A stretch of 64,000 nucleotides of DNA from Laetmonice hystrix (GCA_965235115.1 OZ249436.1:3598001-3662000), one strand, 5' to 3'. Shown: positions 1 through 64,000, numbered from the stretch's first letter. The notes: generated by a model not told the origin, from the letters alone. Numbers and translations are program-made.

Positions 1-469
1 TTTCAAAATTCAGCAAAAAAATGATACCTCACCGGGTTAGTTTTTTTGTTAGGAGCGTTTGAAGTTGGTATTTTCTTCATGTTAATGAATAGATCTACAG
101 TTTGCAATTTTTATTTTTTTTACCACTTTTTTTTGTCAGAACGGTGTTATGACAAATAGAAAAATCTGTCTCAAAAGATTTTTTGGCCTCACACTAGCAC
201 TTGTCCTTAACATCTGATGCCGAGAATATTAAGTCCTTTGAAAAAGGAATGAGTTGTTTATTTAATCATAGCGCCCAATTCAACTAAAGGCGGCCTGTCT
301 ATACATCATATCATGTATGTGAACAAAAGGACTTTACTGCAATGTCTTGCAGTCGGATATACAATGTATAGGCTAATGGTGTTGGAGACATCTGTTAGAT
401 CTGTAATAAACGAAGTCATCACAGGATTTAAACGACAATTATTGTGTGTATACCTCCTCTATACTCTAT

Positions 470-592
470 TGGTCCTACTCATGGGTTCTGTGTCCTACTC
501 ATGGGTTCTGTGTCCTACTCATGGGTTCTGTGTCCTACTCATGGGTTCTGTGTCCTACTCATGGGTTCTTTGTCCTACTCATGGGTTCTGTG
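470..592. repeat. 20-bp tandem repeat (tgtcctactcatgggttctg), about 6 copies
   Basis: Units directly visible in the sequence. Confidence 0.95.
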
Positions 593-1304
593 TTCAAGTC
601 AACTTCCAAGAAACTGCATGTAAGGATGAATAAAAATGGTATAAATGCCTTCTAATATTAGTTTAACCAGGTCGTTGATCTCTCAACTTTTACCTTTAAA
701 GTCACCAACGGCCCGGCAACGAGAACACGTAATTTGATTAATTGATTGATTGATTGATTAAAGTTTGGACTAGGCCTATCGGGCAGATTCCGAGGATATG
801 GGATCGACTAGCGTTTCAAGCATACAGAGTATCCAGCAGAGAACTTGGCAGTCGAGCAGACTGTTACAGGACTCAGCCCGCCAGGGGGCCCCTCGCTCCT
901 AGCGGGAGAACAGTGAAACAGTCTGAGCAGTGGCCTCGTGAAGATCATTGAGTGAAGCGACCTACTGCGGACTGACCGTAAACTAGGCTCAGTCAGGTCC
1001 TGCATGTAGGCCCATACTGACCAGGTGGCGCCAGTGATTTACGGAAATCCGAGGGAGCGCGGGTGTGCATCAGGTTTGCCTATATGCATGGTCCACACTT
1101 GCATGGTCCATTGTTGACTGACCAACACTGCCAGACTGGAAACTCGGACTCGTAACTTCATAATCTCAAAGGGCCGATTTATGAAAACCTGCCGTGAATA
1201 TAGAGAACATTTATATCGCTAGGCATCGTCTAACTTATGCTTTCTACCTTTCTCAGATCACCACCTTGGCTATAAAAAAAACCCCCTGTACTACCGCTAG
1301 GGGG

Positions 1305-1566
1305 CCAGGCCCTGGTTTCAGAAAGGCTCTAAGCAGCAAGATTGAAGCTAAGCAGGGCTACGGTGGCCCACGAGGACACAGAAACTTTTACTTTCTACGT
1401 TGATTTTCATGGATGTTTTCACTAAATCACTGAATTATCACTGAAAATATCGATCAAAATCAATCTAGAAACTTAAAAACATTAAAGTTCTATGTCCTTA
1501 TGGGCTGCTGTAGCTCTGGTTAGCTTAAAATTTGCGGCTTGGAGCCCTTCTGAAACCGGGGCCTGG
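1305..1566. mobile_element. Fold-back MITE (PIF/Harbinger-like ends)
   Basis: Left ccaggccctggtttcagaaaggctctaagcagcaa matches the reverse complement of the right end (ccaggccccggtttcagaagggctccaagccgcaa). Degenerate symmetry continues internally. Superfamily is inferred. Confidence 0.75.
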
Positions 1567-1593
1567 GGTGGTGCGGTATGGAGTGAGCCGAGT

Positions 1594-2197
1594 AAAGCTG
1601 TATCCTCACTGGACGCGTGCGACGCGAGCGACGCGCGCGTTTTTTTTAGAAGTAATGGAAATGAATTGAGCCATCTGCACTGGCCGCGCGCGACGCGCGC
1701 GTCATTTTTTGTGACGCGCGCGTCGCGACACAGATAGGACTGGTTCTATTTTTGTCGCGCTACGCGCGCGACAAAAGACATCTTGACCAATCAGAAGTGA
1801 GATCTACGACCTCGAACTCTGTTCAAGAGCGTCAAGAGACTAATATACACCTATACACGCCTATAGCCTACTCATTTTTAATTAATTTTAACACTGACGG
1901 TGTATCTCAGGGAAACCCCGAGCTATTATGTAGGCCTATACCTCTAGAACTCTCATTCAAGAGCATGAGCTTTAATTCGTAATGCAAACAATTATGAATT
2001 GTTTTCCTGTGCCCCCTCCCCCTTTAGGCTTTAGTGATATCCTAGACCCGCAATTGATAGACGCGCATAATGTGTTCCCAGGCCCGTAGCCTATACGCAG
2101 ACGTATCACGCGCATCTGGTGAGGATAGAAAAAATATCGCGTCGCACGCATCGTACGCGTCGCTCGCGTCGCACGCGTCCAGTGAGGATACAGCTTT
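1594..2197. mobile_element. Non-autonomous TIR element (MITE), CpG-rich
   Basis: About 42-bp TIR aaagctgtatcctcactggacgcgtgcgacgcgagcgacgcg at 1594, with its reverse complement ending at 2197. No clear TSD. Confidence 0.85.
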
Positions 2198-2522
2198 TTA
2201 CAGTGCTACAACACCTTGGCAGGTGGAGCGCCTCAGTGCTGCCATCTGGTGGAAAGACAAGATTATATTTGAAGCTTGGGGAAGGGGACTGCCAACAGCA
2301 GCGGTATAAATGGAGATATACCAGGGGTAGTTCAAATTTGGTCTTTGAGCAATTAAGGTTTACTTTCAATGGAGGAGGTGCATTTCCTGTTACACACAGT
2401 GAGCTACCTCCATTGTCAAACGATATACCACACCAACTTCACGAATATGTTACCCTCCGATCAACGACTGAAGAGCCACCTAGCGGCACGCACGCCTTCC
2501 ACCAGGTGGCGCAAAAGTAAAT

Positions 2523-5500
2523 ATGGCCGCAGCAGTAGAAGTGTTGTGTCCAAATGGGCACCGTCAAAAAGTTAAAACAACACCAAATACGACAATCTTA
2601 CAGGTGGGAAAACCTGTGGAATCTTATTAGGATGAGTAGAACGCTAAATGTTTCAGGAATGTGATTGAAATATCGATTTTATCAGTTAAAATTTGCAGCG
2701 TCAGAGATGGGCGAAAATAGAGGGTTTTATCATTTATGATTGACAACAGTCTTAGTCTCTAGACTTCTGACAGTTATGGCTTAGTGTTTACATAAATAAG
2801 AAAGGCAGACGTAGAAATGTTGGCCTTGTTTTGCTTAGCCTTGGAGTTGATCCAGGGAGAAATTTGAGAAAACTTCAGAAAATATTGCCATTGAAAAAAG
2901 GATAGTAAATATGGTTAAAAAAGTGAAAAGGGGGAACCCCCTCATCCAAGACTCCTTAGGCTAATGCCGGGTAATGGCCCGGATCCACCAATGGTGACCA
3001 GTTCACAACTGACTAGCCTAAAGAATCAAAGTTGCAAATCAGTCACAAACCAAACTTTGTGACTGATTCGCAACTTTGATGACAAGTTGCGAATCAGTCG
3101 CAAAAATAGTTGCAAAGAGGTTGTGAAGCAATGAATGCGCACGAAAGCTGATCCACCGGAAAATACAGTTGCCAAGTTCCAGTCGCCAGTGGGCGAAATC
3201 AAACGTTTGATTTCGCCAAGGGAGGTTGCGAACAGGTCGCAAAGCCAGGCGAGTCGCAGAGCCAGTCGCGAACCCCTCATGACAGGTGATCCACCAAAAT
3301 AGTGTTCGTGTTGTGTTCGCGACTGGGATGTCAACAGTAGGACTTCCCCGAGTTGCGAACAGGTTGCCAATAGATTGCCAACGAGTCGCAAGGCCAAGTT
3401 GCCAGCGGTGGATCAGGGGCATTAGGCTTAGTTGCCCTGGTTCTGTCCTTTGGGTAGAACACTGGCTGGAACCATCTTGATCTCAGGCTGCATTTTGGCA
3501 GAGCTATCAGTGGCAAATACACCAAGACTAAGAGTACTTAGCACAAATAGAAGGTAGACACTCAGTGTAGCGCAGGAGATTATATAATCTTACATAAGTA
3601 ATCTATTGAAATGACCTAAAACTTGAAAACCTTTCTGTCACTTGCAAGGTTCTGGAGGAGGTGTGTACAAAGAAAAACTTCCTTCCACCAGAGGAGTTTG
3701 AACTTAAGTAAGTGAGTCTATACAAATGTTAATATCAAAGGCTAGGCGATAATTTATATTTCTTTTTTAAGTCTAATGTCTAGGTGAGCTTAAGATTAAT
3801 GTAATCTTACTATTTGTAAATCAAAAAACAAAACAAAAAAAGTATTTGTAAATGAGCCATTGTAATTACCTGCATATAATGTGAGTGATGTATCCTTGAG
3901 CATCCTCGATTCAAGAGTTCAGAATTCAATCTTTAGATTTGTTCTAATGTAGTCCGTATAATAGTTGCCTTATTAATGATGTTTCTGATTTGAGACATGG
4001 CAGAAAGACGCTAGATGTGAGCCAAATGATTAGATTTGCTGGGCTCCCTAATCATGCCAAGCTTGAGTTGGTGAAGAGTCGTGAGGCACGGGCAGAGTCG
4101 GAGGTAACGCTGGCCCTGCAGGTAGATACAGGGGAACGACTCCAACAGGCTTTCCTGCCAACATCCTCACTGTGGGATGTATTGACACATTGGGAAGAAC
4201 TACCCAACAGGTAAACTTACCGTTCCAAAAATAAGGATATAAATCATTGTATCATTATAATATCATCTAAAGATCAATTCTAGCAGAATTTCTAACTCTG
4301 ATTGTATGTAAGATTTGTTTGTGTCCACCTTGTTGCAGTCAACACAAAGATAAGCTAACAAAGAGCAGAGAATCTGGTACTACACCTGTGTGTGCTTACA
4401 TGAGAGAGGAGGTAAGGGTTCTGATCGTTACTCTATACTCTTACATGTTAAAGCTTAGTCTCCAGTTATTGGACTTGAAGTAATGACGATATGACCCTGG
4501 ACCACCAATCCGACCTTTTTCTGAGAATGGCCCACACCCCCTTGAGCCAGACGTAAGGGGTGCATTCCACTAAGGAAAGACGTCTTTAGCAAAGACATCT
4601 TTGTAAAGACATCTTTGCAGGGCCAATGTTAAAGAATAGGCGGTTGGTGAAACACCCGACACCGCAAAGACCTCCTTGGCTCAGCGACCATTTCAAAGAC
4701 GTCTTTCAGGCTTAGTGGAACGCAGCCCAGGTTTGTCAGTTACCTGCTGTAAGGTAGTGGTTTTCCTCGGGACTGGTTTCCTCCACCAGTAAAACTGTCC
4801 GTCTTAATATGACCAATCCAAATCTAAAAATCTAAATCCAGTGTCACACTGTCTTTTCAGGTGATCGGAGAGTTTGCATTGAGAGAAACAACACTGAGAA
4901 CGTTAGGTCTAACAGGAGGCAGAGCAGTCATTAGGTACTCAATACTTTATTTGAAGAGATATCATCCTTTTTTTCCCCTTATTCCAGGATATTTTTCCCA
5001 GATTTCTAAATTTAAAAGTTTTAGAAAACTGTTTGACAGCTTTATAGACATGTGACAAGGCTTTCATTGATTATTCTGCGTTTACACCTTCTCTTTATTC
5101 TTGAAAGGCCTACAAATGTAATACATTTTCTTTCGAAATATTATGAGGGTAATTTTGGTACTTGCCAGTGATGGCCGATTCTTATTGCCCAACGCCCGGG
5201 GCAAGTCAATAGAATGGTCAGGCTAGTCCAACAGAACAAAGACAATAGCTTGATGGCTAGTACTCTGATATAACATAGACTTAACAAGTATAGAGGGCAT
5301 GTGGATGTGGATGAGGGCATGTGGATGTCAGAGTCAGGCATTAGTACCTTAACATTAGTAACATATCAATGTATCTATACCCACTTTGACTTACAGACTA
5401 ACACACAGGCAAGTTGAAGAAGCAACACTAGCAAGTATAGAAGACAAGATAAGAAGGGAGAAAGCCCGCCAAGCTAAGATGACAACCAAGGGTGCTCGAG

Positions 5501-8500
5501 CTGCCACGCCACCACAAACCACAGACCCAGTATCAGCCCAGGTCTCTGATGTACCCACTACCAGTTCTTCATCAACCAGTCTCAAGTCATCCATCTCGGA
5601 TACAAGTAAAGTAAGTTTAATGGATACGGAGAGCTCCGGGAACGTTGTGCAGGAAACCCCAGCAGGAGCGCCTAGTGCCAGCTCGAGTGAACCAATCCTA
5701 GCACACACTCAGACTGAGGCTCGGGCCGAGGAACCAATGGAAACTGACGATGTAAAACAAAGGAAGTTCAGTGAGCAACCAATGGAGGAGATTGTTACAA
5801 GGGGCTGCCAGGTGGCACGGGATGAAGTGTCAGGAGTTACTGTACCCGGGAGGCGACCTCCGACTTCTGGTCAACCTGACCTCAGTGCCCTGGAGAATCT
5901 ACCAGGGGTGAATGTCGTCCGTCCCAATGACTTCCATGACCTCTCAGCCGAGGAACAACAGGTAGGTGTTCCCAGAGGTATTCCCAGGGGTGTTCCCGGA
6001 GGTGTTCCCAGAGGTGTTCCCAGAGATGTTCCCAGGGGTGTTCCCAGAGATGTTCCTAGGGGTGTTCCCAGAGATGTTCCCAGGGGTGTTCCCAGAGATG
6101 TTCCCAGGGGTGTTCCCAGAGATGTTCCCAGGGGTGTTCCCGGAGGTGTTCCCAGAGATGTTCCCAGAGATGTTCCCGGAGGTGTTCCCAAAGTTGTTCC
6201 CAGAGGTGTTCCCAGAGCTGTTCCCGGAGCTGTTCCCACAGGTGTTCCCAGAGGTGTTCCCAGGGGTGTTCTTGGAGGTGTTCCCAGAGGTGTTCCCAAA
6301 GGTGTTCCCAAAGGTGTTCCCAAAGGTGTTCCCAAAGGTGTTCCCAGGGGTGTTCCCAGAGGTGTTCCCGGAGGTGTTCCCGGAGGTGTTCCCAAAGGTG
6401 TTCCCAGGGGTGTTCCCAAAGGTGTTCCCAGGGGTGTTCCCAGAGGTGTTCCCGGAGGTGTTCCCAGAGATGTTTCGGGAGGTGTTCCGAGAGGTGTTCC
6501 CAGAGTTGTTCCCAGAGATGTTCCCAGAGATGTTCCCGGAGGTGTTCCCAAAGGTGTTCCCAGAGGTGTTCCCAGAGGTGTTCCCGGAGCTGTTCCCACA
6601 GGTGTTCCCACAGGTGTTCCCAGGGGTGTTCTCGGAGGTGTTCCCAGAGGTGTTCCCAGAGGTGTTCCCAAAGGTGTTCCCAAAGGTGTTCCCGGAGGAC
6701 TAACAAATCAATCACAGCTGAAATGTTATTGTTATAGTTTGTAATTTAAGTTATTGGGTGTGTGTCGACGTTGTTCTGCACTGCTGTGAACTACAATGGT
6801 CATCGAATGCTCAAACAGGAGAGTTATTTATAATTGTAGCAGGCCCGTGCTATGGCTGCCGAAATGTTCCCGCATCTGTTCCCACATGGACTAGGTCATG
6901 GTGGTCGCCCGCGACAACAGCCTAAGCCTCGTCCGCCTCCCCAACCTCTGCAGCCTGTAGCACCCTTTGCTGATTTTAAGGTATACAATAATCTTGCATC
7001 CAAAACCTTATTTCAGTGAGAAGTTATGCTGTTTATTTTTATATTAAGTTTCCTGAACCTCACTTTAATTTTGTTATCTCAACAGTTTCCAGAGGAAACC
7101 AAAGGAAAAGATCTGTATAGGAATGATTTGAGGTAAATCAACCATTTTAACTTGGCATTCTACCTAGTAACCCACCCTATCCCTAGAAAAACTTGGCATT
7201 CTACCTAGTAACCCACCCTATCCCTAGGAAAACCTGGCATTCTACCTAGTAACCCACCCTATCCCTAGAAAAACTTGGCATTCTACCTAGTAACCCACCC
7301 TATCCCTAGAAAAACTTGGCATTCTACCTAGTAACCCACCCTATCCCTAGAAAAACTTGGCATTCTACCTAGTAACCCACCCTATCCCTAGAAAAACTTG
7401 GCATTCTACCTAGTAACCCACCCTATCCCTAGAAAAACTTGGCATTCTACCTAGTAACCCACCCTATCCCTAGAAAAACTTGGCATTCTACCTAGTAACC
7501 CACCCTATCCCTAGGAAAACTTGGCATTCTACCTAGTAACCCACCCTATCCCTAGGAAAACTTGGCATTCTACCTAGTAACCCACCCTATTCCTAGGAAA
7601 ACTTGGCATTCTACCTAGTAACCCACCCTATCCCTAGGAAAACTTGGCATTCTACCTCGTAACCCACCTTATCCCTAGAAAAACTTGGCGTTCTACCTAG
7701 TAACCCACCCTTTCCCTAGAAAAACTTGGCATTCTACCTAGTAACCCACCCTATCCCTAGAAAAACTTGGCATTCTACCTAGTAACCCACCCTATCCCTA
7801 GGAAAACTTGGCATTCTACCTAGTAACCCACCCTATCCCTAGAAAAACTTGGCATTCTACCTAGTAACCCACCCTATCCCTAGAAAAACTTGGCGTTCTA
7901 CCTAGTAACCCACCCTATCCCTAGAAAAACTTGGCGTTCTACCTAGTAACCCACCCTATCCCTAGAACAACTTGGCATTCTACCTAGTAACCCACCCTAT
8001 CCCTAGAAAAAGGACAAATTTCCACTTTGCCAATTTTTTATTTCACATGTCAGTTTCAACAGTTCTTTTTCTCCTAATAGTACTTAAAATATCCCAATAT
8101 TTGTATCTTTCAGTGCATTCAGGAAAGAGGATTACCAGGTAAGCAATATAAGAAACATAAATTTCAGTGAAAAGATCTTGGAATCCAACTGTGTATCTGT
8201 GTGCCAACAATCCTATGCACTGCTGTTACATTACTTGAGCTTGTAGTTTTTGTTGTGGTTGTTCTATTTATAGCCCTGTGACCGTGAAACAGTTTTATTC
8301 TCATTGGATGAAGTCAGACCTGACAAATCGGCTAATGATGGTGAAGGTAAATCTCATATGTTATATATAGGATGATTACATCAGAAAGAAATAACTGTTT
8401 TGTAATCAGTGTGGTATAGTAGCCAGATTAAGTCATGAATACACACAGAGTCGTGAATACACACAGAGTAGTGAATACACACAGAGTCGTGAATACACAC

Positions 8501-11500
8501 AGTCGTGAATACACAGTCGTGAATACACACAGAGTCGTGAATACACACAGAGTCGTGAATACACACAGAGTCGTGAATACACACAGAGTCGTGAATACAC
8601 ACAGAGTCGTGAATACACACAGAGTCGTGAATACACACAGAGTCGTGAATACACACAGAGTCGTGAATACACAGTCGTGAATACACACAGAGTCGTGAAT
8701 ACACACAGAGACGTGAATACACAGAGTCGTGAATACACACAGAGTCGTGAATACACACAGAGACGTGAATACACACAGAGACGTGAATACACACAGAGTC
8801 GTGAATACACACATTACCTTGTCACAGACCCGACACTTGTTGTTTGAATTTAACTGAGCTTTACTTCTTTGTGAATTCTAGAAGAAATTCCAGACGACTT
8901 TTTTGAAGTGACGGTGAACGACTTGCGAAGTATGTGGACAGGCTTACAAAAGAAAGCGTAAGTGCAGCACGACTTTTTAGAGTACAACCTTACAGACACA
9001 AAGAAAGAAAGAGGAGAGAGAGAGAGAGATATCATGGCGGAGAAATATCAGTTAAAACAGAGATGACTAATCGACTGTTTTATAACAAAGACCTCACAAA
9101 CGTAACTTCTGTATCATGTAGGATCATATTATCTGGTCCCAAGATAGGCAAACCAATTATAAAATGTTGTAATATTTCAGGGAATCTTTTGGAGATCAGC
9201 CACTCATGACTTCAGAGATGAGACAACAAGCCAAGGAGGCAAAAATGGCCAAATACCAACGAGTTGTTCTCCGAGTTCAATTTCCAGACAGACTAGTCCT
9301 TCAGGGCATCTTCCGGCCAAGGGAACCAGGTATTATGGAGAATGGCATCACCTCATTCAGTCAAGGCCAGGACATAAGTAAAGTGTAGATGTTAGTTTGA
9401 TAATCTTGTCGTAAACAGATCAAGGGATCATCCAGTGTATTGTTTGTTTCAGTGTATGCCCTGGAGAAATTTGTCAAGGCACACCTGGAGGACAAGACAA
9501 GCTCCTTTTATTTATGTAAGTGCAGTGTTAGAGGTAGAAAGTTTGAGATAAACCCTCATGATTGAAAGTAATCGGTCGTCTGGTTTCAAACGTGAAGTTT
9601 GGAGTTTCCCTGACATTCTGTGCTAAGCCTGATGTTTGTGTATGTAATGGTGTAATAAATCATTATCTCCCGACAGACACCACTCCACCTCGCTGTGTTC
9701 TCAAGGACAAAGCAGAAACATTATTTGATGTGAGTAACAATTAATAGTAATTAATTCACAGTCAAGGGTAATGTGTTCTTGTAGTGAAATCAATGTATCA
9801 GAAGTCGTAACCAATGTATCAGAAGTCGTAACCAATGTATCAGAAGTCGTAACCAATGTATCAGAAGTCGTAACCAATGTATCAGAAGTCGTAACCAGTA
9901 ACCAACGTATCCGGAGTTGTAACCAATGTCGTTGATTTATACTGTCTTTTGTTACAGGCAGATTTGGTTCCAATGACTCTCATCCATTTTGGATCAGATA
10001 CCCAAAGAGGTAGATACTCTTTACTTGATAGCATTTTATATCCATAGCAATAGTAAAATGGAATGTTAAATGTTAATCTTTGATTTGCAGTATATTTTGT
10101 TTGATGTTGCAAGGCGTGTCTTACATGCAACGCTTTTTATTTTATCCAGTTACGATCTTTGATTGGCAGTATATTTTGTTTGATGTTGCAAGGCATGTCG
10201 TACATGCGACGTTTTTTATTTTATCCAGTTACAATCTTTGATTGGCAGTATATTTTGTATGATGTTGCAAGGCGTCTTACATGCGACGTTTTTTATTTTA
10301 TCCCGTTACAATCTTTGATTGGCAGTATATTTTGTATGATGTTGCAAGGCGTGTCTTACGTGCGACGTTTTTTATTTTATCCAGTTACAATCTTTGATTG
10401 GCAGTATATTTTGTATGATGTTGCAAGGCGTGTCTTACATGCGACGTTTTTTATTTTATCCAGTTACAATCTTTGATTGGCAGTATATTTTCTTTGATGT
10501 TGCAAGGTGTGTCTTACATGCAACGTTTTTTATTTTATCCAGTTACAATCTTTGATTGGCAGTATATTTTCTTTGATGTTGCAAGGCATGTCTTACATGC
10601 AATGTTTTTTATTTTATCCAGTTACAATCTTTGATTGGCAGTATATTTTGTATGATGTTGCAAGGCGTGTCTTACATGCGACGTTTTTTATTTTATCCAG
10701 TTACAATCTTTGATTGGCAGTATATTTTGTATGATGTTGCAAGGCGTCTTACATGCGACGTTTTTTATTTTATCCCGTTACAATCTTTGATTGGCAGTAT
10801 ATTTTGTATGATGTTGCAAGGCGTGTCTTACGTGCGACGTTTTTTATTTTATCCAGTTACAATCTTTGATTGGCAGTATATTTTGTATGATGTTGCAAGG
10901 CGTGTCTTACATGCGACGTTTTTTATTTTATCCAGTTACAATCTTTGATTGGCAGTATATTTTCTTTGATGTTGCAAGGTGTGTCTTACATGCAACGTTT
11001 TTTATTTTATCCAGTTACAATCTTTGATTGGCAGTATATTTTGTATGATGTTGCAAGGCGTGTCTTACGTGCGACGTTTTTTATTTTATCCAGTTACAAT
11101 CTTTGATTGGCAGTATATTTTGTATGATGTTGCAAGGCGTGTCTTACATGCGACGTTTTTTATTTTATCCAGTTACAATCTTTGATTGGCAGTATATTTT
11201 CTTTGATGTTGCAAGGTGTGTCTTACATGCAACGTTTTTTATTTTATCCAGTTACAATCTTTGATTGGCAGTATATTTTCTTTGATGTTGCAAGGCATGT
11301 CTTACATGCAATGTTTTTTATTTTATCCAGTTACAATCTTTGATTGGCAGTATATTTTGTATGATGTTGCAAGGCGTGTCTTACATGCGACGTTTTTTAT
11401 TTTATCCAGTTACAATCTTTGATTGGCAGTATATTTTGTATGATGTTGCAAGACGTGTCTTACATGCGACATTTTTTATTTTATCCAGTTACAATCTTTG

Positions 11501-12756
11501 ATTGGCAGTATATTTTCTTTGATGTTGCAAGGTGTGTCTTACATGCAACGTTTTTTATTTTATCCTGTTACAATCTTTGATTGGCAGTATATTTTCTTTG
11601 ATGTTGCAAGGTGGCCATGTGTTCGGATTGTGAAACATACAGATTACAGAATCATTTTAAATAGAAAATGGTAGAAGAGGTTACCAGAAAGTGTGTTTGG
11701 ATGGTGAGGTATACGGAAGCACGAGGTCTGACTGTATAATGGTATTTTTCAAGGAAGTCAAACATTTTTTTTTTTACAGATCCTTACCTGTCATCAGCTG
11801 CCTTAGCAGAGTTGGCCACTCAGGAAGCTGCCAATAGGGTTGTCGTTAAGAAGTGAGTACAAGGAAATTTATTGCTGTAGGTTTACCTAGTAAAATATAA
11901 CTTAGCTCATTCATTGCTGTAGGTTTACCTAGTAAAATATAACTTAGCTCATTCATTGCTGTAGGTTTACCTAGTAAAATATAACTTAGCTCATTCATTG
12001 CTGTAGGTTTACCTAGTAAAATATAACTTAGCTCATTCATTGCTGTAGGATTACCTAGTAAAATATAACTTAGCTCATTCATTGCTGTAGGTTTACCTAG
12101 TAAAATATAACTTAGCTCATTCATTGCTGTAGGTTTACTTAGTAAAATATAACTTAGTTCATTCATTGCTGTTGGTAGCGAGAGAGTGATTGTGGTTTTT
12201 CGCCATGTCAACATCTATGGCCAGCTTCACAAAAGTGAAAGGGACTATACTGTCTGTCCGGTCCTGATGGGAACTATGGTAAAGACCTAGATAACCTTCT
12301 TGGTAAAGACCTAGATAACCAAAGAAGGTAACTTGCATTGACACTTAGTATGAATATCTGTTACAAACAGCATGTCCAACCGGGCAACGTCAGACGTACC
12401 TGTGCCTGGAAGTTCTGGTAATGTTACAAAACACTCAAAAATATCCGACGCTTCTACGTCTGTCCAGGCAGGAACGTCTGGAAGTAAAGGAGATGCCAAG
12501 AAGGTACCCAAGTGGTTCAAGATGGGTGAGTGTGCTTATACAGGGGTCACCTTCATGTCTAGATCAGTGGTTTAAACTTTAACAGGTCAGTAATATGGTA
12601 TCCTGCTCAAAGGTTCCGAAATTTTTAACTTTTATATATTTTTAAAACTGAGAACGACTTAATATGTAATTTCAATTATATGTTGTATATTGGAATGAAG
12701 GAATATAAAACTGTAAATGTGACAATTTCAATGTTACACTTGCAGGTAAAAAATGA
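2523..12756 (+). CDS. ASPSCR1: Tether containing UBX domain for GLUT4 (TUG/ASPL/UBXD9)
   Basis: Exons: 2523-2603, 3649-3707, 3995-4210, 4339-4411, 4861-4934, 5397-5961, 6840-6980, 7086-7132, 8114-8138, 8274-8346, 8882-8957, 9181-9329, 9453-9515, 9677-9729, 9958-10009, 11780-11852, 12371-12525, 12746-12756. All introns GT-AG with consistent phase. The translation resembles human ASPSCR1: [59 protein letters not shown], the UBX segment [21 protein letters not shown], and C-terminal KVPKWFK. Confidence 0.93.
2972..3424. mobile_element. MITE in ASPSCR1 intron 1
   Basis: Left taatggcccggatccacc versus reverse-complemented right taatgcccctgatccacc. Internal tcgca/tgcga subrepeats; TAA/TTA ends (Harbinger-like, inferred). 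Confidence 0.75.
4557..4728. mobile_element. Small MITE in ASPSCR1 intron 4
   Basis: TIR ggggtgcattccactaag versus gggctgcgttccactaag (reverse complement of right end). Internal aaagacgtcttt palindromic repeats. Confidence 0.75.
4730..4806 (+). mobile_element. V-domain SINE-like fragment
   Basis: ggtttgtcag...gtggttttcctcggg-actggtttcctccaccagtaaaactg resembles, from memory, the V-SINE core found in mollusc SINEs. Confidence 0.45.
5965..6698. repeat. 12-bp minisatellite (ggtgttcccaga variants), about 61 copies, starting at the intron 6 donor
   Basis: Directly visible; begins 3 nt after the first base of the GT at 5962. Confidence 0.97.
7149..8010. repeat. 41-bp tandem repeat, about 21 copies
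   Basis: Unit aacttggcattctacctagtaacccaccctatccctagaaa. Confidence 0.97.
8435..8812. repeat. 18-bp tandem repeat, about 21 copies
   Basis: Unit gtgaatacacacagagtc with CA-length variants. Confidence 0.97.
9790..9930. repeat. 21-bp tandem repeat, about 6 copies
   Basis: Unit caatgtatcagaagtcgtaac. Confidence 0.93.
10075..11612. repeat. About 79-bp tandem repeat, about 19 copies
   Basis: Unit ...acaatctttgattggcagtatattttgtatgatgttgcaaggcgtgtcttacatgcgacgttttttattttatccagtt. Confidence 0.97.
11868..12172. repeat. 42-bp tandem repeat, about 7 copies
   Basis: Unit cattgctgtaggtttacctagtaaaatataacttagctcatt. Confidence 0.96.
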
Positions 12757-13339
12757 ATCAAGGTGCCAACAACTCGAAGTGCCTCAAGCACAGGGGTCAG
12801 GACTGAGACATTGTACTTTCTGAGTTTCTCTAGGCGGGACTTTCTAGCATTTGTCATCATGTAGTTCTCTTTCCATATTAAACTGTTTCAAGCAAGGAGA
12901 TGGAAAAGCGAGCACAAGAATCGACTAATATATATCTAATATAGGTCTGTAAGGCCAGCTACAATACTTTTATATTAAGAATATCCCATACCATTTTGCC
13001 ACTCATAAAGACGAAAAGGTGCTTATATCTTGATTCTTCAGTGTGACTTGTTGCTGATAACTTGTTACATTAGTATCACAAACCTGTGTTCTAGAATATA
13101 AATCTTCAGCCAGTACTTGCTGTATATTCCTAGTATCTGAAGCCTATCGGCGTCCTCAATGATCTAAGTCAGGCCAGGACACTTGGTTACTAATCTAATC
13201 AAATCATCATCAAGATCTTGCGAGTCAGCATAACTAACAAACTTGGAAGGCATGGCAGGGAGATACGGTACAATGTAAGCTTGGCAGGGAGATATTTAAG
13301 TGACTACCGTAATCCCGTATTTTGCTACCATCAGTTGTT

Positions 13340-13510
13340 ATTTTGGAGGTGTACGGTTTGATGTACAGGACAATTCTTGTATTTCTGGGACAGGTACGAG
13401 TACGAATGATGTACAGGACAATTCTTGTATTTCTGGGACAGGTACGAGTACGAATGATGCACAGGACAATTCTTGTATTTCTGGGACAGGTACGAGTACG
13501 AATGATGTAC
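13340..13510. repeat. 48-bp tandem repeat, about 3 copies (probable ASPSCR1 3' UTR)
   Basis: Unit gatgtacaggacaattcttgtatttctgggacaggtacgagtacgaat. A candidate AATAAA follows at 13553. Confidence 0.9.
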
Positions 13511-13876
13511 ATTTGCCAGTATAAGTCATTTTGGTGCTCTGTTTGCTTACACAATAAATTGTTTGAAATGAAATCTTTTCTTGTTCAGTGCCTAAGTTAC
13601 AAAAATGAAATGGCTCCTATGGGATTCGTAATGCTAAAGTGACAGGATTACAACGACGTTACAGACCAAACTCGGCTGTTCTCATGTTCTAACTTGACCC
13701 ACTTGCACACCCTATACGTGGTGGGTTGTGATAGATTTACAAACAGGACAAGTACCTACAGCCATCTGATACCTTTGTGTCCATTAAATTATGCTAGGAT
13801 CACTGAATCACTGTAAAAAATGGGCTGCAGTGTTACAAGGGGCACTGTGATTGGTTCCTAGGCTGCGGTGACAATA

Positions 13877-14670
13877 AAAGCGTGTTCCACACAGACAAAG
13901 CGTGTTCCACACAGACAAAGCGTGTTCCACACAGACAAAGCCTGTTCCACACAGACAAAGCCTGTTCCACACAGACAAAGCCTGTTCCACACAGACAAAG
14001 CCTGTTCCACACAGACAAAGCCTGTTCCACACAGACAAAGCCTGTTCCACACAGACAAAGCCTGTTCCACACAGACAAAGCGTGTTCCACACAGACAAAG
14101 CGTGTTCCACACAGACAAAGCGTGTTCCACACAGACAAAGCGTGTTCCACACAGACAAAGCGTGTTCCACACAGACAAAGCGTGTTCCACACAGACAACG
14201 CGTGTTCCACACAGACAAATCGTGTTCCACACAGACAAAGCGTGTTCCACACAGACAAAGCGTGTTCCACACAGACAAAGCGTGTTCCACACAGACAAAG
14301 CCTGTTCCACACAGACAAAGCCTGTTCCACACAGACAAAGCCTGTTCCACACAGACAAAGCCTGTTCCACACAGACAAAGCCTGTTCCACACAAAGCCTG
14401 TTCCACACAGACAAAGCCTGTTCCACACAGACAAAGCCTGTTCCACACAGACAAAGCCTGTTCCACACAGACAAAGCGTGTTCCACACAGACAACGCGTG
14501 TTTCACACAGACAAAGCGTGTTCCACACAGACAAAGCGTGTTCCACACAGACAAAGCGTGTTCCACATAGACAAAGCGTGTTCCACAGACAAAGCGTGTT
14601 CCACATAGACAAAGCGTGTTCCACATAGACAAAGCGTGTTACACATAGACAAAGCGTGTTCCACATAGAC
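13877..14670. repeat. 20-bp tandem repeat, about 40 copies
   Basis: Unit cgtgttccacacagacaaag / cctgttccacacagacaaag. Confidence 0.97.
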
Positions 14671-15107
14671 ACTGATGAAGGCACATCATCAGATAATTGA
14701 TTCCTTTTATTTCAAAATGATAATATCTAATTACTCATCCCTCTGAGAATATTATTAGATTTCCCCAAATAAATATAATTGACGGGGTCAGGAGAGGAAC
14801 CTGGCTCTGATTAGATGTCCTAGGAATATAAAATATGTGTAAACAACCAACATTAATTACTCCACCTATTCGGAATGAGTAAACATGACAACAGTAACTA
14901 CGGGGTAATTCCAACATGTGCTTCAGGTGTTGTATAGCTGACAAATTTAACACATTAATTATCATTGACCAATTAACGCATAAACTTAGCAATAAAAGGT
15001 TTCCTCGGCAACTGGTGGCTGTATTATAACAGATCACAATAATAATAATAACGGCATTGTTTCTGGAACATCATGTTTACAAGAATTATTATCCGAAAGT
15101 CGTTCTC

Positions 15108-16806
15108 CAAGGCAACCATGACAATGTTATCTCCCGTGATGAAGAGCTGGTTGGCATGGCGCCTCATGAGACCCGATTCGTTCTCGTACTGAAGACATCA
15201 TGAGGTCACCAAGGCAACCATGACAATGTTATCTCCCCTAATGAAGAGCTGGTTGGCATGGCGCCTCATGACACCCGATTCGTTCTCAGACTGAAGACAT
15301 CATGAGGTCACCAAGGCAACCATGACAATGTTATCTCCCCTAATGAAGAGCTGGTTGGCATGGCGCCTCATGACACCCGATTCGTTCTCAGACTGAAGAC
15401 ATCATGAGGTCACCAAGGCAACCATGACAATGTTATCTCCCCTAATGAAGAGCTGGTTGGCATGGCGCCTCATGACACCCGATTCGTTCTCAGACTGAAG
15501 ACATCATGAGGTCACCAAGGCAACCATGACAATGTTATCTCCCGTGATGAAGAGCTGGTTGGCATGGCGCCTCATGAGACCCGATTCGTTCTCGTACTGA
15601 AGACGTCAGGAGGTCACCAAGGCAACCATGACAATGTTATCTCCCGTGATGAAGAGCTGGTTGGCATGGCGCCTCATGAGACCCGATTCGTTCTCGTACT
15701 GAAGACGTCAGGAGGTCACCAACGCAACCATGACAATGTTATCTCCCCTAATGAAGAGCTGGTTGGCATGGCGCCTCATGAGACCCGATTCGTTCTCGTA
15801 CTGAAGACATCATGAGTTCACCAAGGCAACCATGACAATGTTATCTCCCCTGATGAAGAGCTGGTTGGCATGGCGCCTCATGACACCCGATTGTTCTCAG
15901 ACTGAAGACATCATGAGGTCACCAAGGCAACCATGACAATGTTATCTCCCCTGATGAAGAGCTGGTTGGCATGGCGCCTCACGAAACCCGATTGTTCTCA
16001 GACTGAAGACATCATGAGGTCACCAAGGCAACCATGACAATGTTATCTCCCGTGATGAAGAGCTGGTTGGCATGGCGCCTCACGAAACCCGATTGTTCTC
16101 AGACTGAAGACATCATGAGGTCACCAAGGCAACCATGACAATGTTATCTCCCCTGATGAAGAGCTGGTTGGCATGGCGCCTCATGAGACCCGATTGTTCT
16201 CAGACTGAAGACATCATGAGGTCACCAAGGCAACCATGACAATGTTATCTCCCGTGATGAAGAGCTGGTTGGCATGGCGCCTCATGAGACCCGATTCGTT
16301 CTCGTACTGAAGACGTCAGGAGGTCACCAACGCAACCATGACAATGTTATCTCCCCTGATGAAGAGCTGGTTGGCATGGCGCCTCATGAGACCCGATTCG
16401 TTCTCGTACTGAAGACGTCAGGAGGTCACCAACGCAACCATGACAATGTTATCTCCCCTAATGAAGAGCTGGTTGGCATGGCGCCTCATGAGACCCGATT
16501 CGTTCTCGTACTGAAGACATCATGAGTTCACCAAGGCAACCATGACAATGTTATCTCCCCTAATGAAGAGCTGGTTGGCATGGCGCCTCATGAGACCCAA
16601 TTGTTCTCAGACTGAAGACATCATGAGGTCACCAAGGCAACCATGACAATGTTATCTCCCCTGATGAAGAGCTGGTTGGCATGGCGCCTCACGAAACCCG
16701 ATTGTTCTCAGACTGAAGACATCATGAGGTCACCAAGGCAACCATGACAATGTTATCTCCCCTGATGAAGAGCTGGTTGGCATGGCGCCTCATGAGACCT
16801 GATTCG
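15108..16806. repeat. 101-102-bp tandem repeat, about 17 copies, made from the LSM11 C-terminal coding end plus stop codon
   Basis: On the minus strand each unit encodes MRRHANQLFI(R/T)GDNIVMVALVTS* or a close variant. The rightmost copy is the genuine gene end. Confidence 0.97.
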
Positions 16807-19800
16807 TCAACTTTTCTCTCACCACTTCTTAATGAAATTGGCCTTCTGGAAGTAGACCGTTCAACATCGTATCGTGTTTCTACCACGCCAGAAGTTGGCT
16901 TAACCGCATGTTTCCCCTCACCACCCACACCAGGCAATGCTCTCGTCAGTGATGCAGACTTGTGGAGAGGTCGAGGATCCTCCTGAGACCTTTGAGTTCT
17001 TTGACTTTTCTCGCTTGACTTTCCTCTCTCAACTTTCTCTCGGTAATCAACTGAAAGTCGGTGAGACCTTCCTGTTGTTGGCAGGTCTTCACCTGTTCGC
17101 TTGGATTGTGACATAGGTAAATACCTTTCTACATTTAATTTTTTCTCACTCTTTGACTTTGATTCTTCCGAATCACTTCCTTTCCTATGCCGTGTATGTC
17201 TATCATCCCTTGGTGTTGGTCGTTCTTTAAAATCCTCTCTTGAAAGAGATTCGCTAGACTGGCCTTTCGGAGTTCTATCCTTCAGGACAACTTTCTCCCC
17301 GCTCTGACGAGAGCCAGTGGGTGTAGGTGTTCTGGACACTGGTTTTACATTTGATTTTAAATGAACGTCTCTTCTGTCTTTCGATTCTTCAGAGTGCTTT
17401 GCTTGTTTGTATTTTTCAGTATCCCTGACTCGTTCGTCATGGAGCGATTCTCTTCTGACAGGCTCCCTGTGAACTGATCGCGAAGGATGACTGGGAGAAC
17501 TCTCCTGGCCTTTTTCATTCCTTCCCCGCCTCAGTTTGGACCGTAGATCAAAGGGGGCAGATGATTGATCATCGACTGATGATTGGGATCTGGTGGGTTC
17601 GCTTGAAACTTGACTACTTCCAGCAGGAGCATGACCCTCAGAGCCTACCTCAGATTTGGACTTTGATTGGGATCTGATGGGTTCACTTGAAACTTGACTA
17701 CATGTACTTCCAGCAGGAGCATGACCCTCAGAGCCTACCTCAGATTTAGACTTTGATTGGGATCTGATGGGTTCACTTGAACCTTGACTACTTCCAGCAG
17801 GAGCAGAACCCTCAGGGCCTACCTCAGATTTGAACTTTTTGTCCGTTTTTTCAGGATGGATATCCGTTTGTTTAGTCCTCTCCTCCACAGATCTTTGGTC
17901 TTGGCCAGATAATCCACGACTTGAATGTTTCTCTTGATCTGCTTTTGATGCAGAATGTTCTTCCTTTCTCCCTTTGGACTTGGAGAGTTTCTCTTTTTTG
18001 GGAGTCCTTTCTTTTTCCTTCGTTTCGGCTTCCTCTGTCTTTTCAAGTTCTGATAGTTCTTGTTTTAGGTTGGTTAAATGTGACATTAGCTGCTGAAGAG
18101 TTTCCTCATCATCTGAATCGTCAGGATCATCTCCATCGTCTGTGACTGCTGGGTCAGTCTCTCCGGAGTCTTCCGTTTGACTTAACTCACTTTCTGTTGT
18201 CTCCACCTCGCTTTGATCATCCTCACTTGTTGTTTCTGTGTACTCCATTGGTTCTGGTACTGGATTGGCCGAGCCATCGTCACATTCCTGCCCCTCCTCC
18301 AGACCTGCCCGACTAGTGCTGGCTTCTGCTGCTTTAGATTCCTCTTGTTTTGGGGGACCATCAACTTGATCCTGAATTTCAAGGTGCTCTGTCTCATCAC
18401 TTTCATCACTGCTTGCTGACAATGACAAGGAAGCAGTTCCGTCTAGCTGGGCTTCAACCGGTATGGTGTTTTGTGACTTCAGGGGCCTGGTGTTCTCAGC
18501 AGCCTTTGCTGCCCTGCTGCACTCAGCTTCTGATCCTGTATCAGTGGTCTCTTTTGCCTTTAAGGAAGAAAATGTTCATTGATCATTAATCATATGCACA
18601 ATACATAGTTTGTGTCAATTATCACTATTATACTTACACTACTCAAAGAAGTTTGGGATATGTAGCTTCCAATCGGAATTGTGTTTGAAATATAGAAATG
18701 ACAATACTTTTCGTGAATTGTGAATGAAACTATGGATATGTTAAGTAAAACAAAATCCAAGTAACACCAACATCTCCTGGTGTCTAAATTTGTTGGAGTC
18801 TGCTTATGACACTCTGTCGACATCAGTCTATCTGCTTCCAGTTTACAACCTTGCACTGGCCAGATAACATTCTTCCTCTGTGAGGTGTCTACGTTGCACC
18901 ATAATGTCACAAGTTACTGTGAATTGGTGCCATTTTCTAAATTTTAGTGCAGACCCCTTTGTCCAGGTACTGGTAGAGCCTATTGTGCAACCAATACCAG
19001 GGTTGGGTTCACAAGCAGTCAAGTTCATTTAAATTAAATAAAAATCCATTTTAACCAATCAGATTCAAGTAAAAGGGACGTCAAGTTAATTAAAATGGAC
19101 TTGATTTTGCTTGTGAACTGGGCCCAGAGTCAAGTGAGTACTCTAGTTTTACATTAATTATCATTAGGTATTTAAATAACGTTCTTACTACTATATCCCT
19201 TACTTGTTATACAAAACAACAGAATTTCATATATTGAAAGGATCACATACTTGATATTAACATTTTTAATAATACCTACCACTTTTTTCTTCCGTACTCG
19301 AATTTTTCTTTCTTGCTTAGTTCGTGGACCAGCTGGTTTATACAGCTCATCGACATCTAGCATTGCCTGAAATAAAATGCAAAGAAAATATCAAATAAAT
19401 GTTAGAGACTTAGGGCAACTGACTTGAATTTGGCTATATACCTGTAACATAAGCTCATCGTAAGCCAGTCACTTGAGTTTCACTTTGGAATTATTAGTTT
19501 CTTATACATGTACATCATATTATGTCTGTATATGTCTAGAATTAATGTACTTGCCATGTTCCAGTGTGTATCAAAGGCAGCAACATAACCAGTGCAGATG
19601 CCTCTTACATGCTTGTAACTTCTCACCCACACTTTAACCTTCAAGCGCTCTTTAACAGCACGATACAAGATACTGAGGGGGCCATACTGAGCTTCTGAAA
19701 AATCCAAAAGAATGAATTTATCATATTAAATTAAAAATGATTTGTTTTATCTCTCTGCATAATGGTACTTAAAATCCTAATATCTATTGACACATTAATG

Positions 19801-21220
19801 CTCACTCAGAGTGCAAACTTATTTTCATAAAAAGATAAACAAATTTGCAATATGGTATGTTGAGAATTGGAAACCTAAGAAAAAATAGATTTCCTAGATA
19901 ATTCTGACAGACCAAATAAATAGCCACAAATGGTGTCACAGTCTATCTTAACCTTCTGCTAGTCTGTGCACACACCCCGATAATATAATGTATGTATAGT
20001 CTAAGTGATGGGAGGGGGGGGGGGGCAAATGACACTTCAGAAGTTCAGATCCATATTTCTTGAATCCATTGAAATATGTTATCATTCATGGGTATCACGT
20101 CACTTGAGCCCGCCGCGAAATGATCCCGTCATATGAGCCCCTCGGGGAGCCGCCGAGCCTGCCCGGGGTGAGCGAGGGAGCGGTGGCCGGTCACCCGCCG
20201 GTCGCTCGCTTACTCGCTCAAGCTGCTGCGGGACCGCCGGCCGCTCGCTCGCTGCCGGGGTAAGTTGTAGGGGGCCTCGGCCGGTCCGATCGGCCGGGAC
20301 TTGTATGGGCCTTGCCCTCGGCCGGGCCGTTCGGCCTGGGCTTGTTGAAGCAGGGGCCTCAGCCGGTCGGTAGACTAGTTTGTAGAGAGCGGGATATGGC
20401 TAGGCGGATCTATATAATCTTTTAAACAATTGCCGAGAAATGGATTATAATTGGCTGACCTACACCAACCAGCACCAGGGCCCCGCTATACCATCTGCTT
20501 TGACGGGACCCTCGCGGGGTTTAACCCGGCGGGCTCAAGTGACGGGCTCAAATCGCGACGGGCTCATATGCCGTGTATTCCATTCATGATGTGACATACT
20601 GATGGTTTATTTTCGTCTCGTTTGTTACATAAACAGGAGGCACAGTCACAGAGCAGCTGCAGGTGTAGACGTTTCATGAATCACCAGCCTGACCATGCTC
20701 ATGATGCTGACAGTCACTGACTGATTGACTCACCTTCCATCCGCGTGAAAACATTTTTAACTTTTCGAGTTCGTTTTTTTCTGTAAGTACTTTCTGTATC
20801 AGATCCCGACAAAGAATGTCCTTCCTTTTGTTCACGGCCTTTGCCCTGCTCACGTAAGGCGGCTCGTCTCTGCTCCCTGGAGACGTCTGCCTGTTGTCCG
20901 GGGCCGGTGACGGACAAACTCCGCAGTCTCTGGCCCAACGTCCCATCTCCCGTCGTCGGGACTCGGGCTCCCGGGGCCGAGGTCGGCTGCCGACCGTCAC
21001 CGCCAACCGAACGTCCCGATGTAGGGACGTCCGGCGGGTTTCTGGGTATGTCATCCTTTACAGTTGAATCAACACCCGAATCAACAATGTCTGGCTCCTC
21101 TGCCGCTTCTGTACCTTTAGCCAGTGCTGCATAAATGGCACGTAAAGGATCTAATTCTGGCGTGTCTTCCTTTATTTCCATGTCACTCCCAGCGTGTTCA
21201 TGTTTCGCGGGGGCCGCCAT
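16722..21220 (-). CDS. LSM11: U7 snRNA-associated Sm-like protein LSm11
   Basis: Exons (minus): 21220-20734, 19694-19555, 19366-19280, 18557-16722; 2550 nt, 849 aa. Motifs: DPLRAIYA, VKNVFTRM, GPLSILYRAVKERLKVKVWVRSYKHVRGICTGYVAAFDTHWNM|AMLDVDELY (Sm1), and RHANQLFIRGDNIVMV (Sm2). Confidence 0.92.
18998..19127. mobile_element. Fold-back MITE in LSM11 intron 3 (CAG on both flanks)
   Basis: gttcacaagcagtcaagttcatttaaattaa versus reverse-complemented gttcacaagcaaaatcaagtccattttaattaa; flanked by cag...cag. Confidence 0.65.
20091..20580. mobile_element. GC-rich non-autonomous DNA transposon with 8-bp TSD (Merlin-like)
   Basis: TSD cattcatg at 20083-20090 and 20581-20588. Imperfect TIR ggtatcacgtcacttgagcccgccgcg / gaatacacggcatatgagcccgtcgcg, with subterminal repeats. 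Confidence 0.85.
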
Positions 21221-21528
21221 GTTTAATCTCAAGTAAAGCTACACCAGGTATATAAAAATATTTTCGTAAATAAGACTCCCACTTCAAAAGCTTTGTGGCT
21301 ATTTAATGTTTACTTTGAAGACTAAAGTTTTGATAGGCCCCTACTTTATGCCCCATCTAGTAAGGAGATCTTAATTACTGCGTTTAAATAATATGCAAAT
21401 TTATGCGAAACTATTTCAACGGATGTACACGCTATCTACTTCCGGTGAAAACTTCATATCCATGGAAACAGGTACGCCATCCTCAGTAGTCGAGACTCCA
21501 GAGAAGTGCTTTCATTCCTACATTAAAA
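21221..21528. promoter_or_regulatory. Putative bidirectional promoter for LSM11 and the CCDC166-like gene
   Basis: Only 308 bp between divergent ATGs. Octamer ATGCAAAT at 21393, ETS-like ACTTCCGGT at 21438, RFX X-box-like ATATCCATGGAAAC at 21456, and YY1-like CGCCATGTT over the LSM11 start. Confidence 0.7.
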
Positions 21529-24500
21529 ATGCCACCGAAAAAGAAGAAGGGGAAGAGCAAGGGAGGTGATGAAGAGGAAGTTGTTCGACCACAGACAGCT
21601 GGTGAACCAACTGAAAAAGAAATACTGCTTCGTAACGAGTGAGTGAACCTAGACCCTGTTCTGCTACTGTGCTACTGCTAGACTACATACATATCAGATC
21701 AGACTCTGCCTCTGGCTTGTTGGAGTAGGAACCTGCCAAGCCAGGCTGGAGATTTGTGAAGATTTTGCTGGAGTTTGGACCATTATTGGGATTTCAGGGC
21801 TCGAGGTTTATCAGATTTAACAAACACCTCGATTATCACATCATACATGCCATAGTATATCGCCGACCGGCCAAGGGTCTTCTACCTGCTTGTGGCAGGT
21901 TTAGTAAAATTTTGTGTTTTTTTTTTTTCGGGGAAATAATGCGGTTCTGATTAATATAATACTATAGTAGTACTAACGTAACGGTTAGCTCTAAGTTAAC
22001 GTTAGTAGATCTGCCTGCTGTATTTTCAAAACACCATGTCATGTGTCATGTGATATTAATATTACTAGTAAAAGAAAGATCCTCTGATTGATCATTGTGG
22101 CTATTTATCCCATGTTTGAGTCAATTTGAGTCCCAATGATTAATGAACGTGGATTTAGGGGGTTTTCTATGGTTTTGCGTGAAAAAGCACTGGGCGTGCG
22201 GGAGAAGGGGTCCAAATGTGTGAGACTCCCGCGAAATGCATGAGACTTGGCAGGTCTGAATAAGTTATGTACGCACAACACACACCATGTCACGTGCTAC
22301 ATGTTATATAACACAGTCAGGATAGCCTGTGCTCGCCTATGGCTATGGTCTGGAATCGCAGCCACAGGGCTATAGGCCTACAGCCTTTTATGATGTTAAT
22401 TGGATGTATTTATGACTGCATTGACATTGTAGTCGACAAGTAGGCCATTCCAGGCCTGGAAATGTAAATTTAACATTCCATGACTTTCCAGGATTTTCAG
22501 GACGCGTGCGAACCCTATCATTATGATATGACAGTGAATTCAATAAATGAAACAAGGCACAGGCACACTGCAGACTTCAGTCTAGAAATGTCCTGGAATT
22601 AAAGCAGTCAAAAGTTGTACAAACCCTGTAAGGATCAAACTCTGCACTCTGATTGTGACCTCACAGTGGTGGATGCCATGCAATACTTATACAGGTAGCT
22701 CAGCCATCAAACAAGGAATACCGGTATATTTCGAAAGAACTGACCAATTTGTTTAACCAAATAATAAAAAGCTGTACTACAGAATTGATTGAGGGTTGAA
22801 CGTCCCAACGCTGATGTTTCCTACATGCAAGTATACGAAAGTGCAATTTTCATAAGCCAAAGTGAAGCCTGACAAATTTTAAGATGTTTATATCTTTTAG
22901 ATCTAATTGAAGACTTTTTGTAACAGTAAACTCATAATAATACTGTGCATCTTGCCTTTTCAAGCATGTAGAGACACTTAATAATATATAATTACTTTCA
23001 GTTTTAATTCTACATAAATCCTTATTTTATAATCCAGATTAGATCAACTGACTGAAGAATTGGAGAGTTTGAAGTCAAGAGTTGATGAACTGTATCCTTT
23101 CCAGTGAAACTTATGATGTCTTCTCATCAATTTTAAGGACAATTTTTATTGAGTATATATAATTTAAAATATATTCATTATATATAAGCTGGCTTTGTTT
23201 GTGGATGTTATTTGAATGTACCTTGACTTGGAGTAAGTCGTCAGGAAAACGAATGGCTTCATCAAGAATCTCACAAGGTCAGGGTGGAAAGCCATGAATA
23301 TATGAGCTACATGGAAAAGAAAACTTCGAAAAGGCAGTCTACAATTATCTCACTAAGTGATCAGAATTCAAAGGAAATTCAAGACATTCATGAACAGAAA
23401 CAAAAAATGCTGCAAGACTATGAAGAGAAGAAGGCAGGTAAATTGAATGGTGTCTGGACGTTTCGAGCGCGAACCAGTTCGAGCGCCGGCCACTTCGAGC
23501 GCCGACGCCGACCACTTCGAGCGCGACTATTTCACAACTCGGCCTGTATTTCACAAGTTCCGTTCTCAGAAGTCAGCAAGAATTGTATCCCTATCTTTCG
23601 TATGATGATATTACTAGTGGCCATTAGTCATATTGCGACACTGACAGTGACAGTGTCCTCCCTACGGCCCGCTCGAACGGGGCCGCGCTCAACTGGCCGC
23701 GCTCAGCGGTCTCGATCGAAATCTACCCCCGACGAGCGGGCGTAGCACGCGGGCGGCTCCGCCGACGGAGGCCCGCTCAACTGGTCGGTGCTCAAACTGG
23801 TTCGCGCTCGAACTGGCAATGGAGCAGCGCTCGAACTGGTCCGCGCTCGAAACGTCCTGGGACCAATTGAATTGGGTGCAACTGTTGGTATCATGAAATA
23901 CTATCACAATAATGATAGTCTGCACATTGGTCCAATCAATGGTCAACTTGCTACATGTATGCAGGATTCTGTAGGTTGCTTTTTTGGGTTGCATTTGCAA
24001 AAGGAATCAGTAAAAGTAGTTTCCATTTGTAAAGTATTCTTGTGTAAAACTATACCTTTCAGGGGAAGGTATTATTTTGTTAACCTTCTGTTCTGACAAG
24101 TAAGATGCTTTGATGTTATCTTATTGCCCTATTTTAAAATCATTGTCTTTTATTTACAAGCTTTGAGAGGTATTCTTATGGACAAAGAAAATCTTCTTGC
24201 AAAGACAGGACAGGAGCTCAATGATCTACAAGAATATAAGGTAATGCAACTCATATTACGTACCATTTAAAGAGAATTATTTCATCATGTGAAAATAGAA
24301 ATGTGAAAATTACCATGCATTCAAAGATTTCAGAATTTACCACAAAATTTCATGAAATGTGTACATTTACCTGAAGGTTTAAAATGAAGAATATTCAGTT
24401 ATGTGACTGAAAGAGACAGCTTGAAATATTCATGTAAAGTGTTCATTGTAGAATCTTCAAAAAGAACAGCAGACCCGTATTAAAGAGCTGGAGAAAGAGG

Positions 24501-25138
24501 TGATGGCCATGAGGAGTCGGCACTCTGACACCATCCAGACGCTCAAGTCACGCTTCTTGAAGGACAAGTACAAATACCAGCAGGACTCAGAAGCCAAGAT
24601 CTCAGCCATGTCCAAACAAGCCAATAAGGTGTGAAGCAAAGCCATGTTGTCTAATCCTGTGATATTAAAGTCTGTGCTGCTGATTGAGAGGATCCAGACT
24701 GTTCCGTCTTGTTTTCCTCAGGTTCAGCCTGGAATGAGTCATCGTTGTATCTCAATACGACATACCATTGATAATTCTTTTCTCGTCAGATTTGGAGACA
24801 GATGTTTCAGATGTTTGTATAATAATAATGTTTTATTTGATTGTCACTAGGAGGCCATGCAGTGCCTGTCTGATCACACACAGCAGATCATGCTGCAGAA
24901 CCGCAAACAGCGTCACGAACTGCTCATGTTAATCCGCAAGACACGGTCACTCCGCGAACATATGGTTCATCTGGAGGATCAACAACGGCAGCTCAAACTA
25001 GAGCAGCAGTATGCCCAGGACCTGAAGGCTCTCCGTGGCACGCGGCAGCACAAAGTGATCAAGAGTTTTGGCCTTGATGAGGAGACAATCGATAGAAGGA
25101 CAGAGAAAACGGCACAGCTGGCCATAGGCAGTGGGTAG
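21529..25138 (+). CDS. CCDC166: Coiled-coil domain-containing protein 166-like (DUF4515 family)
   Basis: Exons 21529-21638, 23038-23091, 23238-23437, 24161-24240, 24452-24628, 24851-25138; 909 nt, 302 aa. MPPKKKKGK start, LRQENEWL, EYMSYM, LQEYKNLQKEQQTRIKELEKEV, LKSRFLKDK and LSDHTQQIMLQNRKQRHELLMLIRKTR align by eye with human CCDC166. Confidence 0.82.
23092..23237 (+). other. U12-type (minor spliceosome) GT-AG intron
   Basis: Donor GTATCCTTTCC, branch site TACCTTGAC about 11 nt before the AG at 23236-23237, no polypyrimidine tract; splicing preserves the reading frame. Confidence 0.88.
23449..23864. mobile_element. Non-autonomous DNA transposon with 8-bp TSD (Merlin-like)
   Basis: TSD aattgaat at 23441-23448 and 23865-23872. 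About 38-bp TIR ggtgtctggacgtttcgagcgcgaaccagttcgagcgc / ggtcccaggacgtttcgagcgcggaccagttcgagcgc. Confidence 0.9.
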
Positions 25139-26272
25139 TTCTGTCGGTTACGATACAGACGAGACCATATTCATTGTGGATACAATCAATGCAGAGGCTG
25201 TGATAAACAAACTACGGAATTGGCAACCTTGACATTCTAATGGGAAATAATTACTGTAATAAAGTAGATTAATGGCTTTTGAATTTAACTTGAAGAATTT
25301 CTTCCAGTTTGGCATGAGAATGTGGTCTGTCATGGAATAAACGTTTTCTTCAAACTGAAGAAGATTGGCATGTACATGTACATCATTGGCTCTTCAATAG
25401 TTTAAAACTTTTATAAACCATCAGTGATCTTAAACTAACGGAATATGTTCCCAGGAATGAGGTCAAGGATAAATATCACCCAAATGATCTATTCAAGTGC
25501 TGTCGAAAATGGAATGGTGAAAGGAGGAGTTGCCAAGAAATCATCTAAGGGATTGTTACATTTGGCCTTGAGCGATAACAAGTTGGCAGTTAGTGGTTCG
25601 GCAATACTGAATGATAATGCTGTGGTTGGATATGTATGGTTCGGAAATAGAATGGGATATGTCTGCCTGATTATACAATATTATGATATGTGTACAAGCA
25701 AACCAGTGATTATGGTTTGGTGTGGCTTGGTTGGTATACAATAAATCCGTATTTTAAAAGAAAAATCTTGCATTTTTCTCGTTTATTGCTGTGAGAAACG
25801 AAATTGTTTGGGCAATCACAGTCACACAATTGGAAACCCCAGAGATTAGCTGTGATATTTCACTGCGGATATAAAAATAGGCTTTTAACTGTTCACAGAT
25901 GGCGTAGACAATTGCTAACCGGGGGTGGGGGGAGGGGGTGGAGGGTAACATCCCCTTATTTGGCTATGTCAGAATATCAGGCAAAATTATAGACGGCTGA
26001 AGAGTGGTAATATATATACATGCAAATAGTCCTTTTGAATATATGCCACACCTGCAGAGAAACAAGTGAAATCTCAGCATCCGTTATACCGGTATTAACG
26101 TGAACTCGGGGGAATAACTAGGTTTGTAACAAAGAACATTTATTGATTCAACAGTGCTCAAATAGTTGTCACCCTACAATACTAGGTTTGCCATTACGAC
26201 TCACACAGCTTACAATTTAAGACATGCTTCGTGGCAATTCATGTATGTGTACACTGCACAGTAACAAAACAA

Positions 26273-27660
26273 AGAAAACCAGCTGATGTATACCAGGTCA
26301 GGCTAGCAATGTCTGACACAGAAACCAGCTGATGTATACCAGGTCAGCAATGTCTGACACAGAAACCAGCTGATGTATACCAGGTCAGGCTAGCAATGTC
26401 TGACACAGAAACCAGCTGATGTATACCAGGTCAGGCTAGCAATGTCTGACACAGAAACCAGCTGATGTATACCAGGTCAGGCTAGCAATGTCTGACACAG
26501 AAACCAGCTGATGTATACCAGGCTAGCAATGTCTGACACAGAAACCAGCTGATGTATACCAGGTCAGCAATGTCTGACACAGAAACCAGCTGATGTATAC
26601 CAGGTCAGGCTAGCAATGTCTGACACAGAAACCAGCTGATGTATACCAGGTCAGCAATGTCTGACACAGAAACCAGCTGATGTATACCAGGTCAGCAATG
26701 TCTGACACAGAAACCAGCTGATGTATACCAGGTCAGGCTAGCAATGTCTGACACAGAAACCAGCTGATGTATACCAGGTCAGGCTAGCAATGTCTGACAC
26801 AGAAACCAGCTGATGTATACCAGGTCAGCAATGTCTGACACAGAAACCAGCTGATGTATACCAGGTCAGCAATGTCTGACACAGAAACCAGCTGATGTAT
26901 ACCAGGTCAGCAATGTCTGACACAGAAACCAGCTGATGTATACCAGGTCAGGCTAGCGATGTCTAACACAGAAACCAGCTGATGTATACCAGGTCAGCCT
27001 AGCAATGTCTGACACAGAAACCAGCTGATGTATACCAGGTCAGCAATGTCTGACACAGAAACCAGCTGATGTATACCAGGTCAGGCTAGCAATGTCTGAC
27101 ACAGAAACCAGCTGATGTATACCAGGTCAGGCTAGCAATGTCTGACACAGAAACCAGCTGATGTATACCAGGTCAGGCTAGCAATGTCTGACACAGAAAC
27201 CAGCTGATGTATACCAGGTCAGGCTAGCAATGTCTGACACAGAAACCAGCTGATGTATACCAGGTCAGGCTAGCAATGTCTGACACAGAAACCCGCTGAT
27301 GTATACCAGGTCAGCCTAGCAATGTCTGACACAGAAACCAGCTGATGTATACCAGGTCAGCAATGTCTGACACAGAAACCAGCTGATGTATACCAGGTCA
27401 GCAATGTCTGACACAGAAACCAGCTGATGTATACCAGGTCAGCAATGTCTGACGCAGAAACCAGCTGATGTATACCAGGTCAGCAATGTCTGACACAGAA
27501 ACCAGCTGATGTATACCAGGTCAGCAATGTCTGACACAGAAACCAGCTGATGTATACCAGGTCAGCAATGTCTGACACAGAAACCAGCTGATGTATACCA
27601 GGTCGGCAATGTCTGACACAGAAACCAGCTGATGTATACCAGGTCAGCAGAGCAATGTCT
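26273..27660. repeat. 41/46-bp tandem repeat, about 31 copies
   Basis: Unit gaaaccagctgatgtataccaggtca(ggcta)gcaatgtctgacaca; two length classes are interspersed. Confidence 0.97.
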
Positions 27661-28727
27661 GACCACAGGAGTCTGACACATGGTAGCGGCTGCTGTGTTG
27701 TTATACTACTAACTATAGCTACCGCCCGCCCAATGTGTCAGACTCCTGTAGTCTGACACAGAAACCACCTGATTTCATCACATTTCTGAGATAGATTTCA
27801 AGTGAACAGGAACAGGTTACAAAACAGTGCCTTTGTGCAGTATAAACTTTCCTGAAAAGTGGACGGAATGTTTAATAGATATTATAAATTATATACAATT
27901 CTATAAACGTGCAAAAACAAAACAATGTGATAAAAATATACACCTTTTAGTTACGTACACAGTGATATAAATAATTACATTACATACCTACACATATACC
28001 AGTTAAATATGTAAGGATTATATGCATCAATTAGCTCTGAAACCTGTGGTTGACCTGCCACAATGTAGGTGACACGAACTTAGGTAGTATAGTATAATAT
28101 ACTGCTCACTGTAACCCTGACTTCAATGTCTAATACTACCGAATGTTCAATTACCGAATTGCAGACCACCTTTCCTTATAAAATTCAATTTCCATTTTTT
28201 CAACTAGTTCTAAGCAGTAGAATTTTACACCACATTCCACACCACTTTTTATGACATGTGGGATGTGGGACTGACATGTCGAGAAATTGAGCGGAATGGA
28301 CACTACCCCACGCGGTATGGACATACTCAGTCCAACTAGTTCAATCTGAACAGTTCTTTACAGGTTGACGACTGAATTCTGATTGTGCACTCAAACATCA
28401 GCTCTGGCGTCTTGGACGCGACTATACACACCAAAAAAACAAACAAACTCCAGGCCGTTGTCTCAGCTGTGTTTGCCATGACAAAATGTACACTTAAAGT
28501 GCTCGTAATAATTAGGAGGAGGAATAAAAGTACAGGATCTTCAGCAGTTTAATTCCGTCACTCCTTACAGAACTAAGTCTGGAAGGCACATGGTTCGAGA
28601 TGTAGGGCATATGCACTTTTTCACATGATTCAGCACAAAACCTTTTGAAACCCCAAATGGACTAACTACCTTTTAACTCGTAATGTGACCTATAAACTGA
28701 TATGTAAGCGTTTGTAGAGTTATCTCA

Positions 28728-28945
28728 TACACGTGTATGTGACCCATGAGCTTGCACTGATCCATTCCCCACCTTCTCACACAGTGGACGGAGAAAGCCG
28801 TGTGTACTGGGAACACGTGTATGTGACCCATGAGCTTGCACTGATCCATTCCCCACCTTCTCACACAGTGGACGGAGAAAGCAGCGTGTACTGCCAACAC
28901 GTGTATGTGACCCATGAGCTTGCACTGATCCATTCCCCACCTTCT
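28728..28945. repeat. 87-bp tandem repeat, about 2.5 copies
   Basis: acacgtgtatgtgacccatgagcttgcactgatccattccccaccttctc occurs three times. Confidence 0.9.
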
Positions 28946-29200
28946 CTTCACGAAAACAGGCCTCTTATAGCACAAACAAATTGAGGCCAATGGAGTTTGA
29001 AGAAAAGATCTTTGGAAGAACCAAATGTTTAGAACCCCTCGTCTAATTTAAAATGCCAACCACAGGCCGACTTGTAATCTGTGGGACTGTTTTATCACAA
29101 GATGATTCAGTACTGCTGTGTGAGTATATACACCTAACGTCAGTACTGCTGTGCGAGTATACACCTAATGTCTCTATTTGTATCACAGTTGTAAGATAGT

Positions 29201-32200
29201 TTAAAAAAAACGAGCTGCACTTCCTCGGCTGCTACTGACAATGACGTCATCATCGCTGTCATCGTCACTGTCCTGTGCTGCCCGAGATGATTTCCGTGGA
29301 GATTGTGGAGGTTTCTACAATGTACATGGAAACGTTCATGTTACCGGTAATCTGAACAGCAAAACTTTTACTGAATGAATACCATGTAAAGAAAACTGTT
29401 TGATCATGAGCATTTATGGTTATCCTTTTGGTCCCATTGCCATGAAACTGGCGATAGGGGTTAGGTTAGGCACAGAGCTCGTCAATTTTCTGTTCTTAGA
29501 GTTAGTGGCTGGGCTAGTGATAGTGATCGAGTTAGTGGCTGGGCTAGTGATAGTGATAGATTTCCTGTACTTAGAGTTAGTGGCTGGGCTAGTGATAGTG
29601 AGATTTCCTGTACTTAGAGTTAGGGGCTGGGCTAGTGATAGTGATAGATTTCCTGTACTTAGAGTTAGTGGCTGGGCTAGTGATAGTGATAGATTTCCTG
29701 TACTTAGAGTTAGTGGCTGGGCTAGTGATAGTGATAGATTTCCTGTACTTAGAGTTAGTGGCTGGGCTAGTGATAGTGATAGATTTCCTGTACTTAGAGT
29801 TAGGGGCTGGGCTAGTGATCGTGATAGATTTTCTGTTCTTAGAGTCAGTGGCTGGGCTAGTGATAGTGATAGATTTTCTGTTCTTAGAGTCAGTGGCTGG
29901 GCTAGTGATTGTGATAGATTTTCTGTTCTTAGAGTTAGTGGCTGGGCTAGTGATTGTGATAGATTTTCTGTTCTTAGAGTTAGTGACTGGGCTAGTGATA
30001 GTGATAGATTTTCGGTTCTTAGAGTTAGTGGCTGGGCTAGGGATGGTGATAGATTTTCTGTTCTTAGAGTTAGTGGCTGGGCTAGTGATAGTGATAGATT
30101 TTCTGTTCTTAGAGTTAGTGGCTGGGCTAGTGATAGTGATAGATTTCCTGTACTTAGAGTTAGTGGCTGGGCTAGTGATCGTGATAGATTTTCTGTTCTT
30201 AGAGTCAGTGGCTGGGCTAGTGATAGTGATAGATTTTCTGTTCTTAGAGTCAGTGGCTGGGCTAGTGATTGTGATAGATTTTCTGTTCTTAGAGTTAGTG
30301 GCTGGGCTAGTGATTGTGATAGATTTTCTGTTCTTAGAGTTAGTGGCTGGGCTAGTGATAGTGATAGATTTTCGGTTCTTAGAGTTAGTGGCTGGGCTAG
30401 TGATTGTGATAGATTTTCTGTTCTTAGAGTTAGTGGCTGGGCTAGTGATAGTGATAGATTTTCGGTTCTTAGAGTTAGTGGCTGGGCTAGTGATAGTGAT
30501 AGATTTTCTGTTCTTAGAGTTAGTGGCTGGGCTAGTGATAGTGATAGATTTTCTGTACTTAGAGTTAGTGGCTGGGCTAGTGATAGTGATAGATTTTCTG
30601 TTCTTAGAGTTAGTGGCTGGGCTAGTGATAGTGATAGATTTTCTGTTCTTAGAGTTAGTGGCTGGGCTAGTGATAGTGATAGATTTTCTGTTCTTAGAGT
30701 TAGTGGCTGGGCTAGGGATGGTGATAGATTTTCTGTTCTTAGAGTTAGTGGCTGGGCTAGTGATAGTGATAGATTTTCTGTTCTTAGAGTTAGTGGCTGG
30801 GCTAGGGATGGTGATAGATTTTCTGTTCTTAGAGTTAGTGGCTGGGCTAGGGATGGTGATAGGTTTTCTGTTCTTTGAGTTAGTGGCTGGGCTAGTGATA
30901 GTGATAGATTTTCTGTTCTTAGAGTTAGTGGCTGGGCTAGGGATGGTGATAGATTTTCTGTTCTTAGAGTTAGGGGCTGGGCTAGTGATGGTGATAGATT
31001 TTCTGTACTTAGAGTTAGTGGCTGGGCTAGGGATGGTGATAGATTTTCTGTTCTTAGAGTTAGTGGCTGGGCTAGTGATAGTGATAGATTTTCTCAATGG
31101 TACACTGTGAAAATAACTCTACACAGTAAAATGTGGTTGGTAGTACCGGTACCTACCCTCACTACGCTTCTCAAGGAATTCACCTTTGGCGATACCCGAC
31201 CTGCAATTAGATACCATCATCAGATTTTGGCAGCAAAATACAATATCAAGATGATGCAGAATATCATAACTGTTTGAAATATTATCAAAAGCAAGGAAAA
31301 CCTTTCTAACCTGAACGGCGTGATGATCGTGATATTGTGGAGTAACGGTCATCATCGTCATCTTCTTCACCTGCCGAGTTCAAACCTTGAATCAGACAAT
31401 AACAAACACATTCAAAGATAGAACATTGGCTTAGTCTTACGGGTATCGAAATCCACTGTACCTTGAGACGTGTTAGAATCTTTCAGAAGTCTTTTGTCAT
31501 CTTTAGATCAGCTTTAAACACATCCCTAAATTCTTCATGATTCATGGTAGCCCTAGTCATATTGCTCGACCCAGATACCTTTAAACACATCACTAAGTTC
31601 TTCATGATTCATGATACCCTAGTCATATTCCTCGACCCAGACACCTTTAAACACATCCCTAAGTTCTTCATGGTACCCTAGTCATATTGCTCGACCCAGA
31701 TACCTTTAAACACATCCCTAAGTTCTTCATGGTACCCTAGTCATATTGCTCGACCCAGATACCTTTAAACACATCCCTAAGTTCTTCTTGGTTCACGGTA
31801 GCCCTAGTCATATTGCTCGACCCAGATACCTTTAAACACATCCCTAAGTTCTTCTTGGTTCACGGTAGCCCTAGTCATATTGCTCGACCCAGATACCTTT
31901 AAACACATCCCTAAGTTCTTCTTGGTTCACGGTAGCCCTAGTCATATTGCTCGACCCAGATACCTTTAAACACATCCCTAAGTTCTTCTTGGTTCACGGT
32001 AGCCCTAGTCATATTGCTCGACCCAGATACCTTTAAACACATCCCTAAGTTCTTCATGATTCATGGTACCCTAGTCATATTGCTCGACCCAGATACCTTT
32101 AAACACATCCCTAAGTTCTTCATGATTCATGATACCCTAGTCATATTGCTCGACCCAGATACCTTTAAACACATCACTAAGTTGTTCATGATTCACGGTA

Positions 32201-35200
32201 GCCCTAGTCATATTGCTCGACCCAGATACCTTTAAACACATCCCTAAGTTGTTCATGATTCATGGTACCCTAGTCATATTCCTCGACCCAGATACCTTTA
32301 AACACATCCCTAAGTTCTTCATGATTCACGGTAGCCCTAGTCATATTGCTCGACCCAGATACCTTTAAACACATCCCTAAGTTCTTCATGGTTCATGGTA
32401 GCCCTAGTCATATTGCTCGACCCAGATACCTTTAAACACGGTTCATGGTACCCTAGTCATATTGCTCGACCCAGATACCTTTAAACACATCCCTAAGTTC
32501 TTCATGATTCATGGTAGCCCTAGTCACATTGCTCGACCCAGATACCTACACCTGCCTCGATACACCTCGATACCTGCCCAGATACCTACATGTATGTGAA
32601 ATGTTTTAATACTGATTAAAACAGATGTTAGCAAAAACATTCCACAAGAGGATTTCCTTTTGTTAATATAGTAAATCTCCTGATTTTACCTTTGGGGCTA
32701 TGTCTGCCATAGCTGGTGCTTCCTCGTCGAGATAACACAGGGGATTTGCTACTACTCCTGAAACATGGAGCCAAAACAACGAAAAAATTAAACCGGGATT
32801 GTTTTGTACATGCAGTATGAAAGGACTTGGGTCTAGATTGTGAGACAAAGGTTTGACGCTTCAGTCTCTGATAAAAAGTACAAGACAATGTACGGAGAAA
32901 GTCATGCACTGTAAAAACGTCGACAGGTTCAACATTGTGTCTTGTACTGGCAATTCAGTGGATTAGGAAAACGACAACATTATTAAGATGGGTCAAGTGT
33001 TTTAAAAATTCTACATGCAGAACCTTTAAGGTAATATTTAAAAACCCACTAATACCATTGAAGACTGTATAACATTTAGAAATAATGAAAATCATCCTTA
33101 ATTGCAAGTTTTCCTTCTCTTTGTCACGATATTTTAACATGAACAAAACAAGATGCTTCGGAAGGCTACTAGTCTCTATATGGTCTATCTCACATACACC
33201 AAAATAAATTCCTTATAATCATCTACACTTTCTCTGTCAAAACTAGCGCTAAACTAATCAGCTACAGACTGTATTTGGTTAATAATTAACTTGGTACAAA
33301 GACTTAAAGCACCCTACACACCCAAGTAACCAAATGTTTACTTCCATCTAAACCCTACAGTACTCTACCTAACTGCCACATTTTACCAGCATCAAGCATA
33401 CTAATGTAGCATGTCATATACTGAAAATACATTTATATCTGCAATCTACAGCGCTGTTTGATTTCAGTTTCTAGGACATCAATACAAGTTTTAGCATGTA
33501 CCAGTTTTATTTTGTATTACCAAAGCGTTAGGGCTGGCATTAGTAATTTTACAATCCTAGGACAAACATTATAGTGGTGCCGCCTTCAGAATATTAATTA
33601 AAAATAAATAAGTCACATTTTATAGAAGGTATAAAGTTCTTTCGAGATGGAGAAATTTTGAGGGAGTATACTGTGGTACACCACATGTTTCTCCAGGAAG
33701 GCAGACAAAGTTAGAATGTGTTATGTGAGCTATACATCCCACAACACCTCCAGGTGAGGACATGAAAATAGAACAAAGGTCACTGGCCAAAGGTCAGTCA
33801 TGCGCAGCATGTAAACCATCCATCCCGTAACCTGCCCACTCGTGTACGTGTGGCAGGTTTTAAAGGTCGACCCCAGCACAAAGAGACACTGAGAATATAC
33901 AAATATTTAAGTAAAAAGAGGTTCTGAAAGGGGGAAGAACGACATATCCAGACAAATTTTGAAGATTAGGTGATACATGTATATGATATTATAACACCTC
34001 CCCTTCTGATGGAAAAGTTTGATGCAAAATTTCATGCATAAGATCTCCTGTCTTTAAAAACTTTAATCAGTTCTGCCTTGACACGTGTCTCTCTATAACA
34101 ATCTGAAGGTCGACCTTTAATTAGTTATAAATAGCTGGAGAACGCCATGCCTAGCTACTGGACCCATGGAGGTCACCTGGTTTGATTGTTGCCCAGGTAG
34201 CGACACCTGGCGAGATGACTTCGAAACGCTGACTGCACTGTCACCACAGCGTCCTCCATGTCAGAGTCGGAGTCTGACACCAACCTGCAAGTGTACCCCC
34301 ACTGGACGGTCATACCCCTGAACCAGTATGTCTACTTCTGTTAGTGTATCCAACCTGCAAGTGTACCCCCACTGGACGGTCATACCCCTGAACCAGTATG
34401 TCTACTTCTGTTAGTGTATCCAACCTACAAGTGTACCCCCACTCAATGGTCATACCCCTGAACCAGTATGTCTACTTCTGTTAGTGTACCCAACCTACAA
34501 GTGTACCCCCACTCAATGGTCATACCCCTGAACCAGTATGTCTACTTCTGTTAGTGTATCCAACCTACAAGTGTACCCCCACTCAATGGTCATACCCCTG
34601 AACCAGTATGTCTACTTCTGTTAGTGTATCCAACCTACAAGTGTACCCCCACTCAATGGTCATACCCCTGAACCAGTATGTCTACTTCTGTTAGTGTATC
34701 CAACCTACAAGTGTACCCCCACTCAATGGTCATACCCCTGAACCAGTATGTCTACTTCTGTTAGTGTATCCAACCTACAAGTGTACCCCCACTCAATGGT
34801 CATACCCCTGAACCAGTATGTCTACTTCTGTTAGTGTATCCAACCTGCAAGTGTACCCCCACTCAATGGTCATACCCCTGAACCAGTATATATGTCTACT
34901 TCTGTTAGTGTACCCAACCTACAAGTGTGCCCCCACTCAATGGTCATACCCCTGAACCAGTATGTCTACTTCTGTTAGTGTATCCAACCTGCAAGTGTAC
35001 TCCCACTCAATGGTCATACCCCTGAACCAGTATGTCTACTTCTGTTAGTGTATCCAACCTGCAAGTGTACTCCCACTCAATGGTCATACCCCTGAACCAG
35101 TATGTCTACTTCTGTTAGTGTATCCAACCTGCAAGTGTACTCCCACTCAATGGTCATACCCCTGAACCAGTATGTCTACTTCTGTTAGTGTATCCAACCT

Positions 35201-38200
35201 GCAAGTGTACCCCGCCCACTCAATGGTCATACCCCTGAACCAGTATATATGTCTACTTCTGTTAGTGTATCCAACCTGCAAGTGTGCCCCCACTCAATGG
35301 TCATACCCCTGAACCAGTATATATGTCTACTTCTGTTAGTGTATCCAACCTGCAAGTGTACCCCCACTCAATGGTCATACCCCTGAACCAGTATGTCTAC
35401 TTCTGTTAGTGTAACCAACCTACAAGTGTACCCCCACTCAATGGTCATACCCCTGAACCAGTATGTCTACTTCTGTTAGTGTATCCAACCTACAAGTGTA
35501 CCCCCACTCAATGGTCATACCCCTGAACCAGTATGTCTACTTCTGTTAGTGTATCCAACCTGCAAGTGTACCCCCACTCAATGGTCATACCCCTGAACCA
35601 GTATGTCTACTTCTGTTAGTGTATCCAACCTACAAGTGTACCCCCACTCAATGGTCATACCCCTGAACCAGTATATATGTCTACTTCTGTTAGTGTATCC
35701 AACCTACAAGTGTACCCCCACTCAATGGTCATACCCCTGAACCAGTATATATGTCTACTTCTGTTAGTGTATCCAACCTGCAAGTGTACCCCCACTCAAT
35801 GGTCATACCCCTGAACCAGTATGTCTACTTCTGTTAGTGTATCCAACCTGCAAGTGTACTCCCACTCAATGGTCATACCCCTGAACCAGTATGTCTACTT
35901 CTGTTAGTGTATCCAACCTGCAAGTGTACCCCGCCCACTCAATGGTCATACCCCTGAACCAGTATATATGTCTACTTCTGTTAGTGTATCCAACCTGCAA
36001 GTGTGCCCCCACTCAATGGTCATACCCCTGAACCAGTATATATGTCTACTTCTGTTAGTGTATCCAACCTGCAAGTGTGCCCCCACTCAATGGTCATACC
36101 CCTGAACCAGTATGTCTACTTCTGTTAGTGTATCCAACCTGCAAGTGTACTCCCACTCAATGGTCATACCCCTGAACCAGTATGTCTACTTCTGTTAGTG
36201 TATCCAACCTGCAAGTGTACTCCCACTCAATGGTCATACCCCTGAACCAGTATGTCTACTTCTGTTAGTGTATCCAACCTGCAAGTGTACCCCGCCCACT
36301 CAATGGTCATACCCCTGAACCAGTATATATGTCTACTTCTGTTAGTGTATCCAACCTGCAAGTGTGCCCCCACTCAATGGTCATACCCCTGAACCAGTAT
36401 ATATGTCTACTTCTGTTAGTGTATCCAACCTGCAAGTGTACCCCCACTCAATGGTCATACCCCTGAACCAGTATGTCTACTTCTGTTAGTGTAACCAACC
36501 TACAAGTGTACCCCCACTCAATGGTCATACCCCTGAACCAGTATGTCTACTTCTGTTAGTGTATCCAACCTACAAGTGTACCCCCACTCAATGGTCATAC
36601 CCCTGAACCAGTATGTCTACTTCTGTTAGTGTATCCAACCTGCAAGTGTACCCCCACTCAATGGTCATACCCCTGAACCAGTATGTCTACTTCTGTTAGT
36701 GTATCCAACCTACAAGTGTACCCCCACTCAATGGTCATACCCCTGAACCAGTATATATGTCTACTTCTGTTAGTGTATCCAACCTACAAGTGTACCCCCA
36801 CTCAATGGTCATACCCCTGAACCAGTATATATGTCTACTTCTGTTAGTGTATCCAACCTGCAAGTGTACCCCCACTCAATGGTCATACCCCTGAACCAGT
36901 ATGTCTACTTCTGTTAGTGTATCCAACCTACAAGTGTACCCCCACTCAATGGTAATACCCCTGAACCAGTATGTCTACTTCTGTTAGTGTATCCAACCTA
37001 CAAGTGTACCCCCACTCAATGGTCATACCCCTGAACCAGTATATGTGTACTTCTGTTAGTGTATCCAACCTGCAAGTGTACCCCCACTCAATGGTCATAC
37101 CCCTGAACCAGTATGTCTACTTCTGTTAGTGTATCCAACCTACAAGTGTACCCCCACTCAATGGTCATACCCCTGAACCAGTATATATGTCTACTTCTGT
37201 TAGTGTATCCAACCTGCAAGTGTACCCCCACTCAATGGTCATACCCCTGAACCAGTATATATGTCTACTTCTGTTAGTGTACCCAACCTGCAAGTGTACC
37301 CCCACTCAATGGTCATACCCCTGAACCAGTATATATGTCTACTTCTGTTAGTGTATCCAACCTACAAGTGTACCCCCACTCAATGGTCATACCCCTGAAC
37401 CAGTATATATGTCTACTTCTGTTAGTGTATCCAACCTACAAGTGTACCCCCACTCAATGGTCATACCCCTGAACCAGTATGTCTACTTCTGTTAGTGTAT
37501 CCAACCTACAAGTGTACCCCCACTCAATGGTCATACCCCTGAACCAGTATATATGTCTACTTCTGTTAGTGTATCCAACCTACAAGTGTACCCCCACTCA
37601 ATGGTCATACCCCTGAACCAGTATATATGTCTACTTCTGTTAGTGTATCCAACCTACAAGTGTACCCCCACTCAATGGTCATACCCCTGAACCATATACT
37701 TGTGTTAGTGTATGTAAACAAGCATACCCGTGAATTGCATGTAGTTTTGATGCATCGCTACATTCCATCATACTTTCCGTACCGGTAGTTATGTACAATG
37801 TGTACATATTTTAAATGATTATAATCAGAACTTTCATTTGAAGTTAGAAAATTAAAGAGATAATTTTGCTTTCACTTAAGCACCATGTTGTCCATGCTGC
37901 CCAATTTGAAAACAATGTAGAGGCCAAGGCATCACTGTCGGAACTAAGAATTGTTTCAAATTAAATAGCTACTCATATTAGGCCATACACCACATCTTCA
38001 TCTGTACATGTATACCACTAAAATTAAAAAAAAAATTAATGATATCCGCCTAAAGACAACTAATTCGGTCATGTTATATATTTATAAATAACTTGGTACT
38101 AGCTACAGACACTCATGTTTGTAATTGTCTAAAAATGATGATTCAGTTTCTGTTCATGTGTTTTTGTACACGTGTATAGATATGTACAGTTTGATCACAT

Positions 38201-41200
38201 AATTAAAACTGTCTCGAAGAACAAGACATTGGTAGAGGCTGGCAATACATGCATTGACAACATTTAGTATATGGAGATAATGCCATGCGTAAACCACATA
38301 GGATCCATTACCTATTGTTGACCTTTGTCAAATGATTTTTTCTGGCCAAGTGACCTCTAAAGGCTGACTGCACTGTGGAGACAGCGTCGTCGAGCTCAGT
38401 GTCCGAGTCGTCTAACCTACTGAAAAAAATGGAACCATTGCAACATGGTGCACGTGAACAAAGAGTTGGGTCAGAAAGCAGGAGTACTTGAGTACAACAG
38501 GCAAGGAGAATACAACACATGATACGAAACAATAGTCAGGATTGTGGGGAAGTTTCCATGGTAACAGCTCTCGTACTCTGAAACGACCTTGAATACTCCA
38601 AGTATGGAAACCTCCCCAGAGACTTTTTGTTCTTTTTGAAACGCTCTAAGAGAAGTAAAATTAGTATTGAAGAATAAAAAAATATAAGGCTTAATTCTGT
38701 CTTTGTTAAAACTTTAAGTGGCACCCCAAATTCCTCAAATATGGGTATTTATCTTTGAACCCCTGGGAAAAATTTCAGCTAATTGCGATAAGCAAAAGTA
38801 TTTTAAAAGTGGAATGGAAAAATTTATGTATATCTCCACCACCTCCTGGCTTCCACTAGCTCCAATTCCACTGCCATATTTGGACATGCTATATGATCTA
38901 TAAATAGATTACCGCTAGCTCCCAGCCTGCACTGGCTTCAGAAAATAGCAGATGGGCCGAACAGTAACTTGGGACCCTAACATAACTCCATTTTAAAAAT
39001 ACTTTCGCTTATGGCTCAAACCTGCAATTTAACATGCTGTCCCTAGGGTTCAAAGTATTGAGGAATTTGGCGTGCCACTTTAATAAAGTAAAACAGTAAT
39101 TAGTGTGTATGCTATCTAGCTTAGCTATTGTAAATTAAACACACATGAGATATGAATTATAAATCAAGGGAAGCAAGTGATTTAGTCAATATCAGTCATT
39201 TCTAAACTATAGTGATACTCCGATTGTGGAGGTAGCACATGAAGAACAAGAATGGTCTAACCTTTTCTTCAGCTGGTCCCTGCGAACTTGATGTGCTCGG
39301 AAGTTGGACTGGATGAGCTCAGCTGCTGAGTCAAGCTCACTTTCTGTCACAGTATCTGTTGGAGTTTCATCATCGTACACAGAATACTTGCTCTGATTAC
39401 GGAGTACCTGCTTACGTTTCATATGGCCTCGCATTGCAGACTGAAGAAGCTCAGCAGCCTGAAACATAAAACACTTTAATCTAATCTCATATTCTATGTG
39501 TATCATTTTCACAGACATCCGTGCTGAGTCAAGTTGCATATTTGTCTATCTACCTGTATTTTCCAGACCAACATGATTTTCAATGTCTTCAAAGTATTTA
39601 CAATGGAGCATACCATATATTTTTGAATATCTTCCGTACTTTCACTTTCAATAGAGTGAAATATAAGTAAAGCAAAAAAAGTACATTTGATTTCCAACAA
39701 GTATGATGAACATTTGCATGAAAAACTTCGTGAAAGCCTGACAAGTTTTTGTCACCACACAAAATGGGAAAACATTATGCCAATGAGGAAATCAAATATA
39801 GTAGCTCTGACACCATGATTTGTTTATAAGGATGTGAAACCAATATGGTTATGTAAAAACACTTAGAGGGTCCATTATATAAGTACATGTATAACACTTG
39901 GAGTCGGTTTACATCAACCCAGCATTCAGAAACCCACATAAATCATAATGATTGTTGTTTCACGGCTGATTCCTTCACAGCCTGTAAGTGGGCTATGATC
40001 AGGTTTTACTACCAACAGTTCAGCCACCACTAAACTTTCATCATTCAATTCTTGTACAGAAGTATATACCAGAAGTTCACATTATGATATATTGTAAAAG
40101 TAAATGTCTTGATATCAAGAGTCAAAATTAACTCTTTATCTTTATATGTATTATTTTTTGGAAAAGAATGACAAAGCAATCCAGGATCCACACGGTGCTG
40201 ACTGTGCATCCACAACGATGACGTGGCCAATCGGAGACATGCAAGGAAAGTCATGCTGTATTTTTTTTAATTCTCATTCATCCAAGGGTTACAATACCAG
40301 GTATCTCATTATACATGTTAGCTGCACTTCACACAATCATCCGTCAATGTCAGTATAGTTAGTATACAATGTATATTACCTGTGGATGAATAATAGATTC
40401 TCTAGCATAATTATAATTTGTCAAAGCTGGGTACAAGCAAAGTCATATCCTGATCAAGTCTGATTTGATATGGTACTAATGAAATGATACACATATTTTA
40501 GGCAATTAATTCATTTGTCAGTGTCTCTTGCATTGACTATCAGCAATACATTAAAATGACCGCATGCCCCATAACTGGAATATCAAAGGATAAATTTGAG
40601 GTCAGTTGGTGTCACTACTGTCTTCATGCTTCCGTGTATACATGCCAGCATTTTCAGGTATGTATCCACATCTCCAGAAAATTGGGTGGGAAGAGGCAAA
40701 AATCTCTCATTATTCCCAGCCCTTGAGTTAACCTTACTATAAAATAGAAAAAAAGACAATAAAAACCTACCAAACGTATCCATAGTCCAGCCCCTACCCA
40801 TGGAGATGTTATGATAGAAGACATTTCCAACCAACTTCACACACGTAATCAGAACACTTTTATGTATTCAGAAAAAAAAACAATCGCCTGGTTAAGATAA
40901 CTGTCTGCTACTCAAACCACAGAAGCTTATCCGTTTTCTATGGATCATGTTATAGCTGAACAACTATGGATTAGAAGCAAGCAAAAGCAGGTCAGCCACT
41001 ATGGGAGTTCAAGACAGAATGGTTCCTAGTTTGTCCACCTGGGGGCAGCACATACTTCTTCCTGTTGTGTTTCATGTTTCCTGCCCTGGTGGGCGATCCA
41101 TCCTCCCTGGATATGTTTGGCCGCCCGGTTTTGGACGAACTTTTCCACACGTTTGTCTCGTTTCTCCCGCCACTGTTTATCCTGACGGCAGAAAGGATTG

Positions 41201-44200
41201 TTGCTCCCGTGTGAATGGGATGGTGGCCAAGACCACTCTCAGATATCACAACTACTTCACCACACCATGCAGTGATTCCCCTGTGATCTGACTCACATAC
41301 AAGACAATATGCTCTAAACAAGACAGAATTACTGGCGGGGAGGGGGAGGGTTCATTGTTAATGACAAAAAATACCACCGCCCCAAACAAGCAACAGACTG
41401 TTTGTCGCCGGCCTGGGAGTTTGTCACTTTCTGTGTCACAAGTGACAGACTGTTTGTCGCCGGCCTGGGAGTTTGTCACTTTCTGTGTCACAAGCGACAG
41501 ACTGTTTGTCGCCGGCCTGGGAGTTTGTCACTTTCTGTGTCACCTATGGACTTCAAATACATCAACACATACTGGTGCCATCCTCCAAAGTAAAAATATC
41601 ATTGCTACAGGTAATAATTGGGATCCTCAATACCCATTAAACTGTTTTAATTATTATGGGTCACCATGAGGTTTTGTGAAAAAAGGGTTTAGGGTGATTC
41701 ATGTAATCTGTACGAGCTAGGAGACTGAGCTATATTACCTTATATGTGTGTCAATAATCAATTCTGGGTTATGAAGTCTTATGTTCAACCACACTGCTTT
41801 TATGGAGGCTCATGCAAAACCTTTCCAATATTGTATATCTTCGGTAACTGACAAACGTGTTTATCTTTCAGTGCCTACTTCCTTTATCACATACCTCATC
41901 TGTATCAGAGCAGGAGGTCTAGAAACGATTACAAATCGATTACAAAACAATTACAAAAACTTGTGTTAAGTTCATCAGTAGCCAAGGCCCTGCTCCCAGA
42001 AACAAAATTTGTAAATTTGAAATATAAAAAATTATCTGGTAGTATAAAAATTACATTCTTATAAAAGTATAAAATCACTCGAACAAAACTGCACCCAACC
42101 TATCACATACAGTTTAGATTTCTTCTGAGAGGAACACGACAATATAATGTAATACTTTAATAAATGTTTGTCAGTAGTTGAGATTTACTAGAAACTCATG
42201 CAGAACTGCAGGGCACCATGCTACCTACTTCCTCCTCGCTGAACTTTTGGACTTTGTGGCCACGCCAGCCACGCTGAATGGCGCGTGCTGCACGCGATTC
42301 CTGGAACGCTTCAATTCTAGCAGCTTGCGCTCTCTTTGCAGCCCAAACCCAAGGCAGAGTTGCCACAAAAGTGTGAAAAGATAGAATACAAGAAATATTT
42401 CTGAGTGAGACTCAGAATCAAAGGTTTACAAAAATCGCATGTAGTGACAATATTGTATTTTTAAAGCAAGATATCCTTCGGTGACCCCCAGGTCATGTTC
42501 CCTCCTTATCTAAAACCTGTCATGTTCCCTCCTTATCTAAAACCTGTCATGTTCCCTCCTTATCTAAAACCTGTCATGTTCCCTCCTTATCTAAAACCTG
42601 TCATGTTCCCTCCTTATCTAAAACCAGTCATGTTCCCTCCTTATCTAAAACCTGTCATGTTCCCTCCTTATCTAAAACCCTGCCACACTTGTAAAATGGC
42701 CTTGTTCAGTCTTGTGCAGACATAAATAATCCAGTTGGTTTGTCACAAACTTCACACTGCCCACATTCAGAATTAAAGCCTGACGTTGCATAAATTACCC
42801 ACCAATTTACTCAAACAGTCACACGACACTCTATAATTGTCTATTGATCATGAGGACACTAAACTGGAGCAGTCGGTGATAGTTGAGGACTGGACTAAAA
42901 ATCATGCTTCACACAGTCACCATCGTATCAGTAACCACAGATTGTCATCACCATATTTTGTTCTGCTTGGCCTAATTAATCTAGAGCAAAATTCTTAAAA
43001 TATCAGTGTTTGTAGGTACACAAAACCAACTCTAACATCTTTAGGTTAAAGTAGGCAAATAATGAAATACATTGTAATTCAACAAAATTAATTTATGGTA
43101 CACGTAATTATGAAATAATGGGAAGAGTTTTCTGGAACAAACTATAAATAAATGAAACCAACGTTCATGACATAAGGATCATGAGGTGGAGGGGAAAAGG
43201 CCAGGTAGATTTTTAAACGAATAATGAATGAATTAGACTGTAAACCAATTAAAACTGACCTCCTCATCCCCAGCCTGCTCCTTGTGTGATCGCCAGTTAC
43301 GCTGGATGTGCTTGGCGGCAGTGTTACGGGTGAACTGTTCAATCCTACGCTGGCGTTCCCGCTCCTCTCTCCGACTTCCAGTATCAGAGGAGACAGACGG
43401 GGACCGGGAACGAGTGCGAGGAGATGTCCTGTATAACAATGTAATTCAGGGATAATTTATAACTCAGGATTCGAGTCTATTTATTGGCTGATTGTTAACA
43501 AATTTCTTATTTTTTGTTGTTGAAAAATCGGAATGTCCCAATGTTTTGCGATCGGGATGGTTGACAGGTATGGAGTCTCCCGATTGTCTGATCCTTTCAT
43601 AAATTTAGAGTCTATTTACTGGCTGATCCTTTCATTACTGCATTAACAAATTATACATAAGACTTTTTAAATTGATCAAATATATTATCTTTCACCTCCT
43701 TTATAACAAATCCTGTAGCTATGCTGTCGTCAACATCCGTCTAAACTTGGCTATAAACAAAACTTAAACATGGACCCTGACTGCACACAGTATAAATATA
43801 AAGATGAGTGAATGGCAACATCCTGTTTACTTAGGGACTCATAGACCATTACCTTCCACCACGTCGGGGAGTTGTGTTCATAACTGTCGCTGTGATGCTA
43901 GCGTTACTTCTTCTCCTTGGTGTATTAGAAGGTCGCGGCGTCAACTGACTACGATCTTTCTGATAGAGTGAATCCAACTCATTTTGCAGGTCGTCAACTT
44001 CCTTCTTCAGAGTTTTCATATCTTTACTGTGAAAAACGAAATCAGAACTGGTAGTGGTCCACTGCCATTTCCTTTGTGAAAGTTTACTAATTCACTTAGA
44101 TCATAACAGTGCATTATGTTAAATACAACACAAACGGCCAAGAGAGCCGAGGTTAAACCTATAAACACATGACTCACTCCTTTTCTTCGGTTTTCTTCCT

Positions 44201-47200
44201 GTAGTGAGCACGGTCCTCTTTCAGCCGTTTGATGATTCCTCGTTGTTTCTCCATCTCCTCCAGTAGCTCAGTTTCCCTCCGGTCGAGCTGGTCAAGTCTC
44301 TGAGCTAAACTCCCCTCCAGGGTGACCTTACCTGATATAACATAAGTGTTCAGATGACCTCCATATCTTCAGTACAGTTACCTTATCAGACACACAGACA
44401 ATATGTAACCATTTCCTGACTGTCTGCTTTATGTTACATCTTCACCATATCCAACTACCTCTTCCCAATCAATCAGTAATTCACAAAGAATCATTTTGAC
44501 ATCTTCACCATATCCAACTACCTCTTCCCAATCAATCAGTAATTCACAAAGAATCATTTTGACATCTTCACCATATCCAACTACCTCTTCCCAATCAATC
44601 AGTAATTCACAAAGAATCATTTTGACATCTTCACCATATCCAACTACCTCTTCCCAATCAATCAGTAATTCACAAAGAATCATTTTGACATCTTCACCAT
44701 ATCCAACTACCTCTTCCCAATCAATCAGTAATTCACAAAGAATCATTTTGCAGACCTACAGCTCAGGTTCCAGTTCACTAGGTTTACTCCAGATTTGACC
44801 CTAGCAGTAACATTAATTCCCAAAATTACTAGCAGTCGATTTTCATTTAACAGAAAATTTTCTTTTCTAAAACTTTGAAGGAAAATTAGTCTTGAAATAA
44901 TCCAGCCAGCTTTGTACACTTAGTATGAAATCAGTCAGTTATGTATGACACATTAAGGAGAACAATAGGTATAGATAAGTCCACAACACACTGTGACTAA
45001 CAAGTACAGAATCTACTGACCGTGCATAGGGTAGAAATCAATGTCTTTATCTTGTAGTAATCAGTAACAGCAAACAGGGAAGATTTTTATGGTAAAGTCT
45101 ATCAAAGACCTTTACCAACATCTATGTCCAAATTCTGATTTCTAAAATATTTCTGAGAGCTATCGCATATAGCATAACCAATCTTCTTGATGGAAACGGG
45201 TTTTAATTACAGCCTGCCAAGTTTGTCGACGTAAAATCCACGGACTTTTGGATTCAATTACAGCCTGCCAAGTTTGTCGACGTAAAATCCACTGACTTTT
45301 GGATTCAATTACAGCCTGCCAAGTTTGTCGACGTAAAATCCACTGACTTTTGGATTCAGTTATCTCTACCTGCCAACAGTTTTTTTGTGAAGTTCTAGGG
45401 TCTCCTCGTATATACAGTGGAGAATGACGTGCATTTTGAAGTTGTACCACTTGATCTACTGGTACTGTTAATTTGTACAGTTGTGAAAGGCTCCTCGTGT
45501 ATGTCAAAAAGGCCAATAGAGAAAAGGAGATACTAGAGAAAGATGTACCTTTAGCCTTGGAACCTACAATTTAAACATAACTTAATGACTTCCATACATC
45601 TATGAAGAATTAATGCACAAACATATTTGGAGACTACTATAATATGCATAGATGGTTTCTTTAAGGCAAAATCGCAACAAAATAATGAAATTTAAAATGT
45701 GGTACTGATATACAAGTTCCCTTGACTGATATACAGGTTTAAAACCAACATTATAATATTACAGATTTACTGTTTCAGCCCAACGAGTTTTGAATATGCT
45801 GACCGTGGACATCACCATGACGATTCTCGACCTCTGACATCAAGGACATTGAATCAGCATCAGCCTTGTCCAGTCGCTGAAATCAGATGACAAGAAGACA
45901 GGTTAATCTATTATTAATCTTACGTTTACCAATTGTAAATGATTTAATTAAAACAGAATATAATTCTCATGATTTTACTAGTACTCACCTTTTCTAGTTT
46001 GGAAATTGCACCCAATAACTGTTTCTTGCTCATATCTTCATATTCCTCTGATATGACCAAACATGGAAAAGACAGAAGGTGAAAAATGGTTTCACATTTA
46101 ACTCTACATACAGTATATCCTAGAAAAAATCAGCATAAATTCAACTCTATACACGTACTTCAATAATTTGAAATTTTCTTTTTGATTGTGAAATGTTTTT
46201 GGTTTATTTACATGTCTTAGCAAGTAGATCAATGAAACTTACTCTGTGTGTCTTTGACCTTGGCTGACTGCTCCAACATTTTCTCAAGGTCTTGCCTTAA
46301 TGTTTTGTTTTCAGATGTGAGCCGTAGGTTCTTCTCATTCATACGGAGTATTGTTTCCTGGAGAGCTTTCATCTTGATATTATTTTCCTTCACAGGCATC
46401 TCACTATGTCTGCTGAAAAATGAAATATAAAAATTTTTAATCTCACATCATTTTTACTAAAATCACATTTACATGTGTTCTTTTAATTTCAAAGAATGTA
46501 ATATTAAAATTGCCTAGTTTGAGGTATATGACCTACTTGAGAGGTGTGTTTGATGTTTTGAGCTGGTTAAGGCGTACAATCTCCTTGTAAAAAGTATCGA
46601 CCTGTAACTTCATCTCTTCCATCTTGGTTGTCTTCAAGTCACCCTGAAGCTTCCTACAACACCATGCAGAAACCAACTGTTGCATCAAAACGAAAGTCTT
46701 AAAATATGATCCACAGGGACCTCGCTAAAGCCCTTAGCATGTTGTGCCCGACACGTTTAAATTATTGCTGACACGAGAGATCTCTGTATCCTGATAACTT
46801 TTGGTTCTCTTTGACACCAATAAACTGGACTGTGAATACTGCACATACGCATATGAAGCCTCCTTGTCCTTGAGTTGGTGCTCAAGTTTGAGAATCCTCT
46901 GTTTTAGACTGTGTATAACTGCTCCACCATCTGGCTTTCGGTCAGTCAATGTCCGTCTTAGGTCTTCACTCTGGCAGCAATGAACACATGACTCATGATA
47001 ATAACTCTTACATTTAATGTTCTCCACAAATTATCTTAGTGTGGTTCAATGAGGGGTTTCAGGACCATTGCCCTACAACTACGACTAGTAATGAATCATA
47101 GATATGCATAATCAAGATAATATTGATATTTGTGGAGGTGTACTTAACAAAATGATAACTAGTCTTCTAGTCACGGCCCAATGCAAAATCAACAAGGGGA

Positions 47201-50200
47201 AAAACAGTGGGTGGTGGCTGAATTGATTTCTCAAACTACATTCAATCAATTCTGGTCTGCATATTTAATCAGCTATGCACACAATAGTGGCACTCAGTCA
47301 ATAACGTAATGCATGTCTCTGCAGTCACAACTATCTGCCCGGCAATGACGGATATTGACAGAACGGTACCTAAATACTTACCTTGCTGGGATCCAGTAGT
47401 TGTTCGATCTCTCTCTCCTGAAGATACAGCAATGACGCTATGTGAGACAACAATTACTCGTCAAACTGCAGAGGTAATACACACTGTTGTTGAGACAGGA
47501 CAGGCTGACAGAACTTTGTGGATCTAAGACTCTAGCTACTGCTGAGTATAGGAAGCACATTGACTTTCTGTGAGATACACACTGGTGTTGAGACGGGACA
47601 GGCTGACAGAACTTTGTGGATCTAAGACTCTAGCTACTGCTTAGTATAGAAAGCACATTGACTTTCTGTGAGATACACACTGGTGTTGAGACGGGACAGG
47701 CTGACAGAACTTTGTGGATCTAAGACTCTAGCTACTGCTTAGTATAGAAAGCACATTGACTTTCTGTGAGATACACACTGGTGTTGAGACAGGACAGGCT
47801 GACAGAACTTTGTGGATCTAAGACTCTAGCTACTGCTTAGTATAGAAAGCACATTGACTTTCTGTGAGATACACACTGGTGTTGAGACGGGACAGGCTGA
47901 CAGAACTTTGTGGATCTAAGACTCTAGCTACTGCTGAGTATAGGAAGCACATTGACTTTCTGTGAGATACACACTGGTGTTGAGACAGGACAGGCTGACA
48001 GAACTTTGTGGATCTAAGACTCTAGCTACTGCTTAGTATAGAAAGCACATTGACTTTCTGCGACAATTCTTTTTTTATGAGATGGAAAATTCACAAATCG
48101 ATTCGGAAGGAAAAGCTCATGCTCTGCAAGATCAATAATTCATTCCCGAGTTGAACTTCAAGGCCATTTTCTGAAGGGACATTTATCCAGCCAGAATCAG
48201 ATATTTCACTCAACTAGAAAGGTTTCTCGCAAGCTCAAACAGCTTTCACTGATGCTGAGATACACTAATTAGGTATGAATACATGTTACAACCATGTAGG
48301 GTCTGTTATTGACAAGTTATTACCTTCTTCAGGTTGTCCTCCTCGAGTCTGCGAACCTTGGATTTCATTAAGGAGTTGTCATGCCCAAGTGTTGTTATTT
48401 GCTGAAATTAAAATCAAATCAAATAGAATTAAGTGGGCTGAATGATAGTCCCATGGATTAATTCTAGAGTAACCCACTCGACATTTACTCCTACCATATC
48501 AATCTGAGAACTTTATCCTTTTCTTTCCTTGTCAATGTTACCTTTTTCAGGTCGATGATTTCATCATAGTATTCCTCTGGTGATTTGTATGCAGGAGTTC
48601 CTGGTGCTCGAGCTGCAAATTGTAATTACAACTATTAACATCTATATATCAGGTTAAATACACAAATCACATCAATCTAGCCATGCAGGCAGGAGAGCTG
48701 GACATGTCAGGAGACAGACAGGACCTGGGCCCGGTTTGCAATACTAAGACATCTTGCTTAAGACATAAGCTTAACATTTCTGGGGCCCGTCTCACTAAAG
48801 GCTGGTTAATAACCAGATCGTTAATTTAACATAGGAGTGAATGGAAGGCTGCTGGTTACTGTAACCAGCAGCCTTCCATTCACTCCTATGTTAACTTAAC
48901 GATCTGGTTATTAACCAGCCTTTAGTGAGACGGGCCCCAGACAGGGTTTCCGCCAGAAAATAATTTATGGGGGGGACGGGGGGCCCTCCCCCAGAAATTT
49001 TTTTTTCATGAACTCCGGAAATGCGTTTTCCTGGCCTCTCAGAGCGAGAATAGCTTAAAAAAAAACACTGCTCTGCAGATTTATGGGGGGGGATATCCCC
49101 CCCATGTCCCAATCATGGGGGGGATGCCCTGCCAGATTGGCTGATTGCCACACATTTAAGCTGCCTTGCTTAAACCGGTGACAACTAACCAATCAACTGC
49201 GTTAAACTTAAGCTTAAGCAAGATGTCTTAGTATCGCGAACCGGGCTCAGATGCCCTGTGGCCAATCACATGTCTATAACTCAACACAAGTGTTAACAAT
49301 CTCTATTTTTTTAAAAGAGAGGCCATCCCAATTGTCGAAAAGCTCAACACTTCAATTCAAAAATGTTTTCAAAATGGCCAAACTGAAGTTTCAATCAGCG
49401 GACATGTGACATTGAGAAACTTACTCTAACTTCTGGTGTAAACCTTTTAGATTTCTCTGTGCCTACTAACTGTCGTAGGTAGTGACTTGTGGACTTACTC
49501 TAACTTTTGGTGTAAACCTTTTAGATTTCTCTGTGCCTACTAACTGTCGTAGGTAGTGACTTGTGGACTTACTCTAACTTTTGGTGTAAACCTTTTAGAT
49601 TTCTCTGTGCCTACTAACTGTCGTAGGTAGTGACTTGTGGATATGACACTTACTCTGAACTTCTGGTGTAAACCTTTTAGATTTCTCTGTGCCTACTAAC
49701 TGTCGTAGGTAGTGACTTGTGGACTTACTCTGACTTCTGGTGTAAACCTTTTAGATTTCTCTGTGCCTACTAACTGTCGTAGGTAGCGACTTGTGGACTT
49801 ACTCTGAACTTCTGGTGTAAACCTTTTAGATTTCTCTGTGCCTACTAACTGTCGTAGGTAGTGACTTGTGGAGGAGTAAGCCATCTCTTTGGTTTGCTTT
49901 CTCCCTAATCCAGTCATAGAATTGTTGGCACTCTCTGTACTGAAGCCAGTTCCTGTTTTCCGCAGTGATTCGTTCCAGTACTCCACCGCTGGGCGCTTAG
50001 GTTTTTTGCTAGCACCAGCAGTCCCTGCAATGGACAGAGTGCAGTCTAACATGGTGTTTCTAGTGGATATCAAAGTACCCAGGTGAGATCCACTTCTAAC
50101 ACAAGCCTAACACCATGCACATAAATTCAAAGGTTATATTACATTGCTTTTAGTACAGTGTGCTCACAATTGTATATATTTTTGTCAAAAAACATCACCT

Positions 50201-52233
50201 GTAAATCATAAAAAACCTACCTGGCCGTTTGGTCGACTTCTTCTTAACAGGTCCTGAAAGAGACATGACAAAGTGCACAAAATTATTACTGGTCTGTCTT
50301 CCTCATACTCAACCATCGTTGGTAATTTTCACTTCAATTTTTACTGACAGTCGTTTCTTTATGACAGAAAACAGGAAACTAGTACACTTCTATTGACAAC
50401 AGTAAGGATTAAACTAGACACCATGGCTTCATCTGCCATTCTTAACTGAAACTAAAGTCGAGCTGAATCAAGAGCACAAAGGAGACTTCATACCTGAACT
50501 TGTTGGTCTGAAGTTTGTCATTTTCATAGATCTGCCTTTACCACCTGCTGTTTGAGATTTGGGTTTGAAATCCTGAAAAAATATCAAGAGGAGACAACTC
50601 ATTTTACGTTAAGTTTACAAAATAAAAAACTGGCTTATCAATGGGACGATGCCAAACCTAGCTTCCATCTCAAGAAGACACCTAACAAAGTACACAGTGA
50701 CGTACATTCAGTTGCTGGGAAATGTTTATACTTACCTCCTCCTCTGATTCTTCAAATTCATCTGAGTATTCAGCCTGGATGAAAGAGAAAGCATCAGTAA
50801 GGTGGTAAAATGACTGAGCTTGGGGTGCTACTTCAGGGACAGCCTACATAAAACGACTAAACTCGGGGTGCTACTTCAGCCACAGGCTACATAAAACAAC
50901 TGAACTCGGGGTGCTACTTCAGGGACAGGCTACATAAAACAACTGAACTCGGGGTGCTACTTCAGGGACAGGCTACATAAAACAACTGAACTTGGGGTGC
51001 TACTTCAGGGACAGCCTACATAAAACGACTAAACTTGGGGTGCTACTTCAGGGACAGGCTACATAAAACGACTAAACTCGGGGTGCTACTTCAGGGACAG
51101 GCTACATAAAATGACTGAACTCGGGGTGCTACTTCAGGGACAGGCTACATAAAACGACTAAACTCGGGGTGCTACTTCAGGGACAGCCTACATAAAACAA
51201 CTGAACTCGGGGTGCTACTTCAGGGCCAGCCTACATAAAACGACTAAACTCGGGGTGCTACTTCAGGGACAGGCTACATAAAACGACTGAACTTGGGGTG
51301 CTACTTCAGGGACAGGCTACATAAAACGACTAAACTCGGGGTGCTACTTCAGGGACAGGCTACATAAAACAACTGAACTTGGGGTGCTACTTCAGGGACA
51401 GGCTACATAAAACGACTAAACTTGGGGTGCTACTATAGGGACAGCCTACATAAAACAACTGAACTCGGGGTGCTACTTCAGGGCCAGCCTACATAAAACG
51501 ACTAAACTCGGGGTGCTACTGCTACTTCAGGGACAGGCTACATAAAACGACTAAACTCGGGGTGCTACTGCTACTTCAGGGACAGGCTACATAGCTTCCT
51601 AAATCACTCGTCCAGCAGTCTGGGACAAGTTGAGATTACATCTGGACATGTAATAACAGGGGTAGGCCTGCCTGCTCACAGTAATAACAGGTGTAAGCCT
51701 GCCTGCTCACAGTAGTAACAGGTGTAAGCCTTCCTGCTCACAGTAATAACAGGTGTAAGCCTGCCTGCTCACAGTAATAACAGGTGTAAGCCTGCCTGCT
51801 CACAGTAATAACATGTGTAAGCCTGCCTGCTCACAGTAATAACAGGTGTAAGCCTTCCTGCTCACAGTAATAACAGGTGTAAGCCTGCCTGCTCTCAGTA
51901 ATAACAGGTGTAGGCCTGCCTGCTCACAGTAATAACAGGTGTAGGCCTGCCTGCTCACAGTAATAACAGGTGTAAGCCTTCCTGCTCACAGTAATAACAG
52001 GTGTAAGCCTGCCTGCTGGACAAGTCCCATTTTTCCATGTTCATCAACTTCATGAGCTGTGGTCAACTATGTCTACTGCCAGGACAAGTAGAAATGATCA
52101 TCTGGTTGTCCATGGGACTAGTAGAGATTCTGAAATGTGGGCCACCCTGAGCTTGAACATCTAAAAGATCATGTCTTTAAATCAGCTTTTTTTTCTGTAA
52201 CATCGTAATTGCCATTGACCTTACCTGTGACAT
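29201..52233 (-). CDS. IQCE: IQ domain-containing protein E
   Basis: Exons (minus): 52233-52225, 50774-50736, 50572-50494, 50253-50221, 50024-49803, 48612-48542, 48401-48324, 47417-47382, 46970-46849, 46653-46537, 46412-46243, 46047-45989, 45876-45804, 44331-44178, 44026-43853, 43428-43260, 42333-42229, 41181-41056, 39458-39262, 38416-38312, 34284-34177, 32757-32690, 31385-31311, 31200-31157, 29314-29201. Phases are consistent; about 848 aa if all are included. GTPAYKSPEEYYDEIIDLKK, KVRRLEEDN, EIEQLLDPS, LKQRILKLEHQLKDKE and LQGDLKTTKMEEM match human IQCE. The start exon and some small 3' exons are less certain. Confidence 0.88.
29485..31093. repeat. 45-bp tandem repeat, about 35 copies
   Basis: Unit gatagattttctgttcttagagttagtggctgggctagtgatagt. 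Confidence 0.97.
31512..32547. repeat. About 60-bp tandem repeat, about 17 copies
   Basis: Unit ccctagtcatattgctcgacccagatacctttaaacacatccctaagttcttcatgattcatggta with indel variants. Confidence 0.96.
34280..37710. repeat. About 70-bp tandem repeat, about 48 copies, containing an IQCE 3' splice site
   Basis: Unit ccaacct(a/g)caagtgtacccccactcaatggtcatacccctgaaccagtatgtctacttctgttagtgtat. The leftmost copy overlaps the acceptor at 34285-34286. Confidence 0.97.
38713..39083. mobile_element. Non-autonomous TIR element (Kolobok-like)
   Basis: tttaagtggcaccccaaattcctcaa versus reverse-complemented ttaaagtggcacgccaaattcctcaa; TTAA-like flanks. Confidence 0.75.
41393..41543. repeat. 52-bp tandem repeat, 3 copies
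   Basis: Unit cagactgtttgtcgccggcctgggagtttgtcactttctgtgtcacaagtga. Confidence 0.93.
42492..42680. repeat. 27-bp tandem repeat, 7 copies
   Basis: Unit gtcatgttccctccttatctaaaacct. Confidence 0.96.
44437..44749. repeat. 63-bp tandem repeat, 5 copies
   Basis: Unit acatcttcaccatatccaactacctcttcccaatcaatcagtaattcacaaagaatcattttg. Confidence 0.96.
45197..45363. repeat. 54-bp tandem repeat, 3 copies
   Basis: Unit aattacagcctgccaagtttgtcgacgtaaaatccactgacttttggattc. Confidence 0.92.
47476..48060. repeat. 98-bp tandem repeat, 6 copies
   Basis: gatctaagactctagctactgc... recurs about every 98 bp. Confidence 0.95.
48725..49250. mobile_element. Nested MITEs: outer TIR element containing a 161-bp palindromic MITE (48780-48940) and a third fragment
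   Basis: Outer TIR ctgggcccggtttgcaatactaagacatcttgcttaag / cttaagcaagatgtcttagtatcgcgaaccgggctcag. Inner near-perfect palindrome ctggggcccgtctcactaaaggc...gcctttagtgagacgggccccag. Confidence 0.88.
49418..49871. repeat. 74-81-bp tandem repeat, 6 copies, made from an IQCE exon end plus GTAAGT donor
   Basis: Each minus-strand unit reads tccacaagtcactacctacgacagttagtaggcacagagaaatctaaaaggtttacaccagaagtt(c)aga|gtaagt. Confidence 0.95.
50818..51592. repeat. 43-bp tandem repeat, about 17 copies
   Basis: Unit ggggtgctacttcagggacaggctacataaaacaactgaactc. Confidence 0.96.
51650..52018. repeat. 31-bp tandem repeat, about 12 copies
   Basis: Unit gtaataacaggtgtaagcctgcctgctcaca. Confidence 0.96.
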
Positions 52234-52426
52234 ATCTTTATATCTGCTGCCTGATGTTGGTATTGTCAGATAGTCAGATACCCACAGGAGGCTTTAGTGT
52301 TCTCTGATTCACTGAATGACTAATCAAAACCCATCCTGCCACAGAGATGAAGGTCTTTTTTGAAAGATCTTAGAAGCTGAAAAAAATAAAATCATTTCAA
52401 AGATCAGTTAATAACCATGCACTTAA

Positions 52427-52753
52427 AGTGCAACTGACATCACATAGGTAACTTTACTGATCTAGATAGATCACTTTGAGCTGTAGCCGTATCCCTGATA
52501 GGTTTTCTGAGAAGTCCTCTCAATTTAGAAAAATATTGAAAATTCGAATCTCGCGCCTCATCACAGTCTCACTCCTGCCTATTCTTTACCATTGCCCCTG
52601 ATGACGTCACTAGGGGAATTGGTCTTTAAAACGGCTTACACACAGTTCATATTCTTGTACAATAACCGCTCCTTTAAGTTAAACAACAACAAATTACATG
52701 TATTATCAGGATCTGGCACTAAATTTCATGTAAATTTTGATGTCTGTTGGACT
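52427..52753. mobile_element. Non-autonomous element with TTAA TSD (Kolobok-like)
   Basis: TTAA|agtgcaactgacatcaca versus reverse-complemented TTAA|agtccaacagacatcaaa. Confidence 0.75.
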
Positions 52754-53522
52754 TTAAACATAACCATCTAGCTGAAAATCACTCAAAATTAACTTTTATA
52801 ATTTACTCTACTTTAAACTCTGGATCCTTCTAATAACTCTGAATGTAGATCACATATATGGTACCTTAAAAAAGACAATGCCTTAGTACAAAACCTCATG
52901 GTTAGACATAAAATAAATATGGGTGGTTTAAAAATCTTATATGGGCTAAAAAAATTATAGGTCTACTTGACCAAAATGGTCAATTAAATTTAAAAAGTCT
53001 AGGGTACCGGTATTGAAAAAAGAAATGACATTGAAAAAAAGCATTGTATATTTAGGATTCATCCAAACAACTTGATTGGGTTAAGGTTAGGCCTAGGGTT
53101 AGGCCCCTAGGGCTATTTTTGTCTCCATTTTTTAAAATTAGGTGTTAATTGGATAGCAAGTCATTTAACTGTTGAACAATTTCCAACAGGATTCATGATT
53201 GACACTTAATGGTCACATCATGACCCCGCCAAATGCTGGCCAAATGTACACCACCTTGAAAAAAATAGAATTTATAACACCCAGACTCTGCGCAGCACAC
53301 CTGCGCAGTGATCACGCTCCTAGTTCACTAACGCCATAATGGTACAATATAACACTACAACTATAGTAAGTAGGGCTAGAGGCTAGACTCTACTCTCTTT
53401 TTCAGACTTATAAACTAGGCAGTGGTTATTCTGCCAGCGTATGGATGGGTCATGTGATTGCAATAGCCTAGGCCTACTGGATGATGTCTGATGGAAGAAT
53501 AGCAGATGATCTAATTAGTGCC

Positions 53523-54036
53523 TAGCCAAAGAATTCGGCTCTGTGCTCTGTACAGAGCCGAAGATCGCTGTTCAGAATTTCCGAGCGTACCCGGACAAAT
53601 CTTCTGTCTGCCATGAAAAGCCCTCCCTTGTCTCTATATGTTAATGAAATAGTGATAAATAAACTCAAAATAACTTATCTCTCATATCTACAAGCTGGAA
53701 AAGCACGATGCGACACAATAAAGACAGTCACATCTCTCGAACCGAGAAATTTCAATGCTCGTTAACCGTCGGAGAGATGCATGCTAGGAATATCAAAGGC
53801 AACATGGCGGCCGGTAAAACGCCGTAAAACGGGTGATCTAGACATGAATTTGACGTTGTACTATTAGAAACACTGCTTCAGGACCCCACACACCTACTGT
53901 CGAGATAAATGGATGCCGGTGAGTTGATCAGTGCAAGCTGTGGTGGTCTGGCCTGGGTGTGGTGTGACCCGCCAGGAATTTAATTCGACTGTCTGTAAGC
54001 CTTGCTGGCTCGGCGCAAGGCTTACTACGTAGGCTA
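53523..54036. mobile_element. Insertion with 9-bp TSD and TAGCC...GGCTA termini (AcademH-like)
   Basis: attagtgcc at 53514-53522 and 54037-54045 flanks tagcc...ggcta. Only a 5-bp TIR is evident. Confidence 0.55.
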
Positions 54037-54194
54037 ATTAGTGCCTAATTAACAACAGTTTTGGGACTAAAGTACTAACACTAACCCTTAGCCTAGGCCT
54101 AACCTAAACCCTAACCCAAACACATTGTTTCGTGTCGGTAATAAGTCAAATTAATTTATTTATTCTGCCGTCTGACGGCAGAAATTACCAGCAC

Positions 54195-54376
54195 TTAAGC
54201 CGCTTTCACATGCATACAGTATGCGGCGTGCGGCATGCGTTTTTGTTAATAATGTAACAAATGTAAATCGCCGCACGCCGCAAACCGGAGACATGTGAAT
54301 GGTTATATCTATTTTCAGTTGTTCCATTTTTGCAAAAACGCACACCGCACACCGTGTGCATGTGAAAGTGGCTTAA
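54195..54376. mobile_element. Fold-back MITE with TTAA flanks
   Basis: ttaagccgctttcacatgcatacagtatgcggcgtgcg versus reverse-complemented ttaagccactttcacatgcacacggtgtgcggtgtgcg. Confidence 0.82.
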
Positions 54377-55366
54377 CTGCCATACTACTGCGTAGCCGTA
54401 AGCGTAAACGAATTACTTCAATAATATTAATACTAATAATAGTTAAACTTAAAACGTGAACTAAACTGACTCACCTTGCCCTTGGTCAGGATTGACCCTC
54501 CTGACATGAGAACTAGTTCATAGTACTATTATTGGTCCAGAACCACAAATATTGTGGCAGCAGAACGCAGGCACGGCCCGGTTCACGTTGATGCCCGTCC
54601 AGCCAGCGCAGTGGTTGCCAATCAAGCTACCGCTCATGCACGAGCAGGTGCCCGCTTGTCTGGACCCAATCGTTAACCGGTCAATGCTGAAACTGTTGGT
54701 GCAGTTTATAAATTCAGCAACAAACAGGATGATATACTTGCTGATGATACTCCAAACCATGCAAATAAAGAGTTTTCTTACATTCCACCGTTGCTGTTGA
54801 TCCACCAGAGATGACAACAACACGTTCATATCCAAGTGTTTTCGCCCGTCAAACAAACACGCATAGTTGTGGTCTCGTACAATCTCGTTGGATCACAGAA
54901 ACTATCTCTGGCGCTAACTACCCGAGGGATAGCTGCAGGGACTACCTTTGACCCTGTTTTGACCTAGATACTTCTGGGTTCTCCCGGAGTATAAGTCAAA
55001 TATAATCTAATGCATTGTCTCAAGTGTAATTTTTGAAACTTTATATTAACCCCCGTTATTGTGGTACCTAAATTTCACAAGCACAGTTGGATAACGTCCA
55101 TCCTAATGGACTATTTTCTACCATCATGCGCAGCGGGATATGCCTCATAACGCTTCGCGTAGTGATCTCTAACAACCCTGTGCAGTTTGCTCTTAAAGTT
55201 TTTAGGTCAAATGCCCTGGGTCAAATGTGGTGCTAGTATATAATTTCTTTGTCGGTGATAGACCACAAACTTATAAAAATATAAATAAAAAGAACACTTT
55301 ATCAAAAATGCATATTACTATTGAAACGATATTTTTGATTGTTTGTTCATATTATACGAAACTTTT

Positions 55367-55405
55367 GATCACATGATTTTCTTCAAAGTGGTAAGGTCAC
55401 ATGAT
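55367..55405 (+). promoter_or_regulatory. Two TCACATGA (M-box/CLEAR-like) E-boxes immediately upstream of the SNX8 ATG
   Basis: tcacatga at 55369-55376 and 55397-55404. Confidence 0.45.
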
Positions 55406-55421
55406 CAGTACTGGAGTAAAG

Positions 55422-58400
55422 ATGGCAACTGACCTGACGTCGGGTAGGTGTTGACCACACGAAATAAATGTCTTTAACAAGGTAATGTGGATTGCCAATT
55501 ATTTTGGAAACCTAGAGCGAGGATTAACCTTTAACGATCTTCTCGTTCTATTATATTTCAGGGTCAGTGCCTCCGTTGTACCGTGAGGTTTATGACATCG
55601 TGTGTCCGAATCAGGAACATGTGGATCATGATATGTTTCTCAAGTTGCTTGTGAAATCTTCCCTCCCGTCTCAAACATTATCGCAGGTCAGTATCAGCAT
55701 GTCAGTACTCGGAATAAAAGCCATAGATTTAGTCGCCCTCAATTCAAGAAGTCATGTGGCTTTCTAAAGCTGTGTGAACCTTACTCAATCGGTTAATTAG
55801 AGTCTACAGGAGACCCTCTTCAAAAAGTGGGCGTTTCACCACACAGCCACAGCCACAGCCACTTGAATTAGAAGGCGGTACGAGAGTAGGTCGAGCGGCT
55901 CGACCTCACATAATGATCCACAGCTGTGATGCAATGCACAATGGGCAGGAGAAGGCTGTGTTTACTTGTAAATTTTACTGCATTATCCCATGGATTTAGC
56001 CTTGGCTTACGTCAACATAATTTCAGCAACATTTATTTAGCATCGTTGATTGAAAGCTAAGCCTTAACTAAGCTGACTTTGATTTACAGCATGTTCTGTT
56101 GTACAGGCATGTACAAGTTACAGCATGTACAAGTTACATTGTAACATGTTTCAAAGCTGGTTATAGTCTTCTGATATCCCCAAGGGCTAAAAATACAGGG
56201 ACGATAATTTTCTGCATTTAAAAAAAAAAGTGGTTATTCTTGCGATCGATCCAACAAGCCGACAATATAAATGTTACTTTGACTGTAGATCAGGAAAAAA
56301 ATCAGTTGAAATATATATATCCAAAAATGCACCAGAACATCTACAACAGGGCTGTCAAAGTTGGCAGGAGTAGCAGGGTATCTAAGAGAGAAAGTAGCGG
56401 GGTACCACCCTGGGGGGGAGGGGCCTACCCTGGAAAAATTTGAAAAAATGCCCCCCTGGGATGCAATTTCCTGGCATCTGAGAGGGGTAATTGGTCATCA
56501 CTGACATGTTGTTTTGGTACATGATGAGGCAGGAAAGTGAAAAAAGAACATTGTTAACAAGATCTTTTGTCATTCAACAAAAAGTAGGCGGCAGCAAAAC
56601 TGGTTTTAGACGAAGTTTTGCCGCTGCAGACCGGCTACTTTTGAGAGCCCTGCTACAATTTCAAAATTTCCAGGAAGGACATGTTCCTGGACCCTCCTAG
56701 ATGGGCTTGCTTCACTCGTCGACTTTCCCCTGTACCCTGGTACAGCACGTGAATAAGGGCAATCTGTTTTCATCTGAATCATCACCCAAAGGGTTTAGAA
56801 GACGGTAGGCACATTACCAACACAGTGCCTGCCTTATGAAAGGAGCACAGGAGCCATCAATGGCTTCTGTATATCTTATGTTAGGGGAGCCTGGTTAAGG
56901 GGAGTGTTAGTGGATGCCCCCTCCCCCTCCCAACTCAAAATGAGGAAGGAAAATCAAACATTGGGAAGTTAAGCCTCCAGTGAATGGTTATTTACCCATT
57001 ATTTATTGAGTGGTTTAAGATTTCTAGACATCCATGTGACTGTGGGAAATTCCCTCATTTATGTAAAGCATGGTACACAGTGATGTAATTAAAACAGCCT
57101 TAAATTTAAAAGTTGAGTCAATTTGTTGATTATGCCTATGGAAGTGATCATTTGCATTCAAATTTTCAAATTTACGGGGTAAACAGGAGTGAGAGTGATC
57201 ACTCCCGTCTATTCAAAGGGTCTGCTAATGGCTGTCAGATATGATATATTTATGTGTATAAAAGATGTAATGTACAATCTATCTATGTGCATGACAGTTT
57301 TAGCTTTAAATCTGGCTAGATGTCTTGTACATAATAATTGATACTATAAAATTCACACAAACTAATAGTGCTTTGACTTTGGATAGAGAACTGTTGCTAC
57401 ATTGAAGTGACTCAGAGAGAACCAAACCTCAGCCTAACTTGCCATGGTGAACAGCTGTGTGCCTGTACTCCAACACTACATTGAAGGCTAATGAATTTGG
57501 CACCCTGTTTATGTCTACAGGTGATAGCCAAGCACAGATGGTGCACTAGTTGTGGCCATGTGGAAACAGACTCTGGTCAGGTTCTGCCCTGTGGAACCTG
57601 CATAAAATATCCTGCTACAGCACTGAACAGCTCAACAATAAAATACCCTGGTACAACACTGAACAGCTCAACAATAAAATACCCTGGTACAGCACTGAAC
57701 AGCTCAACAATAAAATACCCTGGTACAGCACTGAACAGCTCAACATTAAAATACCCTGGTACAGCACTGAACAGCTCAACAATAAAATACCCTGGTACAG
57801 CACTGAACAGCTCAACAATAAAATACCCTGGTACAGCACTGAACAGCTCAACAATAAAATACCCTGGTACAGCACTGAACAGCTCAACAATAAAATACCC
57901 TGGTACAGCACTGAACAGCTCAACAATAAAATACCCTGGTACAGCACTGAACAGCTCAACATTAAAATATCCTGGTACAGCACTGAACAGCTCAACAATA
58001 AAGTACCCTGGTACAGCACTGAACAGCTCAACAATAAAATACCCTGGAACAGCACTGAACAGCTCAACATTAAAATACCCTGGTACAGCACTGAACAGAT
58101 CAACAATAAAATACCCTGGTACAGCACTGAACAGCTCAACAATAAGATACCCTGGTACAGCACTGAACAGCTCAACAATAAAATACCCTGGTACAGCACT
58201 GAACAGCTCAACAATAAAATACCCTGGTACAGCACTGAACAGCTCAACAATAAAATACCCTGGTACAGCACTGAACAGCTCAACAATAAAATACCCTGGT
58301 ACAGCACTGAACAGCTCAACAATGAAGTAGCTGGATGTGACCTAGCTAGGTTGATTTAAGGACCGAGTGCTTATGCCATTACAAGGAGTTGGTTGGATGT

Positions 58401-61400
58401 GGGTCAGTCTGAATGAGTTAAAAAAGGAGGTGCTGAATAAATCATGATGCTGATGATGTGAGCAGTGGAGTTTCAGGAAAAATTTGTAATATCATTATCT
58501 TATTGAAACAAGCGACACCAATGTAAAGATATGAATAAGTACATAGTAGTAGTATTGTATTGGTGACAACTCATTCTTCATCTGACCATTAAAACTTGAA
58601 AGATAATCAGAAATTCTGTATCACTGTACTCTACCTTTTGTCAAACAGTACAGTACTGAATCATGGTCAGTACCGGTAGCCGGGGTCAGTCATATAACAT
58701 TTGAGAAGAACCGTTGTCAGTCCCAAAATCAACTCTTCAAAAAATCTTGTTAATTATTATAAAATGGAGATGTTTTTTGTTACCAGCAATGTCATTGTGA
58801 TTTAGGCAGCGAGGCACAGTTCTTTTGTTGGCGTTTCCTTACTTTTGTATGCCACATGCATATGGAGTGCTTCATGAGACAAGCTGGTGATACATGTACC
58901 TCCCAAGTGCAATAATTCCCCTTGAAAACAACCTTTTAACCTTAAACAAAGGGCAACTCATGTATGTGTCAGAAACTCCCCAAAGGTATACATGTGCAAT
59001 TACAGTTTCTTCAGAAACTTATGAGAAATAACTGTTGTACTCCAATGAGAGAGTTATGCAGTGAAAACTTTAAAGATCATGTTTTTTTCAGATTTGGGAA
59101 GCAGTAGACAACAGGCAGGGATTTCTGAGTAGGAATGGCTTATATAAAGCTCTGGCACTGACTGCGCTGGCTCAGCAGGGCAAGTCAATCAATGAAAAGA
59201 TTCTGGAAAAGTACTCGGACACAGGTAAATATTTATTGTCTGTCGGTATAGTCCTTTTATTTCTATACAAATTCTCAGATAAAGTGAAAATAATTAACAA
59301 AAAAATTAGAACAATAATCATTTTTAAAAAGTAGGTTTAGAACGTAGGTCAAGAATTCCTACAATTCATGCTCCTTTTTTTTTCAGAACTTCCAAAGCCC
59401 AACTTGGGAGATTTGTCTGACCTGAAAAGGTTGAGTATCCAAGTGAGGCGGCAGAAGACTCCTAACATGTTAGGGTATCGGTTCCATGAACTGATTGAAC
59501 TTGATACTATCAAGGTTGAGCTGGTCCCCGAGAAGAAGGGCCTCATCCTCAAGCACATAGAGTATGAAGTTACGAGTCAGGTTGGTATTTGAAAGACATG
59601 TTAGCAGGGCGTTCAAATTGTTTGTAAGTAGGCGGGGATTAGGCCAAAGTAGCAGGCAACATCACTTTTATTTTCGTCCTCAAGTGCAGTCAACTTCTCT
59701 AATGCACACTGTTGAGTTATTAACTGGGTTTTATGCCATTTTGAGCATATAACCTTGCAATTTTGGCATCTTGAAAACAAATATCAATTTTTTTTTTGTC
59801 AGCTGACGTAAAGTAGCCATCGCAGGTTGCCCTTGGAGATGGGGATCGTGCCAGCCACCGGCTTAATTTGAAAGCCCTGTGCTCGATCACTGAACTTGAA
59901 AACATTTTTGGGGGGTACAAAAATTACCCATTTTTTAAATGCAGCATAGCTGCATTTTTTTTACATTATTTTCTAATCAGTAATTTCCCATTTTGTTTTG
60001 TTGCAGCGTTATCGGACAACAGTACTTCGAAGATACAATGACTTCATGGCTTTCCAGGAAATGTTGTTACTCAGATATCCCTACAGAATGATTCCAAAAC
60101 TGCCACCAAAGAAAATAATGGGCGGTAAGAAAGTTTGTTTAACTTGATTCTGATATTCGTGAAGAACACAGAAAAACAAATTAAAAGAAAAATCGCACCA
60201 AAAAAAAAAACCAGCATGTTAATTTTAGATCATAATGTTGCATTGAATTCTAATTGACATTATAATTAAAGCAAGGTTGATTTTGTTTCAGCAGCAGATC
60301 GTGAGTTTATTGAGCAGCGGCGGCGAGCATTACGGAGATTCTTGAACCTTGTCGCACGTCATCCCGTCCTTTATGATGATGGCATTGTCAAATATTTCTT
60401 CACGTTCAATGGATCGGTGAGTGTGTCAGATTGATACAGAACATAATACAGCAAAGATTTGAAGTGATGGGTAAAAAGCAAAGAAATTTTTCATGGTTTT
60501 TGAAACTATCATCTTTCTAAAGTATAATAGTTTGAGAAAGTAAAGTTTCAAAATGCCTTTGAGAGTGTTTTGGATAGTAGTATTCTGTCACTGATACTGA
60601 ATAATCCATCATTTTATTTACAGGATATGCAACACAAAATCAAAGAACACTTTCGTGGGGTCCCTGATGAATTCATGACCAGTGAAAATGCTATGAAAGC
60701 AAAGGTAGGGAGAACATAGCCCTGCACATTCTCACAGAAAAGTTTTGTCACTTGAGTGAATGGACTTTATTTAGTAGCTAATTAAATGGAAGTGTCAGAT
60801 ACAGGGTCAGGATTACTTAAGTTTTCTCCTGTCTCCCCTTCAGGAGCTGGTACCGATGGATACTCAGGTTCAGTTCAGTAACAGCCGAGAACACATCAAG
60901 GCTCTCATTCACGGCGTCACTCAAATCAAAAATATCACAGAGGCAATGGTTCGGAGACACACAAGTTACGCCAGTGACATGCTACAGCTGGGCAAGGAGC
61001 TGGGGTAAGGACACTTGGAAGGAAATCATTCGGGAAATAATAGCAAAAGAAATATTTTTATCATTAAAGTTTTGAATAAAGTCCTCATAATTTGCTGTGT
61101 TTGGAATTGAAACTTGAAGCAGTTAAGGAAATCCAATGTTGATGTATTTTAAAATGTTACCTTTTATCAAACCAGGACTCTTGCAGCTGATACAGCACCA
61201 GTCTCAGTATGGGCCAGTGGATCAAACGACACGTGGTCTCACCTAAAGCGTGGTTTCAAACATCTGTCGGTAGAGTATGCTACCCTGGCAGATAAAGCAA
61301 GAACCCAGGCTATACGGGAGGACCGAGGACTTGTTGAGGACCTCAACCTATTCCTGGACCTCCTCCATTCATATCGAGTATGTCTAATTGGATCGGTGTC

Positions 61401-64000
61401 ACAAAAACATGATCTTTATTGAAACCTTCTCCAAGTTTGATATCCCTGTCAGTGTAGTCAGTCACCGTGACGTCCTAAAACATTTTCTTGTAGTATTGCG
61501 TCAGTAAATATGATGTCCTATCAACTTAACATAATGGTCCATTTTTTTAAGGATCTGTGTGAGCGAATTGAACGTGGTGTCCTACACGACCACCAGAGGG
61601 CACTACAGAAGCTTGGCCAGTACAAGAAGAAACACATGTCGGCAACTGTCCAGGGGAGCGAACAGAATGCTGTAGAGCAGCTGGAGCAGCGCATTCTGAT
61701 GGTAGGATAGCTTCCCATTATGTGGTGAATGATTGTCCAGGGGAGCAAACAGAATGCTGTAGAGTAGCTGGAGCAGCGCATTCTGATGGTAGGATAGCTT
61801 CCCATTATGTGGTGAATGATTCACGACAGGAGTGAACAGAATGCTGTAGAGCAGCTGGAGCAGCGCATTCTGATGGTAGGATAGCTTCCCATTATGTGGT
61901 GAATGATTCACGAGGGGAGTGAACAGAATGCTGTAGAGCAGCTGGAGCAGCGCATTCTGATGGTAGGATAGCTTCCCATTATGTGGTGAATGATTCACGA
62001 GGGGAGTGAACAGAATGCTGTAGAGCAGCTGGAGCAGCGCATTCTGATGGTAGGATAGCTTCCCATTATGTGGTGAATGATTCACGAGGGGAGTGAACAG
62101 AATGCTGTAGAGCAGCTGGAGCAGCGCATTCTGATGGTAGGATAGCTTCCCATTATGTGGTGAATGATTCACGAGGGGAGTGAACAGAATGCTGTAGAGC
62201 AGCTGGAGCAGTGCATTCTGATGGTAGGATAGCTTCCCATTATGTGGTGAATGATTCACGAGGGGAGTGAACAGAATGCTGTAGAGCAGCTGGAGCAGCG
62301 CATTCTGATGGTAGGATAGCTTCCCATTATGTGGTGAATGATTCACGAGGGGAGTGAACAGAATGCTGTAGAGCAGCTGGAGCAGCGCATTCTGATGGTA
62401 AGATAGCTTCCCATTATGTGGTGAATGATTCACGAGGGGAGTGAACAGAATGCTGTAGAGCAGCTGGAGCAGCGCATTCTGATGGTAGGATAGCTTCCCA
62501 TTATGTGGTGAATGATTCACGAGGGGAGTGAACAGAATGCTGTAGAGCAGCTGGAGCAGCGCATTCTGATGGTAGGATAGCTTCCCATTATGTGGTGAAT
62601 GATTCACGAGGGGAGTGAACAGAATGCTGTAGAGCAGCTGGAGCAGCGCATTCTGATGGTAGGATAGCTTCCCATTATGTGGTGAATGATTCACGAGGGG
62701 AGTGAACAGAATGCTGTAGAGCAGCTGGAGCAGCGCATTCTGATGGTAGGATAGCTTCCCATTATGTGGTGAATGATTCACGAGGGGAGTGAACAGAATG
62801 CTGTAGAGCAGCTGGAGCAGCGCATTTTGATGGTATGATAGCTTCCCATTATGTGGTGAATGATTCACGAGGGGAGTGAACAGAATGCTGTAGAGCAGCT
62901 GGAGCAGCGCATTCTGATGGTAGGATAGCTTCCCATTATGTGGTGAATGATTCACGAGGGGTTTACTTTTGTAAAAAAAAATGTACAAATCCTGTATGCC
63001 AGAAGAAAAATGAAGGTCAAGCTTTTCTTCATCTATTATTTATGGCTTACGGCCTTACAGTGATAAAGTATAAAATGATACTAGTTCCCTGCTACTACCG
63101 GTAGTTTCATTAGTTGCTGGTAAGAATTTTAGGTATACATGAACCTCTACCTATGCTGGACCAAAGATTGGGTTTGCAGGTAAGGCCTTATGCAATCAAA
63201 AATTACTAGAGGACAGTCCAGGTTTCCAAATGCCCATATCATGAAAAGCATATTTCTATTAGTTAAAAACGTTGCCTGCTTCTCAAAGAGGCAGGCAACT
63301 ATTCTGCCTCTTTTCTTCGATTACTGCCTGCCCTTGCTGGGTATTGTATGGTGCTGGCATTTGTATTATTATTCAGGTCTACAGTGTGAGTGGTCGGAAC
63401 AGCCAAGGTTCATGTATTATTATTCAGGTCTACAGCGTGAGTGGTCGGAACAGCCAAGCCAAGGTTCATGTATTATTATTCAGGTCTACAGTGTGAGTGG
63501 TCGGAACGGCCAAGGTTCATGTATTATTATTATTCAGGTCTACAGTGTGAGTGGTCGGAACAGCCAAAGTTTATGTATTATTATTATTCAGGTCTACAGT
63601 GTGAGTGGTCAGAACAGCCAAGGTTCATGTATTATTATTCAGGTCTACAGCGTGAGTGGTCGGAACAGCCAAGGTTCATGTATTATTATTCAGGTCTACA
63701 GTGTGAGTGGTCGGAACGGCCAAGGTTCATGTATTATTATTCAGGTCTACAGTGTGAGTGGTCGGAACAGCCAAGGTTCATGTATTATTATTCAGGTCTA
63801 CAGCGTGAGTGGTTGGAATGGCCAAAGCTCATGCGTTTTTTCTTCTTTCTTGCAGCAAGAGAGTGAGATCTCGAACATAGAGACCCGGAACTACTTTTCC
63901 CTGCATTGTGTTCAGATGGAGACACAGCTAATCCATGCGAACCTGGAGAGTCTCTACAATGCTCTCAGCTCTATGGCTAATGATGAGGCCAAGTCACACT
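55422..64000 (+). CDS. SNX8: Sorting nexin-8 (Mvp1 family PX-BAR), 3'-truncated by the window
   Basis: Exons 55422-55443, 55562-55686, 59092-59224, 59387-59580, 60007-60124, 60295-60416, 60624-60704, 60844-61004, 61176-61377, 61552-61701, 63856 to beyond 64000. PX motifs [72 protein letters not shown] motifs [18 protein letters not shown] and [19 protein letters not shown]. Confidence 0.94.
56347..56652. mobile_element. Non-autonomous TIR element with 6-bp TSD (hAT-like CAGGG ends)
   Basis: ctacaa|cagggctgtcaaag ... ttttgagagccctg|ctacaa. Confidence 0.75.
57603..58323. repeat. 39-bp tandem repeat, about 18 copies
   Basis: Unit taaaataccctggtacagcactgaacagctcaacaa. Confidence 0.97.
59605..59879. 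mobile_element. Non-autonomous TIR element (CAGGGC ends)
   Basis: cagggcgttcaaatt versus reverse-complemented cagggctttcaaatt; TSD degenerate. Confidence 0.65.
61645..62961. repeat. 87-bp tandem repeat, 15 copies, made from the SNX8 exon 10 end plus donor
   Basis: gaacagaatgctgtagagcagctggagcagcgcattctgatg|gtaggatag... with GT donors from 61702 to 62920 at 87-bp spacing. Confidence 0.97.
63362..63830. repeat. 51-54-bp tandem repeat, about 9 copies
   Basis: Unit tgtattattattcaggtctacagtgtgagtggtcggaacagccaaggttca. Confidence 0.95.

Follow-up and report, generated by a model that had tools for sequence, protein, structure and literature searches.

Gene models and tandem arrays in the window

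The window, by which we mean the whole 64,000-nt stretch of DNA analyzed here, contains the gene models listed in Table 1. They were predicted from sequence as open frames with canonical splice sites and one GC donor. The coiled-coil gene is presumably CCDC166-like, and the IQ-motif gene we take to be IQCE-like, the name given in an earlier note on this DNA. An Atlas search with one exon of the latter returned generic coiled-coil clusters only, so the name IQCE is unconfirmed. For LSM11, a search with the last exon gave one match among 8,000 scored candidates, and solved LSm11 chains support the C-terminus. A quick tree of 48 rows, for which 47 homologs were hand-picked among the 120 listed, places SNX8 within a lophotrochozoan clade (SH-aLRT 99) as sister to Paralvinella (support 92). 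Its identity to Branchiostoma is 64-65%, and a word search with a single SNX8 exon found no match among 46.

We located tandem repeats with TRF, which returned 43 rows that merged into 33 arrays (20,251 bp). The main set is limited to arrays of 100 bp or more, leaving out seven shorter ones. It numbers 26 arrays with units of 12-102 bp and covers 19,885 bp, or 31.1% of the window. The earlier note's estimate of about 26 such arrays and about 20 kb was thus accurate. All except one lie in the range 5965..63830, where they occupy 19,763 bp (34.2%). With arrays collapsed, the window has one array per 1.75 kb, unique intron DNA has a median of 222 bp, and the shortest unique intron is 93 nt. Six introns of the ASPSCR1/TUG-like model hold arrays of at least 100 bp.

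Two arrays contain long open frames, and neither was retained as coding. The 12-bp array, whose open frame has 460 codons, lies just past the strong donor of exon 6 (54 of 58 modelled sites score lower) and runs into a stop 260 codons on. For the frame of about 500 codons in the 45-bp array, the gene model closes around the array without it.

Table 1. Gene models and tandem arrays, in order of position in the window. Arrays are from TRF unless stated otherwise.
Feature	Coordinates	Strand	Remarks
Array, 20-bp unit x6.1	472..593	.	Outside coding spans, upstream of range 5965..63830
ASPSCR1/TUG-like gene model, 17 exons, 614 aa	2523..12756	+	Open frame; Pfam TUG-UBL1 E 3e-8 on exon 3
Array, 12-bp unit x61	5964..6698	+	Starts 2 nt past exon 6 donor dinucleotide; takes in donor positions +3 to +6
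Array, 41-bp unit x21	7149..8011	+	Begins 16 nt past donor 7132
Array, 18-bp unit x21	8431..8813	+	Intron 9
Array, 21-bp unit x6	9791..9925	+	End 32 nt short of acceptor 9958
Array, 79-bp unit x19.5	10075..11611	+	Intron 14; recurring five-unit variant block; 38 acceptor-like sites
Array, 42-bp unit x7.4	11867..12176	+	Begins 14 nt past donor 11852
Array, 48-bp unit x3.2	13359..13511	.	Flanked by ASPSCR1 and LSM11 3' ends
Array, 20-bp unit x40	13877..14671	.	Flanked by ASPSCR1 and LSM11 3' ends
Array, 102-bp unit x16.7	15107..16807	-	LSM11 Sm2 C-terminus and stop (16724-16722) in first transcribed copy
LSM11 gene model, 4 exons, 849 aa	16722..21220	-	GC donor after 19555; LSm11 chains E 2e-10 and 3e-4
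Degenerate in-frame triplication (84/90/84 bp)	17580..17837	-	LSM11 exon 4; absent from TRF listing
Coiled-coil gene model, 7 exons	21529..25548	+	DUF4515 matches below cut-off; contains no array of at least 100 bp
Array, 41/46-bp units x32	26276..27668	.	Between 3' ends of coiled-coil and IQCE-like genes
Array, 84-bp unit x2.6	28729..28946	.	3' of IQCE-like stop
IQ-motif (IQCE-like) gene model, 24 exons, 793 aa	29201..52233	-	Open frame; Pfam IQ above cut-off on two exons
Array, 45-bp unit x35	29499..31094	-	Last intron
Array, 67-bp unit x15	31512..32547	-	Intron 21
Acceptor array, 70-bp unit x48	34280..37694	-	Acceptor 34284 of exon 20 in last transcribed copy
Array, 52-bp unit x3	41386..41543	-	
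Array, 27-bp unit x7	42492..42679	-	
Array, 63-bp unit x5	44436..44750	-	Copies all identical
Array, 51-bp unit x3.1	45205..45362	-	
Array, 98-bp unit x6	47477..48060	-	End 59 nt short of acceptor 47417
Donor array, 74/75-bp unit x6	49419..49872	-	Genuine donor after 49803
Array, 43-bp unit x17.6	50806..51569	-	End 31 nt short of acceptor 50774
Array, 31-bp unit x12	51650..52017	-	Intron 1
SNX8 gene model, 11 exons, 485 aa	55422..63999	+	Runs past window end; 64-71% identity to closest homologs
Array, 36-bp unit x20	57602..58323	+	Intron 2
Donor array, 87-bp unit x15	61652..62961	+	Genuine donor after 61701
Array, 51-bp unit x9	63362..63833	+	End 22 nt short of acceptor 63856

Four arrays contain gene boundaries

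The earlier note named four arrays as containing a gene boundary, and the gene models place a boundary inside each: the SNX8 donor at 61701 (x15), the IQCE-like donor at 49803 (x6), the IQCE-like acceptor at 34284 (x48) and the LSM11 C-terminus and stop at 16722-16724 (x16.7). Its three arrays close to a donor also reappear, starting 2 nt (5964), 16 nt (7149) and 14 nt (11867) past it. The genuine boundary does sit in the terminal unit, as the note had it; this is a consequence of geometry, because only the end copy remains joined to the rest of the exon.

In SNX8, the 87-bp unit combines about 50 nt of exon tail with 37 nt of intron, and an identical donor 9-mer occurs in 13 of the 15 copies. 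If any of the 14 decoys is used, the third intronic codon is an in-frame stop. Homologs back the junction: under the first-donor model, 119 of 125 sequences in one set and 37 of 42 in another have no indel within 10 aa, and a unit-sized insertion at this junction was found in neither set. The unit of the IQCE-like donor array consists almost entirely of exon tail, followed by 6 nt of intron, and the donor is kept in 6 of 6 copies; each of its five identical decoys leads to a frameshift or stop. All 47 upstream copies in the acceptor array would do the same if used. The two IQCE-like splice sites rest on the reading frame, the IQ motifs and a paralogous exon. From the last copy of the LSM11 array, 24 nt are missing, the stop among them. 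Together, the 66 decoys (14 + 5 + 47) are all unproductive if used, and the spliceosome presumably ignores them, as already described for lancelet mirages and human F7. Splicing at the authentic sites may thus be normal, with indirect support from protein continuity and from the unproductive decoys.

Could these ladders instead be functional, with decoy donors, acceptors or a repeated cassette tuning splicing or giving isoforms? Two of the genuine sites, the SNX8 donor and the IQCE-like acceptor, are weak (only 5 and 4 of 58 modelled sites, respectively, score lower), and decoys could therefore compete with them. According to the excerpted text of PMC1557585, one or two pseudo-sites near the proper one are used in human 6-16 and CBS. 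In addition, each 51-bp unit in SNX8 intron 10 carries an acceptor-like site, nine in-frame bases (Val-Tyr-Ser) and a donor-like site, making a candidate 9-nt microexon cassette repeated nine times between 63377 and 63804; about 0.05 such in-frame cassettes are expected, with thresholds set post hoc. Yet none of the 125 homologs in one set or the 42 in the other has a 3-aa insertion at the cassette junction, the last cassette and the real acceptor are about 50 nt apart whereas the shortest unique intron has 93 nt, and none of the 66 decoys is productive. We consider a functional role very improbable.

Arrays fall at splice junctions as often as chance predicts

The earlier note offered two accounts of the boundary arrays, a bias to splice boundaries or filtering by selection. 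We compared the arrays with four nulls in which each array was collapsed to one unit and placed at random. Three arrays span a junction, compared with 3.2-3.6 expected, and six lie within 20 nt of one, compared with 5.2-5.7. Once short introns are allowed for, a bias to splice boundaries is thus not supported within the window, an outcome that the earlier note had named as one that would refute its claim. The sample is small, and the 95% interval on the observed/expected ratio for spanning arrays, about 0.2-2.5, leaves a twofold bias compatible with the data. The mean position quantile of arrays in their host introns is 0.50, with nine arrays nearer the donor and 11 nearer the acceptor. These results did not change when the seven arrays below 100 bp were put back, when two doubtful IQCE-like exons were added or when exon 17 was dropped. 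Selection fares better: none of the 26 arrays is wholly exonic, compared with 3.7 expected (P 0.019).

Some leanings in the data nevertheless point toward a mutational bias, with exon edges or stop codons as preferred places for the seeding of duplications; breaks or R-loops associated with splicing or with exon-positioned nucleosomes could, for instance, be the cause. Twelve arrays lie within 70 nt of a junction, compared with 8.5 expected (P 0.09-0.11), a weak trend that fades within host introns (12 vs 10.1, P 0.23). Of 20 arrays, 9 are in introns of at most 400 bp, which make up 27% of intron length (P 0.06). Two repeats lie within 30 nt of a stop, compared with 0.32 expected (P 0.04, over all 34 repeats and as one of 12 stop tests). 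Such seeding would have to be reconciled with spanning and 20-nt counts that do not depart from chance in any of the four nulls or with any of three alternative sets of arrays or exons, and with the lack of donor/acceptor asymmetry. It seems to us unlikely.

Arrays appear to be born and extended in place

The arrays have no unit sequence in common within the window, as previously noted. None of the 325 array pairs shares a 12-mer, and one or two 10-mers are common to seven pairs. The three units that span splice junctions (70, 74 and 87 bp) each contain host exon sequence and likewise share no 12-mer in the window. In blastn searches of the window, the best off-array matches were one of 17 bp, about 0.9 kb upstream of the 36-bp-unit array (E 2e-4), and one of 23 bp that directly follows the array at 26276 (E 0.004). 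Amplification in place, the further claim of the earlier note, is evident for the four arrays whose units include host coding sequence. For the remaining 22, in-register ends and unshared units make a local origin likely within the window.

Array ends fall within 9 bp of whole units in 21 of 26 cases (12.5 expected, P 1e-4), and in 14 of 19 when only units of at least 36 bp are counted (6.4 expected, P 3e-4); the ends of five arrays are far out of register. This pattern fits duplication in place followed by expansion by whole units. Sixteen arrays have an overhang of up to 12 nt. It reaches at least 3 nt in six of them, as against 7% of 1,500 simulated random duplications; this microhomology simulation worked with perfect units and may give too low a rate of overhangs by chance. 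Blocks of variant units recur within the 34280 array (11 units) and the 10075 array (5 units), and adjacent units are more alike than distant ones in most arrays. Greater divergence of terminal units was set aside as a general rule, being found in only 9 of 17 arrays.

These observations bear on two other origins. Many intronic arrays might belong to a dispersed satellite family or be carried by mobile elements, with only the four coding-sequence arrays born at their loci. The search space was 64 kb only, palindromic MITE-like elements are present in the same introns as arrays, and a carrier element would likewise show in-register ends. However, no related units were found at different loci in the window, the listed palindromic elements contain no array, and all four units whose origin is testable are host-derived, which makes this quite improbable. 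We give almost no weight to assembly or sequencing artefacts, even though the sequencing runs listed are three, all from one sample in one study: units of the same array are told apart by point changes and indels, which form ordered blocks (as many as 18 variant types among 36 units), the 26 units are mutually unrelated, and the arrays avoid exons.

Discussion

We conclude that the arrays are most probably neutral minisatellites, seeded locally in a part of the genome where small tandem duplications arise at a high rate, in line with the very active local amplification that the earlier note proposed. Local DNA of 12-102 bp would be duplicated head to tail, probably by break repair or slippage and often at 2-9 nt of microhomology. 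The dimer would then grow by whole units and blocks of units, a pattern visible in the arrays, presumably through unequal exchange or conversion. Within the window, chance appears to set the seed positions; because unique introns are short (median 222 bp), roughly one unit in six extends across a splice junction. Selection would remove exonic arrays and tolerate those spanning a junction or stop, because the exon-joined copy is used and use of a decoy gives a premature stop or frameshift.

Boundary-spanning minisatellites are already known from lancelets and some human genes, and those described here are of the same 'mirage' or F7 type. In the excerpted accounts (PMC3087553, PMC3902484), lancelet mirages are minisatellite-like tandem duplications of exon-intron boundaries, found in Adh3, the globins BflGb6 and BflGb9, troponin C and PGBD5, and splicing there is reported to be normal. 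As in the arrays described here, the units are locus-specific, measure from tens of bp to about 150 bp and cross a donor or acceptor, copies extend into the intron, and edge units escape homogenization. Unlike the cephalochordate mirages, ours lie in a lophotrochozoan, probably an annelid; the SNX8 tree placement limits the taxon, not the likeness. Copy numbers here reach 48, and the boundary arrays are 3 of 26 in a region that is 31% arrays. The human F7 intron-7 37-bp VNTR, with kindred cases in 6-16, CBS, LAMIN B2 and PDGF, similarly has a first unit spanning the donor, and its later units supply identical pseudo-donors. Splicing takes place at the donor lying farthest upstream, which the excerpted report explains by 5'-to-3' scanning (PMC1557585). 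Those cases, as excerpted, are single donor-side examples in mammals, whereas the window also has a ladder of acceptors and an array containing a stop codon.

Comparable duplications arise at DNA breaks in mouse and human cells, through CST/Pol alpha fill-in and end joining or through Pol theta-mediated joining (PMC8355091, in excerpt). They share the size class under about 100 bp and the in-register copying of local DNA, and in the Pol theta class junction microhomology is commoner, a further likeness. They are, however, single duplications; here the pathway would be deduced from sequence, and tens of copies would need a second process. In earthworm metallothionein genes, annelid introns are likewise swollen by blocks of minisatellite-size tandem repeats, but those repeats are common to several species, and the excerpted report describes no spanning of splice sites (PMC12783039). 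A search of open-licence papers and preprints found neither mirages in annelids nor a genome-wide enrichment test.

A bolder reading, which we doubt and offer as speculation, is that the host, a probable annelid, is a natural 'tandem duplicator', seeding a private minisatellite about every 2 kb of its gene-dense DNA, often enough to reshape splicing. The ninefold cassette of SNX8 intron 10 would then be a case in which amplification shifted early copies to a distance from the next exon that permits their inclusion, so that array growth creates or unmasks microexons. A modest genome-wide bias to exon edges or stop codons may also exist below the detection of one window.

Taken as neutral, locally seeded minisatellites, these arrays turn an anecdotal class of boundary-spanning repeats into a countable case, and short introns with a high seeding rate suffice to explain the boundary arrays in the window. 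They also advise caution over false exons and C-terminal repeats in gene prediction. A genome with this density of arrays would offer many natural donor and acceptor ladders, including the 48-copy acceptor ladder. With such ladders, splice-site scanning and exon definition could be tested in a host that is no mammal, as could the proposed origin of new introns or exons from mirages.

Array content and origin

We merged 43 Tandem Repeats Finder rows into 33 arrays totaling 20,251 bp of the 64-kb window. The 26 arrays of at least 100 bp make up 31.1% of the window (19,885 bp), or one array every 1.75 kb once repeats are collapsed, and arrays occupy 15.6 of the 41.1 kb of intron in the predicted gene models. 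These results confirm the earlier note's observation of the arrays, including their counts and coordinates. Its claim that the units have no common sequence also holds in the window: in an all-vs-all comparison, none of 325 pairs had a 12-mer in common. Off-array blastn matches to the units in the window were at chance level, except for 17-bp and 23-bp matches near their own arrays. The density of arrays along the window is patchy. Unit lengths are divisible by three in 14 of 26 arrays, with about nine expected; nearly all are non-coding, and the excess, seen post hoc, may be chance.

In 21 of the 26 arrays, the length falls within 9 bp of a whole number of units (12.5 expected). The tendency persists for units of at least 36 bp (14 of 19, compared to 6.4 expected; P 3e-4). 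Six of the 16 arrays with an overhang of at most 12 nt have one of at least 3 nt, compared to 7% of 1,500 duplications simulated with perfect units. Variant maps reveal recurring blocks, one of 11 units in the 70-bp array and one of five units in the 79-bp array. This pattern is consistent with local duplication followed by growth through units and blocks. Local DNA would be duplicated once, often at short microhomology, by a repair pathway that we infer, and the array would then grow by single units and blocks. Minisatellites generally grow by unequal exchange and conversion, which are the probable growth step here. In mammalian cells, according to the available text of one study, duplications of such size arise by break repair, with microhomology commoner in the Pol theta class (PMC8355091).

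Gene models

We assembled five gene models by coordinates, predicted from sequence only and free of internal stops: ASPSCR1/TUG-like (Pfam TUG-UBL1 match), LSM11 (match to LSm11 chains), a coiled-coil gene that we take to be CCDC166-like, an IQ-motif gene (Pfam IQ match) that is presumably IQCE-like, and SNX8, identified from named homologs. With arrays removed, their 58 introns have a median length of 222 bp and a minimum of 93 bp. A quick tree of SNX8 with 47 chosen homologs puts the model inside a lophotrochozoan clade (SH-aLRT 99), with the annelid Paralvinella as sister (92, not starred). Its identity is 64-65% to six Branchiostoma sequences, compared to 66-69% to Haliotis, Lingula, Paralvinella and Owenia. 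These results place the host in the lophotrochozoans, probably among annelids.

Features of the window and their positions
Feature	Position (strand)	Detail
51-bp array	63362-63833	SNX8 intron 10, phase 0; acceptor-like site, 9 in-frame bases and donor-like site per unit, x9
SNX8 donor in array	61701
IQCE-like donor in array	49803
IQCE-like acceptor in array	34284
LSM11 stop in array	16724-16722
IQCE-like exons 19/20	38312-38419, 34177-34284 (-)	both 108-nt IQ-motif exons
Exact 17-bp match	56732-56748	to 36-bp unit of the 57602 array; about 0.9 kb upstream, same intron
ASPSCR1 introns	5964-12176	six introns, one array of at least 100 bp in each
Stretch without arrays of at least 100 bp	16808-26275	9.5 kb; LSM11 and coiled-coil gene
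Two-copy 33-bp duplication	29107-29172	29 nt beyond IQCE-like stop
GC donor	19555 (-)	modeled for LSM11 intron 2
Acidic low-complexity insertion	16722-18557 (-)	LSM11, >500 residues, between Sm1 and Sm2 parts; also in one relative (P0001)
In-frame triplication	17580-17837 (-)	LSM11, 84/90/84 bp; the one exonic repeat, found by means other than Tandem Repeats Finder
Cysteine-rich short open frame	54522-54761 (-)	about 80 codons, then donor-like site near 54474; between IQCE-like and SNX8 starts
MITE-like palindromic/inverted-repeat elements	48725-49250, 54191-54380, 38713-39083, 3025-3217	introns and intergenic
Near-perfect palindrome	48779-48941	163 bp

Arrays containing gene boundaries

The 87-bp SNX8 unit joins about 50 nt of exon 10 to 37 nt of intron, forming a ladder of 15 donors; an identical 9-mer occurs in 13 of them. 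With the first donor, the junction aligns without an indel to 119 of 125 homologs and to 37 of 42 additional sequences from the cluster; the others differ by 1-4 residues near the exon 10 junction. Every later donor meets an in-frame stop. The IQCE-like donor array has six identical donors, the later five leading to a frameshift or stop, and only the last of the 48 copies in the acceptor array is open and in frame. In LSM11, the 102-bp unit encodes the Sm2 C-terminus and stop, matching LSm11 residues 326-358 of 360; a 24-nt deletion removes the stop from the last copy of the array. As the earlier note stated, the genuine copy is terminal in all four arrays, but geometry forces this, because the remainder of the exon is contiguous with the end copy alone.

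The IQCE-like acceptor is the least secure of the four cases because the site is weak, outscoring only four of 58 modeled sites, and because the 108-nt exon 20, paralogous to exon 19, is phase-symmetric and could therefore be skipped. The IQ motif of exon 20 scores above the Pfam cut-off, and across the first 26 codons, ten are identical to exon 19, seven synonymous and nine replaced. The two exons, 76% identical over 68 nt, are the product of an older exon duplication.

The 51-bp array in SNX8 intron 10 repeats a candidate microexon. The acceptor-like site scores about 10, compared to a median of 9.0 for real sites, and the donor-like site 5.6, the 10th percentile. Other intron DNA contains one similar cassette in 22.5 kb, so about 0.05 would be expected among the units, at thresholds set post hoc. 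None of 167 homolog sequences has a 9-nt insertion at this junction, and before amplification the intron downstream of the cassette would have measured about 50 nt. The cassette is probably a silent pseudo-exon.

Array placement relative to boundaries

We reduced each array to a single unit, leaving 45,438 bp and 116 junctions, and gave units of matching lengths random positions. Three arrays span junctions, compared to 3.2 expected for placement anywhere, 3.5 for viable placements or inside gene spans, and 3.6 inside the host intron, although the 95% interval of the observed/expected ratio, about 0.2-2.5, leaves room for a bias to boundaries. Within 20 nt of a junction lie six arrays (5.2-5.7 expected), and within 70 nt, 12 (8.5-9.6 expected, P 0.09-0.22; 10.1 under the host-intron null, P 0.23). 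Position quantiles average 0.50, the nearest junction is a donor for nine arrays and an acceptor for 11, and three alternative sets left the result unchanged. Short introns account for 27% of intron length but hold nine of 20 arrays (P 0.06), which favors a bias. So do repeats within 30 nt of a stop, found at two of four stops (IQCE-like and LSM11) against 0.32 expected when small repeats are counted (P 0.04 in one of the 12 tests run on stops); restricted to the 26 large arrays, the count is one against 0.12 (P 0.11).

The clear departure from chance is exon avoidance: no array of the 26 lies wholly in exons, compared to 3.7 expected (P 0.019). The earlier note had proposed active local amplification, either biased to splice boundaries or filtered by selection. 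This interpretation is partly supported: exon avoidance favors filtering by selection, and a splice-boundary bias finds no support in the window once short introns are allowed for.

Relation to known repeats

In the available text of two papers, tandem duplications across exon-intron boundaries in lancelet Adh3, globins, troponin C and PGBD5 are termed mirages, with splicing undisturbed and copy number variable (PMC3087553, PMC3902484). Minisatellites span donors in human F7, 6-16, CBS, LAMIN B2 and PDGF, and in F7 the most upstream donor alone is used, via oriented scanning, according to the portion available of a further paper (PMC1557585). Among open-licence papers and preprints, we found no report of such repeats in this lineage. 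Judged from sequence alone, the three junction arrays of the window have the structure that defines mirages. The arrays belong to a repeat type already described, here at a density that is unusual.
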